From Candidatus Parcubacteria bacterium (lineage in GTDB: Bacteria; Patescibacteriota; Patescibacteriia; Patescibacteriales; UBA12075): a DNA stretch of 64,000 nucleotides. Location of the stretch: contig CAWHBO010000005.1 of assembly GCA_963827735.1 (NCBI GenBank), positions 187,669 through 251,668 of the forward strand, given 5' to 3'. The position numbers and the translations under genes were made by a program. Of this stretch, positions 1 to 64,000 are shown one piece after another; positions within the stretch are counted from its first letter, which is position 1; every line of letters begins with the position of its first letter. The notes beneath the pieces were generated by a model, which was not told the origin of the DNA, did no database searches, and saw only the letters and a list, made by a program, of their open reading frames with translations.

Positions 1-758
1 GTTTCGACCCGGCAGAAATGCATCCGATTCCCAAAACCGATCCTTTGGTCGTTAAACTCAGGGAAATGCTTGGGATTCAGCCGCATGAAAAAATGATTTT
101 AACGATTGGCGGAGACGTGACATCCAAAGGCGCGCAGGAAATGCTTAAGGCCTTGGCGATTGTAGACAAAGATTTTAAAGATTGGAAATATGTGCTCAAA
201 CATTGGAATTCTGAATCGGCCGAAGTGCATGGGCCGGAAGAAGACGCCCTGATTGAGGAGTTGGGACTTGATCGCGGTAAGATCCGCTATCTGTCCGGAG
301 CTTTTTCGCACGACTTCATGGCATATTTAATCGCCGCGTGCGATATCTACGCCGCCCCTTCCCGTTTGGAGGGCTTTGGCATGATCCAGATGGAGGCAGA
401 GGCTTGCGGCCGCCCGGTTATTTCCATAAACAAAGGCGGTCCCGCTGACACGATTATCCATGGGAAGACAGGCTTCCTGGCTGAAGTGGGGGAGACGATT
501 GAGCTTAAGGAAAAGTGGGCGTATGAAGGCATGGGTTTTGATTCTGACCACAAGATAGTCTTTGACCAGCCCAAAGTTTTCGCTTACCGCGCTTCCATCC
601 CGGAACTGGCAAAGTATACTTTGATGCTTTTAACTGACGACAAATTGCGCGCAGAGATGGGCAAGAACGCAAGCGAACACGCGCTGGCGAATTACCAGTA
701 CCGCGATGTGGCGGCGAGAGCGTTGAAGATGCTGAAGGAGAGGATTGATATAAAGTAA
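1..758 (+). CDS. Glycosyltransferase family 1 (GT1), C-terminal part; the ORF is open to the window start, so it is 5'-partial
   Basis: Translation contains a GT1 C-domain signature (EGFGMIQMEAEACGRPVISINKGGPADTIIHGKTGFL). In-frame codons 3..17 have no stop. Confidence 0.75.
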   Translation, partial: FDPAEMHPIPKTDPLVVKLREMLGIQPHEKMILTIGGDVTSKGAQEMLKALAIVDKDFKDWKYVLKHWNSESAEVHGPEEDALIEELGLDRGKIRYLSGAFSHDFMAYLIAACDIYAAPSRLEGFGMIQMEAEACGRPVISINKGGPADTIIHGKTGFLAEVGETIELKEKWAYEGMGFDSDHKIVFDQPKVFAYRASIPELAKYTLMLLTDDKLRAEMGKNASEHALANYQYRDVAARALKMLKERIDIK

Positions 759-818
759 TTCGCCCCCAGAACTCCTTTTCAAGTTTTGGGAAGGGGAGCA
801 AGGTGAAAAAGAACAAAT

Positions 819-1577
819 TCAAACTATCTCCCACAAAGCTTTGAACACTTCTCTTTGATTCTTTGCTAATTCAATATTGCGAATTTCAATTGCATAATGC
901 GGTCTTTCGTTAGTAATTATCATGATTATATATTCACCACACACCCAATAAGTAGCAGTGAAAGGAATGCTTTTTTTAAAGTTTTTAATTTGTCTCTTGG
1001 AATAGTTTTGTTTTTCCATCACCTTCTCTATTTCTGATTTATTTGATAAAAGTCGAAGCTCCAAATCATTGGGAACATTTGCCCAGTACCAATCTATCCA
1101 TTGCTTATAATGTTCGACAAAAGTATGATCCTGATAACCAAGCCATTTTTCTTTATTTTCTAATATGCTTTTATTCCAAATCGGAGTTTGTTTGTATAAA
1201 AAATTTTCCAGTTCTTCTTCCGCGATGAATCTAACTTTTGGTATTGTATATTTAGTATTGGATGATACTTGTTTTAACTCTTGAATAGCACTTTTGATAA
1301 GGGTTCTTTTATTTCTTATATCCTCTTCTTGTTTTTTGATGATATTTTCCAAATCTTCCGGAGGAAGAGCAACTACATATTTAATCGGGCTAGAAAGATC
1401 TTCACTGATTACGTTTTTCTTCTTAAGCTCACTAATGATACTATAGACTGTACTTCTGTTAATTCCGGTAATTTGCGCCAAATCAGCCGGAATAATTTTT
1501 CCATTTTTTAATATTGCTAAATATACATCCGCTTCTTTGTTAGAAAAACCTAGATTGTTTAATATTTTTTGTATCAT
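819..1577 (-). CDS. TrmB-like HTH transcriptional regulator
   Basis: N-terminal winged-HTH (GFSNKEADVYLAILKNGKIIPADLAQITGINRSTVYSIISELKKKNVI) typical of the TrmB family. 252 aa ORF divergent from the transporter operon. Confidence 0.6.
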   Translation of the reverse strand: MIQKILNNLGFSNKEADVYLAILKNGKIIPADLAQITGINRSTVYSIISELKKKNVISEDLSSPIKYVVALPPEDLENIIKKQEEDIRNKRTLIKSAIQELKQVSSNTKYTIPKVRFIAEEELENFLYKQTPIWNKSILENKEKWLGYQDHTFVEHYKQWIDWYWANVPNDLELRLLSNKSEIEKVMEKQNYSKRQIKNFKKSIPFTATYWVCGEYIIMIITNERPHYAIEIRNIELAKNQREVFKALWEIV

Positions 1578-1734
1578 AATATTTATAAATTATAAGCCAA
1601 TATCTATATAATATCTTTTTGTTTATATTTTGTCAACAAATAATTATATATTTGTTTAAATATAATAAACATACTATTTAAATTTAATTTTAGCAAAAAT
1701 TTAACTTAAATTTTATAAATATTATATAATAATA

Positions 1735-1763
1735 TTGACAGTAATATAACTATATGTTATACT
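1735..1763 (+). promoter_or_regulatory. Sigma70-like promoter for the ABC-transporter operon (TTGACA, 17-nt spacer, TATACT)
   Basis: ttgaca at 1735-1740, a 17-nt spacer, and tatact at 1758-1763, in the AT-rich divergent intergenic region upstream of the SBP gene. Confidence 0.5.
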
Positions 1764-1859
1764 AGAATATCAAATTAAAAAATTTCAAAATGTAACTAAA
1801 AATTTTGTTAAACTAAAAAGATTTGATAAAATATAATTAATTAATAAAAATTAACAATT

Positions 1860-2738
1860 ATGAAAAAGAATTTAATTCAAGTTTTGGGAGTCATTGTGTT
1901 GACAATCATTGTTAGTATGACAACCATAAATTTAAATCAAACAGAAACTTTACCGACAGTCACAAAAAACACCTACGACAAAGTTATGGAATCAGGAAAA
2001 ATTCGTGCCTGTTATGTTGTTTATCCTCCGGCTTCAATCAAGGATCCAAACACTGGTGAAATGTCAGGAGTATTTGTAGAGACTCTGAACAAAGCTGCTG
2101 AAAACATGGGACTTAGTGTAGAATGGAACGCTGAAGTCGGATGGGGAGAGATGATTGAAGCTTTAAATTCAAATCGTTGTGATATTATCGGCTCTCCGGC
2201 ATGGAGCAACTCTACTCGCGGGAGAAGCGCCGAGTTTTCTCAGCCAGTTTATTATAGTGCTTTAAATGCTTATGTTAGAATCAATGACGATCGCTTTAAT
2301 CAAGATATTAAAGTAGCTAATGGCGCAGATTACAAAATCGCTACGGTTGACGGAGAAACTTCACAAGTAATTGCATCTCGTCAATTTCCAAACGCAAAAA
2401 CGTTGGAGCTTCCACAATCAACTGATGTTTCTCAAATGCTACTTAACGTAGTTGATGGAAAAGCTGATATGGCATTCTTGGAACCGACAGTCGCGAACGA
2501 ATATATAAAAAATAATCCGGGTAAAATAAAAAATGTTACCAAGGAAAAACCGGTGGTTATCTATGGAAATGTGATGCTGATTAAAAAAGGTGAATTTGTC
2601 TTTAAGTCAGCGGTAGATAATGCTATAATAGAATTACTTAATAACGGATATACAGATGAATTAATTGATAGATATGAAGCTGAATATCCAGGTGGATTTT
2701 ATAGAGTGGCTTCACCATATTTAGTTCCACAAATATAG
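1860..2738 (+). CDS. ABC transporter substrate-binding protein (family 3, polar amino acid type)
   Basis: N-terminal signal/TM followed by an SBP_bac_3-like sequence. First gene of a contiguous SBP-permease-ATPase operon. Confidence 0.7.
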   Translation: MKKNLIQVLGVIVLTIIVSMTTINLNQTETLPTVTKNTYDKVMESGKIRACYVVYPPASIKDPNTGEMSGVFVETLNKAAENMGLSVEWNAEVGWGEMIEALNSNRCDIIGSPAWSNSTRGRSAEFSQPVYYSALNAYVRINDDRFNQDIKVANGADYKIATVDGETSQVIASRQFPNAKTLELPQSTDVSQMLLNVVDGKADMAFLEPTVANEYIKNNPGKIKNVTKEKPVVIYGNVMLIKKGEFVFKSAVDNAIIELLNNGYTDELIDRYEAEYPGGFYRVASPYLVPQI

Positions 2739-2745
2739 TAAATGC

Positions 2746-3411
2746 ATGTCAATAATTAACATTATTATTACATATAGAGAAGGCCTGCTTGCAGGCCTTC
2801 TCGTTACTCTTAAACTCAGTCTGATCATTTGGTCGGTCGGTTTGGTTATTGGTACTGCCCTTGGTTATCTCGGAACAAAATTTCGCAATGAAATCGGTAA
2901 GCCGTCCCAAGTTATTTCTTTCGTTCTTTCTGGCATACCGGTATTAATTCTTCTTTTCTGGCTTCATTATCCGTTGCAAGCCATGTTGAAAGTAAATATT
3001 AACCCTTTTTATACCGCATGTTTTGCTTTTTCTTTAATAAATGTGTTTGCCGTAGCGGATATAGTTAAATCGGCGCTTGCGAATTTTCCCACACAATACA
3101 ATTTGGCTGCAAAAGTCTGTGGTATGTCTTCTGTTCAGACATTTTTAAAAATTGAGTTACCCATAATTTTTCGACAAATTATCCCGTCTTTATTAAGTCT
3201 TCAAGTTGCTATGTTGCAATTAACTTTGTTTGCTAGCTTTATTTCTGTAGAGGAAATTTTTCGAGTGGCGCAGAGAATTAACGCAGTGGTATACAAGCCG
3301 ATAGAAGTCTATACTGCGCTGGCAATTTTTTTCTTAATTATTTGTTTACCATTAAATGGTTTATCAATTTGGTTAAAAAGAAAATATACCAGAAACTTGT
3401 CTGAAAACTAA
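2746..3411 (+). CDS. Amino-acid ABC transporter permease
   Basis: 221 aa, multi-TM protein positioned between the SBP and ATPase genes. Has an EAA-like loop region typical of HisM/GlnP-type permeases. Confidence 0.7.
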   Translation: MSIINIIITYREGLLAGLLVTLKLSLIIWSVGLVIGTALGYLGTKFRNEIGKPSQVISFVLSGIPVLILLFWLHYPLQAMLKVNINPFYTACFAFSLINVFAVADIVKSALANFPTQYNLAAKVCGMSSVQTFLKIELPIIFRQIIPSLLSLQVAMLQLTLFASFISVEEIFRVAQRINAVVYKPIEVYTALAIFFLIICLPLNGLSIWLKRKYTRNLSEN

Positions 3412-3422
3412 TCATTTTATTT

Positions 3423-4589
3423 ATGTTAAGCGGCAAAAAAATAATCAAAAAACAAAATGACCGATATATATTAAAGGATATTAATATAGAAATTAAGCCT
3501 GGTACGATCACCTCTTTAATCGGTCCGAGTGGGGCTGGAAAAACTACGCTTTTACGAGCTTTGTCTCTTTTGGACTTGCCTAACTCCGGAAATATATCTT
3601 TTGATAATACGAAATATTTTTTTCCCGAAGACAAAAATAAAATTGTCGCTCCTTGGCCGATGATTTCCGTAGTTTTTCAACAGCTATTTATCTGGCCCCA
3701 TTTAACCTTGCGTGAAAATATTGAATTGCCATTAAAAACAAACAATACGCTTAAGGCCAGCCAGGATTATTTAAACCATTTATTCAAAATGTTCAACATG
3801 AATGAATTTATAGACCGTTATCCCAATAATTCTTCTATCGGCCAAAGGCAACGCACCGCGTTAGTTAGAGCGTTAGCGCTAAAACCAAAATATTTACTGC
3901 TTGATGAAATCACTTCTTCATTGGACGTTGAACAATCGGAAATAATTTTATCACATTTAGTGGAAATAAAAAAAATGGGGGTAGGGATTTTGGTAGTGGC
4001 GCACGATATAAATTTTGCCATATCCGATGCTGACAACGTTATTTTTATTGACAAAGGCAAAATTATTAAACAGGGAAAGCCTTATGAATTTTTGCTTGAA
4101 TCAAAAAATAAACAAATCTCTCATTTTATTAACAGCGCTTCGTTTAGTGCTTCGCAAATCAGGATTTATTCCGGTCATGAAGAATTTCAAGCATATCATC
4201 TTGCTTTGTTAGAGCGTTTGCCGGAAAATAGCACCATCACTATAATCGGTGGTCTGGGCGCAACTTGGTATGGGCCGATGGGTGAAAGCTATCAAGAATA
4301 TGATCGTTTACGTATTAAAAAAAATATTAAGTGGGACATGCTAATGTATGAGTATGGCGAAGAAGACAAGCGATTAGTTAAAACGAATCCGGAAATAAAT
4401 AAATTTTACATACTTTCACCTAGTATGAAAAATATGGCCGATATCAATATTAACAGCGACGGCACAGTTATTTTGCAAATTTTTGATCCAGTACCAACAA
4501 TAATTGAAATAAAAAACCAAGCGCTTGCAGATTCATATATGTACTATTATCATGATTTAATAAAAAATAGTAAAGAATATAAAGGCTAA
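3423..4589 (+). CDS. ABC transporter ATP-binding protein with an about 170-aa C-terminal extension of unknown function
   Basis: Walker A (GPSGAGKTT), ABC signature-like SIGQRQRTALVRALA, and Walker B (LLLDEITSSLD). The C-terminal extension (residues about 220-388) has no recognisable motif. Confidence 0.8.
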   Translation: MLSGKKIIKKQNDRYILKDINIEIKPGTITSLIGPSGAGKTTLLRALSLLDLPNSGNISFDNTKYFFPEDKNKIVAPWPMISVVFQQLFIWPHLTLRENIELPLKTNNTLKASQDYLNHLFKMFNMNEFIDRYPNNSSIGQRQRTALVRALALKPKYLLLDEITSSLDVEQSEIILSHLVEIKKMGVGILVVAHDINFAISDADNVIFIDKGKIIKQGKPYEFLLESKNKQISHFINSASFSASQIRIYSGHEEFQAYHLALLERLPENSTITIIGGLGATWYGPMGESYQEYDRLRIKKNIKWDMLMYEYGEEDKRLVKTNPEINKFYILSPSMKNMADININSDGTVILQIFDPVPTIIEIKNQALADSYMYYYHDLIKNSKEYKG

Positions 4590-4594
4590 AATTA

Positions 4595-4626
4595 AAACCG
4601 CCACCAAAAAAATCGGTGGCGGTTTT
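4595..4626. terminator. Bidirectional rho-independent terminator between convergent genes
   Basis: aaccgccacc / ggtggcggtt, a 10-bp perfect stem with an A-run loop, flanked by A and T runs. Lies between the ABC ATPase (+) and rel (-). Confidence 0.7.
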
Positions 4627-4649
4627 AATTTTGACTTTATCTAGTTTCT

Positions 4650-6131
4650 CTAATTTTTGTTGCTTTTGATTCCCGGAATAATTTTTTTAATCTGTTCAAA
4701 CCTTGAAAGCTTCGCCGCTTGTTTGATTTTTTCACGGGCGCGCGCCGTTTTTACGAATTTGAGCCAGTCGGTGTTGGGTTTTTTGCGGCTTTTTTCCGTG
4801 ATGATTTCCACCATATCGCCGTTTGTAAGTTCCGCGTCCAGAGCCGCCATCTTGTTGTTGATCAGCGCGCCGGTGGCTTTGTTGCCGATCTCGGAATGGA
4901 CGGCAAAAGCGAAATCCACCGGCGTGGATTTTTCCGGCAGATCAAAAACGTCGCCTTTTGGTGAAAAAACAAATATTCTTTTTTGGAAGACATCCACCTT
5001 GAGCTGGCTGATGAAGTCGTCAGTGTTCTTGATTTTTTTCTGGATCTCAAGAATGTCCTTGACCCAAGCCGGAGGTTTCATGTTTTTGACATCAGCGCTC
5101 TGCAACTGCTTGTAGTGCCAGTGTGCGGCAATGCCGTACAGAGATTCTTCGTTCATTTCTTCGGTTCGGATCTGGAATTCCGTGGCATTGTTATCCAGCC
5201 CGAAAACAGTGGTGTGCAGACTGCGATAGCCGTTGGGCTTGGGAACTGCGATATAATCCTTGATCCGATCTGATTGCGGCCTCCATAAGCTATGGATGAT
5301 ACCCATCGTTTTATAACAATCCGCAACGCTTGGGACAATGACGCGCAAGGCGAATACGTCATAGATCTCATCAAATTTATAATCCTTATTCTGCATTTTT
5401 TTGAAAATGCTGTAAAGGTGCTTGAAGCGGTTTTCAATCCTGAATTCTATTTTTTCCTCCTTGAGCCGGGGGCCGAGAGTGTTTTTTATTTTTTGAAAAT
5501 ATTGATTGCGCTCCAATTTTTTTTCAATTTCATATTTATATTCCAAAGCCTTAAAGTCTTCCGGATAAATATATTTAAAGCAAATATCTTCCATCTGCCA
5601 TTTTAATCGCCATATCCCCAGAAGTCCTGCAATGGGCGCATAAATTTCCATTGTCTCTTTTGCAATCCGCAGGCGTTTTTCTGGCGGCAAGGCATCCAGC
5701 GTTCTTAAATTATGCAAACGATCACAAAATTTTATAAGAATTACGCGCAAATCCTTGGCCATGGCTAAAAACATTTTCCTCAGCGATTCGCGGTATCTCT
5801 CAATTCCCCGGTATTTTATTTTGCTTAATTTCGTTATGCCTTCCACGAGTGTGGCAACATCTGAACCAAAATTTGTTTCAATATCTTTCAGTGTTGTCGT
5901 TGTGTCTTCAGGAACATCATGCAAAAGTCCGGCGATGATGGTGTTAAGATCAGCTTTCATCTGAGCGAGCAAAAAAGCCGTATGCAAGGAATGCTGAATG
6001 TAAGGTTCGCCGCTTTTTCTTTTTTGATCGCCATGCGCTTTCAGCGCGAATTCATAAGCCAGCCGAAGCATATCCAAATCAACTTTTGGGTTGTTATCTT
6101 TGACTTTGGATATGATTTGGTCAATGGTCAT
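4650..6131 (-). CDS. rel: Short RelA/SpoT-family (p)ppGpp synthetase/hydrolase (HD + synthetase + TGS; no ACT domain)
   Basis: HD motif (HGDQKRKSGEPYIQHSL...HD), RelA/SpoT synthetase motifs, and a TGS-like C-terminus. At 493 aa it is shorter than canonical Rel. Confidence 0.85.
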   Translation of the reverse strand: MTIDQIISKVKDNNPKVDLDMLRLAYEFALKAHGDQKRKSGEPYIQHSLHTAFLLAQMKADLNTIIAGLLHDVPEDTTTTLKDIETNFGSDVATLVEGITKLSKIKYRGIERYRESLRKMFLAMAKDLRVILIKFCDRLHNLRTLDALPPEKRLRIAKETMEIYAPIAGLLGIWRLKWQMEDICFKYIYPEDFKALEYKYEIEKKLERNQYFQKIKNTLGPRLKEEKIEFRIENRFKHLYSIFKKMQNKDYKFDEIYDVFALRVIVPSVADCYKTMGIIHSLWRPQSDRIKDYIAVPKPNGYRSLHTTVFGLDNNATEFQIRTEEMNEESLYGIAAHWHYKQLQSADVKNMKPPAWVKDILEIQKKIKNTDDFISQLKVDVFQKRIFVFSPKGDVFDLPEKSTPVDFAFAVHSEIGNKATGALINNKMAALDAELTNGDMVEIITEKSRKKPNTDWLKFVKTARAREKIKQAAKLSRFEQIKKIIPGIKSNKN

Positions 6132-6190
6132 AACTCATAACTCATAACTCATAACTCATAACTCATAACTCATAACTCATAACTCATAAC
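6129..6190. repeat. Heptanucleotide tandem repeat (TAACTCA / GTTATGA)x~9 abutting the rel start codon
   Basis: Perfect 7-bp period from 6129 to 6190. The last repeat supplies the ATG of rel. An inverted partner ctcataactcgtaactt lies at 6228-6246. Confidence 0.9.
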
Positions 6191-6394
6191 ATCTTACCTT
6201 AAAAGATTTTTAAAAATAGTTATAAGTTCCAAGTTACGAGTTATGAGAAAAAGAAAGCTGAAGCATGTTTTGGTATAATCTATAGTAATTGGTTTTTTCT
6301 TTGTCTTTTTTCCGCGTTTTATGTTATAATAGTATTACAAACCTGTGGATTAGTCAATTCGCAAAATTTCATTCTTTGCAATAAAACCCCCCCC

Positions 6395-8206
6395 ATGAAA
6401 AGAAAATTTATAATGCTTTTCAAAAAATCAGCTGTCTTGATGATGGTCTGTTTTATTTTTGCAGCCGCTTTTTTTGTATCCGGCGATGTTGCCAGAGCTT
6501 CTGACCCGATCAATCTTGAACAGGCAAAAGATCTGGGTCTTAAGACCGGAACGGTTACCGATCCGCGGATCCTGATTTTGAACATCGTAAAATATCTGCT
6601 TACTTTTCTGGGACTCTTAGCTGTCGTATTTGTCATGTGGGCGGGGTTTTTATGGATGACCTCTGAGGGCGACCCTGCGAAAATTGATAAAGCGAAAAAA
6701 ACTTTGGTTAACGCCGTTATCGGCGTGGCCATCATCATATCAGCTTTTGCCATCGTTTTGTATATCAACAAGCTTGTAACTGAAGGGATATCTTCACTGG
6801 GGGACAGTTCTGCCACTGTAAGCGTCGGTCCGGGCCTCAGTGCGGCCGGAGGAAGAGTCATTGAGAGCCATTATCCAGAGCGAGGCCAGACCAATGTCCC
6901 AAGAAACACCAAGATCGCGGTCACATTCAAGGAGCCGATTGACCAAGCAACCGTCATTGCCGATACCAATGGCAACACGATTTTCGGGGACTGGATTGAT
7001 GGCAACGGCAATTTGATCATGGAAGACGGCGAGTATGACAAGCTCATCCCGGAAAATGTCAGCATCGCTCTGGCCAATGCGATTTATACCGGCCCTTGGA
7101 AAGATAATCTTTATGCCAGTGTCAGCGCGGACAGAAGAACGTTTGTGTTCACACAAATTGCGCCTTACCTCGGCAGTCCCTCGGTTGACATCAGATATAG
7201 CGTTTATTTAACCTCAAACATAAAGAAAGCCAACGGATCTGATCTTTGGATGGGCGCGGGCAGCGGTTATCTTTGGAGTTTTGAAACAGGAACGATCATT
7301 GATACGGTTCCTCCCAAGGTGGAAAGCGTGGTCCCATATCCCGGAAACCAAGAGCCGCGAAACGTGATTTTACAGATAAATTTCAGTGAAGGCATCAGCC
7401 CGATCACAGTTAACAGTTCTTCAATTTCAGTGACAGCGGATGGAAGCGCGGTGAATGGATCTCTGTATGTTTCTAATGCTTATGCCACGGTTGAATTTTT
7501 ATCCGAAACGGTTTGCGGAGTCAATTCTTGCGGGCAGACAGTATATTGCTTGCCGGCTTCTTCCACAATTGCGTCTTTGATTGACGCCGCGACTCCCGGT
7601 CTGGATGACGGCATCACTGATTTGGCCGGCAATTCATTTGATGGGAACGGCGACGGGATAGCTTCCGGCTCTGTACTCATTGCCTTTAACGCCAACGAAG
7701 CGCTGGCTTTGGCGTCAGACGCATTGGCCGCCTATGCCGCGTCTCACGGCGATGATTATGCTTGGAATTTTGATACGACCAATACGATTGATATCACAGC
7801 GCCCTCAATCATCGCTATCAATCCGGGATTTAACGCTTACGGCATAAATGCGGGGACGGCGCCATCGGCAGTTTTTAACAAACTGCTTATGAAGAGTTCG
7901 GTCCTCAAGAATATCAGCGATGATGGCAGTGTGGCTTTGTACGCCAACCCCGCATCAGCGGAAGTTGTTTTCTTTTTAAGCACCGTATCGGATAATGCTT
8001 TAAAACAAAGCACAGTTCAGATAAAACACGCCAATTTTACCGACAGCGCGGTTTATGCCCCGGAGTTTAACTCCGGGATAAAAGATATTTATCAAAATTG
8101 TTTTACTCCCGATGGAACCGGCGGCGGCGGGCCGGCGTGTACGCCAACTGTTGCCATGCCTTATTGCTGTAATGGAACGTTGAGCGGTGTGAGTTGTAAA
8201 CCGTAG
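6395..8206 (+). CDS. Secreted/surface protein with a TrbC/VirB2-pilin-like N-terminal module (signal peptide + 2 TM helices) and a large extracellular region
   Basis: N-terminal motif ...TDPRILILNIVKYLLTFLGLLAVVFVMWAGFLWMTSEGDPAKIDKAKKTL..., shared almost residue-for-residue with the next gene. 603 aa. Promoter-like tataat at 6327-6332. Confidence 0.8.
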   Translation: MKRKFIMLFKKSAVLMMVCFIFAAAFFVSGDVARASDPINLEQAKDLGLKTGTVTDPRILILNIVKYLLTFLGLLAVVFVMWAGFLWMTSEGDPAKIDKAKKTLVNAVIGVAIIISAFAIVLYINKLVTEGISSLGDSSATVSVGPGLSAAGGRVIESHYPERGQTNVPRNTKIAVTFKEPIDQATVIADTNGNTIFGDWIDGNGNLIMEDGEYDKLIPENVSIALANAIYTGPWKDNLYASVSADRRTFVFTQIAPYLGSPSVDIRYSVYLTSNIKKANGSDLWMGAGSGYLWSFETGTIIDTVPPKVESVVPYPGNQEPRNVILQINFSEGISPITVNSSSISVTADGSAVNGSLYVSNAYATVEFLSETVCGVNSCGQTVYCLPASSTIASLIDAATPGLDDGITDLAGNSFDGNGDGIASGSVLIAFNANEALALASDALAAYAASHGDDYAWNFDTTNTIDITAPSIIAINPGFNAYGINAGTAPSAVFNKLLMKSSVLKNISDDGSVALYANPASAEVVFFLSTVSDNALKQSTVQIKHANFTDSAVYAPEFNSGIKDIYQNCFTPDGTGGGGPACTPTVAMPYCCNGTLSGVSCKP

Positions 8207-8215
8207 AAAATAAGA

Positions 8216-8322
8216 TTGGGAACCCACAAATCAACAAATTTCTACAAATCTACAAATTCAGACAAAAAGTTTTTATAAGTATTTGTTGATTTGTTGCTAT
8301 TCGTAGATTTGTGGGTTCCCAA
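8216..8322. repeat. AT-rich palindromic intergenic element (outer IR ttgggaacccacaaatc / gatttgtgggttcccaa, ACAAAT-rich arms)
   Basis: 17-bp perfect outer inverted repeat with imperfect inner arms. Same family as the element at 28559-28672. Confidence 0.8.
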
Positions 8323-8379
8323 ACAAAGTTAAAATATAGAGACAATTAAATTTATTGTATTGTAATTATTTTTTAAAAG

Positions 8380-11300
8380 ATGAGGCTTAATCATAAAAAA
8401 TTACTTTTCCTTTTCCTGTTCTTGGCTGTCTTTGCCATTGGTTCCAAAGCGCTGGCTGGCGATTTGGGTTTTAATTATGCCAACAATCTTGGCCTTACCA
8501 ATTCTGATATCACGGATCCGAGAGAGTTGCTGGTTAACATCGTCAAATTCGCTTTATCTTTCGTCGGGCTGATCGCGGTTGTTTTTATCATGTATGGCGG
8601 ATTCCTTTGGATGACCGCAAACGGCGATTCCGACAGGATAAGCAAAGCCAAGAAGACTTTGATCTCAGCGGCTATCGGTTTGGCTATAATCATTTCCGCT
8701 TTTGTAATCGTTAATCTTGTGATGAGAGGAACGGGCGCGATAATTTCCGGCACTTGTACGGATTCAGAAACGAGAAGCTGCGGTTGCGGCGGAACGCAGA
8801 CTTGCTCCGGGGGATTTTGGGGATCCTGTATCGGAAGCGATTGCGGCTTAACGCCTTCGTCTTTAAATTTTCAGGTTAAGCGGACAGTTCCCAGAGATCA
8901 AGCTCTGGTTGCCAGAAATGCATCGGTTGCCGTGATTTTCAACCAGCTTATCGGCACCACCGACCAAATCACTTTGAATGATAACTTTACATTTTCTAAA
9001 ATTGCCACGATCAATCCGGATACCTTGGAAGAAGCCGCTATCGCCGAAGAGCCATATGCGGATATCACTGACGTTGTCACGTCCGGCGATGGCTATCGGT
9101 TAACGCGCCAGTCCACGGAAGCTTGCGGCGATGAAAAAGCAACGCCCCATTGTTTTGATTCTTGGACAAAGTACCGCGTTAGGATAAATTCCGGCCTCGG
9201 GGACATTGAAAATACTTCCGGAACGGCCGCTCTGGATCACGCTTTTGAATTCAGCGTAAACAATTTGATTGATACCAATCCGCCAACAGCCGGAATCATT
9301 CCCGCGCAGATTTGTTATGACGACGGAACGCTGGCCGCAGACGCCAACTATATCGGCGCCTGGGGCCGGGACGATGTCGGAATCGGAGCAATGAGATTTT
9401 ATGAACAAGGAAATCCGACGCCGACAATTTCATTTATCGGCAATTCCCAAAAATATCAATATGAAGAATATCAAGTTGATGCCACTGCTTTGACGGTGGG
9501 AGACAGTTTTGTTTCAAGAGTGGCAGTTGACGACATGGTCCCAGATACAGCGTCGGGCAGTTTTTCAACGATCATCAGGCAAGGCCATTGCTGTAACGGC
9601 ATTTTGGACGCCGGAGAAGAGGAAACCGATTGCGGCGGAACTGATTGCGAATCATGTTCAATGCAAAATCCTGTGATTTCCTCTGTATCTCCGGATAACG
9701 GAGCGCCGGGAAATTTCATAACAATCAGGGGCCGGCATTTTGGCAGTACAACCGGAGAAGTGTATTTTTGGAACGGGGTTGATTATACGGTTTTAGCCGC
9801 TTATCCAAATTCCGTAAATGCGAATTGCATAAAAAATTGGTCAGACAGCCAGATCATCGCTGTCGTTCCGGCGCTGGCTTCAAGCGGTCCGATCAGAATC
9901 ATCAGAGGCGACGGAAGAGATGACGCGACTGATGACGATAACGGCCCCTCGGTTCCCGATTTTATCGTAAACGCCGTCACTCGCCCGGGGTTATGCCTGC
10001 TTGCTCCCGATTCTGGAGTTTATCGGGACAGCTTCAGTTTGGAAGGAAATGCTTTTTCCGGTTCCGGGCAGGCAGTGTTTTTTGGAAATGAAACGGATAA
10101 TCTTGAAGCTCCGCATTCAAATTTAACCAACACCAGAGCCTCATCTTCCGTTCCCAATGCCGCTTCCGGCAGAACGACAGTTTTTTTCGCGGCCAATGGG
10201 CAGAATTCAAACTCCTTGTATTTCAACATTGCCAGAGATTTAAACAATCAGCCGGTGATAGATTATATCAGTCCGGAAAACGGTCCGATCGGAGAGTATG
10301 TCACGATTTTCGGCAGCGGTTTCAGCGCGTTTTCAGCGGGAACAAGCAATGTTACATTTACGCGCATCTCGGATGGGACGGAATATGAAATTGAAACCGG
10401 CGCGGATTTTCCAAGCGCATGCCAAGACAAATGGTGGTCAAACAGGCAGATTGTCGTAAAAGTTCCCAATGTCGGAAGCGGCCTCGGCGATTACAGGATA
10501 ACAGTCAGAAGCAGCGGAAATTTAACCAGCGAACCGAAAAATTTTGAGATAACAGCTGGCGCTCCCGGCCCGGGAATTTGTCTGCTTGATCCGGATAACG
10601 GGAAAATCGGGATGGAAATAAATGTTTTTGGAGATAATTTTGGGTCTTCCCAGGGTACCGGTTTTGTCCAGTTTTTTGCGCCCTCTTTGATAAATGTAAG
10701 CGCCGGACTTACCTGGACCAATCAGAACATTAAGGTCAATGTTCCCGTATCCGCTCAGACCGGACCGGTTAAAGTTTCTAAGGGCACTTTGAGCAATGGT
10801 TTGCAATTCCGGGTTGGAGCCTGCGCCACTTCAACCGATTGCGACATTATCAGCGGTGAAGAATGCTGCGGGGCCGGCACTTTCTGGTCAGGCGTTTGCC
10901 GGACAGCCGGAACCTGCGGACAAGGAACCGCCGATTTGACCGGCTATGGCTGGAGCTTTACGGTTTCCAGCTCTTCTTCGGCTCTTGTGTGCGGAGGATT
11001 TTCTGATCAAGCCTCATGCGACGCGGCCAGCCGATGTCCCAATTCTCCCGGAGAATGCCAGACGAATGACAGTTTAAGCACCGGCAAGAATTGCTCAAAC
11101 GCTGATTGCAACAGCCGGTTTGCCCAATGCCAAGGGCAATGCGTCTATGATGGCATCGCAAATTTATGCGTTGCCAATGCCGCGCCTCTCACAACTTCCT
11201 GCGATTTGGCCAGCACAACTTTGATTTCCTCATATACTGCCGTCTGCCGGCAAGTGAATTCCCTTGGAATTTGGCAGATCAACGAACCTTTGCTTTGTCC

Positions 11301-14300
11301 GTCCGGGACGTATCTGGATATCAATGGCTGGTGCACGGTTGGCAGCATTGGTCATCCGGCGCTATGCGGTATCTGCGGAAGCGGATTTTTATGCGACAGC
11401 AACCATCGGTGCGTGGTCAATCAGTCAATTTGCCCGGACAATTCAACCTGTACCGCCGGACAATGCGTTCTTAGCAATGAGGCCTGCGAATGCTGCTGCG
11501 AAGTCGGGCAAGACGATCGTGATTGCTGTCTTGGACTTACTTGCGAAGCGGGGGGTTGCGGCAATGATCCTGTAAACTATGGCTTATGTTCCGGCTGCCG
11601 AGTTGATCTTAACGGAAACAACGCGGACTTGACCGCCGCTGAGCAAACCGCCAGTGATAACGCCTGCAATTGCGAGGGCACGAATGGAAAGTATTGCGAA
11701 ATCGCCGACCCGGCTGATTCTTCCGATCTGGGGGTTTGTAAAGATGCCAAGCCTTGCGACAGCAGTCCCGCGCCCGCGTGCCAAGCTGATAGCGTTTTGT
11801 GCGATACGGGAGAATTTTGCGATACGGATTGTTTTTGTAAAAAAGGAAAACCTTGCGACAACGACCTTGATTCTTCAGTTTGCGGCGCTCCCGGAAATTG
11901 CGACCCGGCTACGGAGTATTGCAACCCGGCTGATTGTTTCTGCCGGCCGGGAAAAAGCTGTGATAACGATCTTGACCCTACAGTTTGCGGCGCTCCTGGA
12001 AATTGCGACCCGGTAACGGAATTTTGCGATGAAGATTGCCTTTGTCAGCCGAATTCAATTCCCGCCGGCGATCCTTGCTTTCAAAATTCTTCATCCACGT
12101 TGCCGGCTTGCAATCCATTCCATTGCGGAAGCGCTTATGAGTGTTTGACAGATAACTATGAAAGCGAAGCCAGCGCTTGCGGATATTGTTGCTGTAATCT
12201 TGATAACGCGAAAACTTCTTTGGACTCTTGCCTTAATTTGAATCCAAATTTTTACTGCGCCGCCACGGCTGATACCGGAAGCGCTTGTTTTGATTCCAAT
12301 GTTTCCACCCCTCCTAATTTCGGCATCTGTTGCGGCTGTTCAGCTGACTCTGAGTGCGGCGGAACCGGGGAAGGCTGCGGAACGGATGCCTGCTGTCATG
12401 GCCGACCAGATGTGGAATCGGTATACCCGTTAGATATGCCGGCCGCCTCGGCCGGAACAGTCTGCCGCAACACGGCAGTTGAGGTAAGATTCAACCAGCT
12501 GATGGATGTTGAAAGTTTTCCCGAAAACATCATCCTGGTCGGCGACTATGGCGTCAGCGCCTGCCCCCAAGGTACCTCTTATTTGGCAGTCAGCGGCGAA
12601 AAAGAGAAAAATTACGGTCTGTTTAAAAAATTAGCTTTTAACATTTTAGAATTCGGAAAGAAAATTCTTGCCCCTGTCCTCCAGGAGAAAGAAGCCAGCG
12701 CTTTCACTCCGGTAAGCGCCCTGCATAATTTTTGCGCGGTAAAAGGTTCGGTTATGAGTTATGCGGAAGACGATAAGAGCGTACTGGTGTTTTCTCCGTC
12801 AAAGCTACTCGACCCCAGCAGGCTTTTTTACGTGATTGTCAAAGGCGATGAAGATTTAAGCAGCGTTACCGGCGTAAAAAATCAATGGGGAATCGGCATG
12901 AATCCCTTGGGTAGCCCTTCGGCTGGAGACAACACTTTTAACAAGATAACTTACGCCCATTCTTATACTTGGTCTTTTACCACGCTTTCCGATCAAGGGA
13001 GTTCCAAGGGCGTCTGCAAGGTTGACCGCGTAACTGTCGCTCCCGCGTCTTATCTTTTTCAAACGGTAAAAAATGATCTCAATGAGGCAGACAACAAAGA
13101 TTCAATCGCTGACAGTGATAAGATTTTTACGGCTAAAGCCAAAACCGCCGACGGTCAGACAGTCGTTCCGGTAAGTGATTATTCCTGGGATTATGCCTGG
13201 ACCGTATTGGATGGAAGCATTGCCCAAATCATAAGCGTTCCCAGCTTTACCGCGACCGGCAGCCGTCAGCTTGTCAGGGCTTCAGCGAACATCACGGACG
13301 GACGGACAGTTCTTTCCGCAACCGCTTCTTCAACCATTGTGCCATCCGGCATGGCTCCTTTCAGCAAGACGGGTGATGCCGAAATATACGTTTTTGTCTG
13401 CCAGAATCCGTGGCCGCCGGTCGTGGGAGGACTTTGGGCTCCTTGGCGGGATAACGGATCTAATTGTTCAGGCGGTTCCACCGGCTGCAACAACACGAAT
13501 TATGAGATTTATTACTGCCGCGATGCCGGAGTTTCAGGTACTTTTGACGATTTGCCTGCAATCGTCAGCAGTTCCACTCTAAGCTTCAGACAGACTCTTG
13601 TCTGCAGCGAAGGGGGCGCGCCTTGCGCCGTTTTGGGGGCGGTTTGCGGCACAGCGGGAACATGCGAAATCGGAGTGCTTAAAGAATCTTTCTTTTTCAG
13701 GGCCGCCGTTCCGGACGTGAGTACCATTACCATCGCCGGCAGTCCGGATGATGAAGGCGGCATCGCGCTTTTGCATTGGAATGATGTTCCCCCCGCCGCC
13801 ATTCCGGCAGAAGAGTCATTAAGTGCGTACAAAGTGTATTATGGCCTTTCTTCAGGAAATTATACCGAGTCTCTGATCGTCAGTATCCTGGATCCGCATA
13901 CGGCAATTTCTCCGTACGCAGTCAGCGGCCTTAAAAATAATGTTAAATATTATTTTGCCATCACCGCGGTTTACGCGAGCGGAGCGGAAAGCGGATTTTC
14001 CAACGAGATTGTTTTAACACCGGCGGATAAGGACGCGCCTGCGGCTCCAAACAATTTTACAGCCATCGCCACTAGCACAAAAGTGGAGCTGAACTGGGAC
14101 GCAGTCAATGGGGCTTCTGGCTACGTCGTGCATTTCGGAACAAACTCAGGCGTATATGGAAGCTCGGAAGATATCGGCGCGGATACGCAAGTGATCGTAG
14201 CCGGCCTGATAAACGGACAGACCTATTATTTTGCGCTTTCTGCCAAGGATAAGAATGGAAATGAGAGTTTGTATTCCAATGAAGTTGCCGCAACCCCGAT

Positions 14301-14310
14301 TTTACCGTAA
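8380..14310 (+). CDS. Giant (1976 aa) surface protein: TrbC/VirB2-like N-terminal module, IPT/TIG repeats, Cys-rich tandem modules, C-terminal fibronectin type III domains
   Basis: N-terminus paralogous to the 6395 ORF (ITDPRELLVNIVKFALSFVGLIAVVFIMYGGFLWMTANGDSDRISKAKKTL). IPT-like segments (NPVISSVSPDNGAPGNFITIRGRHFG; QPVIDYISPENGPIGEYVTIFGSGF). About 35-aa Cys-rich tandem repeats (KPCDNDLDSSVCGAPGNCDP...). Fn3-like C-terminus. A single uninterrupted ORF. Confidence 0.85.
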   Translation: MRLNHKKLLFLFLFLAVFAIGSKALAGDLGFNYANNLGLTNSDITDPRELLVNIVKFALSFVGLIAVVFIMYGGFLWMTANGDSDRISKAKKTLISAAIGLAIIISAFVIVNLVMRGTGAIISGTCTDSETRSCGCGGTQTCSGGFWGSCIGSDCGLTPSSLNFQVKRTVPRDQALVARNASVAVIFNQLIGTTDQITLNDNFTFSKIATINPDTLEEAAIAEEPYADITDVVTSGDGYRLTRQSTEACGDEKATPHCFDSWTKYRVRINSGLGDIENTSGTAALDHAFEFSVNNLIDTNPPTAGIIPAQICYDDGTLAADANYIGAWGRDDVGIGAMRFYEQGNPTPTISFIGNSQKYQYEEYQVDATALTVGDSFVSRVAVDDMVPDTASGSFSTIIRQGHCCNGILDAGEEETDCGGTDCESCSMQNPVISSVSPDNGAPGNFITIRGRHFGSTTGEVYFWNGVDYTVLAAYPNSVNANCIKNWSDSQIIAVVPALASSGPIRIIRGDGRDDATDDDNGPSVPDFIVNAVTRPGLCLLAPDSGVYRDSFSLEGNAFSGSGQAVFFGNETDNLEAPHSNLTNTRASSSVPNAASGRTTVFFAANGQNSNSLYFNIARDLNNQPVIDYISPENGPIGEYVTIFGSGFSAFSAGTSNVTFTRISDGTEYEIETGADFPSACQDKWWSNRQIVVKVPNVGSGLGDYRITVRSSGNLTSEPKNFEITAGAPGPGICLLDPDNGKIGMEINVFGDNFGSSQGTGFVQFFAPSLINVSAGLTWTNQNIKVNVPVSAQTGPVKVSKGTLSNGLQFRVGACATSTDCDIISGEECCGAGTFWSGVCRTAGTCGQGTADLTGYGWSFTVSSSSSALVCGGFSDQASCDAASRCPNSPGECQTNDSLSTGKNCSNADCNSRFAQCQGQCVYDGIANLCVANAAPLTTSCDLASTTLISSYTAVCRQVNSLGIWQINEPLLCPSGTYLDINGWCTVGSIGHPALCGICGSGFLCDSNHRCVVNQSICPDNSTCTAGQCVLSNEACECCCEVGQDDRDCCLGLTCEAGGCGNDPVNYGLCSGCRVDLNGNNADLTAAEQTASDNACNCEGTNGKYCEIADPADSSDLGVCKDAKPCDSSPAPACQADSVLCDTGEFCDTDCFCKKGKPCDNDLDSSVCGAPGNCDPATEYCNPADCFCRPGKSCDNDLDPTVCGAPGNCDPVTEFCDEDCLCQPNSIPAGDPCFQNSSSTLPACNPFHCGSAYECLTDNYESEASACGYCCCNLDNAKTSLDSCLNLNPNFYCAATADTGSACFDSNVSTPPNFGICCGCSADSECGGTGEGCGTDACCHGRPDVESVYPLDMPAASAGTVCRNTAVEVRFNQLMDVESFPENIILVGDYGVSACPQGTSYLAVSGEKEKNYGLFKKLAFNILEFGKKILAPVLQEKEASAFTPVSALHNFCAVKGSVMSYAEDDKSVLVFSPSKLLDPSRLFYVIVKGDEDLSSVTGVKNQWGIGMNPLGSPSAGDNTFNKITYAHSYTWSFTTLSDQGSSKGVCKVDRVTVAPASYLFQTVKNDLNEADNKDSIADSDKIFTAKAKTADGQTVVPVSDYSWDYAWTVLDGSIAQIISVPSFTATGSRQLVRASANITDGRTVLSATASSTIVPSGMAPFSKTGDAEIYVFVCQNPWPPVVGGLWAPWRDNGSNCSGGSTGCNNTNYEIYYCRDAGVSGTFDDLPAIVSSSTLSFRQTLVCSEGGAPCAVLGAVCGTAGTCEIGVLKESFFFRAAVPDVSTITIAGSPDDEGGIALLHWNDVPPAAIPAEESLSAYKVYYGLSSGNYTESLIVSILDPHTAISPYAVSGLKNNVKYYFAITAVYASGAESGFSNEIVLTPADKDAPAAPNNFTAIATSTKVELNWDAVNGASGYVVHFGTNSGVYGSSEDIGADTQVIVAGLINGQTYYFALSAKDKNGNESLYSNEVAATPILP

Positions 14311-14393
14311 AATCTTAAATAAGGCGGTAGAAAAACGAACAATAATCTTTGGGAATATTTTTTAGGCCATTTTTAATTTAAAAATCTAATCCT

Positions 14394-15125
14394 ATGTTTG
14401 ATAATTTAGACGACAAAACCACTCAAACCGCTCCTGTCCCGGGGAATGTTCCTGTGCCGGATGGTCCGCAAACGGCGGAAGATATTTTTTCAGAAACGAA
14501 TGATTCTGCGCCGACAAGCCCAAGCAATTTAACTGATCAGCCAAAAGTTCAAAGCGAACAATGGTCGCAAGTTGATCCGGGCATTGACAGTCTGGACATT
14601 GAAAAGCAAGGCAAGAAAAAAATGATAATGCTTATGCTCATGTTTATCGGGATGATTTTGATCGGCTGGGGAACATATTTGGCTTTTGGAAAGATTGTGT
14701 CTAGCATCGGTAGTTTTGGAAAAAGCACTGTTGAAAAAACCGAAACAGATAAAGCCGCCTCAAACTTGAATCAAACCGATGAAGCCAACACGACCAACGA
14801 TACCATTTCGACAAAAGAGCCAGACACCGTTTCCGGAACTTCAACAGAGGACTATATACCCGCTCCCGCTGAAGTTGAAAACGCCGATGCCGACAAAGAC
14901 GGGCTTTTGGATACGGAAGAAAATGTTTTAGGCACCAATCCTGGGAAAGTTGACAGCGATGATGACGGCCTTTTTGATCGCGAAGAAGTCAGGATTTATA
15001 AAACTGATCCCTTGAAGTCAGATACGGATAGCGATGGGTTTATGGATGGCGAGGAGGTAAAATCAGGCTATAATCCCAAGGGAGACGGGAAGCTGTACCG
15101 GATAAATGCTCAAACAGCGCAATAA
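14394..15125 (+). CDS. Membrane-anchored protein with acidic DxDxDG Ca-binding (TSP3/dockerin-like) repeats
   Basis: Single TM helix (IMLMLMFIGMILIGWGTYLAF). C-terminal DADKDGLLDTEE...DSDDDGLFDREE...DTDSDGFMDGEE repeats. Confidence 0.65.
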   Translation: MFDNLDDKTTQTAPVPGNVPVPDGPQTAEDIFSETNDSAPTSPSNLTDQPKVQSEQWSQVDPGIDSLDIEKQGKKKMIMLMLMFIGMILIGWGTYLAFGKIVSSIGSFGKSTVEKTETDKAASNLNQTDEANTTNDTISTKEPDTVSGTSTEDYIPAPAEVENADADKDGLLDTEENVLGTNPGKVDSDDDGLFDREEVRIYKTDPLKSDTDSDGFMDGEEVKSGYNPKGDGKLYRINAQTAQ

Positions 15126-15140
15126 TTTAAAAAATATCCA

Positions 15141-16178
15141 ATGGAACAATCAAAAAATCAAATAAGCGGCGCATCGGTCGGCTTATCCAATGTCAATGAC
15201 CCGGTCATTCATACGATGCCAAAACGCTTTATAAATTCCAAAGAAGAAAGAGGAACCTCTCACAAAGGAGCCGGACTTTTGATTTTCGGCATTGGACTTT
15301 TAATTTTGGGCGTCGGAGCGGTTTTTGTGTATTTTTATGTTTTTAATGAGCAGGCGGTACAGACGAATGAGTCTGCGTTAAAGTCGGGGCTTGTTTCTCG
15401 CGAGGTTACAGAGAAAGCGACAACCTCAAAAGATGCTGAAGATGATCAAATTAAACCGGAAATCGCCGTCAACACCGATACGACCGCGTTGACTCCCGCA
15501 AATGCAGAGGTTACGGACAAAGTCAGCAACAAAATCGAAGTTTCTTCTTCAAGTCCGGAAACGGAATCTGCCACCCGGACGATCAAAACCATTGATGTCT
15601 CGGATACTTTTGTAAACAAAGAATACTCTTTATCTCCAGATGTTGACCAGGATGGTTTGTCCGACGTGGAGGAGTTGATTTTTGGCACCGGCACCGGCTC
15701 AAAAGACAGCGATAATGACGGTTATTCGGATTTGGCTGAGATCGGTAATCAGTATAATCCGGCCGGAGAAGGGAAGTTGATCGTTAATCCGGGCATAAAA
15801 AAATATACTGATAACACGGTTGGATACAGCTTGTACTTTCCGGCCAGCTGGCAGACGAGTGCAATTGATTCCGGCAACACAATTGTTTTTCAGATTGACG
15901 GTATGGAATACATTCAGATCATCGTTTCGGACAAGGCATCCGGTCAAAGCCTGGACGATTGGTATAAGGAAAAATTCAACGCCACCCTCATAAAAGGCGA
16001 ACAAATTGTTTATAAAAAGGGTTGGCTAGGCATAAAATCCGAAGATGGACTGATGTACTTTTTATCAGACGGCTTAAGTGATAAAATTTTTACAGTTAAT
16101 TATGTTTTAGGAGACAAGACGATTTTGTCATATAAGAGTATTTTTGAGATGATGATCAATACATTGGAGAAGAAATAA
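15141..16178 (+). CDS. Paralogous membrane-anchored DxDxDG-repeat protein with an extra C-terminal domain
   Basis: TM helix (LLIFGIGLLILGVGAVFVYFYVF), DVDQDGLSDVEE and DSDNDGYSDLAE repeats, and the same ...YNPAGEGKL motif as the previous gene. Confidence 0.65.
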   Translation: MEQSKNQISGASVGLSNVNDPVIHTMPKRFINSKEERGTSHKGAGLLIFGIGLLILGVGAVFVYFYVFNEQAVQTNESALKSGLVSREVTEKATTSKDAEDDQIKPEIAVNTDTTALTPANAEVTDKVSNKIEVSSSSPETESATRTIKTIDVSDTFVNKEYSLSPDVDQDGLSDVEELIFGTGTGSKDSDNDGYSDLAEIGNQYNPAGEGKLIVNPGIKKYTDNTVGYSLYFPASWQTSAIDSGNTIVFQIDGMEYIQIIVSDKASGQSLDDWYKEKFNATLIKGEQIVYKKGWLGIKSEDGLMYFLSDGLSDKIFTVNYVLGDKTILSYKSIFEMMINTLEKK

Positions 16179-16279
16179 TCCCGCCATTTATTATCTTCTG
16201 TTGAGGGCGGGATCCCGCAGAAGGCGGGAGATATTGGGATATTAAGATATTAGAATATTAGGAAATTAGAAATTAGAAA

Positions 16280-16702
16280 TTGGTTATTTGGGTTATGATA
16301 GAAATTAACAATCAGACAAGAACAAAGATTGATTTGAAAAAAGTCAGGCAAGTGGCGGAAAATTTTTTGGAGTTTTATAAACAGGGAGATAAAGAAGTTT
16401 CCATTGCTTTTATCGGGGATAAGAGAATGCGGGATTTGAACCGGATGTACCGCCGAAAAGACAAAGTCACTGATATTTTATCATTTTGTGATGACGGTCA
16501 AGCAATTTTGGGAGAAGTTGTGATTGATTTTCAGCAGATCAAACGGCAAGCCAAGCAATTTTCAAAAAGCGCCAAAGAAGAATTGATTTTTATTTTGGTC
16601 CATGGACTTTTGCATCTGATCGGGCGGGAAGATGATACGGAAAAGGGGCGGTTGGAAATGATTGAGGAAGGGGAGAGGTTTCTTTTGGCAAATTTTTTTT
16701 AA
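16280..16702 (+). CDS. ybeY: rRNA maturation endoribonuclease YbeY (true start probably the in-frame ATG at 16295)
   Basis: Metal-binding H...H.....H motif (HGLLHLIGREDDTEKG). MIEINNQ-type N-terminus from 16295. Confidence 0.85.
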   Translation: MVIWVMIEINNQTRTKIDLKKVRQVAENFLEFYKQGDKEVSIAFIGDKRMRDLNRMYRRKDKVTDILSFCDDGQAILGEVVIDFQQIKRQAKQFSKSAKEELIFILVHGLLHLIGREDDTEKGRLEMIEEGERFLLANFF

Positions 16703-16763
16703 TGATCAATATCCAATAATCAATCAATATTTAATATTATAATATCTAATTGAAACCATTCGG

Positions 16764-17129
16764 ATGATAAAATTTAAGCGTCTGATAAAAAGTGTTAAAT
16801 ATGCGATAAGTGGCTTGATAAAAGCCTTTCGTGATGAGCAGAATCTTAAAATTCAAAGTATTTTTGCGATTTTTGCGATCATCTTCGGTTTTTTGCTTCA
16901 AATTGGTAAATTTGAGTGGTTGGTGGTAATATTAACAATAGGCATGGTTTTGTTGATGGAACTTATCAACAGCGCGATTGAGCGCTTGACGGACATGTTA
17001 AAGCCAAGGCTGGATCCATATAGCAAGGAAATCAAGGATATCATGGCCGGCGCGGTAATGCTTGCTTCCATCATGGCCGTCATCGCCGGCGTAATAATTT
17101 TTGTTCCGAAAATTTTTGAAAAATTATAA
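16764..17129 (+). CDS. dgkA: Diacylglycerol kinase (prokaryotic DgkA family)
   Basis: 3-TM 121-aa protein with an ELINSAIE motif. Synteny with ybeY. Confidence 0.8.
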   Translation: MIKFKRLIKSVKYAISGLIKAFRDEQNLKIQSIFAIFAIIFGFLLQIGKFEWLVVILTIGMVLLMELINSAIERLTDMLKPRLDPYSKEIKDIMAGAVMLASIMAVIAGVIIFVPKIFEKL

Positions 17130-17137
17130 AATTTTAT

Positions 17138-17503
17138 ATGTCAATCAAAACTTCAATCATGATTTTGCTTTTCTGCCTGCTGGCGGCTTTTATCGCGGCT
17201 TGGTATCTGGCCGACAAAATGCCGGGAAATCCGAATATGAGAAAAGCGCAATTTGAGCAAAAACAGTTAAGCGAAGAAGAGCTTAAAAAAAACAAAATGG
17301 AAGCTGATTGGGAGCGCGCGGTGAAAGATTTGCAGGAGCGGGAAGCAAGATTGACGCCGGAAGACCGCAAACGGATGGAAGCTGATTGGGAACAAGCGGT
17401 GAAAGATTTGCAGGAACGAGAAGCAAAAATGACGCCGGAAGACCGCGAAAAAATGGAGGCTGATTGGAAAAAGATGATGGAAACTTTTGAAAAAAATCAA
17501 TAA
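17138..17503 (+). CDS. Small membrane-anchored coiled-coil protein with three about 30-aa tandem repeats
   Basis: N-terminal TM, then three copies of MEADWE.AVKDLQEREA..TPEDR. The DNA repeat period is about 90 nt (17290-17470). Confidence 0.55.
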   Translation: MSIKTSIMILLFCLLAAFIAAWYLADKMPGNPNMRKAQFEQKQLSEEELKKNKMEADWERAVKDLQEREARLTPEDRKRMEADWEQAVKDLQEREAKMTPEDREKMEADWKKMMETFEKNQ

Positions 17504-17520
17504 TAAATAATTATAAGAAT

Positions 17521-18705
17521 ATGCAAAAACCATCAAAATTCGCGTTTAATCTTATCATCGCGGTTGTGTTAACTTTAGGGCTGTCAATTTCCTTCCAGTC
17601 ATTGCTCGCCGCTTGGAACCCCCCCACAGCCAACCCGCCGGACGGCAATGCTCTTCCCCCCATAACCGTGGATGGGGCCGGAAATACCAATCCGGGAACT
17701 TTTACCGCCGCCGGAACCATAACTGCAAATACAATCACGGCTACCGCTGGGTACACCACTGCTGGAAACATTGTTGCTTCCGGCAATGTCGGCATCGGAG
17801 TCATTCCGGACGGGAGTTATAAGTTGCATGTTGCCGGCGGCGCAATCGGTTCCGCGGCATATTTGCCGCTAACGACAAGTTGGAGCACATACGGCACCGG
17901 TGATGGAGGGGCCGCGATTTACAATGACGCCGGGACATATCAAGCTTTGATGATTGTCGGTGCGGACCGAGGCCAAGGCTACGGCCGCTGGGTGCGCGTC
18001 TGGGATTCGCTTTGGGCTTCGTCCCGGGTTGATTCTCCGATATACTATGACGCGGATGATCTGGCATACTATGTTAATCCTAACGGTAGCAGCATTATAA
18101 ATGATCAATCAAACAATACAATTCATACCGGATATTTGGATTTTCGATATGCCGGTGGTGATAGCGGACAAGGAAACAATGCTTATGCCATATTTCAAGA
18201 AGGGGGAGCATGGGCGCATCCTTATCCAGACTTAAGAATCGCATACCACACCGGAATCAAACTAGGCGCAAATTCCAGCTACAACGGGATACGATTTTAT
18301 AATGACTATGATATGTCTACCCTGGTTATGTCCGTAAATGATGTTGCAACAGGCGGCGCCAACAATGTTTGGGTTGAGAATCAGTTAAGCGCGGGATCTT
18401 TTGTGTATCACTCTGATGAAATTTTGAAAAAAGATATTCAGACAATTCCCGATGCTCTTCAAAAAGTGCTTGAGCTTAAGGGTGTGGAATTCACCTGGAA
18501 AGAATCAGGAGAAGAAAGTGTTGGTTTGATCGCCCAAGACGTGGAAAAAGTTTTTCCGGAGCTGGTTGAAACCGGAGGCAATGGATTGAAAGGCGTGCAG
18601 TACGGCAATTTGGTTGCGCCCCTCATTGAAGCGGTTAAAGAACAGCAGGCAATGATAAAAAGTTTGGAAGAGCGGATAAGTGAGTTGGAGAAAAAGAGCG
18701 AATAA
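17521..18705 (+). CDS. Secreted protein with a C-terminal phage tail-fiber/endosialidase-type intramolecular chaperone (peptidase S74) domain
   Basis: C-terminus SDEILKKDIQTIPDALQKVLELKGVEFTWKESGEESVGLIAQDVEKVFPELV...YGNLVAPLIEAVKEQQAMIKSLEERISELE matches the S74 chaperone consensus. N-terminal signal/TM and a Gly/Thr-rich fibre-like region. Confidence 0.75.
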   Translation: MQKPSKFAFNLIIAVVLTLGLSISFQSLLAAWNPPTANPPDGNALPPITVDGAGNTNPGTFTAAGTITANTITATAGYTTAGNIVASGNVGIGVIPDGSYKLHVAGGAIGSAAYLPLTTSWSTYGTGDGGAAIYNDAGTYQALMIVGADRGQGYGRWVRVWDSLWASSRVDSPIYYDADDLAYYVNPNGSSIINDQSNNTIHTGYLDFRYAGGDSGQGNNAYAIFQEGGAWAHPYPDLRIAYHTGIKLGANSSYNGIRFYNDYDMSTLVMSVNDVATGGANNVWVENQLSAGSFVYHSDEILKKDIQTIPDALQKVLELKGVEFTWKESGEESVGLIAQDVEKVFPELVETGGNGLKGVQYGNLVAPLIEAVKEQQAMIKSLEERISELEKKSE

Positions 18706-18714
18706 ACAAAATAT

Positions 18715-19893
18715 ATGCAAGAAAATTTAAGAAAATTTAGAAGTTTAATTGTCAAGCATTTATGGATCATCGTGCCGGTGTTTTTGTTGTTGATTTCCTC
18801 GTCCTTGGTTTTTGCAACTGGTGTCTGGAATCAAGGCTGGCGCGTGAATAGCAATGCAGATAAACAGCCCATAACCATAGATAACGTAAACACAACAAAA
18901 TGTTTAACCAATACTTCCACCATTGATTATTTCGTGCCGACCAATACAGCTACTGAGTGGAATGAATTTGTCGCGCATAAGCCAAGTGGAATAACAATAG
19001 AAGAATGCGCAACCAATTGTGATTCGTCTGCTACTTTAGGATCGGGAGACACAAGTTTTACAGTTGACGCTGGGGGTAATAGTGGTAGTATTAAAACGGG
19101 TACCTGCGCCAGTACTTATTGTGATAGTCTTCCTAGGGCAATATGTAATAATGGTGAATGGCAACTTTCCGGAAGCAATCCCTGTCGGTCAGGAGTTTTT
19201 GCATGGAGTTGTACTAGTTTTCCTGGTGGATTGGGTGATTGCTCTGGTATAACAAATTGGTGCCCTGGAGGCGCGTCAGGAAGTTGCACTTTAGGAGATT
19301 CTTGCGTAATAGCTTGCCAATCCGGAATAGGTGGAAGCGGATGTGAGTGTGGCGATATCTCAAGTAATTGGGTTTTTAATGGTAGCACCTTGGATTTAAT
19401 CCCACGATCTTGTGTCGGCGGAGTAACTGTTTGTCCTACTCAATCTTATTCTACCAAAGATGGTTGTGGTACAAAAAATTTGTATGATCAAGTTCCAGGC
19501 ACCACTGAATATGCGTGTCCAGGAAATTGCGGAGGTAAAGTTGTAGCTCCATGTAATGCCGGTGGAACTTGGGGTAGTATAAGTGATACTTGTCATCAAG
19601 CGGCAAATTGTCCGGCGGGATCAAGTTTCCCTGGTTGTTCGTATACCGCTATGGTAAGTGGTGAAACAAAAGCAGGAACATGTGCTGGCGCTGGGACATG
19701 TACTGTTTCTTGTTTTGATGGCAATGTTCAAGCCACAAACAATCAATGTGGTTATTGTGGAGATGGCTGGTGTGATAGGGATGGATTGTATGGTCCGAAT
19801 GAAAATTGTAATTGTTATGATTGTCCTGTTTGTCCTGATGGTTGCAGTTGCACTCAGTATGGTTGTTACAATGGATTTAATTTTTGTGGTTAA
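18715..19893 (+). CDS. Cys-rich secreted protein (unknown function)
   Basis: N-terminal TM/signal (LWIIVPVFLLLISSSLVFATG). About 40 Cys residues, many in CxxG/CxC patterns. A strong terminator follows. Confidence 0.6.
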   Translation: MQENLRKFRSLIVKHLWIIVPVFLLLISSSLVFATGVWNQGWRVNSNADKQPITIDNVNTTKCLTNTSTIDYFVPTNTATEWNEFVAHKPSGITIEECATNCDSSATLGSGDTSFTVDAGGNSGSIKTGTCASTYCDSLPRAICNNGEWQLSGSNPCRSGVFAWSCTSFPGGLGDCSGITNWCPGGASGSCTLGDSCVIACQSGIGGSGCECGDISSNWVFNGSTLDLIPRSCVGGVTVCPTQSYSTKDGCGTKNLYDQVPGTTEYACPGNCGGKVVAPCNAGGTWGSISDTCHQAANCPAGSSFPGCSYTAMVSGETKAGTCAGAGTCTVSCFDGNVQATNNQCGYCGDGWCDRDGLYGPNENCNCYDCPVCPDGCSCTQYGCYNGFNFCG

Positions 19894-19930
19894 TGAAATT
19901 TCAACCAAAGTTAAAATTTGATTTTATCAA

Positions 19931-19968
19931 AAAATCGTTAAACCCAGATTAAAGTTTAACGATTTTTT
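19931..19968 (+). terminator. Rho-independent terminator
   Basis: aaatcgttaaac / gtttaacgattt, a perfect 12-bp stem, followed by a T-run. Confidence 0.8.
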
Positions 19969-20128
19969 ATATTTCTTGAAATCTTGACTTTTTTCCAAAA
20001 ATTTGTTATAACCATAACAAGCATTTTGACCTTTGAAAAACAAAAAAATAGCGTAAAATCGTGGCAAACAAATCGTTGTTTTCCGCGGCATATATTGCAG
20101 TATTTAAGAAAAGGCATTTTTTATTCCG

Positions 20129-21775
20129 ATGAAGCATCGGGAAAGGAAGGAGGTAGGGAGTATGGGAAATTTAACTTTTAGAAAGTTTAGAATGGTGTTT
20201 ATTGTGTTTGTGGTAATTATCCTTTTAGCAGGATGTAACGGCGGCGGTGGAGATTCCGACAACGACGGAGGAAGCAATCCTGTAAAGAGCACTTGGTATC
20301 AGGACCCAGACAGTGATTTACTTCCTTCTGGTAATCCAATGACCGCTAGTACTCAGCCGGGCACCAATTATTATGTGGAGTCGCATTTTACTTCACTTAA
20401 GACAGACAACTGCCCAGATGTCGCTAACCAGAATCAGGAAGATATGGATAAAGACGGCATCGGCGATGCCTGTGACAGCGATAAAGACGGTGACGGAATT
20501 GCGAATGGATCCGACAATTGTTCAGGAACAGCAAATCCCGATCAACTGGACACAGACAAAGATGGCATCGGCGAGGCCTGTGACAGCGATAAAGACGGTG
20601 ACGGAATTGCGAATGGATCCGACAATTGTTCAGGAACAGCAAATCCCGATCAACTGGACACAGACAAAGATGGCATCGGCGACGCCTGTGACAGCGATAA
20701 AGACGGTGACGGAATTGCGAATGGATCCGACAATTGTTCAGGAACAGCAAATCCCGATCAACTGGACACAGATAAAGATGGTATTGGCAATGTTTGCGAT
20801 TCTGACATTGACGGAGATGGAATATCTAATGACAAGGATAATTCCCCCGCAATCCATAATCCTGACCAATCGGATTTGGATAAAGACGGTATCGGGGATG
20901 TAAGTGACCCTGATAAAGACGGTGACGGAATATCCAATGACGAGGATAATTCCCCCACAATCCATAACCCTGACCAATCGGATTTGGATAAAGACGGTAT
21001 CGGGGATGTAAGTGACCCTGATAAAGACGGTGACGGAATATCCAATGACGAGGATAATTGCCCAACAACCCCTAACCAAGCACAAACCGATGTTGACGAA
21101 GACGGCACAGGCGATGAGTGTGACGATTGTTGCGATAATTGCAGTAGTTTTGAATACGTCGCTTCGCAGACGTATAAGAATTGGGGCGATTCTCCGTCTC
21201 TGGCTTTGGTGGCAGCGTCTATGTATGGATATACAACCGGTCCATATCCTGCTCCTGGCAACATCGCGGTTTTTAAAACCCAAAGTCAGTTTGGTAATCC
21301 GGCTGAACCGCCATATTATCCAGAGTTCGCTGGAACGATTGGGATCATCAACGAAGTTGACGGGAATGTCATTACTGTTCAGTTCGGCGAAGAGGATATC
21401 AAAGAGTATTACCAGGTTGGTGCCGGTTTATTGGTGGATAATATAGGTAAGTATTATTACAATTTTACTTACATATATTATGCGGGACTACCAAGCCATT
21501 GGTATGAAATCTCGCAAAGCAAATATTATTTTGCTGGTTTTGACCAGCAAGTAAAAAAAGGAGAAGTATGCCGTCTGAGGGCGCCTTATAGCGCCAACAC
21601 CACATACGCCTGGACATCACCAGGCGCAGTTACATTGTCGGACAGTTCAAGCTTTATGCCGACCTTTGATACTTCAAATTTGGATGTCGGCTGGTACGAA
21701 TTCACCGTTACGCTGACGCAGCCTTATGACGTGCCTGCGACAGCGCCTGTAAGGGTTGAGATAATCAACCCATAA
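20129..21775 (+). CDS. Lipoprotein with thrombospondin type-3 repeats and a C-terminal globular domain
   Basis: Lipobox-like LLAGCNGG. Repeated DKDGIGDACDSDKDGDGIANGSDNCSGTANPDQLDTD (TSP3 consensus DxDxDG...DNC...NPDQ.D.D). Confidence 0.75.
   Translation: MKHRERKEVGSMGNLTFRKFRMVFIVFVVIILLAGCNGGGGDSDNDGGSNPVKSTWYQDPDSDLLPSGNPMTASTQPGTNYYVESHFTSLKTDNCPDVANQNQEDMDKDGIGDACDSDKDGDGIANGSDNCSGTANPDQLDTDKDGIGEACDSDKDGDGIANGSDNCSGTANPDQLDTDKDGIGDACDSDKDGDGIANGSDNCSGTANPDQLDTDKDGIGNVCDSDIDGDGISNDKDNSPAIHNPDQSDLDKDGIGDVSDPDKDGDGISNDEDNSPTIHNPDQSDLDKDGIGDVSDPDKDGDGISNDEDNCPTTPNQAQTDVDEDGTGDECDDCCDNCSSFEYVASQTYKNWGDSPSLALVAASMYGYTTGPYPAPGNIAVFKTQSQFGNPAEPPYYPEFAGTIGIINEVDGNVITVQFGEEDIKEYYQVGAGLLVDNIGKYYYNFTYIYYAGLPSHWYEISQSKYYFAGFDQQVKKGEVCRLRAPYSANTTYAWTSPGAVTLSDSSSFMPTFDTSNLDVGWYEFTVTLTQPYDVPATAPVRVEIINP
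20457..21057. repeat. Near-perfect 120-bp tandem repeats inside the TSP3 lipoprotein gene (3 copies of type 1, 2 copies of type 2)
   Basis: Identical 120-nt blocks starting near 20460, 20580 and 20700, and a second block type at about 20818 and 20938. Confidence 0.85.
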
Positions 21776-21797
21776 AATGTTGTTAACCTTTAGCCAA

Positions 21798-21834
21798 TCA
21801 CCAAACTAAGCAGTTAGTTTGGTGATTTTTTTAT
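21798..21834 (+). terminator. Rho-independent terminator
   Basis: atcaccaaacta / tagtttggtgat, a 12-bp stem, followed by a T-run. Confidence 0.8.
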
Positions 21835-22110
21835 TTTTAAATTTTGCATAGTTTGCTATGTTGTTATTTATGTAGAAATTATTTTTTTGTTTAATTTTAG
21901 GTAATTTTATAAACTTATTATATATACAATACATATTGTATGCATAGTTTCCAAAAAATTTATTTTTTCAAATAAGCAAAAATGGTAGGTACTTATTTTT
22001 GTTGGAACATTTTTAAGAATAATGCTATAATATTCAAGTAAGTGCATAAATTCTTTTACCTGTTAAAAGAATTTTTGAGCGTATTTTATTCGTATTTACG
22101 TAAATAACAT

Positions 22111-23376
22111 ATGAAAGATGAAATCATCGCCGGTCTTGATATCGGCTCAACTTCAATCCGTTTGGTGGTCGGACAGCCCAAGAATGACGGCAATGGTGAA
22201 AAATTGCAGATCATTGGCGCAGTGTCGGTGGAAGCGCACGGGATCAACAAAGGAGCCGTCAAATCCATTGATGACGTGACCTCATCAATTTCAGCCTGTT
22301 TGGAAAAAGCGGAAAGACTGGTCGGTGTGCCGGTGGAAAGCGTTTGGGTTTCCATAAATTCGCCCCATACCAGATGTGAGAAAAGCCGCGGGGTGGTGGC
22401 AATCGGCAGAAGCGACGGAGAAATCACTCAAGATGACATTGAAAGAGCGTTGGAAGCCGCGCGTGCCCTTTCCGTTCCACCCAATTACGAAATTTTACAT
22501 GTGATACCGGTAAAATTCACCGTAGACAATCAGGAAGACATCAAAGATCCCATCGGTATGACAGGGGTGCGCTTGGAAGTGGAAACATTGATCATCCAGG
22601 GGCTTACCAGCCAGATCAAAAATTTAACCAAAGCCATCTTCAGAACCGGTTTGGACATTGAAGATTTGGTTTTATCTCCTCTGGCGGCCGCGGAAGCCGT
22701 TATCGGCGAAAAGCAGAAAGAGCTTGGCTCGGCTTTGATCAACATCGGCGCCAGCACCACGAGCGTCGCCGTCTTTGAAGAAGGTGAACTTTTACATACA
22801 GCCGTCATCCCGATCGGCTCAGAGCATATCACTTCTGATATCGCCATTGGCCTTCGGTGTCCTTTGAACTTGGCAGAGAGGATAAAGAAAGAAATCGGCA
22901 ATGCTTGGCCGGAAAACTACAAGAAAAATGAAAAAATAGACATGTCGGAAATTGCCGCCGAAGAAGGGGCGGAAGGAGAGCTCAAAGAAGTTTCACAAAA
23001 GTATTTATCAGAAATCATTGAAGCCCGCGTGGAAGAGATTTTTGAAAAAGTTGACGACGAATTCAAAAAGATTGAACGTTCCGGCATGCTTCCGGGCGGA
23101 GTATACCTGATCGGCGGAGGCACAAAACTGGCGGATATCATTGAAGTTGCAAAAAAGACCTTACGACTCCCAGCCAGTCTGGGCGCAAACAGAAATGTCC
23201 GGACCGTCATTGATAAAGTAAATGAAACTGATTACCTAACCGCCCTCGGGCTGACAGCTTGGGGCGCAAAGGTGGCAGAAAGTTCCGGCGGAGGCAGCGG
23301 ATTCAAAGGCGGAAAGATGAAGATTGGAAAATCGGTGGAGAAGATCAAGGATTGGGTGAAGAATTTGATACCATAG
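22111..23376 (+). CDS. ftsA: Cell division protein FtsA
   Basis: Actin-like ATPase N-terminus (LDIGSTSIRLVVGQ). 421 aa. C-terminal amphipathic tail. Confidence 0.85.
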   Translation: MKDEIIAGLDIGSTSIRLVVGQPKNDGNGEKLQIIGAVSVEAHGINKGAVKSIDDVTSSISACLEKAERLVGVPVESVWVSINSPHTRCEKSRGVVAIGRSDGEITQDDIERALEAARALSVPPNYEILHVIPVKFTVDNQEDIKDPIGMTGVRLEVETLIIQGLTSQIKNLTKAIFRTGLDIEDLVLSPLAAAEAVIGEKQKELGSALINIGASTTSVAVFEEGELLHTAVIPIGSEHITSDIAIGLRCPLNLAERIKKEIGNAWPENYKKNEKIDMSEIAAEEGAEGELKEVSQKYLSEIIEARVEEIFEKVDDEFKKIERSGMLPGGVYLIGGGTKLADIIEVAKKTLRLPASLGANRNVRTVIDKVNETDYLTALGLTAWGAKVAESSGGGSGFKGGKMKIGKSVEKIKDWVKNLIP

Positions 23377-23422
23377 TTTACGAAATACAAATTTATACAA
23401 AGATACAAATATACAAATATAC

Positions 23423-23511
23423 AAATATACAAAATACGAACTTATACAAATATACAAACAAACGTTTTTTTTAAACTTTTTTGTATATTTGTATAAGTTC
23501 GTATTTTGTAT
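23423..23511. repeat. AT-rich palindromic element (about 30-bp perfect inverted repeat of ATACAAAT-type units with a T-run in the loop)
   Basis: tatacaaaatacgaacttatacaaatatac and its exact reverse complement flank aaacaaacgttttttttaaactttttt. Lies between ftsA and glyQS. Confidence 0.8.
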
Positions 23512-23537
23512 AGCAAAAATAAGTTAACCAAAAAAAT

Positions 23538-24926
23538 ATGACAGAAAACTTAACTTTAGAAAAAATCGTTTCTTTCTCAAAACGCCGCGGCTTCATTTTT
23601 CCTTCCTCGGAAATTTACGGCGGCTTTGCAGCTGTGTATGATTACGGCCCATACGGCGTTGAGCTTTCCAAAAACATCAAAAATGAGTGGTGGAAAGCGA
23701 TGGTGCAGATGAGAGAAGACATCGTCGGGCTGGACTCTGGCATTTTTATGCATCCGCGCATCTGGGAAGCTTCCGGCCATGTGGCGGGGTTTTCTGACCC
23801 GCTTTCAGAATGCAAGACCTGCCACATGCGAGTCAGGGTTGACCATCTTTTGGAAGATATCGGCATCACGGCGGACGAGAAAATGACCGAGGATGAGATC
23901 AATGATTTGTTCAACCAAAACAAAAAAAAGATCAAATGCCCCAAGTGCGGGAACAGTGATTTTTCCGAAGCCAAAAAATTCAACCTGCTTGTCAAATCCA
24001 ATCTGGGAAATTTTACCGGTGATTGGGACAAAGAGCCGGCTTATCTCCGCGGTGAGACCTGCCAGGGGATTTATGTGAATTACAAGAATGTTTTGGATTC
24101 AGCGCGGGTTCAGATTCCTTTCGGCATCGCGCAGATCGGCAAAGCCTTCCGCAACGAGATCACCGCGCGGCAGTTCATTTTCCGCACCCGCGAATTTGAA
24201 CAGATGGAAATGCAATTTTTTACTTCTCCGGAAAAAGAAATGGAAGAATATGAAAAGTTAAGGCAGGCAAGATGGCAATATTATCTGGATCTCGGAATCA
24301 AAGAAGAAAATTTGAAATGGCACAAGCACGAGAATTTGGTTTTTTATGCCAAGGAAGCATATGACATTGAATATAATTTCCCCTTCGGCTTTAAAGAGCT
24401 GGAAGGAGTCCATGCGCGCGGGGACTATGACCTGACACAGCACAGCAAATTTTCCGGAAAAGATCTCTCATACGTTGACCAGCGCGCAAATGAAAAATAT
24501 ATGCCGCATATCATTGAATCTTCCGTCGGAGTCGGCCGGACCTTGCTGGCTGTTATGTGCGATGCTTATGTTGAGGAGGAAGTCGATGGCGGGGAGCTGA
24601 GAACTGTCCTTAAGTTCCCAAGAAAATTAGCGCCGATAAAAATCGCGGTTTTTCCGCTTCTGAAAAACAAACCGGTTTTGGTAAGCAAGGCTGAGGAAAT
24701 CTTCAAATCATTATCAAAAGATTATATGTGTGAGTTTGACGACAACGGCAACATCGGCAAACGCTATCGCCGCCAAGATGAGATCGGCACGCCGTTCTGC
24801 GTGACGGTGGATTTTGAAACGATTGAAAAAGATAGCATGGTCACCGTCAGGGACAGGGATACGATGAAACAGGAGCGGGTTTTAATAAATAATTTGAAGG
24901 GATATTTTGTGGAGAAATTTGTTTAG
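23538..24926 (+). CDS. glyQS: Glycine--tRNA ligase (class II, homodimeric GlyQS type)
   Basis: N-terminus MTENLTLEKIVSFSKRRGFIFPSSEIYGGFAAVYDYGPYG, characteristic of GlyQS. 462 aa. Confidence 0.85.
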   Translation: MTENLTLEKIVSFSKRRGFIFPSSEIYGGFAAVYDYGPYGVELSKNIKNEWWKAMVQMREDIVGLDSGIFMHPRIWEASGHVAGFSDPLSECKTCHMRVRVDHLLEDIGITADEKMTEDEINDLFNQNKKKIKCPKCGNSDFSEAKKFNLLVKSNLGNFTGDWDKEPAYLRGETCQGIYVNYKNVLDSARVQIPFGIAQIGKAFRNEITARQFIFRTREFEQMEMQFFTSPEKEMEEYEKLRQARWQYYLDLGIKEENLKWHKHENLVFYAKEAYDIEYNFPFGFKELEGVHARGDYDLTQHSKFSGKDLSYVDQRANEKYMPHIIESSVGVGRTLLAVMCDAYVEEEVDGGELRTVLKFPRKLAPIKIAVFPLLKNKPVLVSKAEEIFKSLSKDYMCEFDDNGNIGKRYRRQDEIGTPFCVTVDFETIEKDSMVTVRDRDTMKQERVLINNLKGYFVEKFV

Positions 24927-24977
24927 CAGGAAAAAATTTGAAATTAGAAAATTAGGAAATTAAGAAATTGGGAATTT

Positions 24978-25008
24978 TAAAAGGCATCCGTTCTTCTGGA
25001 TGCCTTTT
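24978..25008. terminator. Rho-independent terminator hairpin
   Basis: ggcatcc / ggatgcc stem with flanking A/T runs. Preceded by a GAAATTA-type heptamer tract at 24937-24975. Confidence 0.75.
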
Positions 25009-25034
25009 CCTGTCTATTGCTATTTGCGGTATTT

Positions 25035-25406
25035 TTATTCGTGATTTACGGTGCTATTTACCATTTTTCCCATTACTTTTGCCATTGGTTCAGGCATGCA
25101 GATGTTGGGGCTGTATAGAAACTCCCTTTCTTTATTTACAAAAAAATGCAAGAGAAGCATTATTAGGCTCATATTGGAAATAAAAATGGTGTTATTTTTT
25201 ATGCCTACAATTGTTCCTTTTTCCGACGGATTGAAATTTTTGGAGAAAGTCAAAAAGCAGATCTGATCTTCTTGGTGCTCAATCTTAAATCTCCATGCCC
25301 CATCTTTTTCCGGGACAGAATTTTCAACGACATTGGTAATTAATTCCAGTAGCTCATTATGGGAAATTATATCCACCATTATCGAATTTGTTCCGATTCC
25401 TGTCAT
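25035..25406 (-). CDS. Hypothetical protein (123 aa)
   Basis: ORF with AT-rich codon usage consistent with part A and no recognisable motif. Convergent with glyQS and sharing its terminator. Confidence 0.4.
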   Translation of the reverse strand: MTGIGTNSIMVDIISHNELLELITNVVENSVPEKDGAWRFKIEHQEDQICFLTFSKNFNPSEKGTIVGIKNNTIFISNMSLIMLLLHFFVNKEREFLYSPNICMPEPMAKVMGKMVNSTVNHE

Positions 25407-25652
25407 TTTTATCCTCCTGATTATAGTTTTGTAGATATTATATTAACCGATAAATCGGATTTTTTTAAAGATCATAGTTAAAGATAAAATAGCGTAAAAT
25501 TTGGTTTAAGTCAATGCCTTGGTCATCCTGAACGAAGCGTAGCGGAGTGAAGGATCCCGACGTGCATTGATAAAGCAACGGGATCCTTCACTATCGTTCA
25601 GGATGACAGATTAAATTTGTTTTAACGATCAAAAAATGCTAAAATATCAAAT

Positions 25653-26999
25653 ATGCCCATCATCAAGAACAAAAAAGACCTCTCCACCACTCCAAAAAGA
25701 AAAATCGCTTTGGACATGATTGAAGCCGGCCTCAAAGCCGTTGACCCCAAAATTCTTTTGCGGAATTCTTTTAAATATAACGCGGATTTCAATTCCATTG
25801 AGATTCAGAACAAGATTTATGACGTCTTATCCGGACGGCTTTTTGTCATCGGCGGAGGAAAAGCATCAGGGGCGATGGCTGAAGAGTTGGAAAATATAAT
25901 CGGCCCGAAAAGAATAACGGCCGGGGTGGTAAATGTTCCGGAAGGAAATTTCAAAACCAAAAAGATCAAGACCATCAAAGCCGGGCATCCTTTGCCTGAT
26001 ATCAATGGAGTAAGAGGCGTAAAAAAAATGCTTGATCTTAAGGAGAAGTTCAAGATCGGCAAAAAGGACCTGGTCATCTGCCTCATTTCCGGCGGCGCCT
26101 CAGCCATGATCAGCATGCCGCGCGTTGGAATAACATTGTCTGACAACCAAAAAACCACCAAGCTCTTTTTGGAAAGCGGCGCGGATATAAATGAAGTGAA
26201 CACCATTCGCAAGCATTTGTCTTTGGTTAAAGGCGGCCAATTGGCGGAATTTTTTAAGCCGGCGCAAGTCGTTTCCATCATCATCTCCGATGTGGTCGGC
26301 AACAGCCCGGCGGTCATCGGTTCCGGACCGACTGTCAATGACCCCACGACTTTTAAAGACGCTTTCGCCATCGCGGAAAAATACGATCTTTTTGCAAAAT
26401 TACCGTCCAAAGTTTCGGAGCTCTTGCGGCGCGGAGCTAAGGGAAAAGAAAGGGAAACACCCAAAAATCTAACGAACGCTCAAAATTTCATCATTGGAAA
26501 AAATTCCCTTGCCATGGAAGCCATGGCTCATTGCGCCAAAAATTACGGCTTGAACCCATTGATCGTAAGCGCGGAAATGATCGGCCGCTCAATTGATGCC
26601 GCCAACATAATCGCTCAGGACATCTTGAAAGGAGAATATAAGAAATTCTCCTGCCTCTTGTATGGCGGTGAAACCACTCCGGTCTTGCCGGAAAATTACG
26701 GAAAAGGCGGCCGCAACCAGCATTTAGCGGCCGAGATGGCAGTCGCCTTGAAAGATAACGCACCTAAGGATTGGGTGTTTGCGAGTCTGGCGTCTGATGG
26801 CCGTGATTTTCTCAAAGGCATCGCCGGCGCCATTGTTGATGGCAGCACTCTGCGCCGCGCTGAAGCAAAAGATTTGGATTATAAAAAATATATAGAAAAT
26901 TACGATACGGCCACGATGTTCAAGAAAATCGGGCAGAGTCTCATCAAGACCGATGAAACCGGCACCAATGTCGGGGATTTGGTCGTATATTTACAATAA
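25653..26999 (+). CDS. Glycerate 2-kinase (MOFRL family)
   Basis: GGGKASGAMA motif and overall MOFRL/DUF4147 architecture. 448 aa. Confidence 0.75.
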   Translation: MPIIKNKKDLSTTPKRKIALDMIEAGLKAVDPKILLRNSFKYNADFNSIEIQNKIYDVLSGRLFVIGGGKASGAMAEELENIIGPKRITAGVVNVPEGNFKTKKIKTIKAGHPLPDINGVRGVKKMLDLKEKFKIGKKDLVICLISGGASAMISMPRVGITLSDNQKTTKLFLESGADINEVNTIRKHLSLVKGGQLAEFFKPAQVVSIIISDVVGNSPAVIGSGPTVNDPTTFKDAFAIAEKYDLFAKLPSKVSELLRRGAKGKERETPKNLTNAQNFIIGKNSLAMEAMAHCAKNYGLNPLIVSAEMIGRSIDAANIIAQDILKGEYKKFSCLLYGGETTPVLPENYGKGGRNQHLAAEMAVALKDNAPKDWVFASLASDGRDFLKGIAGAIVDGSTLRRAEAKDLDYKKYIENYDTATMFKKIGQSLIKTDETGTNVGDLVVYLQ

Positions 27000-27007
27000 G
27001 GAGGGGG

Positions 27008-27874
27008 ATGAAATTAAAATTTCAAAAATTTTTGATTTGGGCGGGGATGTTGCTCGTGGTTGCGGCGATTCCCGTTTTTTGGTATTTAAGCAACAAAATT
27101 CCCGCGGAAAGAAAATTGGAAGTAGATTTTTTGGATGTGGGCCAAGGCGATGCCAGCTTGATCAAAACGCCATTCGGCCAGAACGTTCTGATTGATGGCG
27201 GACCGGACTCCGGTGTGCTTAAGGCGCTGGCAAGCAACCTTTCTTGGTGGGATCGCCGCATTGATCTTGTGATACTGACGCATCCGCACGACGACCATGT
27301 TGCCGGACTCAATCAAGTGCTGAGAAGATATGATGTAAAAAAAATCGCTTATACCGGGGTCGTCCATAATTCCCCGGCATTTCTGGCTTGGCTTGATTTG
27401 ATCAACAAAAAAAAGATACCGCTTTTGATCATTGACCGTCCGCAAAAAATCGTGCTGGGTGGTGATTGTTTTCTGGATGTGATTTATCCGCTTCAGAGTT
27501 TTCTGGGAAAGGAAATTGAAAATCTTAACAATTCTTCCATCGTGGTAAAATTGGTTTACGGACAGACCGGTTTTCTTTTTACCGGAGACGCTGAACAGGA
27601 AGAAGAAAAAGAAATTCTCGGCGCCAAGTTTCCCGGAGCGGATGTGCTCAAAGTCGGACATCATGGATCAGATACCGCCAGCAGCGAAGATTTTTTGGCG
27701 GCAGTGCTTCCCAAAATTTCAGTGATTGAACTGGGGAAAGATAATGACTTTGGCCATCCAAGCGGAAGGACATTGAAAAAGCTGGAACGGCTGAAGTCGG
27801 AAATTTTCCGCACCGACCTTAATGGAACAGTAAAGATTGTAAGCGATGGTAAGAATATAAGCGTATTACAATAA
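27008..27874 (+). CDS. ComEC/Rec2-type metallo-beta-lactamase-fold protein (stand-alone MBL domain with N-terminal TM)
   Basis: DFLDVGQGDASLI...LIDGGPDSG...ILTHPHDDHVAGL, as in the ComEC C-terminal MBL domain. Confidence 0.7.
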   Translation: MKLKFQKFLIWAGMLLVVAAIPVFWYLSNKIPAERKLEVDFLDVGQGDASLIKTPFGQNVLIDGGPDSGVLKALASNLSWWDRRIDLVILTHPHDDHVAGLNQVLRRYDVKKIAYTGVVHNSPAFLAWLDLINKKKIPLLIIDRPQKIVLGGDCFLDVIYPLQSFLGKEIENLNNSSIVVKLVYGQTGFLFTGDAEQEEEKEILGAKFPGADVLKVGHHGSDTASSEDFLAAVLPKISVIELGKDNDFGHPSGRTLKKLERLKSEIFRTDLNGTVKIVSDGKNISVLQ

Positions 27875-27955
27875 GCTTTTTTGCCTTGATTTTATTTTAT
27901 ATTTCTTTTATAATTACGGGTAGTTATTGGATTATGGGTTATTATGGTATGAAGT

Positions 27956-28130
27956 TAAAAGATGTTAAAATTCCAAATTACAAATAACAAATTTCAAATA
28001 AATTCAAAATTACAAATTCAAAACATTTTGTTAAAACCAATTTTGAGTAATAAAAAATTTGGATGAATATTTAGAATTTAGAATTTAGAATTTATTTGAA
28101 ATTTGTTATTTGTTATTTGGAATTTATTCA
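27956..28130. repeat. AT-rich palindromic element (about 30-bp IR aaattccaaat(a/t)acaaataacaaatttcaaa) with an internal TTTAGAA x4 tandem
   Basis: Left arm 27958-27990, right arm about 28093-28125 (reverse complement). tttagaa tandem at 28071-28096. Immediately upstream of the response-regulator gene. Confidence 0.75.
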
Positions 28131-28165
28131 AATTAACAATATACGCGAATGCGTAATATAAAAAT

Positions 28166-28537
28166 ATGCCCGACAAAAAAATACTTCTCGTAGAAGACGA
28201 CAAGATGATCAGCTCAATGTATGAAACCAAATTAAAACAAGACGGTTATATGATCATATTGGCGGATAACGGCGCCATGGCGATTGACTTGGCCGTGAAA
28301 GAAAGACCGGACATCATCCTCTTGGACATAATCCTGCCTCAGCTTGACGGCTTTGCCGTTTTGCAGGAGTTAAGATCTTCGCCGAGCATGAAAAAGATAC
28401 CGATTTTGATGCTGACAAATTTAGGAACTTCCGAAGATCAGGAAAAGGGCAAACAGCTTGGGGCCACCGCGTATTTTGTGAAAGCGAACCTGACTCCGGC
28501 TCAGATCAGCGAAAAAGTAAAAGAATTCTTAAGTTGA
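28166..28537 (+). CDS. Stand-alone CheY-like response regulator receiver domain
   Basis: ILLVEDDKMI...DIILLDIILPQLDGF... receiver motifs. 123 aa. Confidence 0.8.
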   Translation: MPDKKILLVEDDKMISSMYETKLKQDGYMIILADNGAMAIDLAVKERPDIILLDIILPQLDGFAVLQELRSSPSMKKIPILMLTNLGTSEDQEKGKQLGATAYFVKANLTPAQISEKVKEFLS

Positions 28538-28558
28538 TACCAAAAAATACTATTAAAT

Positions 28559-28672
28559 TTTCAAGACCCACAAATCTACAAATTTCAACAAATCAACAAA
28601 TCCGATTTAAACGTTTTATATAAAATTTCTAGATTTGTTGTGAATTTGTTGATTTGTGGGTAAAATATAAAC
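28559..28672. repeat. AT-rich palindromic element of the same family as 8216-8322 (IR acccacaaatc...gatttgtgggt)
   Basis: acccacaaatctacaaatttcaacaaatcaacaaatc versus the reverse complement of gatttgttgtgaatttgttgatttgtgggt. Immediately upstream of ndk. Confidence 0.8.
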
Positions 28673-28691
28673 TATAATTTTTTGACATTTT

Positions 28692-29294
28692 ATGAAGACT
28701 GAAAAAACATTAGTGATCATCAAACCGGATGGAGTCCAGCGCTCTTTGATTGGAGAGATCGTTAAACGCTATGAACGAGTCGGCCTTAAGCTCATTGCCA
28801 TGAAGATGGTACAGCCGGCGGAAGATATGGCGACCAGGCATTATTACGAAGTGGGGGGCGATGAATGGATTGAAGAAGTTGGACGCAAAGCGCGCGCCGC
28901 TTATGAGAAAAAAGGCCAGGAATCACCGTATAAGACCAACAAAGACAATGGCTGGGCAGTGCTTAAAGCCAATGCCAAGTATTTAAGCGCCGGGCCGGTC
29001 GTTGCCATGATCTGGCAAGGAGCCTCGGCCGTTGAATTGGTCAGAAAACTTACCGGCGCCACCGCGCCTCTTATGGCTGACGTCGGAACGATCCGCGGTG
29101 ATTTTACGCTTGATTCATACGCTTTGGCCGATACAGATCAGAGAAGCGTCAGGAATTTGATCCACGCTTCCGGAACGACTGATGAAGCAAGACAAGAGAT
29201 TAAGATCTGGTTTGAGGAAGATGAGATTATGAAATATAAAAGCATACAGGAAAGGATTTTGTATGATGTTAATTTGGATGGGATTAGGGAATAG
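28692..29294 (+). CDS. ndk: Nucleoside diphosphate kinase (extended, 200 aa)
   Basis: LVIIKPDGVQRSLIGEIVKRYERVGLKLIAMKM, an NDK fold with insertions. Confidence 0.8.
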   Translation: MKTEKTLVIIKPDGVQRSLIGEIVKRYERVGLKLIAMKMVQPAEDMATRHYYEVGGDEWIEEVGRKARAAYEKKGQESPYKTNKDNGWAVLKANAKYLSAGPVVAMIWQGASAVELVRKLTGATAPLMADVGTIRGDFTLDSYALADTDQRSVRNLIHASGTTDEARQEIKIWFEEDEIMKYKSIQERILYDVNLDGIRE

Positions 29295-29354
29295 GAAATT
29301 AGGAAATTAGAAATTAAGAAATTGGGATATTTGGATATCTAGATTGGGAAAATA

Positions 29355-29382
29355 TTGACAAATATAATAGTTGTCCTATAAT
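29355..29382 (+). promoter_or_regulatory. Strong sigma70-like promoter (TTGACA, 16-nt spacer, TATAAT) driving a leaderless small ORF
   Basis: ttgaca at 29355-29360 and tataat at 29377-29382. Confidence 0.5.
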
Positions 29383-29390
29383 GATTATAT

Positions 29391-29489
29391 ATGAATAAAA
29401 CCACCCCAAAACTGAGCATTTCACAAACCATCATTATTATGGTCGTCTTGTTGCTTGGCGCTCGGGTGGCTCGTTTAGCGGTTGTGTAA
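29391..29489 (+). CDS. Small hydrophobic peptide (32 aa, MNKTTPKLSISQTIIIMVVLLLGARVARLAVV)
   Basis: ATG about 9 nt after the -10 element. Single TM-like helix. Followed by a terminator hairpin at 29507-29540 (aaggccatcc / ggacggcctt, then a T-run). Not in the supplied ORF track because it is shorter than 60 aa. Confidence 0.45.
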   Translation: MNKTTPKLSISQTIIIMVVLLLGARVARLAVV

Positions 29490-29646
29490 AAAGTTTACAT
29501 AAAGACAAAAAAGGCCATCCGAAAAGGACGGCCTTTTTTGTTGGTTCTTTGAAAAAGAAAAAAGAATAAAAAAATAAAAAGAACAAGAAGAATGAAAAGA
29601 CGGATATTGGGAGATTTGGAAATTAGAATATTGGAAAGTTAGAGAG

Positions 29647-29895
29647 TTGGTATTATTAATCTTTAAGAAAAAGGAGAAAAACATGGATATTCAAGCAATG
29701 GAATCAGAAGACAGAACCAATGAATGGGTAGAGAAAGGAGTGAGGGTAAGGAATAATATATCAACGCAAATTAATGTTTTGGAAAAAAGATTGATATCAG
29801 GAAATGGGTATGATCGAGAGAAAACCATGTTTGATCTGGAAACGGCTCAAAAGGGGCTTACGAAATTTTTTGAAAAACATCCACCAATGTTTTAA
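29647..29895 (+). CDS. Hypothetical small protein (82 aa)
   Basis: ORF with a plausible RBS (aaggag 29670-29675). Followed by a ccgcatgcgg palindrome at 29914-29925. Confidence 0.35.
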   Translation: MVLLIFKKKEKNMDIQAMESEDRTNEWVEKGVRVRNNISTQINVLEKRLISGNGYDREKTMFDLETAQKGLTKFFEKHPPMF

Positions 29896-30091
29896 CGTTT
29901 CCAAACAACAAAAGCCGCATGCGGATTTTACCCCGTAAGAAATCCTTAGCGCGAGGCCGGAGTATCACCGGATAGCGGAAGGGCAAGGCTTAACATTGCA
30001 ACCGGAAAAAGCGGATTATCGCTTTTTCCGGTTGCCTCAAAATTTTTGTAATTTTCTTGCATATTCTTATAAATATGGTATAATTATCCAC

Positions 30092-30162
30092 ATAATGGTG
30101 AATTTATAATCACCATTAGGGAAAACAAGAAAACGCCCCGCAGTAATGCGGGGCGTTTTTTT
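30092..30162 (+). ncRNA. Candidate about 70-nt small RNA (promoter TTGCAT-16-TATAAT at 30058-30085; two hairpins; intrinsic terminator)
   Basis: ttgcat at 30058-63 and tataat at 30080-85. Transcript contains hairpin aatggtga/tcaccatt and terminator gccccgcagtaatgcggggc followed by 7 U. Confidence 0.45.
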
Positions 30163-30319
30163 ATTTCCGCCCGCCACGAGGTCGCAAAGCGACTTTTTCA
30201 GGGGCGTGCCACGAGGTTGCAAAGCAACTTTTCGTGGCTAATGTAAGCTTATAATTTTTGACAAAAAGATATTTTTTTGTTATTATAAAGGACAGGTATT
30301 ATTATTTGTTATAAAAAAA

Positions 30320-30964
30320 ATGATTTTTGTGTTTCTGCAAACTTTCGCTTGTTTGATGTTTAAAACTCTGGGGAGGCTGTTTTTTGATTTGGAAGTAAAG
30401 GGCACAGAAAATCTTAAGGGATATGGGGAAAAAGGAATGATTTTTGCCGCCAATCATCAGGGGGCTTTTGATCCTTTTGTCATCGGCATGGCAACCCCCA
30501 TGGATTATCTTATAAAAAATTTCTTCCGGAAAAAATGCATAAAGATCCTGACTTATCATAAGTTTATGGAAAAATGGTACGGAGTCGTGATCTGGCTCCT
30601 CGGGTCTTTCGCGGTTTATCCGAAGACCGGCGACATCGCGGTTTCAACCGCGCAAGCAGTAAAGTATTTACAAAAGAATCAAGATATCATGATTTTTCCC
30701 ATTGGCAGAAGAGAGCCGGAGTTGAATCCGGAAGAGGCCAAGCGAGGAGTGTCATATATCGCCGAAAAGACCGGCGCTCAAATCATTCCGGTTTTGATAA
30801 AAGGCACCTTTGGTATTTCGGTAAAAGATTTTATCTTCAAAAGAAAAAAAGTTCTCGTAAAATTCGGTCTCGTGTTTTCTTTGGAAGACATAAGAATGGG
30901 CGATGTGACTTTTGCAAAAGAGGCGGTGGAGGTGATGAAGAGGGTGAAGGAGCTTGAGGAATAA
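30320..30964 (+). CDS. plsC: 1-acyl-sn-glycerol-3-phosphate acyltransferase (PlsC family); real start possibly the ATG near 30437
   Basis: H(X)4D motif NHQGAFD and FPIGRR (FPEGTR-like). Terminator hairpin at about 31003-31030. Confidence 0.7.
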   Translation: MIFVFLQTFACLMFKTLGRLFFDLEVKGTENLKGYGEKGMIFAANHQGAFDPFVIGMATPMDYLIKNFFRKKCIKILTYHKFMEKWYGVVIWLLGSFAVYPKTGDIAVSTAQAVKYLQKNQDIMIFPIGRREPELNPEEAKRGVSYIAEKTGAQIIPVLIKGTFGISVKDFIFKRKKVLVKFGLVFSLEDIRMGDVTFAKEAVEVMKRVKELEE

Positions 30965-31222
30965 AAATTACAAAATAAAATATAGTTTAAAATAAGCCCA
31001 AAACAACGTCATCCGCTTGACGTTTTTTTGTTTTTATGCTATATTTATCTATCAATTTACTGTGGTAGAACTGCGCCTATGTTTTCTACAAGTCTCTGTT
31101 GGTGTTGGTATGTTTATCAAGATTAACAGAGAGATGAAGAAAAACAGGATATAGGAGGGCCGGCTTCGTCAGAGGTCCTTTGACAATTTATACAAAAACA
31201 ATTTTATCTGGAGGATGAAAAA

Positions 31223-32779
31223 ATGAGAATAAAGATAAATAGCACAACGGATGTAGACAGGCGAGTAAAAGAGGTAAATAAAGAAAGTTGGCTGATATAT
31301 TTTTTGTTTAGTTTTTTTCTAAGACCCCTTAAGGCGGAATGGGTGAAAGCTACGAATGATTTAAAGAAAAAACTTGAAGACAAAGAGAAGTGGATGAGCG
31401 TTTGCGAAATCGAGCATCTTGATGAGGAAACTATTCATTCAATGAAAATTTCCATTGAAAAAGATCGCAAGATTTTAACGGTTTTGAAAGACAAAATACG
31501 AAGCCTTGAAACCCCACTGGACGAAAAGAAAATCGCTGAAGAACAAAAAATAAGCTTAGAAGCAAAGATGGACGCAGAAGCATGCGCACTCAAGGTAAAA
31601 ACCGATAAATTTGATAAAGAACATGTAAGCGGAATAGACATTGCAGAATACGTGTCCTTGTTTTATAAAAAAGAAGCTCAAATGAAAGCCGTAGGCAAGA
31701 TGTGCGTGGCATGGACAGTACTTTTTGTAAGTATCTTTATGATTTCACTGATTGTTGGTTTGGCTTATTATTTTTTCTCTCCATTTGAATTTTGTAAAAA
31801 GACCATCTCACTCATTCTTGTTCTGATTATTTTTGCGCCTATTGTACGTCGGGTTGTCCTGAAATCATATCGAACCGTTCCGGAAAAAGAGGAATGGCTT
31901 ATGCAGTGGTTTGGTAAATATCTGACCACTTGGGAGCCGGGACTCCGTTTTCGTTTTCCGTTTTTTATGAATCGTGGAGCCAGAGTAACCCTTAAAACTT
32001 TTTCGATTCCGCTTTTTAGAGGTGATGAAAAAAATACGAAAGATAAAGCTGGCGCGGAAGGAAGAAAAGATGCTGATGTAGAGTTCTCCGATACTTCCGC
32101 GGGAGTTGATGCGGATTTGTTTATTAGGATTGTTGATTCATTTTTATCAGTTTACGCGGTTGATCATATGGTTTCTTCTGTCCGTAAAAACATGGAAACC
32201 GGCATCAGAGCTTACTACGGTGGTGAAGATCTGGACAGCGCGATCGAAGGAAAAGTTGATGTCAGCCTCAGGAGCATTATAACCGAGAATGCGACAGACG
32301 CCTCAAATTTTAAAGATTGGGGAGTCAGGGTTGTCAGTTTGGCGATTGGAGATTTTATTCTTTCTCCGGAGTTGGATGCTCAACGGCAATTGATGTATAG
32401 CGCAGAGAATAAATTAAAAAGAGCAGCAGTTGAAATACAAACAGAAGAGAAGGAAGTAATAAAGAAAAAGCTACAAGGCCAAGGTGACGGTGAAAAATTG
32501 AAGCAATTTGCAGAATCTTTTGGAGTGCCAGTAAAGGATGCCCTTGCATATATTCTTCAAACAAAGAAATATGATGCTTATGAGAAAGCTGGCATATTGA
32601 TTGCTGGTAACTCCATGGGCACAAGTATGGATTCTGCGCTTTCAGGTGCTGTTGCCGGAGCCGCCGCACAGGCTGGTCTAAACGTTAAGTCTGCAAAAGA
32701 TAAAAATACCGAAACGCCAATTGAAGAGAAAGTTGTTGAGAAAAAGGACGATAATCAAAAGAAAAAAAAGCAAAAATAG
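31223..32779 (+). CDS. SPFH/band-7 domain membrane protein with an N-terminal coiled-coil and a Lys-rich tail
   Basis: TM helices followed by WEPGLRFRFPFFMNRGARVTLKTFSIPL, typical of SPFH (HflK/C-like) domains. Confidence 0.55.
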   Translation: MRIKINSTTDVDRRVKEVNKESWLIYFLFSFFLRPLKAEWVKATNDLKKKLEDKEKWMSVCEIEHLDEETIHSMKISIEKDRKILTVLKDKIRSLETPLDEKKIAEEQKISLEAKMDAEACALKVKTDKFDKEHVSGIDIAEYVSLFYKKEAQMKAVGKMCVAWTVLFVSIFMISLIVGLAYYFFSPFEFCKKTISLILVLIIFAPIVRRVVLKSYRTVPEKEEWLMQWFGKYLTTWEPGLRFRFPFFMNRGARVTLKTFSIPLFRGDEKNTKDKAGAEGRKDADVEFSDTSAGVDADLFIRIVDSFLSVYAVDHMVSSVRKNMETGIRAYYGGEDLDSAIEGKVDVSLRSIITENATDASNFKDWGVRVVSLAIGDFILSPELDAQRQLMYSAENKLKRAAVEIQTEEKEVIKKKLQGQGDGEKLKQFAESFGVPVKDALAYILQTKKYDAYEKAGILIAGNSMGTSMDSALSGAVAGAAAQAGLNVKSAKDKNTETPIEEKVVEKKDDNQKKKKQK

Positions 32780-32788
32780 GAGGATCAA

Positions 32789-33469
32789 ATGATTGATCAA
32801 ACAAAATATGATATTTTTCCAGAAGATGAAACAGACAATTCGTCCGGAACGAAAGTTCTTAACGATAAAGACGTGGTGGAAAATAAAAAAACAAATTTTA
32901 CAATAAAAATTCCACCATGGCTAACAGAAATTTTAGCTGGCCTAGGCATTGTCGCCTTTGTGATTGTTTGGTTCAAAATCGGTCCGGGCTTATTGGCTGA
33001 CATATTTTTTCCAACCGCAAGAGGTGCCCTTTGGTTAAACATTATGTCGGACATCGGCGGGGCGATTGTTGGAACGGTTGGTTATTATGTTTTTCTTTCT
33101 TCAATCAAGCCAAAGAACGGAACAATCATTTTTACTTTAAGTATGATTTTTCTGTTGTTGATGCATATCACCATGGTATCCATTTCGCACGTCCAAATAG
33201 CTTCTCACGCAAGAGTGGCTGAAAGCGACGTTATAGTTCTTAAGAAAGGCCTCCATAAAATTGTTGTCAGAAAGGGTGAACTGACAGATGGCTATTACGA
33301 CACAGATGGCGATATCGTAAGAATGGAATCGCCCAATAAAAATTTTATACTTATAAAGGCCGATAACAACCCCTTGTCCCCCTGGGAAATAAAAAAGTGG
33401 CAGAAAGAAGATTTTCTTTTTAAAATTCAATCTTTCGCCGACCAGGAGATTATTATCCAAGTTAAATAG
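32789..33469 (+). CDS. Hypothetical membrane protein
   Basis: Several TM segments. Followed by a 14-bp perfect-stem terminator at 33491-33533. Confidence 0.5.
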   Translation: MIDQTKYDIFPEDETDNSSGTKVLNDKDVVENKKTNFTIKIPPWLTEILAGLGIVAFVIVWFKIGPGLLADIFFPTARGALWLNIMSDIGGAIVGTVGYYVFLSSIKPKNGTIIFTLSMIFLLLMHITMVSISHVQIASHARVAESDVIVLKKGLHKIVVRKGELTDGYYDTDGDIVRMESPNKNFILIKADNNPLSPWEIKKWQKEDFLFKIQSFADQEIIIQVK

Positions 33470-33711
33470 GCAATAATGCCTAAAATATCCATAACCTCAT
33501 AAGCAAAATATCGCTTATGAGGTTATTTTTTTAATCAAAAATTATTTGCAAAAACTGCTTGACAAATACCGCTTGACAAATATGGTAAAAAGTGATATAC
33601 TCGTTTCAAGAATAAATATGCTCATTTTATCGTATAAATATATTTACAAGTGGAAGGTAGGTATATTTATCAATATTAAAAACAAATTTACTACTCAAAA
33701 AGGAGGTAGGT

Positions 33712-34040
33712 ATGGAAAAGAAATTCAGTCTTATAACGGCAGTAATAGCAATCATAATGGGGGCAATCTTTTTTTCATCGCCTGTCCTTGCCGGAGGCGA
33801 CGGTTATTCAGTCAAACAGGCTGAAGATCTGTGGCAATATGGTGTTGCTGATAAACAAAAGGCAATCACAGTGTTGGAAAAAGTGATAGACCAAAAACCT
33901 TCAAACAACAAGGCGCGTTATCTGTTGGGGCAATATAATTTTGAACTTGGCAAATTTGATGAGGCTTACAAAGCTTTTTCTCCCAATCCGGTTAAAGTGG
34001 ATTATGGCAAAGAGATCGCTGACCTCTACTTTAAAAATGC
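33712..34040 (+). CDS. Small secreted TPR-like protein, 3'-truncated at the compositional junction (the ORF runs artificially into high-GC DNA)
   Basis: Signal peptide [29 protein letters not shown] and TPR-like helices. No stop codon before the GC shift at about 34040. Confidence 0.55.
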
Positions 34041-34043
34041 CGA

Positions 34044-35025
34044 GTCAAGGAGGATCAGGACTACCTCCAGCGCCACCCCGACGGCCCCACCTGCCATTTC
34101 CCTCGGCCGGGCTGGAAGCTGCCGCGCCGCTACCAGGAGGAGGGCCGCGACAGCACGCGGTGGCTCGGCTTCCCGTTCCGCGACGGCGACATCGTGATCA
34201 GCACCCCGTCCAAGACCGGGACCACGTGGGCGCAGATGATCTGCGCGCTGCTGATATTCGGCGAGCCGCAGCTCCCGGCCCCGCTCGGGCGCCTGTCGCC
34301 GTGGCTGGATCACCTGGTCGCGCCACGAGATGAGGTACATGCCCTGCTGGCCGCCCAGCAGCACCGGCGGTTCATCAAGACCCACACCCCACTGGACGGC
34401 CTGCCGCTCGACCCCCGCGCCACCTACCTGGTGACCGCCCGGCACCCGCTGGACGTGGCCGTGTCGACCTACCACCACTGCGCCAACATCGACGAGGCAC
34501 GGTGGCGGCAGCTGATGGGCGAGCCCGAGCCGCCGAGGCCACCGCCGCCGCCAGAGCCGCTGCGCGACTGGCTGCTCCGCTGGATCGCCGACGACACCAA
34601 CCCGGCTCGAGGACCTCGACACGCTGCCCGGCCTCATGTACCACCTCACCGACGCCTGGGCCCGGCGCCGCGAGCCGAACATCCTGCTCGTGCACTACGA
34701 CAACCTGTGCGCCGACCTTGACGGCCAGATGCGCTGGCTGGCAGGCCAGCTCGGCATCACCATCCCCGAGCACGCCTGGCCCGCGCTCGTCCGGGCGGCC
34801 ACATTCGAGAACATGTCCCGCAACGCGGACCAGCTGGTCCCTGCCCCCGGCCTGTTCAAGAGCAACGCCGCGTTCTTCCGCCGGGGCACCTCCGGCGAGG
34901 GACGCGAGATCCTCAGCGGCGCCGAGATCGCCGACTACCACGCCCGCGTGGCGGGGATGGCGCCCCCCGACATGCTTGCCTGGCTCCACTCGCCCCGCCC
35001 CGGAGCCGTGACGGCAATGCCGTAA
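34044..35025 (+). pseudogene. PAPS-dependent sulfotransferase, 5'-truncated at the junction and split by a frameshift near 34600-34615
   Basis: 5'-PSB motif TPSKTGTTW and 3'-PB motif RHPLDVAVS in frame 0. The C-terminal part ([25 protein letters not shown]...FFRRGTSGEGREI) is in another frame. No start codon on the high-GC side. Confidence 0.65.
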
Positions 35026-35383
35026 TCACGACTGGCCCCGCGGGCCACCGATAGGGCGCGGCAGTACCGGCTCATCCCGCCGCAGGCCCGAGAGTGGCAC
35101 CAGGCGAGCAGCCGGGCGGCCCGCCTCGCCGGAGGGTGAGTGTTCAGGACGTCCAGCGGCGCTGTGAGCCCTCGCAATCAGCCAGCCGCCACATCATCGC
35201 CAACTGTGGCCTGACGGCAATAGACAACGTCGAACGCAGAGTCGGGCGCGTCCGATTCTGGGAGCGGATTGGGAGCGGAGGTCCGCCGTCAGCCGCGGTC
35301 AGATGCGGTCAGACTCAGCATGCCCATGCCTGCGACCTGCGGATACGTCGCTCAACCGCCGCATCGACAGCTCACGCGCCCAG

Positions 35384-35428
35384 TTCGGGACGAAGAGGCC
35401 GCCGGTTCAAATCCGGCCACCCCGACCC
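35384..35428 (+). other. tRNA 3'-half-like element (anticodon loop to acceptor; T-arm GCCGG-TTCAAAT-CCGGC), copy 1 of a direct repeat
   Basis: gttcgggacgaagaggccgccggttcaaatccggccaccccgacc. No matching 5' acceptor or D-arm upstream. Followed by a hairpin. Confidence 0.5.
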
Positions 35429-35517
35429 AGGTCACAGGCCCGTTTCCCCTCACGAGGAGCGGGCCTTCCCCTTGCCGAGCGCCACTGGTGCGCCAAGACG
35501 CCGCGTCCACGACTCGA

Positions 35518-35724
35518 TCACCTTGCCGTGAGCGTCGGGCGCCAGATGGGCGTACTCGTCACCGCCTGGGTGGCTGGGATGACCGCTCGCGCAGCACCAC
35601 GTACCACGCTCACCCCCGCGACCCCGGGCGCGGCGCCCGCCACAATCGCTGGCCCAGAGCCCAGAAAGGGACCAGCCATCGCCGTCAGGGCGAGGCCCAC
35701 CAAAGCGGCGGCTTTCATCGTCAT
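35518..35724 (-). CDS. Small secreted protein (68 aa, signal-peptide-like N-terminus)
   Basis: MTMKAAALVGLALTAMAGPFLGSGP... with good GC3. Local AT-richer patch upstream (RBS-like ggaaagg). Confidence 0.3.
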   Translation of the reverse strand: MTMKAAALVGLALTAMAGPFLGSGPAIVAGAAPGVAGVSVVRGAARAVIPATQAVTSTPIWRPTLTAR

Positions 35725-36197
35725 TTTTTCCGTACCTTTCCGCATTGATCCCCGGCTAGCTTGCGATACACCCTTCTTGTGCGGGCCCTGATTTAGCGCA
35801 TTGCGCTGGGGCCGTCGGCTCGCCCGGGCCGGCCACGGCGGTGCGACGGAATGGAAACTACTCTTAGCCGATACGTCCAAAAGGATTGCCAGGCCGCATG
35901 GGCGAGTGGCTGCCCGCGGCCGCTGAGACGAATCCCCCGCGGAGGTAGCGATGGCCGGACGAGGGCGCGGCAGGCGGAAGAACCGGCGAAGCCGGGGCGC
36001 GGCGGCAATCGCGGCCGCGGCGATCACGGCCACCGTGGCCGCCGCCGCGGCCTGGCCGATCAGCGACTCGCTCGCCGCCTCGCCGAAGCCCGGCTGGTTC
36101 ACTGGCCGGGGAGTCCGGCCGCGCCGGGCGGGCGGAGTCGCCCTCAGGCATCCGGGCCGGCTGGGACCCCGTACCCTACCGGCGCGCCCGGCTGTCC

Positions 36198-37082
36198 GTG
36201 CCTGGCCGGTGGCTGGTCGAGACCCCGCGCGAGATCTTCTGCCAGCCCCGCTCTGCCGGCATGATCTTCACCGGCGTCAAGCCAGGGATTCCGAAAGGGA
36301 CGGGCTGTGGCCTGACCGCCAGCTACGCCTGGATCGTGCCGGCCGGTCACATCCCGCCAGGAATCAGCCATCGCAAACCGACCGCGGTGATCAACGGCAT
36401 CCGGGTCTACCGGCGGCCAACTGGCCCGAACTCGGTGCTCTACCTCGTGCCGGAACTCAGCGTGCGAGTCGGCGCGCACGGACCGCTCGGCAGGAGGGTA
36501 TTGGCAACGCTGAACAGGTCACCGCTCTCCGTCGTGCTCGGCAAAGGCCGGGCCAGCCCGGTGCCCGCCCGCTGGGTCTGGCATCAGTTCGGCGGCGTCA
36601 GGTTCGCTGCTCCGCGCACCTGGCACCGGCACCGCCAGACGCAGTGGGCAACCTGCGGCACCGGCGTCGTGCCGGGCTCGCTGGTGCTGATCGATGCGAT
36701 CAAGCCGCCGCTCGCCCTGCCCTGCCCGTTCCCACTCCCCTACGCTGACACGTTCGCGGCCCAGCCTGGCCTGACGGCCGTCACCGGGAAGTTCGCGGCC
36801 AGGTCGGTCGGCGAGCGCTTCACCCGCTGCCAGCAGCGCCATCGCGCCCGGATCTGCCTGGCCGCGGTCACCGGCCATGGCGGCTTCCTCAGCGGCGTGC
36901 TGATCTTCTCGGTCTCTCAGGCCGCACCACCACCCAGCGGCTTTCTTCCTGCTGGGGCTGTCAGGATCAGGTGCACGCGCCCGGGCGATCTTCGACTCAA
37001 TGACACTCAGATAGCCCAGCTCCACCCGAAGCCCTCAGGGCAGCAGGCACGCACTAAGGCCCGTTCACGACTACCTGTCTAA
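36198..37082 (+). CDS. Hypothetical protein (W/Y-rich, strong GC3 bias). A Sec/TAT-like signal peptide is encoded upstream in a different frame (35951-36100), suggesting a frameshifted N-terminus
   Basis: High third-position GC across 36110-37082. Upstream frame encodes RRKNRRSRGAAAIAAAAITATVAAAAAW. Confidence 0.45.
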   Translation: MPGRWLVETPREIFCQPRSAGMIFTGVKPGIPKGTGCGLTASYAWIVPAGHIPPGISHRKPTAVINGIRVYRRPTGPNSVLYLVPELSVRVGAHGPLGRRVLATLNRSPLSVVLGKGRASPVPARWVWHQFGGVRFAAPRTWHRHRQTQWATCGTGVVPGSLVLIDAIKPPLALPCPFPLPYADTFAAQPGLTAVTGKFAARSVGERFTRCQQRHRARICLAAVTGHGGFLSGVLIFSVSQAAPPPSGFLPAGAVRIRCTRPGDLRLNDTQIAQLHPKPSGQQARTKARSRLPV

Positions 37083-37375
37083 TAACACTGTCGCTTCCGG
37101 CAGCCGACTTCTAGCACTCCCGAAATGACAATCTGCGCGTGGCAGGCAACTCGCAACGCCGGTGACTTCGCCGCGCCCATTCGGCGGTCGGGGTCAATCC
37201 AACCGCCCGGGCCGCTGTCACGCGTCGTGATCGCTCTTCGATGTGGCGGTGTGCCAAGCCTCCGTGCACGGAAACTTAGCCACGCAGAGCTAAGCTGCCG
37301 TCACTGTCGATCAACAGGCCGGGGCCGGTTGTGCCGAGGTGAGGAGGGCGGTCACCGGGGTCCGTCACGAGGCCG

Positions 37376-39259
37376 TCACGGTCGGGCCGGCCCGGACCGG
37401 GTGTCGGACATCGGTGTGTTGACCGTGATCTCGCCGGTGTAGGCGCGGAAGTGCAGTGCCGACTCGTGACCATGTCCGTGGTGCAGGGTGAGGTGCGCGA
37501 TCGGGCCGTCGGTGGCCAGGTCGTTGCGGTTGCGGGCATGCCAGTTGCGGTCCGCGAGCGGGAAGTTGGAGCCTGCGATCTCGATCCGGATCCGGTGGCC
37601 TGCCGGGAAGTAGTTCGCGGTGGTGATGCCGCCGATCCGGACCCGGTGGATCTCGCCGGGCACGAGCTTGGCTGGCTGCTCGAAGCCGTCGCGGTAGCGG
37701 AGCCGCAAGCAGCTGTCCGCGAGGTTGTAGGCGGTCCCGTCCGGATAGACGTCCACGAGCTTGACGAAGACATCCGCGTCCTCGACGTCGGCTGACACGT
37801 GCAGTTCCGCGCTGAGGTCGCCGACGATCGCTGTCGGCTCGGTCAGCACGGGCGTGCTGTACACGAGCACATCGGCCCGGCACTCAACCACCCGCTGATC
37901 CACGCAGATCGGGTCATGGGTGGCGAGGTCGCCGCCGAGCGACTGCACGGGGTTGTGCGGGTCGGCGATGAACTCGTCGGTCCCGGCGCCGCGGGCAGCA
38001 GGCACAAGGGCACCGTCGCCCCACAGCGTGTTCGCGGACTTGTCGCTGGCCAGGAAGAGCGTCCGCGTCTCAGTCTCGGGCAGCGGCCAGGACTCGCCGG
38101 TCAGCCAGGTGCACGCGCCCATGAGGAAGACCTGCACCTTCGGCATCGGCTGCCAGGCGTCTGCCTCATCGCCGAGGAACCGGTCGAACCACGAGATGAT
38201 GATCTCGTCGTAGGGGAAGCGGGTGTCGCCCATGGGCCGCTGGCCCAGGCGGGCCTCCGGGCCGGTCACCAGCATCCGGCAGTGCTCCGTCGGCGCCATG
38301 ATCAGGTACTGGTCGGGATGATGCTGCTGGAACTCGAATAGCTTGACCGTCTCGTGGGCGCCGACATCCATCCACCCGTTGAAGTTGATGGACGGCGTCG
38401 CGCCGGTGTGGCTGGCGTTGATCAGGTCAACCACTTTCCAGGCCGGGCTGGCCAGCCCGCCGGCCATGAACGTCTCGTAGCCCGTCAGCGGCGAGCCCAT
38501 CCGCCGCAATATGCCGCCGCTCGGCGCTTGCAGCGTCGCCTTGTCGAGGGCTGCGGTGTACTCCGGGCTGCGGAAGTCCGGCACGGTCACCGAGTACTGC
38601 CGGAAGATCCGGGCCAGCTCGTCGCCCGCGGCGCCGGCGGGCAGCTTCGGCCGCTGCCAGACCCCGAACGGGCCATACCACAGTGCCCATGCCTTGATCA
38701 TGGGAACGCCGCCGCGGAAGAAGCAGCCGTTCGATCCCTCCGCACCCGGGATGTCGCCGACGCCCGCGCCTGAGCTCATCGGCACGCAAGCGCGCAGCGC
38801 CGGATGGCCGATGGCGCCGAGCTTCAGCTGGTTCTCGGCGGTCGAGGAGCAGCCGTGCAGGCCCACCTTGCCGTTGGACCATTCCTGCGCGCTGATCCAG
38901 TCGAGGGTGTCCTGTGCGTCCGCGGTGGTGGTGGTCAGGATGCCGAAGTCGCCTTCTGACCATTCGCTTCCGCGCTCGTTCTGCATGATCAGCGCGTAGT
39001 TCTTCTTGAACTGCGCGGTGTGCATGGGCTTGAACTGATCGGGGATGGCGGCCGCGTACGGTGACCGGACCAGGAGGGTGGGATATCGGCCTTCAGCGCG
39101 CGGCCGGAAGACCACAGTCGCCAGCCGGATTCCGTCGCGCATCGGCAGCATGATGTAGTCGACCCGGTAGCGGATGGTGTCCGCTCCGAGGGCGCGGACA
39201 GCCGATTCGAGCGCTGTGGGCGGCCGGAACTCCTCGGGCCTGTCGTCGGCTGCTGTCAT
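37376..39259 (-). CDS. CocE/NonD-family hydrolase (X-Pro dipeptidyl-peptidase S15-like) with an atypical nucleophile motif
   Basis: Intact 627-aa ORF from MTAADDRPEEF. C-terminal X-Pro dipeptidyl-peptidase-like beta-sandwich region. The catalytic region reads GLHGCSSTAEN rather than the canonical GxSYxG. Confidence 0.6.
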   Translation of the reverse strand: MTAADDRPEEFRPPTALESAVRALGADTIRYRVDYIMLPMRDGIRLATVVFRPRAEGRYPTLLVRSPYAAAIPDQFKPMHTAQFKKNYALIMQNERGSEWSEGDFGILTTTTADAQDTLDWISAQEWSNGKVGLHGCSSTAENQLKLGAIGHPALRACVPMSSGAGVGDIPGAEGSNGCFFRGGVPMIKAWALWYGPFGVWQRPKLPAGAAGDELARIFRQYSVTVPDFRSPEYTAALDKATLQAPSGGILRRMGSPLTGYETFMAGGLASPAWKVVDLINASHTGATPSINFNGWMDVGAHETVKLFEFQQHHPDQYLIMAPTEHCRMLVTGPEARLGQRPMGDTRFPYDEIIISWFDRFLGDEADAWQPMPKVQVFLMGACTWLTGESWPLPETETRTLFLASDKSANTLWGDGALVPAARGAGTDEFIADPHNPVQSLGGDLATHDPICVDQRVVECRADVLVYSTPVLTEPTAIVGDLSAELHVSADVEDADVFVKLVDVYPDGTAYNLADSCLRLRYRDGFEQPAKLVPGEIHRVRIGGITTANYFPAGHRIRIEIAGSNFPLADRNWHARNRNDLATDGPIAHLTLHHGHGHESALHFRAYTGEITVNTPMSDTRSGPARP

Positions 39260-39827
39260 GCGCGGTCGACCTCCCGCGGTATTTGTTATCCGATCAATGC
39301 GCCGGGTTTGCGGTCCATTATCGATGTTGAGGCAACAGCGGCCGCAGAGCCGTCCGCCTCGACGGCTTCCGCCGCTCCGGCCCGGGAACCATCGCGCCAC
39401 GACGCCCAGCACAGAACCGGGAACTCTGGACCTTAACCAGCGGCCGTGCCAGCCCAACTGGACAAGCTCGTAATCGTTCTGCTGCGTTTCCTGGTGCCTG
39501 CGCTTTGGTGACCAGGCCGTACAGGTGGTGACCTGGCGTGACGACCAGTGCGATCTTACGGTCGAGTGGTCAGTTCTATTGCTTGGGCCGCGGTCGGCCC
39601 GGCAGCCTTCGGGGTCTCAGCCCAGCTCTGGAGAGGTCGCGTGATCGTGATGGGGGTGACCCTCCGGATCCTGCGAGACTGAGGCTGACCTGCCGATAGG
39701 ACTGCTCGGCCTGACGCGGCTGCGGGTTCGCGCCCTGCGCCGCGGACTGACCGGGGGCTGCCGATGGAATCTTCCGCGACGATGTCCGCTTCACACGGTA
39801 TCCGCGCTCGAACGCGAGTCGGCGGAA

Positions 39828-41056
39828 GTGCGGGCGCGCCGCCTGGCTGCCGCGCGCCGGCGGGCTACCGCTCTCCTGGCCGGGGTGACGGTTGTGTTCG
39901 TGGCCGTGACTGTGGCCGGTGTCCACGGGACGCTGCTTGGGTACGTGCAGGCCGGCGCCGAGGCGGCCATGGTCGGAGGCGTGGCGGACTGGTTCGCGGT
40001 GACGGCTCTGTTCCGCCGTCCTCTTGGCCTGCCGATACCGCACACTGCGCTGATCGTCGAGCGCAAGGATCAGTTCGCCGCCACTCTTGGCCAGTTCGTG
40101 CAGGAGAACTTCCTCAACGGCGATGTTCTTGCCGAGCGGATCCGCTCCGCCCGGCTCGTTGCCCGCCTGGCTGCCTGGCTCGCCGACGAGGCCAACGCCG
40201 CCGGCTTCGCCGGTCACGCCGCGGATCTGGTGGTCACGGTGGCCGAGGCTCTTGCGTGATGAGGATGTCCAGCGCGTGGTCACCGCCGAGCTGACCCGGG
40301 CGGCAGACGCCGTCGAGGTGGCGCCGCTGGCTGGGCGGGCCGTGCGGGTCCTCATGGCGGGAGGCCACCACGCCGAGTTGTTTAACGCCATCGTGTCCGG
40401 CGCCGATCGCTATCTCGCCGATCATCACACCGAGCTTCGCGAGCTGTTTGAGGCCGAGTCACCCCGCTGGGTGCCCGACGCGGTGTACCAGCGGGTCTTC
40501 GACCGCCTGTACAGCCGCCTGCGCGACAGGCTGGCGGCGATGGCGGCCGATCCGGACGACGAAGCCCGGCACCAGTTCGAGGAATGGCTCGCCGGGCTTC
40601 CCGACCGCCTCGAGACATCCCCCGAGCTGCGCGAGCGCGGGGAGCTGCATCAAGCGCGATGTCCTGGGCAGCGCCGCGCTGCGGGACTGGTCCTCGTCGC
40701 TGTGGAAGAGGCCAAGGACACGCTCCGGACCCAGGCGGCCGACCCAGGGTCTGAGCTGCGCCGCCGGCTGGCCGGTGCGCTGGCGGCGGCAGGCGGGCGC
40801 CTTGGATCAGACCGCCGCCTCCAAGACAGCGTCGAGCGTGTCGTCGAATCAGGAGCCAGGGCACTCGCCGATCAGTTCCACGACGAGCTTCGCTGGCCTG
40901 GTCACGGGAACCATCCAGCGGTGGGACGCCGCACAGACGTCGAGCCAGCTGGAGCTGCTACTAGGACGCGACCTGCAGTTCATCCGCATCAATGGCACAG
41001 TGGTGGGAGCTGGCGTGGGCCTGGCCTTGCACGCCATCGTCCTGGCCCTGGCCTAA
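39828..41056 (+). pseudogene. DUF445-family membrane protein, interrupted by two frame changes (about 40250 and about 40895)
   Basis: N-terminus GGVADWFAVTALFRRPLGLPIPHTALIVERKDQF and C-terminus GRDLQFIRINGTVVGAGVGLALHAIV are both DUF445 signatures, but they lie in three different frames. Confidence 0.6.
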
Positions 41057-41279
41057 TCCACGCCCATCTTGAGGCGGGCCCGGTCCTGCCAGGAAGCACG
41101 TGCTTCCCGGCGCGGCAGGCACGGCTCCTTCCAAGCCCTGACGGCGCCCGCACGCGCCGTTGACGTCGAAGACGGCACCACCGTCACCGCGACGAAGCCA
41201 TCGGCGGTCGTCACGCTCCCTAACCGATGATCTGCGCTCCTGCAGTGCCCGTGGCCGGCCAGACCGCTTACGCTGTACC

Positions 41280-41456
41280 CAGTTCGACCAGCGGACGCTG
41301 CGGCTGATCGGGCCAGCGCACCGCCAAGAGCCCGACGCCGTGGTGGCCGCAAGCCAGCGCATCGGCTGGCTCACCTGGGAGAAGTGCCACGACCTGATCA
41401 AGGCCAACTCCGGCGGCGGCTGCGCGTGGCTTGAGGCTGAGGAACGGACCGGATAA
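41280..41456 (+). CDS. Small hypothetical protein (...GWLTWEKCHDLIKANSGGGCAWLEAEERTG)
   Basis: Strong GC3 over about 180 nt. Start codon uncertain. Confidence 0.3.
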   Translation, partial: QFDQRTLRLIGPAHRQEPDAVVAASQRIGWLTWEKCHDLIKANSGGGCAWLEAEERTG

Positions 41457-41738
41457 TCGGACGGCTGCTCTCCTCGCTCGGATCGCGAGCCCGGCGGGGC
41501 AACCTTCTCCAGTGCCACGATTACTTCCGGTGGAGCAAACGCAGGTCAGCACAGCAACAACTCGTCCGGCGCACGGAGCGCCTGACATCCTCAGGGCATT
41601 TTCGAGGAGTTCCGCCGCTGCGGCGAGCGCAATCTCACGTCCTGACGTGCGGGCGCTGCTCCGGCCGTTCCGGCGCGATGATCGTCGCCGCGGGGCCACC
41701 GTCGGATACGGTGCTCAGCCCCAGGACCTGACAGCGGG

Positions 41739-42136
41739 CTAGACCGTGGCGGGCCAGAAAAAAGCGGTCCACGCGCAGATCAGCGCGTCGATCAGGTCTT
41801 CGCGGTGCTTGTGGGCAGCGTCGCTGTCCGGTGACGCTTCCTCAGCCAGCTGCCTGCCGACCGGGTGGGTGTGCAGGAGGAGCGGCGGGTCAGCGGCTGC
41901 CAGCCGGCTGATCCGGCTGATGAGGATGTCGCAGTTCGCGGCGCGCTCACGTTTCCATTGGGCAGCCGCGACCCGTCGTGGCTTGCGGTGCCGTCATCGC
42001 GCGAGCACGCGTCTGCCAGCGCCAGCAGCACCGGGCGCTCGTTGCCCAATGTCGGCGAGTTCGCCCACACCCAGGTCAGCACCGCGATGCTCACCGAGGC
42101 CGCCTTTCCGGGCCCCTGGCCACGCGGGTTCCGCAT
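41739..42136 (-). pseudogene. HTH_36-like (helix-turn-helix, mobile-element-type) protein, frameshifted
   Basis: MRNPRGQGPGKAASVSIAVLTWVWANSPTLGNERPVLLALADACSRDDG... with good GC3, then a frame change to ...ILISRISRLAAADPPLLLHTHPVGRQLAEE.... Confidence 0.45.
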
Positions 42137-42321
42137 CGGCGCAGGCCGCCCGAGCCGGTCCCCTCCGGCCCGCGCCAGTGCAGCGAGCTGGTGTCCGATT
42201 CTGGGAGTGAAATGGGAGCGGCCAAGTTCCGTCAGGTGCCCTCAGGTGCGGCGAGCCGCTTCCTGTCACTGCCGCTGACCTGCGCAGACGCGTCTGGCCA
42301 GTATGGTCGAACGGATGCGTG

Positions 42322-42400
42322 CCTGGTTCGGGACGAAGAGGCCGCCGGTTCAAATCCGGCCACCCCGACCAGGTCAGAGGCCACTTGTGAGCTTCACAGG
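42322..42400 (+). other. tRNA 3'-half-like element copy 2 (same 46-nt sequence as at 35384) followed by a 13-bp stem hairpin and T-run
   Basis: gttcgggacgaagaggccgccggttcaaatccggccaccccgacca, then aggccacttgtga/tcacaggtggcct and tttt. Confidence 0.5.
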
Positions 42401-42436
42401 TGGCCTTTTGCATGTGCTGAGTGACCAACTGAGTGA

Positions 42437-42710
42437 CTATCCGTCGGAGTCCGTGGCCGGGAAGATGCGATCCATGGCATCGGCACCGTGCAAGAGAACG
42501 GGCCGAATCTGCTTGCGGTAAACGGTCTCGGTTGTGGCAGTGCCGCTGTGCCCGACCAGACGGGCAATGTGCTCGACCGGAACGTCGGCATCCGACATCA
42601 GCGAGACGAAGCTGTGCCGAAGTTCCCTCGGAGTCCACTCCCCGGCTCCAAGGGCGCGCCTGGCGGCGCGCCAGCACTCCGGCTCGTGCTCGCTGAAGCG
42701 CCGAAGGACG
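42437..42710 (-). pseudogene. Tyrosine recombinase (phage-type integrase) C-terminal fragment
   Basis: ...WTPRELRHSFVSLMSDADVPVEHIARLVGHSGTATTETVYRKQIRP (box II: HxLRH...LGH...Y). No integrase-like sequence in any frame further upstream. Confidence 0.7.
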
Positions 42711-43362
42711 GTCATCGATACGTGGAGGCCGAAGACGGCATGTGCCTGCCTGCCGGTTCGGGCTGAGAGCGACGGGGATACCCGAGCCGCGCGGGCGGCG
42801 GGCTGTGCCCGCGCCTCTGCGCTTTGAGGGCGCCCGGCGCGGACTGGCCCGCCTCGCGTGCTCATCCCCGCGCCTGCCCGCACGGGGCAGCTCGCCGCAA
42901 CGGAGCGGGCACATGACCGGCCAGCATTTAGCGAACAGCCGAGGGTTGACGAACAGGTGGCGGCTTCGCCGCAGAAGGCCAGCGGGGCGCTGCCCCGGAC
43001 CCCGGCCCTCCCTCAGAGATGGGATCTGGTCTACCAGGTCATCCCCTCGCCCGGCCAGGCAGAGCGCTACGCCCGAACCCCCGGACAGTGCTAGGGCTCG
43101 CTTTGCTCGGCCTCCGGCAGACCCTTGCACTCCCCGGAGAACCGGGCGCAGCCCCGCAGGGTGCCCGACCGAGGAGATGACCTTCAGCCCGCCAGGTGGT
43201 GTCTGCGTGCCAGCCTTGAGTGTGATCATCCACGGCTAGATCCCGGCGCCTATCAGAAGAACGAGCGATGAGTGGATGATGCTCGTCCGGTCGCCGAACC
43301 GCCAGCTTGCGATGTGTCGTGCATCTACTTATGATGGTCATGTGAGTAAGGTGCAGGGCCCG

Positions 43363-43704
43363 ATGCGGGAGCCGACGTACTTCGTGCTGGCGTCGCTGCT
43401 GGACGGGCCGCTGCATGGTTACGCGATCATCCAACGTGCCGGGGAATTGTCGGCTGGCCGGGTCCGGCTGGCGACTGGGACGTTGTACACGGCGCTAGAC
43501 CGCCTTTGCGCTGAGGGATATGTGGAGCTGGTGCGCGAGGAGATCGTGAACGGCCGGGTGCGGCGCTCGTACGGGCTGACGCCGCCTGGTGCGGGGGCGC
43601 TGCGGGCCGAGGCGGCGCGGATGGCGGAGGCGGCCCGGCTGGTGACGGACCGGGGCCGCGGGCTGCGGGCGGGCGGCGCTGCGCGGAAGGCGAGTCCGGC
43701 GTGA
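43363..43704 (+). CDS. PadR-family transcriptional regulator
   Basis: MREPTYFVLASLLDGPLHGYAIIQ...GTLYTALDRLCAEGYVE...GRVRRSYGLTPPG. Confidence 0.75.
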   Translation: MREPTYFVLASLLDGPLHGYAIIQRAGELSAGRVRLATGTLYTALDRLCAEGYVELVREEIVNGRVRRSYGLTPPGAGALRAEAARMAEAARLVTDRGRGLRAGGAARKASPA

Positions 43705-44262
43705 CCGCGCTGGAGCGGCGGTGCCGGTGGCTGCTGCGCGCCTATCCCGCCTGGTACCGGCGCAAGCGGGGCGAGGAGATGCTCGGCACCCTGCTGGAGG
43801 CCAGCCCGGCCTGGCCGGAAATGGCCTTCCGTCCGCGACGCGCGGGCCCTGGCTATAGGAGGTCTGCGGGTCCGAGGCTGGACCTGGTCGCTGTCGATGC
43901 TGTGGGTTGCGGCTGGGGCTGTCATCACCAGCTACATCTTTTACGCCACCACCCCCAACTACATCTCGGCTGACATTTTTGGCACCGGGTTCATCGGGTA
44001 CGACGCAGGTCCTGCGGCCGTGCAGATCGCCGCGGTCCTGGCACTTGCCGCCTGGCTGGCTCTCCCTCTCCCGGTGGGGATTGCCGGGCTCATCAGGTTT
44101 CGCGGCTGGCGGGCGGCCAACTGGCTCCGCGCGGCCGCGTGGGCAGGTGCGTGGATCGCGGGCGCCGCGCTGTTGGTGCTGGCCCGTGCCTGGGGAAATT
44201 CCCCAGGGTCAGCTGGGGAGAGCTGCCAATCTGTGCGGCGTGGCTGGTACTCGGGGCCCTGA
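43701..44262 (+). pseudogene. PadR-associated membrane protein (N-terminus MTALERRCRWLLRAYPAWYRRKRGEEMLGTLLEAS); frame change near 43805
   Basis: N-terminal motif is in frame 0. TM-rich continuation (...GRKWPSVRDARALAIGGLRVRGWTWSLSMLWVAAGAVITSYIFY...) is in frame +1. Confidence 0.55.
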
Positions 44263-44755
44263 TGACCTCAATACTGGCGGTGCCGGTGACGTCTGACCTG
44301 AGAGTGCCTAACTGAGTGATGACGACAATGCTCGTGGCCACACGCCAGCGGACGCTCATGGATATGAGCGCCCAGGTCATGCGCGGATGCTGCCACGTCA
44401 TCGAAGTGCCGAAGTGCCCTCGTAATGAACAGGTCCGCAGATAACCAGTGAAGGCGCGGCCTGGCTTCTGAGTGACCAACTGCGTGACAACGGTCGCGGC
44501 GAACCGGATACCACGGGCGGACACCAGCGGACAGTCGTAGCAGGCTGGCAGGCTCATCGTGGGTGGCGAGTGGACTCTCTGACTTGCCTGATAAGGAAGA
44601 AGTCGATGGAGGCTGAGCCGGTCAGGCGCCCTGTTCTCATTCCGAAGTTAAAAGGCTAGTTAGCACCTGGTTTACCACCCTCTCGTTGGGTAGTCCCATA
44701 CACATCCGAATGGCTCGAACAGATGCAATGACGACCTATCATGTAGGATCGTGGC

Positions 44756-45531
44756 ATGGTGGAGCATCCCGAACTAGAGCGTGCGCTGCTCGCATCGGTC
44801 AATGATGCGATTAACCGACTCGCGCGTGATCCCAGTGCTAGAGACTACACAACAGATCTTGGCCACTGGCAGCGCGATCCAGAGGGGGCCTTCCGGATAG
44901 CGAGCGGCCCATAGATTTTGGAGTCGCACCGCACTGAGCCGCCAATTCGATCTGCCTACTTGGACGGCAGTTCTTGACGTGCTTCGCTGAGATGGCAGGC
45001 TAAATCGCCAACTACGATACTCTCGTTGGAACTGCGCAAAATAGTCATCGTATCGAAACAACAAGTATCGGTCGGCGTGTCCTACCACGCCCGAACGAGC
45101 TTGACCAGGTCACCGAAGCTTTCGAGAAGCACTACCAAGAGATTGAGGCTTTCCTAGCCGCAAATCAGATCGAGTACACAGTTATATGGCCGATGCCAGG
45201 CCTCACAATCGATGTGCTACCCATTCAACTAGAGGCCACGCTAGAGCTCGACGCCATGACGGACCGCGAACTGGGGTTTGCCCTGGATACTGAGATTGTG
45301 CGTACGACATTCCCACGCGAAAGGCTCTTTAATCGAACGCCTGAACATCGTACTTGTGTGCGCTACCAGTATAGCTTGCCCAAAGTGGTCGGAGACCGGG
45401 ACATAAATGAGACGCTTCGTACCGGCGAGGACATCGAGAATACGCTTCGGCATATCGAGTTGGCATTGAAAGAGTCACTGGCGATCGTATTGCCAGATGC
45501 GATCGGGATGGCAGGCCGCTTTGGCATCTAA
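44756..45531 (+). pseudogene. Hypothetical protein of a lower-GC sub-island, readable only across at least three frames (44756-44914, about 44915-45003, 45004-45531)
   Basis: About 55% GC versus about 70% in the surroundings. Protein-like segments MVEHPELERALLASVNDAINRLARDP... and ...NELDQVTEAFEKHYQEIEAFLAANQIEYTVIWPMPGLT...RHIELALKESLAIVLPDAIG. Confidence 0.4.
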
Positions 45532-45614
45532 GCAAGCCAGGAAGCCCTCTGTCAGGAGGCATTGCCTTCCAGCAAGCTACGTTGCCACAAGGCCCGCGTC
45601 TACGCCGCGCGCAT

Positions 45615-46135
45615 ATGAGTAATAGCCAGGCTTCCGAACTGTTTGAGGTCTGGCAATTTATACGCCAACCTGGGCTACTGCAAAGGCACAAGGGTCTAGC
45701 CTGGCCCTCCGTAGGTTGAGCTACCAGGCGCAACGAGAGCAACCCGAGGATGAGCTGCTAGACACGATGATTGCCGCCGAGGCGCTGTACCTAACAGACG
45801 TGGGTAATGAGGCAGAGCGCGGGGAACTTCGCTACCGACTTGCGCTACGCGCCGCCCTCTATAGCGGGCTAACCCGAGAGGCAGAAGTCGGATATACTGC
45901 ACGCGAAGTGCTTGGAATCATGAAATCTGCCTACGATGCGCGTAGCGCGATTGCCCATGGAGGGACACCCAAACCCGGAGACATGAAAGTGCGAGGGCAG
46001 AGAGTCTCACTTGGCGAGCTTGCTAAGGCCGCAAAGTCTGTGATTACTGCTGGCTGTCGAGCCGCTCTAGCCAAAGCAGTATCTCCAGAGGGAGGCTGGC
46101 CGCCAGACTGGGATGGCTTGGCTTTGGGTGTTTGA
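45615..46135 (+). CDS. HEPN-like domain protein (Rx4HG motif); ATG 45615 and TTG 45716 are in different frames, so a frameshift is possible
   Basis: ...ELRYRLALRAALY...YTAREVLGIMKSAYDARSAIAHGG.... Lies in the lower-GC island. Confidence 0.4.
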
Positions 46136-46645
46136 AAAGCTAAATCTTGCCATTACCCCTGCTTGCGCAGCGAATCGCTTCATCGCGCCACCGGGCTCAT
46201 TTGGTAGCGCGCCGCGACAAGCGCTCCGGATGACGCCAACCGAACCGAACCAGGTAGGGGAACGACCCAGTTGCCAATGCACACGTCCGATGGTGTCACG
46301 TGTTCTCGATCAGCGGCTGCGCGGCGCAGGCATGCAGTGTCAACCAACTATTTGACATATCGCGGGGGTAGTCAGTTACAGTCGCAGCTCACCCCCGTAC
46401 GGACAGATCCGAGACCGTACCCACACCGCCCGACGAGCGCAACGATCCGGCACGAACAAATGACATACGCCGTGGTCCTGCGACTGTGCTGGCGATGCGT
46501 CCAGCTGCCTCCGTGACACCACGCCAACGGCCATGCGGGCATCCTCTGAGTCGCAGGTCAGAGGATATGGCCCAGATCGAAGGACAACTCCCTGTAAGAC
46601 CGTCGCCCCGCGGATGGATGAAGGCGTAATGGGTAGTCGGCAGCT

Positions 46646-46951
46646 ATGGAAGATGTCCCTCCCGGGAGCCCTGACTTCGGGTCTCACGGCGCGGTCCCGC
46701 CAGGTCGGTCACCGGAGCCTGTGGAGTTCACCGAGGAGCAGAAGCGCGAAATCGCACAAGCCCTATATCAGGCCCAGATCGAGCTGCTGCGGGCCATCGC
46801 CCGCGCGGCCGACCAGGCTGACAGTAGTTACTCGGCACGCAGCGCTGTGCGTCATCTAACACATGCGCTGGGGACCCTGCGTGCCACCGCGGGCCGAGCT
46901 CAGTCCCGGTCGCCGTTCTTCCCGGGGCAGCCGCCATGGATCGGCCCCTAG
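46646..46951 (+). CDS. Small hypothetical protein (VEFTEEQKREIAQALYQAQIELLRAIARAAD...)
   Basis: Helical, protein-like composition. Start codon uncertain. Confidence 0.3.
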   Translation: MEDVPPGSPDFGSHGAVPPGRSPEPVEFTEEQKREIAQALYQAQIELLRAIARAADQADSSYSARSAVRHLTHALGTLRATAGRAQSRSPFFPGQPPWIGP

Positions 46952-47400
46952 CCACCGCTCTCGGGACAAGATCAACATGCTCCTCGTTCACGCTGTTGAG
47001 TTGTCAAGTTTCGAGCAGACCTTGCTGACACCGGCAACCGGCGCCTAACACGCAGCTCTTGCCGTCTGCCGATCTTGCTAACGGTTTGCTGACAACGGCT
47101 GTGGAAACGTGGGGTTGGTCTTGGACCCCAAAAGGGAGCCAACGCGTCATGCGGCCCGGGTCAGGCGGCCTGTGATGGACCACCTCGGAGTCTGCAAAGC
47201 CTCCTAAAAATCGGAAGCAATGCCGCGTGGCCTAGCTGGCCGGGCCGGAAGCCGTACAGCACACAAGTACAGCAACGCCATCGGCCGGGAACGACTCCGA
47301 CAAGCTGCCGTGAGACAGCGACCTGCCCCAACGACCACGAATGACCTCACTGCCAGGAGTTCGCATCGAGGTGCTCACTGTGACTCGTAGTTTTATCAAG

Positions 47401-47607
47401 CTAGTGCGGACCACGCCCGGCCTTGTTGATCTTGGTGATGGCTGCGCGGAGGTCGTCGGGGATGGGGTCGGCCGCGGTGATGAGGTGGTCGCCGGCCTGG
47501 ATCTGGATGGTGCGGTAGCGGCGGCTGGCTGACTGTGCGACCTGGGTGACTCGGCGGACCTCCGTGCGTGGCTCGGATAGCTCGTCAAAACGGTCAGAAG
47601 CTTCCAT
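47401..47607 (-). CDS. Small hypothetical protein (MEASDRFDELSEPRTEVRRVTQVAQSASRRYRTIQIQAGDHLITAADPIPDDLRAAITKINKAGRGPH)
   Basis: Excellent GC3 over the 3' 200 nt on the minus strand. The longer six-frame ORF 47401..48249 is not supported upstream. Confidence 0.35.
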   Translation of the reverse strand: MEASDRFDELSEPRTEVRRVTQVAQSASRRYRTIQIQAGDHLITAADPIPDDLRAAITKINKAGRGPH

Positions 47608-47688
47608 GCCACACCATGATCGCAGCACCTCACGGCTCGGGCGCTGATACTCCCGATCGACCTCGGCGCAGACCTCCGGCTCAAAGTA

Positions 47689-48204
47689 ATGGCCGCGTCC
47701 ACGCCGACTGCCTCCGGACCAGCTGTCATGAATCGCTTGGTGCCTGGCTTTCCGCTGTTCCGCGAGTCCGATCTGAAGCGAGTCGATGGCTGGGGTAGTA
47801 AGACCAGCAGCGGTAACGTCGCGCTTGTGAATTCGGACGAGCCGGACGACCACGCAGCCGAGCAGAGTCCTCGCGACCTGGAATTGGCGGTGCAGATTGC
47901 TGTCGCCTTCATAACCAACGTGCCCTATTTGTACAGTACGGAAGCAGGCCTGCTGGCGGCGAGTGCAGCTCCCATCCTGATGGCGATCGCAAATACTCGC
48001 GCCGTACAGAAGCTTGGCAGACGGCGTGCGGAGCACTCTGGCGAGACGATGCTCGACGCCGCTGAGGCTGCCAACCTGCTGTTGCGCGAATTCCTCGACC
48101 ACGCCGTCTCGGACGAGCGCCGCCAGAAGCTTCTGACCCGCACTTTGTGGATCGCTCAAGATGCCGCATTGAGAGCACGAGACGCGTCCTTGCTCGGGCT
48201 CTAG
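47689..48204 (+). CDS. Hypothetical protein (171 aa)
   Basis: Protein-like helical sequence (...LELAVQIAVAFITNVPYLYSTEAGLLAASAAPILMAIANTRAVQKL...) with moderate GC3. Confidence 0.35.
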   Translation: MAASTPTASGPAVMNRLVPGFPLFRESDLKRVDGWGSKTSSGNVALVNSDEPDDHAAEQSPRDLELAVQIAVAFITNVPYLYSTEAGLLAASAAPILMAIANTRAVQKLGRRRAEHSGETMLDAAEAANLLLREFLDHAVSDERRQKLLTRTLWIAQDAALRARDASLLGL

Positions 48205-48215
48205 CGAATGGGGTG

Positions 48216-48586
48216 ATGGGCGACCAAGCAAAGCTAGACGAGGAAGCACTTTTCATACGTGCCATCGAGGACATCGATGAGATGCACATTCGCCTGCTGG
48301 GGCGGCTCGCGGGAGGCGGGCGATGGGACGCCCCCCGAGAGCATCGTAAGGGGAGATCCCGGACTTGTCAGCGCTGGGCGTCGAGTCGCTATTGCGCACG
48401 CTAGAAGTGCATGGCATCGTCCGAACCCACCTTTCCGTCCCACCGGGGGGAGCCGTCCGCTCACTTGATCCGGTCGTATCACCACCCTCGGTGAACTCCT
48501 GCTCGGAAGGCTGGCTAACGACGGTCGAGGCCAGGCCTAGTCATGACCACTCTGATAAGGCAGCAGCTACGCCTCGGCCTCCGTGA
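48216..48586 (+). pseudogene. Hypothetical protein split over two frames (48216-48350, 48365-48586)
   Basis: MGDQAKLDEEALFIRAIEDIDEMHIRLLGRLAGG..., then after a frame change ...LSALGVESLLRTLEVHGIVRTHLSVPPGGAVRSLDPVV.... Confidence 0.3.
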
Positions 48587-49099
48587 CTGGCGAGACTTCA
48601 TCAGAAACAAGACCGTGGTGGGCCTCCTTGTCGCGCTCCTCGCAGTTGCCATCGGACTCGTCTTTAATCACAAGGTGTCTTACCTGGCATTGATCGCGTG
48701 GGGCGTGGTGGTAGCAGCGGGCCTGCTATTCGCTGTCATCCGGGCGCTCACGGGCTGGAACGGCGCAACTGGCGCCCGGCAGAGAACCCGATCAAATATC
48801 CCCCAGACAGCCCGCGATACCTCTACCTCTGTATCAACTTCAAAGGACCTATCGGGCTGCGTCTGTCAAGCAATCCACCCCTGTGGTCATGCGAGGTCCG
48901 GCACAAACATGGGTGGCCGTATCGGACGAACAAGATCTTCGGCGGCGGCCAGTTGCTGTCGTGCGACTTCCCCTCCAACTTCGGTACCGCACCTCCTTTG
49001 GCCTCTGGTCGTTATGTTGTCACGTTTTACGAGCAGCCACGCGGTCGGCGGCAGCGAATCATGCACTCGTATCAGATCAAGGTGCCTGCGGAGCCGTAG
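48543..49099 (+). pseudogene. Membrane-anchored hypothetical protein with a frame change near 48780
   Basis: N-terminal TM region (...VVGLLVALLAVAIGLVF...ALIAWGVVVAAGLLFAVIRALTGWNGATGA) in frame 0. W/Y/F-rich C-terminus (ENPIKYPPDSPRYLYLCINFKGPIGLRLSS...YVVTFYEQPRGRRQRIMHSYQIKVPAEP) in frame 2. Confidence 0.45.
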
Positions 49100-49236
49100 C
49101 TAGCTGTGGTCGCGTCCCCGAACGCCGCGCGGTCTCGTTCAGGCCGCGCTGCAGGAGTCGGACTACGTCGGCCAGGCTGAGACCGGCGGAGACTAGTGCG
49201 ACCCCCTCGGCGCCGGGGCTAATCAGGAACGGACGC

Positions 49237-49347
49237 TCTGCGTGCAAAACGAGGAATTCACTGTTTAGTTGTCAAGGCTCAAGCAGGCTGAGCTGCCGCT
49301 GAAGCCTGGCGATGCCGCCGCTGCAGACTCCGGCGGTCTTGCTAACA
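49237..49347. repeat. About 111-bp direct repeat, copy 1 (about 97% identical to 50557-50669)
   Basis: tctgcgtgcaaaacgaggaattcactgtttagttgtcaaggctcaagcaggctgagctgccgctgaagcctgg...gccgccgctgcagactccggcggtcttgctaaca. Confidence 0.85.
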
Positions 49348-49587
49348 CCTGAGTTGGGCCACGACTCGGCTCTCAGCGAGTCGTCAGCTGGCTGACCTGC
49401 GGTTTCGTTGTACGCGAAAGCTGAAGCTGTGCACTAATCCTGGTCCGGTAGTGTGAGCCCTGTCCCGGTGGGTGCAAGCGGTGCAGACCGTTTCGGGCGC
49501 TTCGGCTGGGCCCAACGGTCTGACCTCGTGGACTTGACGCGAGTCGGCCGCCGCGCGGCGCTTGAGTGATGTTGGAGGTAGGTAGGC

Positions 49588-50444
49588 ATGGCGAACCCGC
49601 ATTTCGCGAACCTTGGCGATGTCTGGAAGCACCTGTTGCTCACCGAGGTCATCCGCTGGCTGCGGCCCGCGCACTACGTCGAGACCCACGCCGGGTCGGC
49701 CATCTATGCGCTCTTCGACGACCTCGAGCGCGGCCTTGGCGCGGAGATGTTCCTCAGCGCGTCCTCGGAAATCGAGCCCTTGCGCAGCAGTCCCTACCGG
49801 CGGCATGTCCTGGAACTCGGTCGCGGCGCTGCGCCGTCGTACCCAGGTTCGGCGCTGCTGGCCATGATGCTGCTGGGCCACGCGTGCCGATATGTCTTTT
49901 GCGACACCGACCCGTCAAGCGTCGCCGGACCTCGAGCCGCGCGCGAACGGCTTGGGCTGCGGGACGAGGTCCGGGTGATCCACGGCGATGGCATCGCGGA
50001 GACAACGGCGCTATTGCATTCCCATAGCATTGGCGCGGCCAGCCTGGTGCACGTTGACCCGTTTGATTTCCGTGCGGCTGGGCGCGGCGTCCTCAGCGCG
50101 TTCGAGTTAGTCACGTCGCTCGCTGCTGCCAGCATCCGACGTTCGCCTGGTACGGGCTGACAGCGCGATCAGCCGCGCACGAGCTGTTCGATGAAGTGAC
50201 CTCCGCGGCGCCCGCTGCTGGGGCCTGGTGTGCCGAACTGCGTGTAGGCGGACAGCGAGCGAACGCGGCGGGCATCGGCTCGGGCTGCGGTGTCCTGTTC
50301 ACCGCCGGGGACCTGGCTGGGGTCGAGTCGATGCGGCGAGCCGCCGACGCCTACGTCCGCGCATTCAACGAGCACGGTGTCGCCGCCGATGCCGGCGTCG
50401 ACGTGACGGCCAGCTTCGTCCTATCCCCATCCGGCACCAGCTGA
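49588..50444 (+). pseudogene. RlmJ-like (DUF519, 23S rRNA m6A2030 methyltransferase family) protein, frameshifted near 50150-50200
   Basis: FANLGDVWKHLLL, YVETHAGSAIY, SYPGSALLAMMLL and LVHVDPFDF match RlmJ N-terminal and central motifs. The C-terminal segment (...GIGSGCGVLFTAGDLAG...) is in another frame. Confidence 0.5.
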
Positions 50445-50556
50445 GGACAGTCGTGCCAGCCGCACCGCAGCAATTTCGGCGCGCTGGCTGCGCACCACTG
50501 TCACCGAAGTCAGGTCACGGCCGAAGGAGGTGTGCACTAACTTGGCCCAACTCAGG

Positions 50557-50669
50557 TCTGCGTGCAAAACGAGGAATTCACTGTTTAGTTGTCAAGGCTC
50601 AAGCAGGCTGAGCTGCCGCTGAAGCCTGGTCGCATGCCGCCGCTGCAGACTCCGGCGGTCTTGCTAACA
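50557..50669. repeat. About 111-bp direct repeat, copy 2
   Basis: Same sequence as 49237-49347, with a 2-nt indel after cctgg. Confidence 0.85.
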
Positions 50670-50774
50670 GACTGCTAACTACGGTTATGGATCCCTGCCG
50701 TCAGGCCTGGTCAGTCAGATTGCGCAGCGCGACATATTTGGCCGGTCAGATGGCCGAAGGTGGACCGACTTTGA

Positions 50775-50826
50775 CCCGCAAAGCCTCCTGAAAAGCGGAA
50801 GGTCGGCGGTTCGATCCCGCCCCTGA
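50775..50826 (+). other. tRNA 3'-fragment-like element (T-arm GGCGG-TTCGATC-CCGCC, GAA-anticodon-loop-like ctgaaaa). Related copies at 55665-55720 and, partially, 47185-47215
   Basis: cctcctgaaaagcggaaggtcggcggttcgatcccgcccctgacca. The upstream sequence cannot form D and acceptor arms. Confidence 0.45.
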
Positions 50827-51209
50827 CCACGCGCTGACCTGGGCAAACGCGCTTCTGGAGATCGTTCGCCGGCGGCGTGTCGCATTTCTAGTCTCAGTGA
50901 GCAGCCCTGAATCGCATGCCGCCGCGCGAATAACAGCAGGTCCGAAGGCTTGCAAGGTCGGCAAAGCTGCCCCTCGTCCGCTCCGAAAGCGGACGGCTCG
51001 GCGTGCACCCGCGTACATAGGCGTCTGCATGGGCACGTCGTGGTTGAAGTGCACTTGCTGCCACCGGCGGCTCTCCGGGTCGCAGCCGGGCGGAGCGGCC
51101 ACCCCCCGCACCCGGTCACGTCGTGCTGCAAGGTGGCCAGGACCAGGCTGGTCGCGGTCAGCGCCACCCCGGTCTGGACGGCCGACGATTCCCGACGGCG
51201 ATCGTCAGG

Positions 51210-51796
51210 ATGCCGCTGCGGCTGAAGGCGGCCCAGCCCGACACGGAAAGCGCGTTGCCACCGAGCCGTTCACCGCCAGCACGCCCGCCCCGCCCGCGGT
51301 CGTGGCCGCGCCATGCACGCCGTTCCCGCTGCCCGTCCAGCAGCCGTACGACATCCAGCGGCCGCAGCCGCAGCCGACCGACCCGCTCACCCAGGCGGTC
51401 GCCGAGCCGTTCGACCTGGCCTACGAGGTGCTGCTCCAGGTGCTGACCCGGTTCTTCACCCACACCGATGAGACCGATGAGCAGCTGGACGCGCTGGTCA
51501 ACGCCGCGTTCGGCATCATGACCGGGCTCTTGAAACCGCTGGGCACCGCGCTGACCCGGCTGCCGATGGGGCCGGAGAGCCCCGATCACACGGCTGGCCC
51601 GTCGTTTCAGATGTTCTACCAGATGGGGAACTTCGTGCCGTGGCGCGAGGCGGCCTGGGTGCTGCTGGCCGAACGGGCGGCCGTGCTCGCCCCGCGAATG
51701 CGCCGGCTGGCGCCGCCCACGACCGTGGTCCCGCCGCAGCAGGCCAGCCCGCCACGGCCGCCGCCGGGATCGCGAAAGAGGTGGCCGGGCACGTAA
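51210..51796 (+). CDS. Hypothetical protein; the C-terminal 180 aa are strongly coding (...AEPFDLAYEVLLQVLTRFFTHTDETDEQLDALVNAAFGIMTGLL...SFQMFYQMGNFVPWREAAWVLLAERAAVLAP), and the N-terminus probably involves a frame change near 51250
   Basis: High GC3 from about 51240 to 51796 in frame 2. ATG 51210 is in frame 0. The antisense 286-aa ORF is an artefact. Confidence 0.4.
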
Positions 51797-53105
51797 CGCC
51801 GCGCGCGGCCCGCCTGAGGCAGCCGTCCCGGTAACGGGCGGCCGCCTATCGTCCAGCTCTGTGCCGAGGTGCGGGCTACATGACGACACTTCGCTCAGCT
51901 GGCACAGTCGGTCACGGTGCACGTCAGCGAGCCCACATTCACGGATGAGAGCGTCAACCGGAACCGCGTGATCTGGCGGGTTTTTGCTGCCAGTGGGCGA
52001 CGAGGACCTGGTAGGCACGCTCGGAGCGCTGGGCAGCGCGGCTTCCTCGTGTCGTCGCTGCTTGTCGTTGTATGCCGCGCCGGGCTGGCCGTAGTTGCTG
52101 CGGCGTGATGGTGCTCGCCGGCGGCGAGCTCGAGCTTGCGCCGTTTGTGGGTGACCAGGCCGGGCCGGGCCGTTGACACCCTCTAGATTGGTGGCCCATT
52201 CGGGGTGTACGGCGTGTCATCCGCGGCGGTCGCCGGCGTCGCTGTGGGCCGCTTTTGCTTTGCCGTATGACATTGTCAATCTCGGGGATCCAATGACAGA
52301 CCTGCAGTGTCTTCTTGCTTGCCCAAGTTCGGACGCGCCGACCGGTGCGCAGCACGCTGAGAGCTGCGGCGGCGAACAAGATCGCGGCGATCGCGGACGG
52401 CACGCTGAGAAGCCCCTGCTCGATCATGTGTACCAGCATTTTCCGCGGGCCTGGCGCATGCGGCCAGGTCGCCGCCGCTTGGTCGATGCCTTTTGGCCTA
52501 GTCGATAAAGGCCGGAACGCGTAACCTCAGGGCATGCTCGCCACCCGTCCGCCTGGGGAGCCTATCCCGCTGCCCCTTCCAGACGACGATGACGACGACG
52601 ATCACGGCAGCGGCGACAACGGCGATGACGACAACGACCAGAAGCACTAGCAGTTGCGAGAAGGACCGTGTGGGCGACCTATTTAAAGCTCTCTCAACTG
52701 GCTTCGCCAGGTTCGTCTTCGCCTGGGTGACGCCATCGCTGGTGACGGTCGGCATCTTCGCTGATCTTCCTCTGGCCGGACGTTGAGAGCACTAGACCCT
52801 TCAGGCCTATGTCCCATGTGACCAGCGAAGGTGCGGCCGCAGCGGCGATCATCTTCACGTTCTCGGTGATAGTGCTCGCAGTGGCTTTGCCTATGCTTCG
52901 CTACCGATTTACCGGATCCTCGAAGGCTATTCCTGCGGGATTCTTGCAGCGCCCTCTGTTGCGACGGCAATTGCGCGAGTTCGCCAAAGTGCGTGCGCTT
53001 GAGCGTCGCTACGCTACCACGGAAGGATGCCGACTGGAGTGACGATCGACGACTTCCGGCGCTTTCCGGAATCGGCGAATATCGTCCGGCCTACGAGGCT
53101 CGGGA

Positions 53106-53624
53106 ATGCTTCTGACTGCAATGGAGAGCTGGGCGAGTGAGCGCTATCGCCTCGACTCGCTCCTTATGTGGCACGAACTGCAGGGCGTTTCGCGCGACAG
53201 CGTACGCCGCGGTACCGATGAAGGGCGCGCTCCGGTCGATTTCTTCGTCAGTTCGATAGCGCACATGGCATTGCTCTTGATCGCTAGCCTCCTCATCGCA
53301 GCCCTAATGCCGCAAGCCAGGGTCCGTGCTGTGGTGATTGCAGCCACTGCGCTGCTCGTCATACCGGCGAGCTACCGCCTAGCGGTCAAAAACATGGTCG
53401 ACTGGGCCCAGAGTGTCAAGGCAATTGGTAAACCTGGGCAGGGCAGATCTGGCAGACGCACTGGGGCTGCGTATTCCCGCGAGGCTAGAAGACGAGCGAA
53501 GGATGTGGCTGCTGCATTATTGGGCCGTCGAACTGAACCAATCGAAGTACCGAGAGAGATACAACCGGTACCGGCGGCCGACGGCGGAAACACTACACGT
53601 GCACGGGAGTGGTGTATGGGGTAG
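53106..53624 (+). CDS. Hypothetical membrane protein in a lower-GC (about 58%) segment
   Basis: TM segment (FFVSSIAHMALLLIASLLIAALMP...VVIAATALLVIPASY). Confidence 0.3.
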   Translation: MLLTAMESWASERYRLDSLLMWHELQGVSRDSVRRGTDEGRAPVDFFVSSIAHMALLLIASLLIAALMPQARVRAVVIAATALLVIPASYRLAVKNMVDWAQSVKAIGKPGQGRSGRRTGAAYSREARRRAKDVAAALLGRRTEPIEVPREIQPVPAADGGNTTRAREWCMG

Positions 53625-56323
53625 TGGCTGATCCTACTGAGGCAGTCGCTTTGTGATTGCTTGAAGTGCTCAGACCGCAACGAAGGAAACCGAAATAGCG
53701 GCACGGACGGTGGCCGCCGAGGATTCCGCAATTCTAGGTGCAGGCTAACGTCGAGCACCCCGGTCGATCTGCAGCTATCCCGAAGGCCGGCGTTTAGGCG
53801 CTGCGTGCTTGCTGCTCGCCGTGCGGCGCGCAGGTCGCGATTTCGCGATATCTTCGCAGTCGGCCAGATCGGCTCTCGCATCGGGTCATTGTCGGAGAGG
53901 ATCCGGGAGAGCAGCCGCGGTGTCAGCGACGCCCGGATGAGGTCGCCAGCCTGCGTTGCCATAGGCGCGAGGTAGGGCTCGATGACGTCGAATTGACGGG
54001 ACAGTCGCGTCGACTCCTGCCCCGCGCGCCTGTGCCGCTCGCCGAGCAGAATTACCACGCAAGCTGCGGTCAGCGACATCATCCATGCAACCAGGTATGC
54101 AGAGAAAACCGGCCAGACCGAGGGCTGATGCTCAGCGCCCTGGTGGTTCAGCGAGCCTATCTGGACGAGCCCAGCTATCACGATGCCGAATGCCGAGACT
54201 ACGAGCACGGTAGCTACAGAGAAGTAGACGGTTGCGGCCCGCCGGTCGCGCTGAGCATCGCGGGCATATTCCGTTGCGACGTCGGCGAGTTTCGAGGCTT
54301 GCGCGGCTCATTGATTTGGGCCAGCGCTCGAGCAGGAGGAGGTCTGCGACTGCCGCGCGCTGAGGCTGGCAAGCAGTTGATCAGCGAGTACGTCCAGAGT
54401 CCGGAATTCGGGAACCGCAACGGGTGGCCGACCGGGCTCGGAAAGTACTGCAAGGTAATCAGCGCAGTTTGCGAGTTGCTCGTCGAGCGCTGAGAGCCGC
54501 TTGCTCCACGGCACGTCGAGTCTTGGCCCGAGCCTGGTGGACAGGTCGCTGACGACGTCACAGACGACGCTCAGCTTTTCCACAAGCTCGGATTGCCCTG
54601 CGGTGCTGATGATAAAAGAAGCGGTGAGTGAGCCCTGCAGCCGAGACGCAGAGGAGGCGAGGCTGCTGGCCCGGCCGGATGCCTGCATCGCACGTGACCT
54701 CACGCCCAAAGGTTACGTGCTGGCTATTCGCGAAGAAGGCTGACATGCCGGACGGGACCGCCTCCGGCTAGCCTGGGCTGACGTCAAACCCGTGATCTTG
54801 ACTCGTTGACGTCAATCCTGCGGGCCGACCGGTTCTCCAGCACTGAGCTCTGGCCGCGGCGCCCCCCATTACTCGATGTAAGCGCGCTCGGCAAGGGCAA
54901 GCGCATCGGTAGGGGCGGTCGTTGCCCGCGGCGTCAGAATCGGCACGCGCCGCGCGCGCTGCGGCCGCGCCCGGCGGCACCTCACAGATCGACCAGTTAA
55001 GTGCCGCCCAGGTGGCCACACCGTCGCCTTGGCGCTGAGTACCGAACGAGCCGTATTTGCGCGTCGAGCTGGGAGCCGCCGATCACGGCGCGGATGTCGG
55101 CGGGCTGCGGTTGGCCGTTCCGCCTGGCGCGCCGGCTGCGATCGGCGGACTTGCCGAGCCTCTGATGGCGGCGGCCGGCGGCTGGGGGCTGGCGGGCGGG
55201 CTGCTGGCATCCCGGGGGCGTCACGCGCCCGCTTCGGGCTCCGCGCGCGGTCGCCGCTCCGTCTGGCGAGCATGCCGCGGCTGGCGGAGGATGCGCGAGT
55301 CGTAGCTCGATCTCGACCTCGCGGCCTGCCTGGCGCTGGTCGGCTGCGAACCAGCGCGCCACCTGGTAATCGAACCACCCGAGCACCGCGCCGCTGCCGG
55401 CGTCGCGGACATACCAGCGGTAGCCTGGCTCTGGTTGTCTGCGGATCATGTACGTGTTCACGGCACCGGACCCTGGCTCCGCTTAGGGAGCCTGCCCGGG
55501 CGGCGCTCCAGCGTCCCCGGCTGGCGCGGTCCAGGTCCCCGGGACCGAGGGCGTAGTCTCATTTCTAGTCTCGTTTACCTGCGTACACGGGCGTCGATCA
55601 CGCAGTCCACGGCCAGCCGCTGAGCACGGCGAACGACCCAGCTCACCGGCCGTAGACGGTCATCCTTGCTCCTGAAAAGCGGAAGGCCGGCGGTTCGATC
55701 CGCCCCGCACCCACCTGTGACCTGCCATAACGCGCTGGATGATCTTTATGCACCACCAGAGGCTAGGGACGGGGAGTGAGCAGGCAGGACGACCTGGTTG
55801 GCCGCGTCTAGATGGCGATTCTCAATCCCAGAGGCGGAAGGTCGGAGACGCGATCCGAGCCCCGACCACCAGCTCAGAGGGCAATTGATCTTCGAGAAGA
55901 TCAAGTCTGATCCCAAAATGGTCCCACCGGTGCAGCGGGAGATGTCATATGCCTGAGCTGGCAGGCACCCGTCGCGGTCACGTCGGCCTCGATGATCCGG
56001 ACGCTGAGTCCGTCCACGCAGGACATGGCGGAACCGTCGGCAGGTGGGCGGCGACCTGCGGGTTGCGGCAACACGGGGCCGAGGCCAGCACCTTCGCCCC
56101 GGCACGGCTGATCTTGGCGAAGAACCCGGTGGCGAGCGAAGGCCCGGTCCAGCAGGACCAACATGCCCGGCTGCAGCTCCTGCGCTGTTGGGTCGCGTGG
56201 CCGCTCTTCCGGGACAGCTGGAGCGCAACGTCTTCGGTCGGCGTGTCCGAGCCGCGGCCGGCAGCCTGCAGGACGGCCTGCCGGTACCGTGCGAGCAGGC
56301 CTATCGCAGTCACGGAGGTCGAG

Positions 56324-56652
56324 ATGGCGACTAGGACAACCATCACGCTCGAAGACGACATCAACGGCGGTCCCGCAGAGGAGACTCTGCAGTTCCGCCT
56401 CGGCACCGCGGAATACGAGATTGACCTGAATGCCAAGAACGCCCGCAGGTTCCGCGCCCAGATGGCCCCGTTCATCGACCACGCCCGCAAAGCAGGCCGC
56501 AGACAGCGCCGGGGGCACGTCCCGCCTCCGCGCGTGAGCACAGCGCCGACATCCGGGCCTGGGCGAAAGCGCACGACATCCAGGTCAGCGACCGCGGGCG
56601 CATCCCGGCCAGTGTCATCGAACAGTACGAAACACGCACGACCGAGCGCTGA
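56324..56652 (+). pseudogene. lsr2: Lsr2-family nucleoid-associated protein, frameshifted in the Arg-rich linker
   Basis: N-terminus MATRTTITLEDDINGGPAEETLQFRLGTAEYEIDLNAKNARRFRAQMAPFIDHARKAG. C-terminal DNA-binding domain (IRAWAKAHDIQVSDRGRIPASVIEQYETRTTER) in the +1 frame. Confidence 0.65.
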
Positions 56653-57456
56653 CCGTTACCGATACCGACTTGACCACGAGATGTAACCTCGCTCGTCGAG
56701 CGGGCGACGGCCGGTGGCTCCTCCCTGCCGATTCTCTCGAGCGAACTTTGTGCGTCCACGACGTCGTTTCTCTCGGCGTGTCGGCTCGTCGTGGACCCGT
56801 TCTCTGGAGCCACGTCCTTGACGTGAGAAGCCGCGACTGTCCTTTCGTCGCTGCGCTTTTGACGTTCGAGGCCTTCGACAGGAGCTTGGTCATGGACATG
56901 TCCACGACGCAGAGTTGCCGGAACCCCTAGCGACCTCGCCGTGCGACTTCCTGCCGAATCTGTATTTAGGCTGTCGATCCGCTGCGAAATGGTTCGAGTA
57001 CAGAACGGCACTTCTGTGGGTGTTGCCGCGATGCGGATCCCGGCCAGCTGGTTGGACGGTTTGGCATCCGGATCCCGGCCGTTCTGAGTGCCCGGCGCGA
57101 CGAGGGGCCCCGCGAGCGGCCAGTCACCCAGCTGGCCGCGGGTTCCGCGCGGCCGACGTCGCGGGCTGCGGCGTGCCTGTCAGTGCCGGGCTTGCGGGGT
57201 GCTATCCGGCTTGGGTGACGAATCCCTGGCGGTGACCGGGACGGCCGCGGCAGGCCGGCCGCGGCGGCGCAGTGGCCCGCAGAGGGGCATGATAGCGAGC
57301 CGACCTCGGCGGACCCGCCCGCGTTTGGGCCCTGAGGCCGGGCACCGGGATCGCCGTGCCCCACCCGCCGTTCCGCTCGACGGCCACGAACCCCTGGCGG
57401 TGACGGGAGCGGTCGGTGTAGTACCCGCCGGCTCTGCCGCGCTGCCGCGCGCCAAG

Positions 57457-57752
57457 CCGAGGTCCATTTTTCGGGTCAGACAGTGCGATTCGGTTTCGAG
57501 GGCCCGACTACGAGATCGACCTGAGCACCACGAACGCCCGGGCCTTCCGGAACAAGCTCGCGCCGTTCATCGACCACGCCCGCAAGGCTGCCCGCGGGCG
57601 CACGCCTGCCTGCGCGGACATCGGCTGGCCGGCAGCGCAGCGGCGAAGTCCGGGCATGGGCCAACGACCACGGCATCACGGTGAACGCCCGCGGCCGGAT
57701 CCCGGCCAGCGTCTTGGAGCAGTACCGGGCCGCCACCGGCCAAGGACACTGA
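57457..57752 (+). pseudogene. lsr2: Second Lsr2 paralog, N-terminally degenerate and frameshifted
   Basis: ...VRFGFEGPDYEIDLSTTNARAFRNKLAPFIDHARKAA..., then in another frame VRAWANDHGITVNARGRIPASVLEQYRAATGQGH. Confidence 0.55.
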
Positions 57753-57958
57753 ACCGGCGAAGGCCGCCAGCTGTGCACACCACATCAAGTGCCGTCGACG
57801 AAGCGTGAGCTGACGCCGCACCTGCCGTCGCGGGTACCGCCGAGTATGAATGCCTACCGCGTTCATAGGTATTTATGGCAGCCGTCGCGCATAGCGACCA
57901 GTTACGTGCCGGTGCCCTGTGGTTGCTCCCGGCCCGGGTTCGCCGTAACCCGGCGACG

Positions 57959-59231
57959 TCACGGTGGGTTCGCGACTAGACCCACGGAGACGCTTGTGCC
58001 CACCGGCACCACGGTCCCGCCTCCAGGCGACTGATTGCCGACCCAGTTCCCAGAGCCGTGTGTCGTCATATGGAGTTGAGCGGCCTGGACTCGCTCCCGA
58101 GCAAGAGCGACGCTCAGGTCGATGAGGTCAGGAACGGTCGTTGTCAGCGGCGGCGGTGGCGGCGGCGCCTGGGGGTCGAGCAGTGTCCACGGTCCCCAGC
58201 CATTGCTGGCTACGGTTTGCCATTTGTGGTAGATATTCCCGTCGCCCGCCACCGCGAAGATTTCCAGGCGGCCGTCGCCATTTCTGGCGAGACCTGGCGC
58301 CGCGGCTATGAACCCGCCACCTTCGGCACCCTCATCTACCCAGTTAGACCAGCCGTTGCTGGCCGACGTTTGCCAGGCGTGATACATGTTGTGGTCGCCG
58401 CCCCTCAGGAACAGCTCCAGCCGCCCGTCCGCGCCTCGGAGCCACGACCGGATGGTCCAAGAAGCGCTCGTCGGGCGTCGAGGTCGCATCGAAGGAGTTC
58501 CAGCCTGACCAGGTCCCGACCGCGGTCTCCCACTGGTGGTAGAGCCGGTTGTCCTGGCCGCGCACGAACAGTTCGAGCCGCCCGTCAGCGCTTCTGGCAA
58601 GCGCGGGCCTGTCGACTAGAGCGACGCCGGGATTGCCGTACGCGTTCCAGCCGGAGTACGCACTGGACGGTGCTGTTTCGGCGGACATTCCACATGGAGC
58701 CGTGCGCGTCGATCGCGAAGACCTCGATCCGGCCGTCACCGCTGCAGGCGGCCGTGACAGGTCCGTAAAGCTCCGCGCCGCTCGGAGGTCCGTGGTCTTG
58801 CCAGCCCGACCAGCCGTTACTCCAGCCTCACCTGCCCGATCCGGTAGAGATGGCCGCTAGCCAGGAAGAGCTGAAGCCGACCGTCAGCGTCGGCGGCCAC
58901 CCCCGGTGCGTAGACACCGCCGCCAGGCACTGAGGGCAGTGCGGTCCACGCCGACCAGCCGTTGCTCCAGGCTGTCTGGGACGCATAGCTCAACTGCGAG
59001 ATCTCGTTCAGTACAGCCAGCGCGAGGGTCCCGTCGCCATTGGCTCCGACCGTCGCCGGCCGCCAGCTTCCCGGCAGACCCATGTCACACCAGCCGTACC
59101 AGTCGCTGCTGTTGCTCCACTGGGCCTGCCAGGCATGCCAGAGCCTGCCGGTCCTGCCGGCCGAACACAAACAGCTCCAGCCGACCGTCACCGCTGGGAG
59201 CGACGACGGGATCGCCATCGAATGGCTCCAT
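57959..59231 (-). pseudogene. Beta-propeller lectin-like (PLL/tectonin-type) repeat protein whose blades are distributed over three frames
   Basis: Repeated DGRLE(L/I)F..G.D...YH.WQT...GWS.W blades in ORFs 59085..59303, 58817..59218, 58344..58739 and 57959..58600 (all minus strand). Likely start MEPFDGDPVVAPSGDGRLELFVFG at about 59231. Confidence 0.5.
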
Positions 59232-59831
59232 GATCTGTCCTCCGCATGACAGCTGTCGCGATGCGCGAGCTTGCGAAGCTAATTGTGAGGGCACAGCTGC
59301 CATATGGCCACTCCCGCGCTAACGCCGGTCAGCCCAGACCTCGGCGGCGACTGCACGATCAGGCGGAGCTCGGCCGCCTGCTTCGGTCGTGAGCACATTG
59401 CCCTCGACCGTGGAGGAGAACCCGCACTGCGAAGACAGGCAGAGCTGGTCGAGCGGGACGAACCTGGCCGCCTCGTCGATACGCCGCTTCAGCGCGTCCG
59501 GGTCCTCGAGCTTGCCGGTCTTGGTCGTGACTACGGCGAGGGGAGACCGGCTTGGGAGTGGCCGGGCTGACGGGGCAGGAATGACGGCCAGCAGGATCGG
59601 TCAGCGTCAAGCATCGACTGCGCGGCACGACCAACGCAAGCATCGGCGGCCGCCCGGATCGCCGATTCGGCGCTCTTCTAGGCTGTGGTCAGCTTCGGCT
59701 GGTCTGGGCCGCCCCGAATCCTCTGTTCGGCGTCGCCCGGGCGTGCTGCGCCGGCGTCGCCTGCGTGAGGGCCTGCTGGTCTGAGATGGAGCGGAGCCGG
59801 ATCGCAACGACCGGAATCTTGCCGGGGTCTT

Positions 59832-60200
59832 GTGTCACAAGATATCGTGTTGGGCGTGGCGGATGCCGAGCTGACGGAGCTCCGCAGGGGCGTGCTGGGG
59901 CCGTGCGTGCTGGCGCTGCTGGAGCAGCGGCCGCGGTTCGGGCTGGAACTGGTCCGTGACCTCGCGGGCGCCGGCGGCCTGCTGACCAGTGACGGCACGG
60001 TGTACCCGCTGCTGAACCGGCTCCGGGACGCGGGCCTGGTGACCAGCGAATGGCAGGTGGTCGAGGGCGAGCGGCCGCGCCGGTACTACTCGATCACTCA
60101 GGCGGGGACGGCGAGCCTGGCGGCATTCCGCGGCGAGTGGGCGCGGTTCGCCGCCACGGTCAGCCAGGTACTGCGCGAGGGTGCGGCGGAGCCGGCTGGG
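59832..60200 (+). CDS. PadR-family transcriptional regulator (no in-frame stop until 60536, so the C-terminal boundary is uncertain)
   Basis: LRRGVLGPCVLALLEQRPRFGLELVRDLAGAGGLLTSDGTVYPLLNRLRDAGLVTSEWQVVEGERPRRYYSITQAG. Confidence 0.7.
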
Positions 60201-60389
60201 CGCCGCCAAGGGACGGCCGCGATGAACGACGCAGAGCTTGCGCATCGGCTGGTGGCCGGGTACCGTACGCGGTTCGGCGCGGCCGCGTGGATGCCCGCTG
60301 CGGGACATTCTCATTTGGCTGCACCGCGCCGCGCGGACGGTGACCCGGGTGGCAGCGGGTGCCTCGGGCGGATGGTACGGGAGGCGACC

Positions 60390-61289
60390 GTGATCGATGT
60401 GCTGGAGCATCCGCTGGTCGCGGGTTACCTGCGCGACCTCGACGCCGCGCTGGCGGGCCTCGGCGGCGGCGGCAGCGGAACTGTCCGAGCAGCTCCGGGC
60501 GCACCTGCTGGAAGCGCTGCCGCCCGATGCCGATGAGGACACGGTGATGGCGGTGCTCGCCGCGCTGGGTCCGGCCCGGCTGGTCGCCGAGGCGGCGGCC
60601 GGACCGGCTTCCGGGCCGGGCCGCGGCCGGGCCCGGCCGGACCCGCCGCTGCGCCGGATGGCGGCCTGGGCCAGGCGGCAGCCGGCCCGCACCTGGCTGG
60701 CCGTCGCAGCGGTCACCATCGCGATCGGGCTACCCGCGGGCACGCTGATCTTCTGGCAGGCCCAGCCGAGCCTGCAATGGGTGGGGTCATTCTCCTGGTG
60801 GAGCCAGGCCGATGGCGCCCGCGCGGTGACGACCGAGGCGGCCGGGGCGACCCAGTACACGGTGCCGCTGCGGCCCGGCAAGATCCAGGGCTTCGCCATC
60901 TTCGTGTACAACCCCTCGGACCTGACCGAGTTCATCACCGGCAGCGCCGACCACATCAGCCCGGGCGCGCCGGTCCCGGCCGAGATCGGCGTGTCGACGA
61001 CCGGCACCGTCCGGCAGTCGGGGAACCGCACGCGGTCAGCTACCGGACCGGCGGCCCCATCCCGCCGCACTCCTACCGGTGGGTCCGTGTGCTATGGCGG
61101 TCCGCTCACTGCTACCTGGAGGCCGCCGGGGGCTGGCAGGGGACCAGCGACCTGCAGCTGCGCGTCCGCGTCGGCTGGATCACCAGGACCGAGGACATCC
61201 CGCTGGCCGCTGAGGTCGCCGTCTCACCGAGCGCGGCCACCGTCCAAGCGGACAGGGCATACTGCCGGAACCGGCCACCGGGAGGCTGA
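60390..61289 (+). pseudogene. PadR-associated membrane protein with two frame changes (about 60470 and about 61020)
   Basis: VIDVLEHPLVAGYLRDLDAALAGL | AELSEQLRAHLLEALPPDADEDTVMAVLAALGP...TM...IGVSTTGTVRQSG | ...HAVSYRTGGPIPPHSYRWVRVLWRSAHCYLEAAGGWQGTSDLQLRVRVGW..., spread across three frames. Confidence 0.5.
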
Positions 61290-61867
61290 CCAGCAGCCGC
61301 CCGGGAGTACCCGCCGGCGCAACCGCGCCCAGACCACCAGCATTCCGGCCGCCGTTCCTCTGGGTCTTAGAACACCGGAACGCCAACTCAGCGGCGGCGC
61401 ATCGGCGCCGATCCTATCGTCGGCAAAGCCGCCGTCGGCCGCAACCACCAAGTCGACCGGCAATCACAGATCGTCACGCACCTGCGCGGAGCACTCGCGG
61501 ATCGCCGATTCGGCGCTATTAGCCCTGGTCAGCTTCGCGCAGGCCGGACCGCGCCGAATGGCTATTCCGTATGGCTGTGGCCAACGAGGCCGCGCCTGTC
61601 GGCCGGTGCCGAACGAGCAGTGCGGGTGCTTCCGTCAGCGCGTGGCAGTATCGCTGGTACTCGGGAGGAACTCGACCTCGCCGATGATGTCGCCGTAAGT
61701 TCGACTGGTTCTCGGCCCGGATTGATTCTCGGTGATGTCCTGGCCGCCAATCTGACGAATTTGGCAGCGGTCTAGGGAGGCTGACGCGGCAAGGTAGCGG
61801 CCGTCGCGCCGGGCTGGCGCTTGCATATCTGGACAACTGATTGTCTATCTAGATAGAGTTCCGTCTC

Positions 61868-62215
61868 ATGGCGGCGCGTTCCAGGTTCTCGGCCCAGACG
61901 CTGTCGGTGCTTGCGGTGCTGTTCGCGGAACCGGCGGCGTGGCGGCACGGATACGGGATCGCAAAGGACACCGGACTGAAGTCGGGCAGCCTGTACCCGA
62001 TCTTGATCAGGCTGGCCGAGCGCGGGCTGGTGGAGGCGTGCTGGGAGGCGGAGCAGCCAGCTGGCCGGCCGCGCCGCCACCTGTACCGGCTGACTGCCGG
62101 GGGCCGTGCAGAGGCGGCAGCGGCGCTGGCGGATCGGCAGGCCTCCCTGGCCGGCGGCATCCGGCGTCGCCAGGGCCACCGGGCGGCACCGCAGGGGGCG
62201 TCGTGGGCGGGCTGA
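61868..62215 (+). CDS. PadR-family transcriptional regulator
   Basis: AQTLSVLAVLFAEPAAWRHGYGIAKDTGLKSGSLYPILIRLAERGLVEACWE...GRPRRHLYRLTAGGR. Confidence 0.75.
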   Translation: MAARSRFSAQTLSVLAVLFAEPAAWRHGYGIAKDTGLKSGSLYPILIRLAERGLVEACWEAEQPAGRPRRHLYRLTAGGRAEAAAALADRQASLAGGIRRRQGHRAAPQGASWAG

Positions 62216-63290
62216 CGCGCGCGCTGTCTGCGCTGTTGCGGCACTCGGCCCGGCTGCTGCCGGCTGAGCGCCGCGCATGGGCGGAGGCAGCCTGGGCTGA
62301 AGCGGGCGAGGTGCCCGCCGGCCGGCGGCGGCTGGAATGGCTGGCGGGCGGGGTCTGGATGGCCGCGTCGCAGGCCCGCGTGGTGCGCCGGGCCGGATGG
62401 TGGCTGGTGTTCGGGGCGGTGGCGGCCGGAGTGGTCCGGTTGGGGTGGCCTGGCACTGCTGCCAGCCCGGCCACGGCGATCAACCGGGTCGACGCGGTCG
62501 CGGTCGTGGTGATCTTGTCCGGGCTGCCCTGGGCCGTCCGCCGGATGTTCGGTCCGGCTGGCGGGAGCAGGCTGTCCCGTGTGCTGCGGGCGGCCGGCTA
62601 TGCGGGGATATTGGCTCTGACCGTGGTTAAGGCGAGCGCGGAACGCTTCGGTTATCCGCACGATGCGAACCCCGGCGAGGCGGGTCTGCTGTGGCCCGGC
62701 GAGATCGTTTTCCTGGTGGTGATGGCCGGCTATGCGGTCGGGATCCTTGCTGTCACGGCGCGGCGGGCGCCGACCGCGCCGGCCGCCCTGGCCATCGGCT
62801 CCGCCGCGGGCGCGGCGGCGGGCATGGCGCTGTATGCGCGGGGAAACCTGCACCTCAGCGGCCCGGGGCTTGCGGCGGTGTTTCCGATGCCGTCACGGTG
62901 CTCACGTGGGCTGTGATGCTGGGTACGCCGATCGCGGCCGGGCTGGCCGCGGGGCGGCGGACAGGCCGGGCCCGGCAGGGCGCGGCGACCGGAGCTTGCG
63001 CGGGTGCCGCCGCCGCGCTGGTCGTCTCGGTGCTGGGGACCGGCGCCGCCGCGTTGCTGCCGCACGAGGCGAGGTTGCTGTACTGGGCGTATCCGGTCCG
63101 CCATCTCGCCCACGGCGCCCTGTACCGGTACGAGGTCAACGTGAGCCAGGGCGCGGCGGCCTACATTTTCGTCCTGCTGTTCTTCCCGCTGCTCGGCGCA
63201 GGTCTAGCCAACTTGGGAGCGCTGATCGCCGTGGGCCAGCCCAGCCAGCGGCCAGGCGGCGGCAATGGCGGCGGCCCCCCGCCGCCCCCG
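62205..63290 (+). pseudogene. PadR-associated polytopic membrane protein with a frame change near 62875
   Basis: LTRALSALLRHSARLLPAERRAWAEAAWAEAGEVPAGRRRLEWLAGGVWMAASQ...TM helices... | SDAVTVLTWAVMLGTPIAAGLAAG...YIFVLLFFPLLGAGLANLGALIAVGQ. Confidence 0.5.
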
Positions 63291-64000
63291 CCCAGCTCCG
63301 CCGCCTCCCAGCGGCGGCCGGGCCTGGGACACCCTCACCCAGCCACCCATCCTGCACGCCGGTCATTACATCACGCTCCCCGCCGCACAGGGCGCTTCCC
63401 AAGGCTCCGGAAACGAGCACGCAGCGCCCAATCCCGCCGAGCGGATCCTCATTACCGTCAGCCATCCCTGGCACAGCCGGACTCCAGCGCCCGGCCGCGA
63501 CACGCCCGAGGCGCGTCCGGCCGCCGACCGGCTCGCCGACCTCGGCCCGGGCAGCGACTCCACGGTCGCTCAAGCCGTCACGGACACCGCGGTCGACGAC
63601 GCCATCGGCCACCCGCACCGCGCTCGTCGACTCGAAGAGCTCCCGCCGGTCTCGCACGACGCGAGCCGGTACGGGCCGCGACCAGCGCCTGGCGTGGACC
63701 CTTGGTCATGACCAATGTGAGACCTCCAGCAACAGCACGGCCTCTGGCATCGACGCCGCGATCGTTAGTGCGTCCCGTGTGCTGGTGCTGTAGTCGAACC
63801 GCACGTCGGTTTGCCACAGCCCGAGGCCCAGAACGTCACCGTGGCTCTAGACGGCGACCTGGATGGCAGCCCAGCTGAGCCGGGTTATCGCGGTGAGTGA
63901 GCGATCGAGGAGCGCCACCAGGCGCGGAGCCCGGGCCCGGCGAGGGCGGGCGATACCCGCGTGAGGCAGTGATCGGCGCGGTCTTGCTGACGATCTTCAT

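Follow-up and report, generated by a model that had tools for sequence, protein, structure and literature searches.

The window, the whole 64-kb stretch of DNA analysed here, comes from an uncultured Patescibacteria bacterium and carries on its minus strand (4650..6131) a rel gene for a short bifunctional RelA/SpoT homologue of 493 aa, in which Pfam recognises HD_4 (6e-47), RelA_SpoT (5e-39) and TGS (3e-19) domains and whose homologues bear the name (p)ppGpp synthetase/hydrolase. Its divergent neighbour on the plus strand (6395..8206) encodes, again by Pfam, a T4SS-pilin/TrbC-like protein with Big_5 domains, and the pair is syntenic, the same neighbour being present in L162, L163, L166 and JGI contigs. 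Running up to rel on the minus strand is a perfect heptanucleotide tract, (GTTATGA)x9, at 6128..6190, which was read directly and detected by TRF as one array of period 7 with 9.0 copies, 100% matches and a score of 126. No other array of short units in the 34-kb part of the window is both long and perfect, and the tract is bordered by unique anchors (...CTTTTAAGGTAAGAT and CCATTGACCAAATCATATCC). A two-unit probe allowing up to three mismatches matched, in the entire 64 kb, only the tract, its inverted partner and two isolated sites, and a second copy of the rel-leader element was not found in this window.

The ATG of the ninth unit (6131-6129) is the opening codon of the rel ORF. As judged from this ORF and from an alignment of homologue N-termini, which start MTI(D/E/N)QII at the position matching rel Met1 (MTIDQII), the ATG at 6129..6131 on the minus strand is the genuine rel start. 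The description of nine perfect 7-bp repeats running into the real rel ATG, made in a first-pass annotation of this DNA, is thereby confirmed. The public annotation (P0123, 473 aa) begins at rel Met21.

Each of units 1-7 opens a mini-ORF, MSYEL-TGA, unit 8 opens MSYDH-TGA with its stop at 6123-6121, and unit 9 is rel itself; the tract ATGs rotate through all three frames, a register that had already been read correctly at first pass. Every mini-ORF stop overlaps, as ATGA, the ATG two units further 3', and the stop of the last odd-numbered mini-ORF (6130-6128) sits on the rel ATG. An additional ATG on the tract edge (6192-6190) opens ML-TGA. Stops occur in all frames on both strands of the tract (TGA, and TAA on the opposite strand).

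It is extremely improbable that the tract is an assembler-made expansion, or an N-terminal repeat translated with TGA as sense. An evident artificial junction in the window near 34,050 does show that the assembly has flaws, and TGA is decoded as Gly in some CPR lineages. In an independent assembly (Logan, ERR12035931), however, an identical Rel protein lies on a contig, present also in a second sample, that stops 26 nt before the ATG and ends in 30 nt of pure repeat, matching the k=31 limit, so that the tract there is at least 30 nt long beside the same ATG, with the count of nine coming from one assembly; moreover, 63 nt is less than the standard read length. As for coding, TGA terminates 3 of the 27 ORFs and the tract has stops in every frame, while the long Pfam-complete ORFs, intact under code 11, and the MTI starts of the homologues led us to reject both an alternative genetic code (TGA as sense, codes 4/25) and an N-terminal extension. 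An exact-protein look-up for Rel returned one Logan contig and a look-up of the pilin neighbour no match; genome scans gave nothing above 77% identity, and metagenome scans at most 72%.

By repeat search, shuffles and folds, we delineated a second arm (6218..6247, minus strand) of four degenerate inverted heptamer units, which reads CTCATAA CTCGTAA CTTGGAA CTTATAA CT (30 nt) in the rel sense, sits 27 nt 5' of the tract and is 83% complementary to four tract units. The best 30-nt match between arm and tract is 25/30, against a mean of 16.1 and a maximum of 21 in shuffles (0/2000 reach 25), and chance as the origin of this complementarity is excluded. The first-pass annotation had noted an inverted partner of about two repeats at 6228-6246; the partner exists and is non-random, but it is larger than claimed, with four units in 30 nt, and the 17-mer lies at 6247-6231. 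The spacer between the arms (6191..6217, minus strand), which would form the hairpin loop, holds an A/T palindrome (ATTTTTAAAAAT), an SD-like AAGG and the ATG of the ML-stop mini-ORF, as seen from the sequence and the uORF map, and the same map predicts an upstream mini-ORF, MLQLSFSHNS-TAA (6234..6266, minus strand), that spans the hairpin 5' arm. Further upstream, the repeat search found a second copy of an extended -10 segment (GCATGTTTTGGTATAAT; 6263..6279, plus strand), 76% identical to 6314-6330, which suggests a local duplication within the inserted leader.

The 223-nt leader has a minimum free energy of -49.1 kcal/mol (z = -4.07), with 0/200 shuffles equally stable, and a helix of ~36 bp between the arm and tract units 1-4/5 is predicted in both the MFE and the centroid folds; the tract supplies the 3' arm, the one nearer the start codon, and 4-5 of its units stay free. 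The ability of the partner to pair with the tract, proposed at first pass, is thus borne out at the level of prediction. In rel-sense RNA the hairpin has -35.9 kcal/mol (36 bp, 5 G-U) and in antisense RNA -23.9. We rejected this strand asymmetry as a sign of RNA function, as it is strong at the rel hairpin but statistically weak (4/4 transitions wobble-compatible, p ~0.26, by our own count); it is absent or inconsistent in the other hairpins compared, four from the window and ten from relatives. When the number of units, n, is varied in silico, the rel AUG is predicted to be paired at n<=4 and n>=8 and open at n = 5-6, and start accessibility shows no clear trend with n, a calculation that we judged too model-dependent.

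The same leader had been called attenuator-like, a label that the leader does not bear out. No terminator-like stem with a U run was found between 5900 and 6700 on either strand (0 sites), the 3' side of the helix continues as more repeat units without U runs, and Rfam covariance models run on the whole window at gathering score gave no match, whether to leader families, riboswitches, T-boxes or the ppGpp/PRPP class of ykkC RNAs. Sub-threshold Rfam matches at 6161-6248 were to plant or animal miRNA-precursor models only, indicating a generic long hairpin. Attenuation, with translation of MLQLSFSHNS or MSYEL deciding which hairpins form and whether rel transcription ends prematurely, would tie amino-acid supply to Rel, and a ribosome on the 10-codon ORF (6266-6234) would open the hairpin, whose 5' arm it spans. 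We nonetheless consider it very improbable: apart from register slippage there are no mutually exclusive alternative helices, MSYEL, MSYDH, ML and MLQLSFSHNS lack a run of regulatory codons, and the element is not conserved in relatives.

A candidate rel promoter, TTGACT-17 nt-TACTAT (6329..6357, minus strand), was located by consensus scan and conservation. The consensus scan itself is not above shuffles; TTGAC(T) plus a -10-like box is kept in 18/18 of the relatives aligned, two of which, L064 and L164, have an almost unchanged core. Since this core, the sole conserved one there, lies ~190 nt 5' of rel, the tract probably belongs to the rel 5' UTR, and from conservation we infer an mRNA start near 6322. 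The candidate promoter of the pilin-like gene, TTGTCT-18-TGTTATAAT with an extended -10 (6301..6330, plus strand), overlaps the rel -10 back to back; relatives carry the reverse complement of the conserved 'ATTATAACA' motif. Most relatives have 47-90 nt between TTGAC and the ATG, L006 and L108 have 162-165 nt, and the window has 226 nt. The first-pass annotation had named a transcription start downstream of the tract as evidence against its own reading, and the upstream position of the conserved core speaks against such a start; it had also expected unit changes to alter promoter-to-start spacing; such a change affects UTR length only and leaves the -35/-10 geometry untouched. By the yardsticks used for contingency loci, the tract is perfect and has enough units for slippage (~5+ where units are of 4-7 nt), and its position between the conserved promoter core and the ATG is one where unit number can alter expression.

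No obvious Shine-Dalgarno site is present at 20/27 genes. The rel start, with an accessibility of 0.36, the fourth lowest among 25 genes, is predicted to be only moderately structured and no outlier among genes. An SD-like AAGG lies 9 nt 5' of the unit-1 AUG, and we considered and rejected Shine-Dalgarno-driven entry at the tract edge: the AAGG is there, yet most genes do without such a site.

The overlapping mini-ORFs raise a different scheme, in which ribosomes would enter at one of the 5'-most AUGs (6192 or 6187), reinitiate at each AUGA and step along 6192 > 6187 > 6173 > 6159 > 6145 > 6131, reaching the rel AUG only at odd n; at even n the relay would end in MSYDH-stop, 8 nt within rel, and a change of one unit would switch Rel translation between high and low. 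Its register can be read directly from the sequence, as the stop of every mini-ORF overlaps the ATG two units on and that of the last odd one overlaps the rel ATG, the AAGG precedes the unit-1 AUG by 9 nt, and stop and start codons overlapping as AUGA are well known to couple translation. A chain of five or six reinitiations would, however, work poorly, the predicted folds hide the entry AUGs and units 1-4 inside the hairpin, and entry at even-numbered AUGs is just as likely where most genes are SD-less. The relatives' arrays, furthermore, contain no AUG, so the design is not conserved, and we regard this relay as quite improbable. If it did operate, one slippage would toggle Rel, and a minimal-genome episymbiont would bet-hedge its stringent-response set-points.

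The rel leaders of relatives are mostly 25-60 nt long and repeat-free, which points to the hairpin and tract being a young, lineage-specific insertion. The GTTATGA tract is absent in the nearest relatives with DNA read (77-81% identity); L164 (79% identity) has the same promoter core and a 30-nt leader. This absence, together with the perfect units of the tract as against the 5 mismatches in 30 of its partner, suggests that the tract is young. Unrelated heptamer arrays are found in the rel leader of four relatives (L161, L087, L108 and L166), including a perfect (TAAAATT)x4.1 at the contig end in L161, 6 nt 5' of the rel ATG; period 7 predominates in these rel-near arrays, their unit sequences are unrelated and none contains an AUG. 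Two members of the 90% cluster come from JGI sample 3300075153; upstream of rel, P0121 (7,479-bp contig) has an intergenic region of ~255 nt and P0122 (12,592-bp contig) one of 125 nt, and the apparently miscalled N-terminus of P0121, MLNVNI, would back-translate to GTTAxxx-like heptamers beside the ATG.

In this genome and in its relatives, the majority of the longer intergenic regions contain palindromes whose arms consist of tandem units of 7-8 nt, and by our own count comparable elements lie in ~10/16 intergenic regions >80 nt. Examples in the window are at 8216-8322, 23385-23515, 27965-28128 and 28564-28664; the first and last, taken as 8214-8324 and 28560-28668, are copies of one family (84% mean column identity), and the array at 23394-23512 has an 8-versus-4 unit asymmetry like that of the rel leader. 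The other window arrays are built of units different from GTTATGA, and such elements are also found at the 3' ends of genes. Across the clade, these tandem-unit palindromes turn over quickly between relatives, and the rel leader is a young example of the repeat-built hairpins that are widespread in these genomes. The tract is not a device peculiar to rel, context that the first-pass annotation lacked; the same element type in many unrelated intergenic regions means that a rel-specific role is not required. The presence of these palindromes in intergenic DNA also accounts for assemblies of these genomes breaking and starts being miscalled, as for rel at Met21, and their fast turnover makes them a cheap strain-typing handle. 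That the parity-dependent switch operates and that the clade's palindromes constitute an undescribed class of fast-evolving post-transcriptional control elements is, taken together, a distant prospect.

This genomic background bears most directly on a neutral origin, in which a palindrome landed in the rel leader, one of its arms slipped to include the start heptamer, and Rel expression is unaffected. The comparable elements in most longer intergenic regions fit this reading, as does the 23394-23512 array with the same asymmetry, and the relatives' rel-leader units are unrelated, with many relatives lacking any; the RNA strand bias is not consistent, and the rel start is only moderately structured in our predictions. 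On the other hand, nine extra AUGs with overlapping stops and a ~36-bp helix before an SD-less AUG would hardly be silent, as uORFs and RNA structure have established effects on translation; the tract is unique in the 34 kb as a long perfect array, and at least four further lineages also have heptamer arrays beside the rel ATG. We hold a neutral by-product to be possible but somewhat unlikely; if the tract is inert, it is an ordinary young microsatellite.

The reading that we favour, with a probability of roughly 0.5, is a young slippage-made microsatellite and hairpin in the 5' UTR that dampen Rel translation in a manner dependent on copy number. Replication slippage would have made the microsatellite, the start-proximal arm of a long hairpin inserted into the rel 5' leader in this lineage only. 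The leader would fold into the ~36-bp helix, in which the upstream arm pairs with units 1-4/5, leaving units 5-9 as a weakly self-paired run of decoy AUGs with 5-codon mini-ORFs before the rel AUG. In a genome where translation mostly starts on A/U-rich, SD-less leaders, Rel translation would be lowered to an extent that depends on unit number. As the perfect 9x7 tract would gain and lose units through slipped-strand mispairing, cells within one population may differ in Rel dosage, giving a graded rheostat with no clean on/off switch, and this heterogeneity may be either selected or merely tolerated. RNase III could plausibly cleave the long duplex, as it does the hairpin of the hmw leader in H. 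influenzae; no rnc gene turned up when the ORFs of the window's 34-kb part were annotated, a search that covered this part of the genome alone. Switching of rel by repeat number is, by the same kind of analogy, plausible.

Should the number of copies prove to vary and to set Rel levels, rel would be the first case of a stringent-response enzyme under simple-repeat control and the first contingency-type locus reported for CPR/Patescibacteria; the literature searched for simple sequence repeats at rel or for phase variation in Patescibacteria yielded nothing relevant. Stochastic heterogeneity would then reach beyond the surface antigens of pathogens to the core physiology of ultra-small environmental symbionts.

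We compared the rel leader with known systems. Like REP/MITE-like extragenic palindromes, the elements described here are long imperfect palindromes confined to intergenic DNA; unlike them, they have arms that are themselves tandem arrays of 7-8 nt units, with unit sequences that vary by locus, and no transposase or target duplication was evident with these palindromes. The mini-ORF stops that overlap a downstream AUG, the last of them overlapping the rel AUG, recall AUGA translational coupling, although in the AUGA and uORF examples known the coupling is between two real genes, or between a gene and a single uORF; we know of no described relay of five identical 5-codon ORFs arising from a microsatellite. 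With classical SSR contingency loci the tract shares a perfect repeat at the translation start, a unit that is not a multiple of three and ATGs in several frames. In lic1 of H. influenzae, a CAAT repeat with alternative ATGs is translated and shifts the reading frame; the rel tract differs in that all its frames close within 5 codons, so that it cannot be coding. The gene class of rel is also unusual for contingency loci. As for repeats in an untranslated leader, M. catarrhalis uspA2 is cited in PMC4679880 as having AGAT repeats in its 5' UTR.

A closer likeness in unit length and position is offered by heptamer repeats near start codons in other bacteria. The cyanobacterial STRR heptamer repeats are comparable in this respect. 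In Beggiatoaceae, Cyanobacteria and Bacteroidetes, direct repeats of the heptamer TAACTGA precede start codons; those of Beggiatoaceae end 1 nt before the start codon, CspB binds at one protein per heptamer, and a role as a protein landing pad or decoy at SD-less start codons has been proposed (PMC4679880). The rel tract resembles them as a set of intergenic heptamers ending within a few nt of a start codon in an SD-poor genome, with stops in all forward frames and with assemblies that tend to break in long arrays. It differs in its rel-sense unit, GTTATGA, which comes within one mismatch of TAACTGA only as the wrongly oriented reverse complement, TAACTCA, and in that each locus here has its own unit, with arrays arranged as inverted pairs forming hairpins, whereas one TAACTGA unit is reused at 169 sites as direct repeats predicted to be unstructured (PMC4679880). 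We therefore rejected membership of this family: unit, orientation and reuse fail, and only the proximity to the start codon fits. Independent of membership, the rel repeats, as RNA or ssDNA, could recruit or titrate OB-fold binders such as cold-shock proteins or S1 at SD-less start codons. The 7-nt period equals the footprint of OB-fold single-strand binders, period 7 predominates near rel in relatives despite unrelated units, the genome is poor in Shine-Dalgarno sites, and the TAACTGA repeats and the binding of CspB point the same way (PMC4679880). This is improbable all the same, as no unit sequence is common within the genome or among relatives, arrays also lie at gene 3' ends and as inverted pairs that would be double-stranded, and the binding protein is only putative.

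The closest analogue, and one backed by experiment, is the heptamer and RNase III hairpin of hmw in H. influenzae. In hmw1A/hmw2A, an (ATCTTTC)n repeat in the 5' UTR forms a long hairpin that is cut by RNase III, and expression falls inversely with repeat number, in a gradually tuned manner (PMC12721329). As in hmw, a 7-nt repeat lies between promoter and start codon, here in what is probably a long 5' UTR, and would pair with a complementary arm of the same leader into a long imperfect hairpin, with the surplus repeats beyond the paired set staying out of the helix. The sequences are unrelated, the rel unit being GTTATGA and its partner consisting of A/T-rich heptamers, which makes the rel leader an analogue and not a member. 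The geometry is also different, in that the rel repeat is the 3' arm abutting the start and its partner a degenerate heptamer array, whereas in hmw the repeat forms the 5' arm, stops >100 nt short of the ATG and has a G-rich stretch as its partner. Unlike those of hmw, the rel units contain AUG and UGA, and where hmw encodes an adhesin of a pathogen, rel encodes a housekeeping alarmone enzyme of an environmental CPR bacterium.

Direct reading of the minus strand at 6190-6128 gave nine GTTATGA units with no mismatch, and TRF reported period 7, 9.0 copies, 100% matches and a score of 126. ORF 4650..6131(-) opens at the ATG of unit nine (6131-6129) and encodes 493 aa carrying the Pfam domains HD_4, RelA_SpoT and TGS; its closest Rel relatives, 60-81% identical, are named bifunctional (p)ppGpp synthetase/hydrolase and come from Falkowbacteria, Parcubacteria and other Patescibacteria MAGs. 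Because homologues open with MTI(D/E/N)QII at the same position, the ATG adjoining the tract is, judging by this conservation, the genuine rel start, in agreement with the first-pass annotation, which had described nine perfect 7-bp units ending at that codon. P0123 (473 aa), seemingly the same protein in the public NCBI/ENA annotation, begins at Met21 and lacks the 20 conserved N-terminal residues (window 6071-6131, the first 20 rel codons); its start-codon calling seems to have been misled by the repeat, Met21 presumably having been chosen through repeat avoidance.

The tract ATGs rotate through three frames, and every frame of both strands is closed by stops. The 5-codon MSYEL mini-ORFs noted earlier in all three frames are opened as MSYEL-TGA by each of units 1-7, while unit 8 opens MSYDH-TGA, unit 9 is rel itself, and an additional ATG at the tract edge (6192) gives ML-TGA. 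TGA is an ordinary stop in this genome, used by 3 of 27 ORFs, and code 11 leaves long Pfam-complete ORFs unbroken; on these grounds the tract is non-coding. We give an artefact or recoding a negligible chance.

Between rel and a divergent T4SS-pilin-like gene (6395..8206) lies a spacer of 263 nt. Within it, a promoter scan picked out the motif TTGACTAATCCACAGGTTTGTAATACTATTATAACATAAAA at 6357-6317, which holds TTGACT-17-TACTAT in the rel sense, and, in the same interval on the strand opposite rel, TGTTATAAT, a perfect extended -10 for the pilin gene. The scan by itself gave a score not above shuffles; the combination of TTGAC(T) with a -10-like box after it recurs in 18 of 18 aligned relatives. 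TTGAC(T) is 47-90 nt from the rel ATG in most relatives; L006 and L108 have 162-165 nt and the window 226 nt. In L164 (79% identity) a near-identical promoter core is followed by a 30-nt A-rich leader. Since this core is conserved upstream in relatives, the tract most likely lies within a 5' UTR of ~190 nt, of which ~170 nt, hairpin and tract included, would be a lineage-specific insertion. Another extended -10-like box (TGGTATAAT) occurs at a distance of 51 nt from the conserved TGTTATAAT. The two belong to a 17-nt direct repeat found by repeat search (6263-6279 versus 6314-6330, plus strand; 76% identity), and a duplication of part of the promoter core seems to have accompanied the leader insertion.

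The same leader contains an inverted partner of the tract on the minus strand at 6247-6218, where four degenerate heptamers read CTCATAA, CTCGTAA, CTTGGAA and CTTATAA, then CT, in the rel sense, with 83% complementarity to four units of the tract. Scored against the complement array, the best 30-nt stretch matched at 25/30 positions; 2000 shuffles of the upstream spacer averaged 16.1, peaked at 21 and never reached 25 (0/2000). The partner suspected at first is thus present beyond shuffles, but its extent had been understated at about two units. Folding of the 223-nt leader, also proposed at that stage, predicted pairing of arm and tract at -49.1 kcal/mol (z = -4.07; 0 of 200 shuffles equally stable), with the helix kept in the centroid fold and built from units 1-4/5, and the units outside it pairing weakly with themselves via G-U pairs. 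The hairpin is predicted at -35.9 kcal/mol (5 G-U pairs) as rel-sense RNA versus -23.9 as antisense RNA, a difference that would fit an RNA-level role; by our count, however, 4 of 4 wobble-compatible transitions have a chance probability of ~0.26, and other hairpins gave no consistent strand bias.

With no terminator, no codon runs in the leader ORFs and no Rfam match, the attenuator-like leader suggested by the first-pass annotation fared poorly, and we regard a leader-peptide attenuator as highly improbable. Ribosomes might instead relay via the mini-ORFs, as the stop of every mini-ORF forms an ATGA with the start codon two units further along; the resulting series, 6192 > 6187 > 6173 > 6159 > 6145 > 6131, arrives at the rel AUG only if the unit number (n) is odd. 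Such a relay, however, requires five reinitiations and entry at AUGs that the predicted helix buries, and the design is not common to relatives, making it quite unlikely.

Translation of most genes here begins on A/U-rich leaders that have no Shine-Dalgarno site. At rel, a helix of ~36 bp would precede four or five decoy AUGs, overlapped by stops, that lead directly up to the rel AUG, and, from the established effects of uORFs and structure, this arrangement should lower Rel translation and tie it to unit number. Predicted accessibility of the rel start is 0.36, the fourth lowest of 25 and not an outlier, and shows no simple dependence on n. Among experimentally characterised systems, the nearest is the hmw leader of H. 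influenzae, in which (ATCTTTC)n is transcribed and pairs with a complementary arm into a long hairpin, RNase III cuts the hairpin, and adhesin level is inverse to n (PMC12721329). By analogy, we put at roughly 0.5 the probability that the rel locus is an hmw-like 5'-UTR repeat hairpin that tunes Rel like a rheostat.

Nine perfect 7-nt units make a classical substrate for slipped-strand mispairing, and the key prediction of phase variation is copy-number polymorphism. The tract has no mismatch and its partner 5 in 30, so expansion to nine copies came after divergence of the arms. In the comparison with related loci suggested at the outset, the tract is absent from relatives with readable DNA at 77-81% identity, and other heptamer arrays occur in some rel leaders. 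Within the 90% Rel cluster, one JGI contig has a spacer similar to that of the window, 240 nt up to the called start and ~255 nt up to the MTI start, and another a spacer of only 125 nt; on the former, the miscalled N-terminus MLNVNI back-translates to roughly ATGTTAAATGTTAATATT, so that degenerate GTTAxxx heptamers appear to adjoin the ATG. The one other contig found to encode the identical protein, from a Logan assembly (ERR12035931), stops 26 nt upstream of the ATG and includes 30 nt of pure repeat, a lower bound (at least 30 nt) whose break point is expected of a k=31 graph and carries no copy-number information. Scanning of genomes and metagenomes turned up no closer locus.

The rel tract is one case of a genome-wide habit. 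By our count, ~10 of 16 intergenic regions longer than 80 nt in the low-GC 34 kb bear such arrays or long inverted repeats. Palindromes lie at 8216-8322 (53-nt arms of ACAAATNN units), 27965-28128 (60-nt arms, 90% complementary) and 28564-28664 (long, with arms of 7-8 nt tandem units), and additional arrays at 16229-16281, 24931-24982, 29283-29335 and 29551-29650. At 23394-23512, within the palindrome 23385-23515, (TATACAAA)x8 faces (TTTGTATA)x4 (83% matches), with the same 2:1 arm asymmetry and expansion of one arm as at rel, but imperfect; its neighbours are ftsA (22111..23376) on one side and a class II aminoacyl-tRNA synthetase gene (23538..24926) on the other. These elements have A/T-palindromic centres, are sited both 3' of stop codons and 5' of starts, and are followed by no U run. 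Two stretches, 8214-8324 and 28560-28668, are copies of one ~105-nt dispersed element (84% mean column identity) with ACAAATNN units and ends CCCACAAATC...GATTTGTGGG, which suggests a REP/MITE-like family. No description of this palindrome class for Patescibacteria was found in the literature searched.

Relatives have the same intergenic pattern. Upstream of the promoter in the rel-pilin spacer, period-7 arrays of unrelated units occur in L004/L095, L005, L020, L064 and L086, and period-8 arrays in L084; in the rel leader near the ATG, period-7 arrays lie at -37..-6 in L087, -37..-5 in L108 and -106..-82 in L166. In L161 (Rel 81% identity), the Logan contig opens within a perfect (TAAAATT)x4.1 array (positions 1-35), which stops 6 nt short of the rel ATG and is an independent second perfect heptamer tract at a rel start. 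Leader length ranges from ~30 to ~330 nt among relatives at 78-81% identity. Heptamer arrays at rel are thus recurrent, yet neither conserved nor rel-specific. This background could supply a mundane origin for the tract, and it is possible, if somewhat doubtful, that the whole structure is a neutral by-product of the palindrome habit. In L003 (Rel 69% identity), an 8-nt repeat, TTATTGCT (~5 copies, 91% matches, 2808-2850, minus strand), lies inside ORF 1195..2877(-), the divergent T4SS-pilin-like gene, where it occupies codons 12-24 in the signal-peptide/TM region. Adding or losing one unit would put the gene out of frame, which makes the repeat a classical-looking candidate for phase variation of a CPR surface protein.

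Elsewhere, GC rises from ~0.38 to ~0.70 within a few bases at 34040-34060, in the middle of an ORF (33712..34197), and stays at 0.59-0.74 to the window end; given this abrupt and persistent jump, the window is not one genome but a Patescibacteria segment (1 to ~34,050) joined to unrelated high-GC DNA, as a chimeric contig or concatenated contigs. Long in-frame coding repeats comprise a 108-nt unit (~6 copies in total, 20441-21124, ORF 20129..21775) corresponding to thrombospondin type 3 (calcium-binding) repeats, and a 78-nt unit (2.2 copies, 17294-17467) in a 121-aa ORF (17138..17503). The interval 29295-30319, 3' of an ndk-like gene, is an unusually long ~1 kb without an ORF of at least 100 aa; it contains several A-rich 6-15 nt arrays and no Rfam match at gathering score.

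The literature searched held no report of a simple-repeat tract at rel, relA or spoT, nor of phase variation in Patescibacteria, an absence that is not proof. The rel tract differs from lic1-type loci in that it cannot be translated. With TAACTGA repeats it shares the period, the location at start codons that have no Shine-Dalgarno site and the closed reading frames, but it departs from them in the defining unit, orientation and genome-wide reuse; with no shared unit, a heptamer array binding Csp/S1 proteins, as proposed for those repeats (PMC4679880), is an unlikely explanation. In its working the rel locus would parallel the hmw leader, an analogy and not a homology.

Follow-up and report, generated by a model that had tools for sequence, protein, structure and literature searches.

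In Patescibacteria, VirB2-like pilins and their arrangement in arrays have already been described (PMC12102498, PMC10633639). Proteins of the corresponding family, T4SS_pilin (PF18895), have a signal peptide and a two-helix hairpin, occur as tandem paralogues on the same strand, and are treated in published work as small, stand-alone proteins of about 100–200 aa. Their genes are found near virB4 or other T4SS genes in 1135 of 1948 assemblies, an association that is typical but not strictly defining (PMC12102498). An essential series of such pilins is encoded within the T4SS cluster of S. epibionticum (PMC10633639), and no PrgB-like adhesins have been detected in Patescibacteria (PMC12102498). 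Outside this family, VirB6 and CedA have a pilin-like N-terminal region, homologous to the pilin of the same system (PMC9905601), and modular type IV pilins such as S. sanguinis PilB carry an adhesin-type module on the pilin C-terminus (PMC8179133).

The locus described here lies in a 64,000-nucleotide stretch of DNA, hereafter the window. Related MAGs are assigned to Candidatus Falkowbacteria, Patescibacteria and Parcubacteria, and the source, a member of the Patescibacteria (CPR), belongs to the Candidatus Falkowbacteria lineage, in agreement with the CPR origin given in a first-pass annotation. The open reading frames proposed in that annotation were all recovered on the + strand at the positions given there, and a hydropathy scan found an N-terminal signal or TM segment in 7/7 of the proteins it had described as secreted or membrane-anchored. 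P1 (6395–8206, 603 aa) and P2 (8380–14310, 1976 aa) are followed by P3 (14394–15125, 243 aa) and P4 (15141–16178, 345 aa), and then by ybeY (16280–16702) and dgkA (16764–17129), housekeeping, non-surface genes identified by Pfam and synteny, the second of which closes the conserved block; all six are on the + strand. The NCBI start of P1 is at Met16 (588 aa, P0154). The best promoter-like site in the divergent intergenic region between RelA and P1 is at 6301–6330 on the + strand (TTGTCT-18-TATAAT, with TG), as judged by consensus match only.

The gene order RelA(−), P1, P2, P3, P4, YbeY, DgkA, FtsA was found repeatedly, in dozens of species-level genomes, so that the expected conservation of the locus among relatives was confirmed. 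Full-length orthologues were found for both P1 and P2, with identities of only ~30–50%. In 66 related genomes, a P1-like protein (580–1030 aa) is followed by a P2-like protein (1450–4213 aa), each with a single N-terminal module. The P1/P2 locus is single and core in the lineage, located between relA and a ybeY-dgkA-ftsA(-ftsZ) block. Judged by synteny, the conserved unit is nevertheless smaller than the ~15 kb locus of seven genes first proposed: it comprises P1–P4 with ybeY and dgkA, whereas the genes at 17138–21775 occur in 0 of 84 related loci.

P1 and P2 share an N-terminal module of ~100 aa, made up of a Sec signal peptide and a two-helix hairpin (BLASTP of P1 against P2, E = 1e-31). The module had been reported as near-identical over ~90 aa. 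That it is shared is clear, but identity within the window is ~61% over 74 core columns, and ~65–70% at the DNA level, and the description is therefore overstated. By hydropathy, both proteins have a signal peptide (aa 1–35 in P1, 1–26 in P2) and two TM helices, whose connecting loop contains KxxKAKK. The hairpin spans aa ~57–131 of P1 (window ~6563–6787; AF2 helices at 57–88 and 94–131, pLDDT 85–92) and aa ~46–118 of P2 (window ~8515–8733), where a Cys-rich juxtamembrane stretch follows. Signal-peptidase-I-type AxA sites are present in the N-termini (…DVARA↓SDP in P1 and …SKALA↓GDL in P2), and neither N-terminus has a class III signal peptide or prepilin-peptidase site (G↓F/M-x-x-x-E). In this P1 and P2 differ from the modular type IV pilins, which belong to an unrelated pilin superfamily with other assembly machinery but share with them the design of an adhesin-type module placed C-terminal to a pilin module.

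Both modules scored above the PF18895 gathering threshold of 26.6 bits (P1, 38.5 bits, aa 61–123; P2, 41.5 bits, aa 49–114), and PF18895 matches are precomputed for nearly all P1 orthologues. Scores for TrbC (PF04956), at 23.6 bits (E = 6e-5) for P1 and 23.3 bits (E = 7.5e-5) for P2, were just under the threshold of 27.9 bits, and matches to the Mbov_0395 pilin-like family were also sub-threshold. A profile search with the module returned 77,029 cluster representatives at E ≤ 1e-3, across which the motifs DPR, GFLWMTS.G and KAKK.L recur. VirB2 of A. tumefaciens (query checked against annotated virB2, 99.2% identity) was aligned by hhalign to a 104-sequence P1 profile over 55 in-register columns, spanning the TDP and W-M motifs, at 35% identity (E = 0.0038, probability 8.7%). 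No module match was found against PDB sequences, plasmids or F TraA. A fold search with the hairpin returned generic hairpins; such a search cannot separate pilins from other helical hairpins. Among the module relatives, this hairpin also occurs in up to 17 tandem copies within a single uninterrupted ORF, showing that the hairpin can be an integral membrane unit. Taken on sequence evidence, a specific VirB2/TrbC-type pilin-like family is supported, as opposed to a generic signal peptide with a hydrophobic stretch.

P1 and P2 share with VirB2/TrbC pilins the succession of signal peptide, helix, short loop and helix. They differ in scoring below the TrbC threshold, in having no neighbouring T4SS, and in a large C-terminal fusion that would preclude cyclisation. 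No VirB4, VirB6, VirD4 or other T4SS part was found at positions 1–34000 of the window, nor any T4SS component within ~10 kb of the locus in four Pfam-annotated related loci. Unlike Patescibacteria pilin arrays, the pair has no adjoining virB4, and its position among housekeeping genes is constant throughout the lineage. It also departs from the family in size: P1, P2 and their orthologues (580–4213 aa) are far from stand-alone pilins, with ectodomains of 470 aa in P1 and 1,850 aa in P2, and members of the pilin arrays found in this analysis are ~125–340 aa. The short pilins closest to the module stand in classic tandem pilin arrays, and a stand-alone pilin of 136 aa shares 63% identity with the P2 module. 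Both observations would be compatible with a true pilin role for P1 and P2. The first-pass annotation had called the locus an undescribed system; the pilins and their arrays are published and a Pfam family exists, but fusion to a giant ectodomain was not found in the literature, and conserved fusions of this kind appear to be undescribed.

Ectodomains with IPT/TIG, Cys-rich and Fn3 modules had been proposed for the two proteins. Large ectodomains with Ig-like, TIG, Fn3 and Cys-rich parts were borne out for the pair, with Big_5 and no TIG in P1. In P1, a disordered Gly/Ser linker (aa 132–147, AF2) leads to three Big_5 Ig-like domains (aa ~150–603, Pfam, 68.9 bits). The AF2 model (pLDDT 86.2) has a confident, all-beta ectodomain, for which the best Foldseek match was the S-layer protein SbsC of Geobacillus stearothermophilus (4uic, E = 2.3e-10; also 4uj6 and 2ra1). 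Big_5 is the Ig domain type of SbsA and SbsC, and a row of such domains is common to P1 and SbsC. Whole-chain TM-scores are low (0.14–0.16), however, and the likeness is at the level of the common Ig-like domain. The N-terminal domain of SbsC binds secondary cell-wall polymer, while the N-terminus of P1 is the membrane hairpin; Pfam found neither SLH nor any other domain known to bind the wall, and no SbsC-type N-terminal domain, in P1 or P2.

The ectodomain of P2 comprises an accessory region (aa ~150–400) present in about 1/3 of orthologues, three TIG domains within aa ~430–850, a Cys-rich region (aa ~850–1340), a weak Big_5-like domain with a conserved C-terminal region (aa ~1340–1790), and two fn3 domains reaching aa 1976. 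Of its 106 Cys residues (5.4%), 87 are kept in at least 80% of 57 orthologues. The pilin module is the most conserved segment in the same orthologues, and conservation spans the whole length of P2, with no hypervariable tip. P3 and P4 are conserved syntenic partners of P1/P2 and are paralogues of each other. P3 has a cytoplasmic N-terminus, one TM helix, a Ser/Thr-rich linker and TSP3_bac Ca-binding repeats; P4 has the same layout with TSP3-like repeats (weak TSP3_bac) and carries an additional PsbP-like C-terminal domain.

Comparison across genomes indicates that the P1 and P2 modules evolve in concert. Identity between the two modules within a genome (mean 0.68) exceeds that between orthologues (0.54) and foreign paralogues (0.52); in the published arrays, identity averages 25% and does not exceed 54%. 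Of 67 genomes, 66 had a within-genome identity above the mean, and in 36 of 67 the P2 module of the same genome was the best match. At identical residues, codon identity was 0.54 within genomes, compared with 0.44 expected and 0.40 between genomes. It reached 0.8–0.98 in some genomes; the pair in the window shows none of this (17/42). Concerted evolution could stem from gene conversion of adjacent paralogues, without physical interaction.

In the reading that we prefer, and to which we give about an even chance, Candidatus Falkowbacteria have in P1 and P2 a pair of cell-surface proteins conserved throughout the lineage, whose hairpins stay in place to anchor and assemble contact stalks. Both proteins would be exported by Sec and their signal peptides cut after the AxA-type site. 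The VirB2/TrbC-type hairpin would remain in the cytoplasmic membrane as two hydrophobic helices, with the short Lys-rich loop facing the cytoplasm, and a flexible Gly/Ser linker would lead to the extracellular stalk, formed in P1 by three SbsC/CopC-like Ig domains and in P2 by ~1,850 disulfide-rich aa with TIG, Ig-like and Fn3 modules. Never released, the hairpin would serve both as permanent membrane anchor and as lateral assembly module. The P1 and P2 hairpins would pack together, possibly also with the short pilins of the genome, and the modules would therefore be kept alike within each genome. The stalks would cross the wall to contact other cells or surfaces, with the Ca-binding, single-pass P3 and P4 acting as conserved partners. 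The analysis establishes the gene structure, the family of the module, its predicted topology, the domain content, conservation, synteny and concerted evolution; we infer the retained anchor, the P1–P2 association and the contact or adhesion function alike, the last from domain types alone. A precedent for the anchor is given by VirB6 and CedA, larger membrane proteins that begin with a pilin-like hairpin without being pilus subunits themselves; they are polytopic and act in the secretion machine as channel or platform, whereas P1 and P2 continue as extracellular beta-rich stalks. PrgB-type adhesins of Gram-positive conjugation systems are likewise large, adhesin-like surface proteins and accompany monoderm-type T4SS, but PrgB itself is anchored through LPXTG and sortase, and a sequence relation to P1 or P2 was not detected. 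Such a fusion may be a means by which ultra-small cells touch their surroundings.

The first-pass annotation proposed host-cell attachment as a plausible role; a structural role in the envelope fits the full-length conservation of P2, the housekeeping neighbourhood and the S-layer-like P1 equally well. P1 and P2 would then be housekeeping parts, either membrane-anchored S-layer-type or wall-spanning scaffolds, serving shape or integrity and not partner attachment. The SbsC matches and Big_5 domains of P1, the single core locus and the end-to-end conservation of P2 agree with this, but the orthologues are only ~30–50% identical, wall-binding domains were not found by Pfam, and the SbsC likeness does not extend beyond a common domain. 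The Cys content of P2 would also be atypical of S-layer proteins. Overall, we consider this role unlikely, if deserving of serious weight. Far less credible is that the shared N-terminus is a mere signal peptide with generic hydrophobic segments, the pilin label an artefact and the gene cluster a chance run. The sub-threshold TrbC scores, the empty searches of PDB sequences, plasmids and F TraA, and the generic hairpins of the fold search would suit this explanation; it is disfavoured by the PF18895 scores of both proteins, the motifs shared by the cluster representatives, the in-register VirB2 alignment, and the pair and order kept in 66 genomes. With a specific family indicated and the locus conserved, neither of the findings named in the first-pass annotation as counting against it, a generic N-terminus or a locus absent from relatives, was obtained.

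We also think it unlikely that P1 and P2 function as genuine modular pilins of the VirB2 type. Their hairpins would then be extracted from the membrane and polymerised by the Patescibacteria T4SS, most likely contributing minor or tip subunits to a pilus of short major pilins, and the Ig-like or adhesin stalks exposed on that pilus would bind a host cell. T4SS_pilin membership, the VirB2 alignment and the closely similar short pilins in tandem arrays speak for this reading, together with the essential pilin series of S. epibionticum (PMC10633639), an adhesin role left vacant because PrgB-like adhesins are undetected in Patescibacteria (PMC12102498), and the precedent of type IV pilins with a grafted adhesin (PMC8179133). 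Homogenisation of the two modules is what co-assembly in one filament would select. In conjugative pili both pilin termini point outward, and a C-terminal graft is therefore topologically allowed. However, T4SS genes are absent within ~10 kb in the window and in annotated relatives, the literature found shows a T4SS pilus in no CPR bacterium, and a C-terminal fusion conflicts with the joining of head to tail by which TrbC and TrhA-type pilins are reported to be cyclised. Moreover, a graft of 50–200 kDa on each subunit would be sterically hard in a conjugative filament of 74–87 Å with five starts (PMC9905601), so that P1 and P2 could at best be rare subunits. It is quite doubtful that they are the first modular conjugative-type (VirB2-like) pilins, with hairpins co-assembling with short pilins, and with Ig-like and giant disulfide-rich stalks exposed on the resulting T4SS-dependent filament. 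If this were true, the Patescibacteria T4SS would gain its 'missing adhesin', and there would be a reason why a monoderm-type T4SS in these bacteria has kept VirB2-like pilins and enlarged their number.

Downstream of dgkA, the gap to ftsA is 25–334 bp in 22 of 22 comparators and 4,982 bp in the window. From the comparison of loci, the genes at 17138–21775 are a genome-specific extra set of four surface-protein genes, inserted at this point and outside the conserved unit. They encode, all on the + strand, an anchored coiled-coil protein (17138–17503), a tail-fibre-like S74 protein (17521–18705), a Cys-rich secreted protein (18715–19893) and a TSP_3-repeat lipoprotein (20129–21775). The domains predicted for two of these were verified by Pfam. 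The S74 protein has a C-terminal Peptidase_S74 intramolecular-chaperone domain (58.7 bits, threshold 22) and matches PHROG tail-fibre C-termini (E down to 9e-35); its family is common in Patescibacteria under the name 'tail fiber domain-containing protein'. The lipoprotein has TSP_3 repeats (172.6 bits) and a lipobox (LLAG↓C). The strongest terminator-like hairpin of the region, a 14-bp stem with a T run, lies just 3′ of its gene at 21796–21827 on the + strand.

Ten consecutive ORFs, all on the + strand, fill the window from 6395 to 21775, and each coincides exactly with the coordinates assigned by the first-pass annotation, which had proposed a surface locus of about 15 kb. The first gene (6395–8206, +) encodes P1, a protein of 603 aa in which Pfam searches identified the family T4SS_pilin (PF18895, 38.5 bits; gathering threshold 26.6 bits) and three Big_5 Ig-like domains. 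The second (8380–14310, +) encodes P2, a giant of 1976 aa with PF18895 at 41.5 bits, three TIG stretches, two fn3 domains, a weak Big_5 match and 106 cysteines in total. Scores for TrbC (PF04956, gathering threshold 27.9 bits) were 23.6 bits in P1 and 23.3 bits in P2. P3 (14394–15125, +; bacterial TSP3 repeats) and its paralogue P4 (15141–16178, +; weak TSP3 repeats and a PsbP-like domain) are followed by genes for YbeY (16280–16702, +), DgkA (16764–17129, +) and a small coiled-coil protein (+), in that order, and then by genes for a protein with a Peptidase_S74 chaperone domain (17521–18705, +), a Cys-rich protein that matched no Pfam family (18715–19893, +) and a TSP_3-repeat protein (20129–21775, +; 172.6 bits). 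The TIG, fn3, TSP_3 and Peptidase_S74 domains proposed earlier were all found in locus proteins by profile search. By hydropathy scan, each of the seven surface proteins has a signal or anchor segment: a signal peptide and two transmembrane helices in each of P1 and P2, and one helix, with the N-terminus cytoplasmic, in each of P3 and P4. The TSP_3 protein carries a lipobox (LLAG↓C).

The best promoter-like site (6301–6330) lies directly 5′ of P1, and the strongest terminator-like hairpin (21796–21827) directly 3′ of the last gene, TSP_3; neither is more than a consensus match. In the public annotation, P1 begins at Met16 (6440 rather than 6395; 588 aa). The ATG at 6395 may be the true start, because it supplies a Lys/Arg-rich n-region typical of signal peptides. 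The GC content of the P2 gene is 50–51% (window 10001–14000), against 36–45% in the genes on either side. As the gene is conserved across the lineage, this probably reflects its Gly-, Cys-, Ala- and Pro-rich composition and not transfer. Further downstream, GC leaps from ~40% to ~73% within ~50 bp at ~34040–34050, inside ORF 33712–34197 and with no Ns, and holds at 62–74% from there on. It looks as though two unrelated genomes, one CPR and the other from a high-GC organism, had been joined in the window; chimeric assembly or concatenation could account for this. The P1-to-TSP_3 locus falls wholly within the low-GC part.

By its profile scores, the N-terminal module shared by P1 and P2 (~100 aa; a Sec signal peptide and a two-helix hairpin) belongs to PF18895. 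For the TrbC/VirB2-like assignment made previously, PF18895 is above threshold in both proteins and PF04956 below threshold in both. The NCBIfam entry 'Mbov_0395 pilin-like conjugal transfer protein' was also matched sub-threshold, as with TrbC/VirB2. The two modules had been described as near-identical; they are clearly shared (BLASTP E = 1e-31), but identity in the window is ~61% over the core (DNA ~65–70%). A profile of 104 P1 orthologues aligned in register with A. tumefaciens VirB2 (a query 99.2% identical to annotated virB2 genes) over 55 columns, spanning the TDP motif, helix 1, the W-M motif, the loop and helix 2, with 35% identity and E = 0.0038 but an HH probability of only 8.7%. From these alignments, the module is likely a remote homologue of classical VirB2. 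No match to the module was found among PDB sequences (profile search), in plasmids (tblastn) or with F TraA (hhalign). Fold searches with the hairpin part returned generic helical hairpins and were uninformative on pilin-likeness, because Ig domains and such hairpins dominate the matches.

A full HMMER scan of 1.84 billion proteins with the module profile returned 77,029 cluster representatives at E ≤ 1e-3; a word-indexed search with the 132-aa module had given 3 matches only. The module occurs in at least four formats: short pilins, tandem gene arrays, poly-hairpin proteins and the N-terminal anchor of giants. CPR 'T4SS pilin' counts should therefore not be equated with numbers of pilus subunits. 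The P2 module shares 63% identity with one stand-alone pilin of 136 aa, and the short pilins closest to the module sit in classic tandem arrays of ~131-aa genes. P1 and P2 are the sole module-bearing ORFs of the window. Many profile matches contain 2–17 tandem pilin-like hairpins per polypeptide, for which up to 34 TM helices would be expected. In one such protein, P0010 (1775 aa; 3001–8328 of locus L087), 17 modules lie in a single polypeptide. Gene-calling artefacts or alternative-code read-through were rejected as the source of these 'poly-pilins', since the P0010 ORF is uninterrupted in code 11. Its neighbours, Ribosomal_L39e, Csa1 and Cas4, suggest an archaeon.

The window's own P1 (P0154) is present in NCBI, ENA and Logan on a 256,523-bp contig, and gene order in an independent Logan assembly is identical. 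P1 orthologues are titled hypothetical or 'Ig-like domain-containing protein', and are from Candidatus Falkowbacteria or the Patescibacteria group. When each GTDB species, represented by one genome, was scanned with an alignment of the P2 family, 358 stretches were confirmed. The 80 top loci come mostly from Falkowbacteria, Patescibacteria and Parcubacteria MAGs, and two complete chromosomes (CP066698.1 and OZ246416.1) are among them. A pilin HMM applied to all ORFs identified the same pair in 66 of these related loci, a P1-like protein of 580–1030 aa preceding a P2-like protein of 1450–4213 aa, with one N-terminal module each. The usual order is RelA (−), P1, P2, P3, P4, YbeY, DgkA, FtsA. With pair and order conserved, the objection that the locus might be absent from related genomes fails; architecture and conservation alike are real and broader than the first-pass annotation recognised.

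In some relatives, a pilin-module ORF that is short or fragmented adjoins the P1/P2 locus, a few kb upstream of relA (L005 4125–4795; L042 3948–4688, −). In some, the P1–P2 and P2–P3 gaps are hot spots for inserts (L003 4593–9909; L005 9603–9902 and 16747–21652), which include MopE-type Cys-rich giants of 1,300–1,500 aa with Peptidase_C1 or PKD, a GIY-YIG gene and a DUF333 protein. The Patescibacteria locus is present with full synteny in many MAG records (L007, L010, L012, L014 and others) whose title, 'uncultured Gammaproteobacteria bacterium ... binchicken', therefore looks like a default mislabel. Contigs from bins labelled Phycisphaerales (L030) and Balneolaceae (L034) also bear the locus, probably through bin contamination.

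In a set of 67 genomes, P1 and P2 modules from one and the same genome shared a mean of 68% identity, compared with between-genome values of 54% for orthologues and 52% for P1 against P2. The own-genome value exceeded the between-genome mean in 66 of the 67, the best match of P1 among the 67 P2s was its own genome's P2 in 36/67, and no module columns separated P1 from P2. Where residues were identical, codon identity was 0.54 inside genomes; the codon pools predict 0.44, and the between-genome figure was 0.40. A few genomes reached 0.8–0.98. On these comparisons, the modules are homogenised within genomes while the ectodomains stay distinct orthologue families. The cause could lie in episodic gene conversion, in selection for mutual fit or in the two together. 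Recent conversion in the window genome was rejected, given a codon identity of 17/42 and the DNA identity of ~65–70%.

AF2 prediction of P1 from the single sequence was unusable (pLDDT 38), and the 104-sequence alignment was used instead (pLDDT 86.2, pTM 0.73). The resulting model has a signal-peptide helix (6–28), the hairpin (57–88/94–131, pLDDT 85–92), a disordered linker (132–147) and an all-beta ectodomain (150–603, pLDDT mostly >90). In an alignment of 57 P2 orthologues, conservation was highest in the pilin module (aa 51–100 showed 51% identity to the window protein), and aa ~150–400 were present in only one third of orthologues. The rest was conserved at 25–45% end to end, with no hypervariable tip, and 87 of the 106 cysteines were kept in ≥80% of orthologues.

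The Patescibacteria T4SS is of the Gram-positive type, ordinarily pilin-free and reliant on surface adhesins; yet the group has a very large VirB2-like pilin expansion, and no recognisable adhesins, PrgB-like ones included, were reported for it (PMC12102498). Matches to the PF18895 or PF04956 HMMs occur in 1,948 assemblies, with 441 pilin arrays of 2–11 genes each (identity mean 25%, maximum 54%; PMC12102498). In S. epibionticum, the T4SS cluster includes an essential series of pilins (PMC10633639). VirB2-like pilins of Patescibacteria are already published, and the earlier claim of an undescribed system, which needs qualification, may apply to the giant fusion. Fusion of the module to a giant ectodomain, the conserved P1/P2 pair and its concerted evolution found no mention in the searchable literature, whose incomplete coverage makes this absence of evidence only. 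In concept, the closest precedents are type IV pilins of modular build (PMC8179133) and VirB6/CedA, whose N-terminus is pilin-like (PMC9905601).

We give about an even chance to the hairpin being a retained membrane anchor and lateral assembly module for contact stalks. As predicted from sequence and model, P1 and P2 would be exported by Sec, with the signal peptide cut after an AxA-type site, and the hairpin would sit in the cytoplasmic membrane, the Lys-rich loop on the inner face and the C-terminal stalk beyond the outer one. It would then not be released, but serve as anchor and assembly module, the P1 hairpin pairing with that of P2, and the stalks would span the wall and make contact. 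A P2 ectodomain of ~1,850 aa, if a linear string of beta-sandwich-size modules, would reach several tens of nm. A housekeeping envelope or S-layer-type scaffold would fit the SbsC-like domains, core-gene behaviour and conservation over the whole length, but we think it rather improbable in view of the high Cys content and the absence of a wall-binding domain.

Incorporation of P1 and P2 into a T4SS pilus as true modular pilins is favoured by the family to which the module is assigned, by the related short pilins and by an adhesin role that stands vacant in Patescibacteria. It is nevertheless unlikely: T4SS genes are absent from the neighbourhood, as neither the window's low-GC part nor, within ~10 kb, any of four related, Pfam-annotated loci has VirB4, VirB6 or VirD4, and stalks would crowd sterically on a five-start filament of 74–87 Å (PMC9905601). 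Polymerisation may be considered a candidate role. That the shared N-terminus is merely generic hydrophobic sequence is highly improbable, since PF18895 passed in P1 and P2, marking a pilin-like module and not a generic signal peptide with a hydrophobic stretch. The first-pass observation holds, and its interpretation does so in part: host attachment is a function the pair may have and needs qualification, as do the locus boundary and the claim of an undescribed system. The pair covalently couples a pilin module to adhesin-like or S-layer-like stalks lineage-wide. This offers a concrete, testable link between the pilin expansion and the missing adhesins of Patescibacteria, and gives metaproteomics and cryo-ET of Falkowbacteria named proteins to look for.

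The seven surface genes had been taken as one unit, which holds for P1–P4, syntenic with YbeY and DgkA, but not for the remainder: the coiled-coil, S74, Cys-rich and TSP_3 genes (17138–21775) had a tblastn match in 0/84 related loci. Spacing between dgkA and ftsA was 25–334 bp in 22/22 loci with both genes, and is 4,982 bp in the window. By sequence comparison, 17138–21775 is a genome-specific insertion of four further surface-protein genes. A mobile element was not convincing, the flanks showing only a 26-nt direct repeat of 73% identity (17091, 21989) and no integrase. Prophage origin was rejected: the phage-like part is the S74 C-terminus only, and the protein is a member of the 'tail fiber domain-containing protein' family, common in Patescibacteria and found also in Nanoarchaeia. 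Because this family is common among CPR cellular surface proteins, the gene is no sign of prophage. A Logan contig, assembled independently from the same strain, breaks off inside the S74 gene. The TSP_3 gene contains tandem 108-nt repeats of decaying identity (family D1, 20405–21052), and the coiled-coil gene contains 78-nt tandem repeats (17297–17452) encoding MEADWE..AVKDLQEREA.

Follow-up and report, generated by a model that had tools for sequence, protein, structure and literature searches.

How does a single bacterial contig come to pass abruptly from low-GC DNA of the Patescibacteria (CPR) to high-GC DNA of the Actinomycetota? Such a boundary lies in the window, by which we mean the whole 64-kb stretch of DNA that was analysed, itself part of a 256.5-kb metagenome contig. 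The join stands in the public record, the genes on both sides of it are truncated, the two sides belong to two phyla, and they differ in consensus quality. The answer developed here is that the join is very probably a technical artefact of some kind and that, among the types of artefact, an assembler mis-join is the one we favour, with a lesser degree of confidence. The initial annotation of this DNA had likewise preferred a chimeric or concatenated contig to a biological insertion, a reading that is now supported by the phyla involved, the truncated genes, independent assemblies and the consensus quality of the two halves.

The window divides into two parts that meet within a short interval.

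34,038-34,055, no strand: breakpoint interval, defined by a Markov change-point, by the edge of homology to the high-GC contigs L001 and L006, and by repeat and adapter scans that were negative.
1-34,038, no strand: intact, gene-dense fragment of a Patescibacteria (CPR) chromosome, assigned from Pfam matches, glycyl-tRNA synthetase (GlyRS) identity, gene density and tetranucleotide correlation.
34,056-64,000, no strand: fragment of an Actinomycetota genome with lower consensus quality and few recognisable genes, assigned from GC content, tetranucleotides, and plasmid and PepX-type matches.

The GC content rises from about 0.40 to about 0.70 across 34,038-34,055, in keeping with the abrupt jump originally described (from about 35% to about 70% within about 10 bp). 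At a resolution of 50 nt it is 0.42 at 34,000-34,049, 0.66 at 34,050-34,099 and 0.74-0.80 further to the right, and in 1-kb tiles it ranges from 0.25 to 0.53 left of 34,000 and from 0.55 to 0.76 from there to the end of the window. With order-3 Markov models, each trained on one side, the change-point falls at 34,038; its support is 48 bits, and the 3-bit interval extends from 34,035 to 34,063. The comparison of tetranucleotide profiles that the initial annotation had proposed was run on 4-kb tiles and gives a correlation of r = -0.14 between the left and right halves, against values of 0.81-0.96 (left) and 0.89-0.98 (right) for tiles compared with the mean of their own half. The junction is thus real in the sequence, far beyond chance. 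Only nine 14-mers are common to both halves, so that a shared repeat cannot explain a repeat-mediated join.

From 34,055-34,056 onwards the window is certainly homologous, without gaps, to the high-GC relatives L001 and L006; from about 34,042 the homology is plausible at the codon level. Close to the join, L006 reads GAG-GCC-AAG and the window GAG-TC-AAG, a codon-level similarity which suggests that the actinobacterial DNA starts at about 34,042, in agreement with the change-point in composition. A restriction-ligation junction of the kind found in Hi-C or clone libraries was considered at the GATC in GGATCAGG. The codons before the GATC (GAG GAT, probably GAG-TC-AAG) look homologous to those of the relatives, and on this reading the break would lie upstream of the site. 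The N-terminus of the TPR-like protein encoded just left of the join retrieved only distant TPR proteins from the JGI metagenomes (36-46% identity, in unrelated contexts), and the breakpoint was therefore not narrowed below 34,038-34,055. An exact 36-mer taken just left of the join had no match in either the genome or the metagenome contig collections, so that neither the source contig nor any contig of the same strain is among them.

The low-GC half has the appearance of an ordinary, well-resolved chromosome fragment. Its 27 ORFs, nearly all on the + strand, cover 87% of the sequence and none is interrupted, which bears out the earlier observation of intact ORFs of up to 1976 aa on this side. 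Pfam matches identify a GT4 glycosyltransferase, TrmB, an ABC transporter and RelA/SpoT; two large surface proteins of 603 and 1976 aa, each with a T4SS_pilin domain at its head; TSP3-repeat proteins, YbeY, DAGK and FtsA; a class II aminoacyl-tRNA synthetase (the GlyRS), a DUF4147/MOFRL protein and a metallo-beta-lactamase-fold protein; and a response regulator, NDK, an acyltransferase and a Band_7 protein. These are followed by a 226-aa protein and, at the right end, by the TPR gene. The Band_7 protein had no relative in the genome contig collection. The best named relatives of the GlyRS, at 77-81% identity, belong to Ca. Falkowbacteria, the Patescibacteria group, Paceibacterota and Moraniibacteriota; the label "CPR-like" first given to this side is correct on this evidence, and by the same measure the lineage is Paceibacteria/Falkowbacteria-like, not Saccharibacteria. 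The distinction matters for the suggestion that an ultrasmall episymbiont living attached to its host had been assembled together with it. There are Saccharibacteria known to live on Actinobacteria, and in a Falkowbacteria-like lineage the episymbiont-on-host rationale finds no specific support.

Four features describe what happens to the genes at the join itself.

33,712-34,041, + strand: 5' end of a gene for a secreted TPR-like protein, with about 110 of its 347 codons left before the join cuts it.
33,712-34,197, + strand: chimeric ORF of 161 aa that spans the join, read from the translation and identical to the protein P0001.
34,042-34,130 (from 34,042/34,050), + strand: 3' remnant of an actinobacterial msrA, about 27 codons, from its match to the protein P0004 and the msrA that lies upstream in L001 and L006.
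34,128-35,025, + strand: sulfotransferase gene, with PF00685 matched in two frames and a 1-nt insertion at about 34,608.

The TPR-like gene that starts at 33,712 encodes a signal-peptide-like N-terminus followed by TPR-family Pfam matches that lie slightly below threshold. It had been described as a gene without a stop codon, and its own 3' part is indeed lost, but the reading frame continues across the join and stops at 34,197. The last 50 residues of the resulting chimeric ORF are msrA/sulfotransferase DNA read out of frame, and the proteins matched by its C-terminal part are MsrA proteins (PF01625). In the remnant, read in frame 2 from 34,041, 12 of 12 residues are identical to the PF01625 protein P0004. 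Furthermore, in the JGI contigs L001 and L006 an msrA lies upstream of the matching sequence, at the place where the window carries CPR DNA, and L006 has an undisturbed msrA reading across the region that matches the window. Judged by these matches, the gene cut on the high-GC side is msrA, interrupted about 27 codons before the end of its MsrA part.

The sulfotransferase, which had been taken to start mid-domain and thus to be the truncated gene, was misjudged in this respect. Its match to PF00685 (Sulfotransfer_1) begins at profile position 1 and runs to 117 in one frame and from 142 to 232 in the next, with the PAPS-binding loop PSKTGTTW included; the frame changes where the window has one nucleotide more, at about 34,608, than L001, in which the ORF is intact at 276 aa. 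Over 34,055-35,245 the window is 95.6% identical in nucleotides to positions 7,384-8,573 of L001, an 18.7-kb contig in which msrA is followed by the 276-aa sulfotransferase. The same contig carries a SARP/BTAD regulator, an ECF sigma factor and a tricorn protease, a gene context that is typically actinobacterial.

The fusion of these two truncated genes is not private to the window. The exact 161-aa ORF is held in NCBI/ENA as P0001, in a single-member cluster and on one contig of 256,523 bp, and the CPR GlyRS (P0275) is likewise on a contig of 256,523 bp. When the chimeric ORF and a fragment of a DUF445 gene further to the right (P0125) were looked up separately as exact sequences, both came back as "not on record". 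With P0001 on record, the join was not created in cutting out the 64-kb window. That the window had been stitched together from two separate database records, as the abrupt break with no linker might have indicated, is in light of these entries a practically negligible prospect, unless the protein entry itself stems from that stitching.

Independent assemblies offer a view of the CPR locus in its uninterrupted state. Exact-protein look-ups with the 226-aa and 518-aa proteins encoded upstream of the TPR gene led to two independent Logan assemblies, with contigs of 6,186 bp (ERR15459707) and 4,759 bp (ERR12035931). They also counted the CPR proteins in a block of 0.2-1 Mb, presumably the source contig itself. 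The gene order in ERR15459707 is acyltransferase, Band_7, 226-aa protein and TPR, with start-to-start distances of 834, 1,566 and 923 nt that equal those of the window. Its TPR gene encodes 347 aa, with the same TPR families at the same offset, and a further gene follows. The comparison with ERR15459707 is one of gene tables, and it is from gene lengths and spacing that we infer the uninterrupted allele; on this basis, its CPR DNA would continue for at least 1.1 kb beyond the position of the breakpoint, and another assembly, obtained independently for the same CPR population, would run through that position without any high-GC DNA. Exact-protein look-ups in independent assemblies can in this way substitute for read mapping.

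An uninterrupted allele elsewhere is by itself compatible with a strain-specific insertion. If the insertion were real, 30 kb or more of actinobacterial DNA, acquired recently, would sit in the TPR gene of one Patescibacteria strain and be decaying to pseudogenes there. The join is, after all, present in the deposited contig, the frameshifted genes of the high-GC side would fit the decay of useless foreign DNA, and some CPR bacteria take up foreign DNA. The Falkowbacteria-like CPR lineage, however, has no known actinobacterial host, and the same population in another dataset has an uninterrupted locus according to its gene table. A target-site duplication or an att site, which the initial annotation had named as signs of real integration, was sought by repeat scan and not found at the join: the scan of 32,500-35,600 yielded neither a target-site duplication nor an inverted repeat there, only short chance matches, none of them at 34,03x-34,05x, this being the only boundary inside the window. 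No sequencing adapter occurs within 250 nt of the join, and no recombinase or transposase lies at the boundary, where the msrA remnant and the sulfotransferase are the first genes to follow.

The integrase-like sequence closest to the join, 8.4 kb away at 42,440-43,012, is a fragment that matches Phage_integrase below threshold, and att-like sequences occur further still to the right, around a tRNA gene.

50,744-50,830, + strand: tRNA-Gly(CCC), found with ARAGORN.

Partial copies of this tRNA gene, detected in a direct-repeat scan, lie at 47,194-47,217 and 55,669-55,706. All three lie inside the actinobacterial fragment (47.2, 50.8 and 55.7 kb). The incoming DNA begins inside a chromosomal gene, msrA, and not at the end of an element, and it has kept both its 95.6% identity to the msrA and sulfotransferase locus of L001 and a GC content of 68-70%. 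With this evidence on both sides, a real insertion is in our view very unlikely, and nothing specific speaks for it. Its specific form, a genuine join by illegitimate recombination into the TPR gene of a Falkowbacteria-like strain, captured very recently and already decaying, is extremely unlikely; if true, it would show directly that a CPR cell had captured DNA in bulk from a high-GC organism, be it a neighbour or its host.

We return to the technical artefact, for which the consensus quality of the two halves is informative. Two protein-coding genes of the high-GC half are needed here in addition to the sulfotransferase.

37,376-39,457, - strand: CocE/NonD hydrolase (Peptidase_S15 and PepX_C in Pfam), intact, 693 aa.
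39,786-41,053, + strand: DUF445 gene with four frameshifts (frames +3, +1, +2, +1, +2), from a partial Pfam match and the homolog P0126.

The left half has no frameshift in its 27 genes and contains 378 homopolymers of at least 5 nt; the right half has five proven frameshifts in two of its three testable genes (2.2 kb) and only 37 such homopolymers. The homopolymer load thus runs opposite to the frameshift count, and sequence context cannot explain the difference in quality. The DUF445 gene is collinear with its 429-aa homolog P0126 over 39,786-41,050 and accumulates its four frameshifts within 1.3 kb, while keeping 65-83% identity and no in-frame stops. This alternating pattern looks like consensus error, which weighs against the decay that a real insertion would imply. 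Furthermore, related actinobacterial assemblies that carry no CPR DNA are comparably disrupted: L001 has an internal deletion in msrA, L006 and P0004 have frameshifts, and L002 has split gene calls for ABC_tran and an AlkZ-like protein. The quality difference is most simply read as the mark of two populations that were covered and polished unequally, something that a single molecule would not show.

The frameshifts could in principle be real pseudogenes and not errors. It may also be noted that the PepX-type gene is error-free over 2.1 kb, and the argument from low quality is not uniform over the high-GC half. The description of this side as riddled with frameshifts accordingly holds in part: five are real (one in the sulfotransferase and four in DUF445), and the 693-aa PepX-type hydrolase is intact. 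The suffix "np1212" in the name of the L002 contig was considered as a sign of nanopore polishing and set aside, the term being absent from the Microflora Danica paper.

The remainder of the high-GC half is sparse in recognisable content. The PepX-type hydrolase is 93% identical in amino acids to the JGI cluster P0005 (716 members); its named relatives are Streptosporangiaceae MAG proteins at 70-74% identity, and in nucleotides it is 87-89% identical to L002-L005, in which the flanks of the gene are not syntenic with the window. Against plasmids, megablast gave no match to the high-GC half, and blastn in distant mode gave only four short matches, all to Actinomycetota. The hydrolase and plasmid matches uphold the first description of this side as actinobacterial-like. 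Compared with L001-L005, the high-GC half aligns in two places only, at the sulfotransferase island and at the PepX-type gene. Pfam searches of about 40 long ORFs on this side produced very few matches, with none for the ORFs at 35,055-37,079, and a codon-usage scan trained on related contigs found a coding-like fraction of 0.17, compared with 0.41-0.52 in the relatives. A tblastx comparison without low-complexity filtering gave only high-GC noise and was discarded.

This patchiness bears on the kind of artefact involved. The match to L001 breaks off at 35,245/35,246, within a gene of L001. Given this edge and the non-syntenic flanks of the PepX-type gene, the high-GC half could have been pieced together from short fragments, as a mosaic. 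The same break would be explained equally well by the natural boundary of an island, given a tmRNA/tRNA-like T-arm fragment at 35,400-35,417, beside the end of the homology, and an integrase that L001 carries 1.2 kb past it. The choice affects the possibility of a post-assembly concatenation, an artefact in which contigs of a contaminated bin were strung together, or scaffolded with a gap of length zero and without any N between them. Two contig ends, and not a path chosen by the assembler, would then meet at the join. Such a history would fit the clean cut seen there in both genes, where neither an overlap nor a repeat occurs, and the stop of the L001 homology at 35,245/35,246 and the isolation of the PepX-type gene as an island of homology could be taken as further seams. 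The low-GC 34 kb, however, form a single uninterrupted collinear piece, the frame changes in DUF445 are collinear frameshifts and not joins, and the break at 35,245 is the one that a natural island boundary fits just as well. We therefore regard concatenation after assembly as an improbable, if still appreciable, variant of the artefact.

Taken together, the reading that we favour is an assembler mis-join, and its course may be outlined as follows. Fragments of a Patescibacteria chromosome and of an Actinomycetota genome, both present in the same sample, would have been joined end-to-end within the 256.5-kb contig, for instance because a read was itself chimeric or because the assembler of a long-read metagenome followed its graph along a wrong path. 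A well-covered and well-polished CPR population would thereby have been linked to a poorly covered and poorly polished actinobacterial one. Of the CPR TPR gene, some 110 codons would have been left before the join, and of the actinobacterial msrA the last 27 or so after it, giving a 161-aa fusion ORF without meaning. The stage at which the error arose is our inference.

The significance of the join is one of data hygiene and not of biology. A public contig of 256.5 kb mixes two phyla, and its products have already entered the protein databases, among them the nonsense fusion P0001 (161 aa) and several frameshifted fragments such as P0125. Users of this contig could be misled about the gene content of CPR bacteria, about transfer between CPR and Actinobacteria, and about host linkage. 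The practical use of the present analysis is as a flag for splitting the public contig at 34,038-34,055.

Several known classes of mixed sequence invite comparison with this locus. Contaminated or chimeric metagenome-assembled genomes of the type detected by lineage-homogeneity tests such as GUNC (Orakov et al. 2021, cited in PMC12313526) resemble it in having genes of two phyla on one contig; GUNC is a test at the level of the genome, whereas 64 kb of a 256.5-kb contig are seen here. A horizontally acquired island would likewise appear as a long block of foreign composition beside native DNA, and the internal tRNA-Gly att-like repeats and the integrase fragment recall one. In this case, however, the element-like features lie 8-21 kb from the join, and the genes that flank the join are both truncated chromosomal genes. 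The closest parallel is found in long-read assemblies, for which contigs chimeric between phyla, as well as indels unsupported by reads, have been documented with metaFlye, metaMDBG and hifiasm-meta (bioRxiv 10.1101/2025.04.22.649783), a sudden shift in GC content together with a shift in gene-level taxonomy being the signs by which they are recognised. Whereas those chimeras were defined by read clipping and coverage steps and the present one is judged from its sequence, the two share the shift in GC content and taxonomy at one breakpoint on the nucleotide scale, the broken ORFs on one side, and a join at which no repeat is shared.

On the high-GC, actinobacterial side of the window, the C-terminal motif of MsrA runs into a sulfotransferase domain (PSKTGTTW) in one stop-free frame. 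The same arrangement is seen at 34,042-35,025 of the window and in two related metagenome contigs, at 7,384-8,353 of L001 and 684-1,100 of L006. The actinobacterial lineage from which the high-GC side derives may naturally carry MsrA and the sulfotransferase as a fusion protein. In all relatives found msrA is broken, by a deletion in L001 and by frameshifts in L006 and in the related MsrA protein P0004.

The L001 lesion is an internal deletion of ~60 codons (L001 7,380-7,386 versus window 34,042-34,056), and its downstream end (..ATCTTC|AGGACTAC) falls 6-14 nt from the breakpoint between the two halves of the window. This proximity may be a coincidence, with a chance of ~5%. Alternatively, it may hint that members of the population differ in structure at this site and that assembly graphs break there.

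Farther into the high-GC half, the ~96% homology to L001 ends sharply at 35,245/35,246, within a 124-aa minus-strand gene of L001. A tmRNA/tRNA-like T-arm fragment lies ~150 nt past this point, at 35,400-35,417, and matches the Rfam tmRNA model at E = 0.004, well under the gathering threshold. Either an island ends naturally where the homology is lost, or a second join lies there. Downstream, the intact CocE/NonD hydrolase (37,376-39,457) belongs to a JGI metagenome cluster, built at 90% identity, that has 716 members; its size places the actinobacterial partner in a very widespread uncultured lineage. The neighborhood of the hydrolase gene is dissimilar in all four relatives examined (L002-L005).

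Over most of the high-GC half (41,200-64,000), codon periodicity is weak, with a coding-like fraction of 0.17 versus 0.41-0.52 in relatives, and a Pfam search of the long ORFs in this interval returned no matches. The weakness of the coding signal exceeds the effect expected from a few frameshifts; both very low consensus quality and mostly non-coding or decayed DNA are possible explanations. Within this interval, GC content dips to 0.55-0.65 across 44-54 kb, around a tRNA gene accompanied by copies of its own 3' part and by a recombinase fragment:

42,440-43,012, tyrosine-recombinase fragment, frameshifted
47,194-47,217, partial copy of the tRNA-Gly(CCC) 3' part, 3.6 kb upstream of the tRNA gene
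50,744-50,830, tRNA-Gly(CCC)
55,669-55,706, copy of the tRNA-Gly(CCC) 3' part (92%), 4.9 kb downstream of the tRNA gene

Together, the tRNA-Gly repeats, the lowered GC content and the recombinase fragment look like integrative elements stacked at tRNA-Gly in the actinobacterial fragment. Immediately upstream of the tRNA gene, 73 + 36 nt are repeated exactly in direct orientation, in copies (49,237-49,347 and 50,557-50,669) that are ~1,320 nt apart. This repeat could be genuine, or it could be one of the false duplications that long-read assemblers make.

The surface-protein genes of the CPR half are all unbroken, and the two that encode the large T4SS_pilin-domain (PF18895) proteins adjoin each other:

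6,395-8,206, large surface protein of 603 aa, T4SS_pilin at its start followed by Big_5
8,380-14,310, large surface protein of 1976 aa, T4SS_pilin at its start followed by TIG and fn3
14,394-15,125, thrombospondin-type-3-repeat protein
20,129-21,775, thrombospondin-type-3-repeat protein

These proteins constitute a typical CPR cell-surface arsenal.

Follow-up and report, generated by a model that had tools for sequence, protein, structure and literature searches.

Frame breaks in the actinobacterial half of a chimeric Patescibacteria contig are very likely consensus errors

The window, that is, the whole stretch of 64,000 nt analysed here, is chimeric: DNA of two phyla meets at ~34044, where the GC content rises from 0.38 to 0.70 within 50 nt inside an ORF. 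DNA on the low-GC side is Patescibacteria, Falkowbacteria-like, and that on the high-GC side is Streptosporangiaceae-like actinobacterial (Actinomycetota). The junction, placed at 34035-34055 (unstranded) by the GC step and the different phyla on its two sides, interrupts both flanking genes: a TPR-type ORF starting at 33712 runs across it into foreign sequence, and the sulfotransferase gene (34044-35022, forward strand) lacks a start codon within the high-GC sequence. The read-through ORF (33712-34197) is P0121, recorded from one NCBI/ENA deposited contig of 256,523 nt. In the low-GC half (1-34043), 25 intact ORFs, including one of 1,976 aa, take up 85% of the sequence. The initial annotation missed both the chimera and this clean half, and the contrast between the halves is the key to the explanation.

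In the high-GC half, the Pfam Sulfotransfer_1 domain of the sulfotransferase is split over two frames, with profile positions 1-117 at nt 34182-34499 in one and 142-232 at 34639-34905 in another, and the GC3 signal switches frame at 34601, in agreement with the change initially placed at ~34605. A CocE/NonD-type hydrolase gene (37376-39259, reverse strand) is followed by a DUF445 gene (39764-41053, forward strand), for which alignments to relatives revealed four 1-nt indels private to the window (+1 at 40254, +1 at 40646, -1 at 40709 and +1 at 40889) and, in the long N-terminal form, a further +1 at 39798. The changes first noticed at ~40250 and ~40895 are two of these; the 40646/40709 pair had been overlooked. 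The RlmJ-like methyltransferase gene (49588-50441, forward strand) carries a 1-nt deletion, CCC to CC, whose exact site is 50136 rather than ~50170; residues 1-183 and 184-285 of P0246 map there to abutting segments in two frames. Two Lsr2 genes on the forward strand are also broken as had been reported: the dimerization and DNA-binding domains of copy 1 (56324-56649) lie in different frames, with the change, expected at ~56520, between 56497 and 56530, and copy 2 (57440-57749) has at least two changes, at ~57500 and 57590-57627. The six DGRLE[LVI]F repeats of a beta-propeller 'lectin' with a PASTA tail (57962-59320, reverse strand) lie in frames 1, 2, 0, 1, 2 and 2; the repeat spacings of 304, 148, 151 and 157 nt all leave a remainder of 1 on division by 3 and therefore require at least four frame changes, where at least three had been suggested.

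Three PadR genes, each with a partner gene, lie on the forward strand. PadR copy 1 (43276-43704) has an intact domain and is 76% identical to the orthologue in relative L021 in a single frame; its partner (43701-44291) has a +1 at 43808, matching the earlier estimate of ~43805, and changes frame again between 44193 and 44217. PadR copy 2 (59832-60533) retains its domain but has lost its last 8-9 codons and stop to a net +1 at 60174-60199, so that the initial description of the 2-kb hydrolase and all three PadR genes as intact holds for the hydrolase, compared with 15 orthologues, and fails for this copy. The PadR2 partner (60390-61286) has a -2 at 60461 and a -1 at 61018, and its RBS-start spacer a +1 at 60387; more than ten independent relatives (73-94% identity) are of one accord in differing from the window at these three sites, and the private changes of the window in this gene comprise 9 substitutions and 2 indel events. 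PadR copy 3 and its partner occupy 61868-63679, with the PadR domain at 61943-62119. Alignments thus confirm two of the three further partner changes that had been listed (~60470 and ~61020), whereas the third (~62875) corresponds to a putative change at ~62890 which, like another at 63326, is suggested by GC3. Composition-only candidates, proposed from GC3 periodicity and a plausible reading, number five: these two; ~41947 (initially ~42000) in an HTH/DUF429-like gene (41742-42241, reverse strand), where a GC3 model, a weak DUF429 match and visual reading point to a change; and ~48350 (initially ~48340) and ~48780 in a hypothetical gene and a membrane-protein gene (47620-49100, forward strand), for which no family matches were found and the GC3 phase profile and frame reading were used.

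Overall, at least 19 frame changes are present in 10 genes between 34044 and 64000, as established by Pfam domains split over frames, by aligning nucleotide sequences with intact orthologues and by spacings of the lectin repeats that are not divisible by 3. The intact ORFs of the low-GC half, 29.1 kb in all, revealed none. The pervasive frame disruption that had been described is therefore borne out; it is confirmed that the frame changes exceed chance, and the indel load differs more than 50-fold between the two contig halves. Homopolymers of at least 5 nt are ten times more numerous in the low-GC half (378 vs 37), yet its ORFs are intact, which makes it an internal negative control. Runs of 2-3 nt are touched by only five of the 12 mapped indels, and homopolymers of at least 4 nt contain none of them, so the statement that many fall at C/G runs is only weakly true. 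That the indels are not of the classical long-homopolymer type counts against reading them as errors.

The region bears real scars of mobile elements. A 53-nt direct repeat resembling a tRNA 3' end is found in two forward-strand copies: copy A (35375-35427), an att-like scar in which neither ARAGORN nor Rfam calls a tRNA, and copy B (42318-42370), 94% identical to it and directly beside the C-terminal remnant of a tyrosine recombinase (42440-42760, reverse strand; RHSFVS ... LVGHSG ... Y motifs). Previously offered as an example of error, the discrepancy of ccc versus cccc in the tRNA-like copies lies at the edge of a 53-nt att-like repeat and is thus poor evidence of error. An aberrant tRNA-like element (50744-50830, forward strand; Gly-CCC, 87 nt by ARAGORN and under the Rfam threshold) has its 3' part copied at 55669-55719 and 55834-55874. 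Integrative elements of actinobacteria that target tRNA genes (AICE or genomic islands) leave direct repeats matching the tRNA 3' end with a tyrosine-recombinase gene beside one of them, an arrangement that the window shares; unlike them, the window has no intact tRNA, its integrase is a C-terminal remnant and no transfer or replication genes were found in the region. The scars are a background to the frame changes and not their cause.

Many neighbouring frameshifted genes beside mobile-element remnants are typical of pseudogene-rich genomes, e.g. Mycobacterium leprae, and of decaying genomic islands. The repeat pair with its integrase remnant, the degenerate tRNA-like element with two fragment copies, a gene order not conserved with relatives and a hydrolase devoid of frame-disrupting gaps would all suit an eroding integrated-element cluster in an actinobacterial genome, in which frameshift mutations inactivated most cargo genes while the hydrolase and PadR regulators stayed under selection. 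The initial annotation had weighed such an eroding mobile region against frequent small indels from uncorrected long reads, and we consider real pseudogenisation unlikely. The same integrase remnant lies beside PadR1 in L021, so its truncation is old and shared, predating the indels and unrelated to them, and a variable context around these genes is normal in all relatives. No disruption is common to any relative: the indels, of 1-2 nt, are seen only in the window, and up to a dozen independent relatives (73-96% identity) are intact at every site tested.

In DUF445, the alignment of the window to L017/L018 (93.6% identity over 1,409 nt) contains seven 1-nt gaps; within the CDS the window shows four 1-nt gaps against each of three relatives, while these relatives show none among themselves, down to 91% identity. 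The window has 27 private substitutions and gaps in at least 4 columns, versus 99 private substitutions and no gaps in the three relatives, giving P ~ (27/126)^4 = 0.002 if indels tracked substitutions. The private indel-to-substitution ratio is at least 1:5, whereas neutral decay gives far more substitutions, and genes with up to 4-5 independent indels per 1.2 kb are still 91-93% identical to intact orthologues; the repaired DUF445 protein, aligned along 100% of its length, reaches this identity with hundreds of intact proteins of 429 aa. In its repaired frame, mismatches per codon position are 14/15/43, compared with 18/14/57 in the intact hydrolase and 19/17/48 between relatives. This concentration at third codon positions in broken genes, unchanged from that in the hydrolase, indicates that selection was normal across the breaks, and no in-frame stop codons were seen in five genes rebuilt residue by residue. 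Non-coding DNA is affected as well, with a +1 at 39709 and a -1 at 39763 upstream of DUF445 in addition to the 60387 insertion, and the two copies of an otherwise perfect 113-nt repeat differ solely by two 1-nt indels. Unlike decay of the Mycobacterium leprae type, then, the lesions are unshared, the substitutions still purifying and the indels far above the load that substitutions predict. Some disruptions could nevertheless be real, given the true decay seen in the integrase remnant, the att-like repeats and the tRNA-like element.

The conserved hydrolase served as a positive control. In the window, an in-frame 3-nt difference at the extreme C-terminus is broken up into gaps of 1 and 2 nt by some pairwise alignments. 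All other gaps not divisible by 3 come from pairs in which L013 or L015 is one member; 1-nt gaps among relatives are confined to these two, and short-read MAGs have none. Both are Nanopore-only MAGs assembled with Flye and Medaka (PMC12313526), and they carry the same type of lesion as the window. In the 1.9 kb of the hydrolase in the window no frame-disrupting indel was found against the 15 orthologues, where the local rate predicts ~5-6. Allowing for the choice of the longest among ~90 intervals, ~0.3 clean stretches of this length are expected; the absence is not significant, and uneven depth could also explain it.

The clean hydrolase and uneven error density, hundreds of orthologues at 88-93% identity in soil metagenomes, and a mismatch within 3 nt of 6 of 11 indels may also suggest that reads from several strains living together, with 93-96% identity, were merged into a single path, the consensus caller producing indels at polymorphic sites; low depth would then not be required. 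Indels are, however, not significantly associated with nearby mismatches (null 39%, p = 0.23), and such a mixed-strain consensus, which we regard as improbable, would be a sub-variant of the artefact explanation and not a biological alternative.

Chimeric contigs in metagenome assemblies are misassemblies that join unrelated genomes, and the window resembles them in its abrupt composition step inside ORFs, the different phyla on its two sides and a fused artificial ORF in the database. The junction, with an ORF reading across it and both flanking genes interrupted, does exist in the deposited contig, as it would if a Patescibacteria genome had taken up at least 30 kb of actinobacterial DNA that is now decaying unexpressed. 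That a streamlined genome of ~38% GC should contain a 30-kb block at 70% GC is very unlikely a priori, and GC-to-AT changes are not in excess among the substitutions private to the window in DUF445 (10 S>W vs 9 W>S). Substitutions keep the codon-position pattern of selection, decay would not yield indels without neutral substitutions to match, and the more than 50-fold difference in indel load points to different data support for the halves. We judge a real inter-phylum insertion to be extremely unlikely.

Taken together, the private lesions, intact orthologues, selective codon pattern and the fact that the only relatives with this kind of lesion are Nanopore-only MAGs favour small indels from uncorrected long reads, and the two-alternative interpretation given initially is partly supported. 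We consider it very likely that the contig is a chimeric long-read assembly in which read support for the actinobacterial part is very low, and that the frame breaks are consensus errors, not mutations. A well-supported Falkowbacteria-like Patescibacteria genome would have been falsely joined at ~34044, through a chimeric read or a wrong assembly-graph path, to DNA of a soil Streptosporangiaceae-like actinobacterium covered by very few long reads, whose consensus would keep near-raw-read errors. Such errors, ~1 indel of 1-2 nt per 300-350 nt or, by extrapolation, ~90 in 30 kb, would occur both within genes and between them; each would move the reading frame, so that normal genes come to resemble multiply broken pseudogenes. 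The long-read platform, the low depth on the actinobacterial part and the origin of the join are what we infer.

Indels are known to inflate pseudogene counts in Nanopore MAGs, most severely at low coverage (PMC8103633), and database pseudogenes are often artefacts of assembly that depend on platform, assembler and coverage (PMC11017572). As in those spurious pseudogenes, small indels in the window split normal genes into short ORFs while short-read orthologues are intact; in contrast to them, the errors are not concentrated in long homopolymers and are confined to one contig half, and their density (~1 per 330 nt) is well above the 2-3 per 1.9 kb at the two MFD MAG loci. The disruption of the high-GC half is almost certainly a data-quality problem and not gene decay, and under the best reading the biological interest is low.

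Frame disruption proved to be pervasive in the high-GC half of the window (34044-64000), as the initial annotation had claimed for at least 12 genes there; we verified at least 19 frame changes in 10 genes, so that its count of changes was somewhat low. A GC3-periodicity model, used in a relaxed version as the first version was too strict, placed same-strand frame switches at 34601, 40247, 40743, 41947, 43690, 56536, 60476, 61027, 62195, 62890 and 63326, a good match to the sites listed earlier, most of which are confirmed by homology. A crude GC3 filter applied to ORFs was uninformative. Further putative changes at about 41947, 48350, 48780, 62890 and 63326 are suggested by composition and a plausible reading.

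Pfam searches, run on stop-free pieces of the translated frames, found the Sulfotransfer_1 profile of the sulfotransferase split over two frames (profile positions 1-117 and 142-232) and the DUF445 domain distributed across three, while in both Lsr2 copies the dimerization and DNA-binding domains lie in different frames, with a further shift in copy 2. The full-length RlmJ-like homologue P0246 maps to the window in two adjacent frames, residues 1-183 to 49588-50136 and residues 184-285 to 50136-50441, and therefore one C has been lost from a CCC run. The orthologue of the PadR1 partner in relative L021 aligns in three segments in frames 1, 2 and 1, and the six DGRLE[LVI]F propeller repeats of the lectin fall in frames 1, 2, 0, 1, 2 and 2, with spacings of 304, 148, 151 and 157 nt, none of which is divisible by three. 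PadR2, which had been taken to be intact, has a net +1 shift at 60174-60199 that removes its last 8-9 codons and the stop. No in-frame stops were found in the five reconstructed genes.

All 12 indels that could be mapped at the nucleotide level are of 1-2 nt, the small size expected of a long-read artefact; five of them extend or shorten a run of 2-3 nt, and none of the 12 sites has a homopolymer of 4 nt or longer. Mismatches are not significantly enriched beside the indels (p = 0.23). Once its frames are joined, the DUF445 protein matches hundreds of intact 429-aa proteins from soil metagenomes at 91-93 % identity along its full length. When the locus was aligned with that of L017, its closest relative, at 93.6 % identity over 1,409 nt, seven gaps were seen, all of exactly 1 nt (five insertions, two deletions); a pair of them is upstream of the gene, where indels were mapped at 39709 and 39763. 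At the PadR2 partner more than 10 independent relatives (73-94 % identity) agree with one another and disagree with the window at three sites: 60387 (+1), within the spacer that separates the ribosome-binding site from the start codon, 60461 (-2) and 61018 (-1). The +1 at 43808 in the PadR1 partner was confirmed by L021, and unpolarised intergenic indels are also seen at 61303-61374. The PadR2 module (59759-61414) itself occurs in two natural architectures: relative L022 is collinear with the window, and in L020 and L021 PadR and the partner gene are about 780 nt further apart. An element of about 113 nt is also present in two copies, 1.32 kb apart on either side of the RlmJ-like gene (49237-49347 and 50557-50669), which differ by two 1-nt indels, both central, and otherwise are 100 % identical; Rfam returned no match to the element, and its fold was not significant.

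The initial annotation had left two explanations standing, erosion of a pseudogene-rich region and uncorrected long reads, and had proposed a comparison with orthologous loci. By this comparison the lesions are private to this one assembly: the orthologues elsewhere are intact, and every relative differs from the window at the same sites. In DUF445, four 1-nt gaps separate the window from each relative, whereas among the relatives there are none down to 91 % identity, nor were gaps of a length other than a multiple of three seen among relatives in DUF445 or in the close partner pairs (L019-L022, L024-L026). When changes were polarised with several relatives, the window carried 27 private substitutions and at least four gap columns in DUF445, compared with 99 private substitutions and no gaps for three relatives jointly, a split with a chance of about 0.002 if indels tracked substitutions. 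Likewise, the window branch of the PadR2 partner has 9 private substitutions against two frame-breaking events. Four to five independent frameshifts arising by drift should be accompanied by many evenly spread substitutions, which DUF445 does not have. Programmed ribosomal frameshifting was rejected, as the site is not conserved and the orthologues are in a single frame at every site.

Selection across the breaks was then read from codon positions. In the repaired frame, the broken DUF445 gene has 14, 15 and 43 mismatches to a relative at codon positions 1, 2 and 3, compared with 18, 14 and 57 for the intact hydrolase and 19, 17 and 48 between relatives; the window-private DUF445 substitutions are distributed 8, 5 and 14. 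Purifying selection is thus seen across the breaks, and on this sequence pattern selection on the broken genes looks normal. Decay of the region predicts disruptions common to relatives and relaxed selection; none of the mapped indels was found in any relative and the third-position bias is kept.

Assemblies of known platform provide a control. In pairwise alignments of the CocE/NonD-type hydrolase, gaps of a length other than a multiple of three occur only where L013 or L015 takes part, apart from one in-frame 3-nt difference at the extreme C-terminus of the window hydrolase, which some alignments (L012, L007) split into 1 + 2 nt. L013 (MFD06714.bin.2.92) and L015 (MFD05841.bin.3.68) are both public, Nanopore-only metagenome-assembled genomes (MAGs) and carry about three and two private 1-nt gaps, respectively, in the hydrolase (10001-11880), while all the short-read relatives are clean of such gaps in this gene. 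The same class of lesion is therefore present in long-read-only relatives and absent from short-read ones, and L013 and L015 probably carry the same kind of spurious frameshift. Sequence composition was also considered. The low-GC half has 378 homopolymers of 5 nt or longer, against 37 in the high-GC half, and its 25 intact ORFs, one of them of 1,976 aa, cover 85 % of it and hold 104 homopolymers of at least 6 nt. Since the homopolymer-rich half is the intact one, composition cannot account for the contrast between the halves, whereas differing read support can.

The 1.9-kb hydrolase (37376..39259, minus strand) is free of frame-disrupting indels, as had been noted, although the local rate, about 1 per 330 nt, predicts 5-6 in a gene of this length. 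It was picked as the longest intact ORF, and with about 90 indels in 30 kb some 0.3 intervals of its size are expected by chance, which is not significant; with this choice allowed for, intactness of the hydrolase was rejected as a sign of selection. Uneven depth would also be able to explain the clean hydrolase. Synteny gave no reference for indels, since the hydrolase relatives (L001-L015) and the DUF445 relatives (L017, L018, L034-L036) have nothing but the gene itself in common with the window, and tblastx returned only high-GC noise. Gene order differs from that of the relatives, and equally among the relatives. The idea that the high-GC half is an artificial mosaic was dropped, as the context of DUF445 differs in every relative, and as local architecture is common to the window, L022 and L021. 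Two of the DUF445 relatives, L034 and L035, have identical DUF445 genes, and the neighbouring 618-aa protein kinase of L034 (4369-6225) appears as two fragments of 182 and 193 aa in L035 (4369-6194); either a deletion is real or the two assemblies, both short-read, differ.

The contig is very probably chimeric, joining DNA of two phyla, which the initial annotation missed, and the actinobacterial part alone is affected by the frame changes. The first 34043 nt have a GC content of about 0.38 and the remainder, from 34044, one of about 0.70, the switch being complete within 50 nt, and the junction (34035-34055) lies in mid-ORF, with coding sequence interrupted on either side. On the low-GC side, an ORF that opens at 33712 and encodes a signal peptide and TPR-type repeats continues directly into high-GC DNA, and the sulfotransferase on the other side lacks an in-frame start codon from the junction to its P-loop. 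The glycyl-tRNA synthetase of the low-GC half is 79-81 % identical to proteins of Candidatus Falkowbacteria and other Patescibacteria, and this half also codes for FtsA, RelA/SpoT and giant surface proteins with N-terminal T4SS-pilin domains, whereas the nearest matches of the high-GC half are MAGs of soil Streptosporangiaceae and other Actinomycetes. The low-GC half is thus of Patescibacteria and the high-GC half Streptosporangiaceae-like, and the compositional and taxonomic break interrupts genes. The junction-crossing ORF (161 aa) is on record as P0121, from one 256,523-nt contig in NCBI and ENA to which the low-GC proteins of the window also trace. As P0121 was recorded from the deposited contig, the join belongs to the deposited assembly, and its creation by the cutting of the window was rejected.

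Among the surface proteins of the Patescibacteria half, those of 603 aa (6395-8206) and 1,976 aa (8380-14310) have a T4SS-pilin/TrbC N-terminus and, after it, Big_5 or TIG and fn3 domains, which looks like a pilin-anchored adhesin architecture. The same half encodes a Peptidase_S74 'chaperone of endosialidase' protein (17521-18705), a domain typical of phage tail fibres, and a 548-aa protein with six thrombospondin type-3 repeats (20129-21775).

The join could in principle be a real insertion, in which a Falkowbacteria-like Patescibacteria cell captured at least 30 kb from a soil actinobacterium, perhaps its host or a neighbour, and the foreign DNA was degraded by an unusual indel-prone process faster than substitutions gather. 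The window-private substitutions, however, show no added bias towards GC-to-AT changes, codon positions keep their pattern and indels alone are in excess, and we consider such an insertion extremely improbable.

The mobile-element scars in the region, by contrast with the indels, are real biology. A 53-nt direct repeat resembling a tRNA 3' end (35375-35427 and 42318-42370, 94 % identical) brackets the hydrolase and DUF445, and neither copy belongs to a complete tRNA. The contrast of 'ccc' with 'cccc' in the tRNA-like copies, previously offered as an example of error, sits at the border of this att-like repeat. Directly adjoining the second copy is a remnant of a tyrosine recombinase, which covers profile positions 114-167 of 172 with space for about 270 aa at most; it is found in the same place in L021, and is therefore old, predating and unrelated to the window-specific indels. 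An 87-nt tRNA-like element at 50744-50830 was called Gly-CCC by ARAGORN and scored 25.6 bits in Rfam against a threshold of 29 bits; it has a 20-nt insertion in the D-region and a broken anticodon stem, and its 3' part recurs about 4.9 kb downstream (55669-55719 and 55834-55874), like att scars. At the gathering score Rfam returned no tRNA and nothing at all over the 64 kb, and at a permissive threshold only the sub-threshold tRNA and a chance miRNA match. For a tRNA-targeted integrative element, only 3'-end repeats and the recombinase remnant were found, with no intact tRNA at one end and no functional tyrosine or serine recombinase. A lower-GC island (0.55-0.62) is also present at 44300-47000 within the 0.70-GC half, with no Pfam, NCBIfam or PHROG match on the ORFs tried, and searches of the unannotated middle genes with NCBIfam and PHROGs gave nothing and no sign of prophage.

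Because the lesions are private, selection is normal, Nanopore-only MAGs behave alike and the low-GC half is clean, the frame changes are very probably small indels left by poorly corrected long reads, where platform and read depth are what we infer. Of the two earlier explanations, poorly corrected long reads is thus the best, and decay is an unlikely cause. It has been reported that pseudogenes are more frequent in Nanopore MAGs through indel errors, more so in low-coverage contigs (PMC8103633), and that many pseudogenes of public genomes are artefacts of assembly, linked to the platform, the assembler and the coverage (PMC11017572). Comparing private indels with private substitutions offers a way of telling consensus indels from real pseudogenes without reads, together with the codon-position pattern across breaks, the phase of internal repeats and assemblies of known platform as controls.

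The frame disruptions themselves contain no new biology; the practical gain is in database quality, as a public contig that is contaminated and laden with errors is flagged. This 256.5-kb contig, assigned to a Patescibacteria-type genome, holds at least 30 kb of actinobacterial DNA, and the artificial fused protein P0121 derived from it is already in protein databases. Used uncritically, it would make a CPR bacterium seem to encode Lsr2, PadR modules, a sulfotransferase and a beta-propeller lectin, and could be misread as gene transfer between phyla or as a decaying island rich in pseudogenes.
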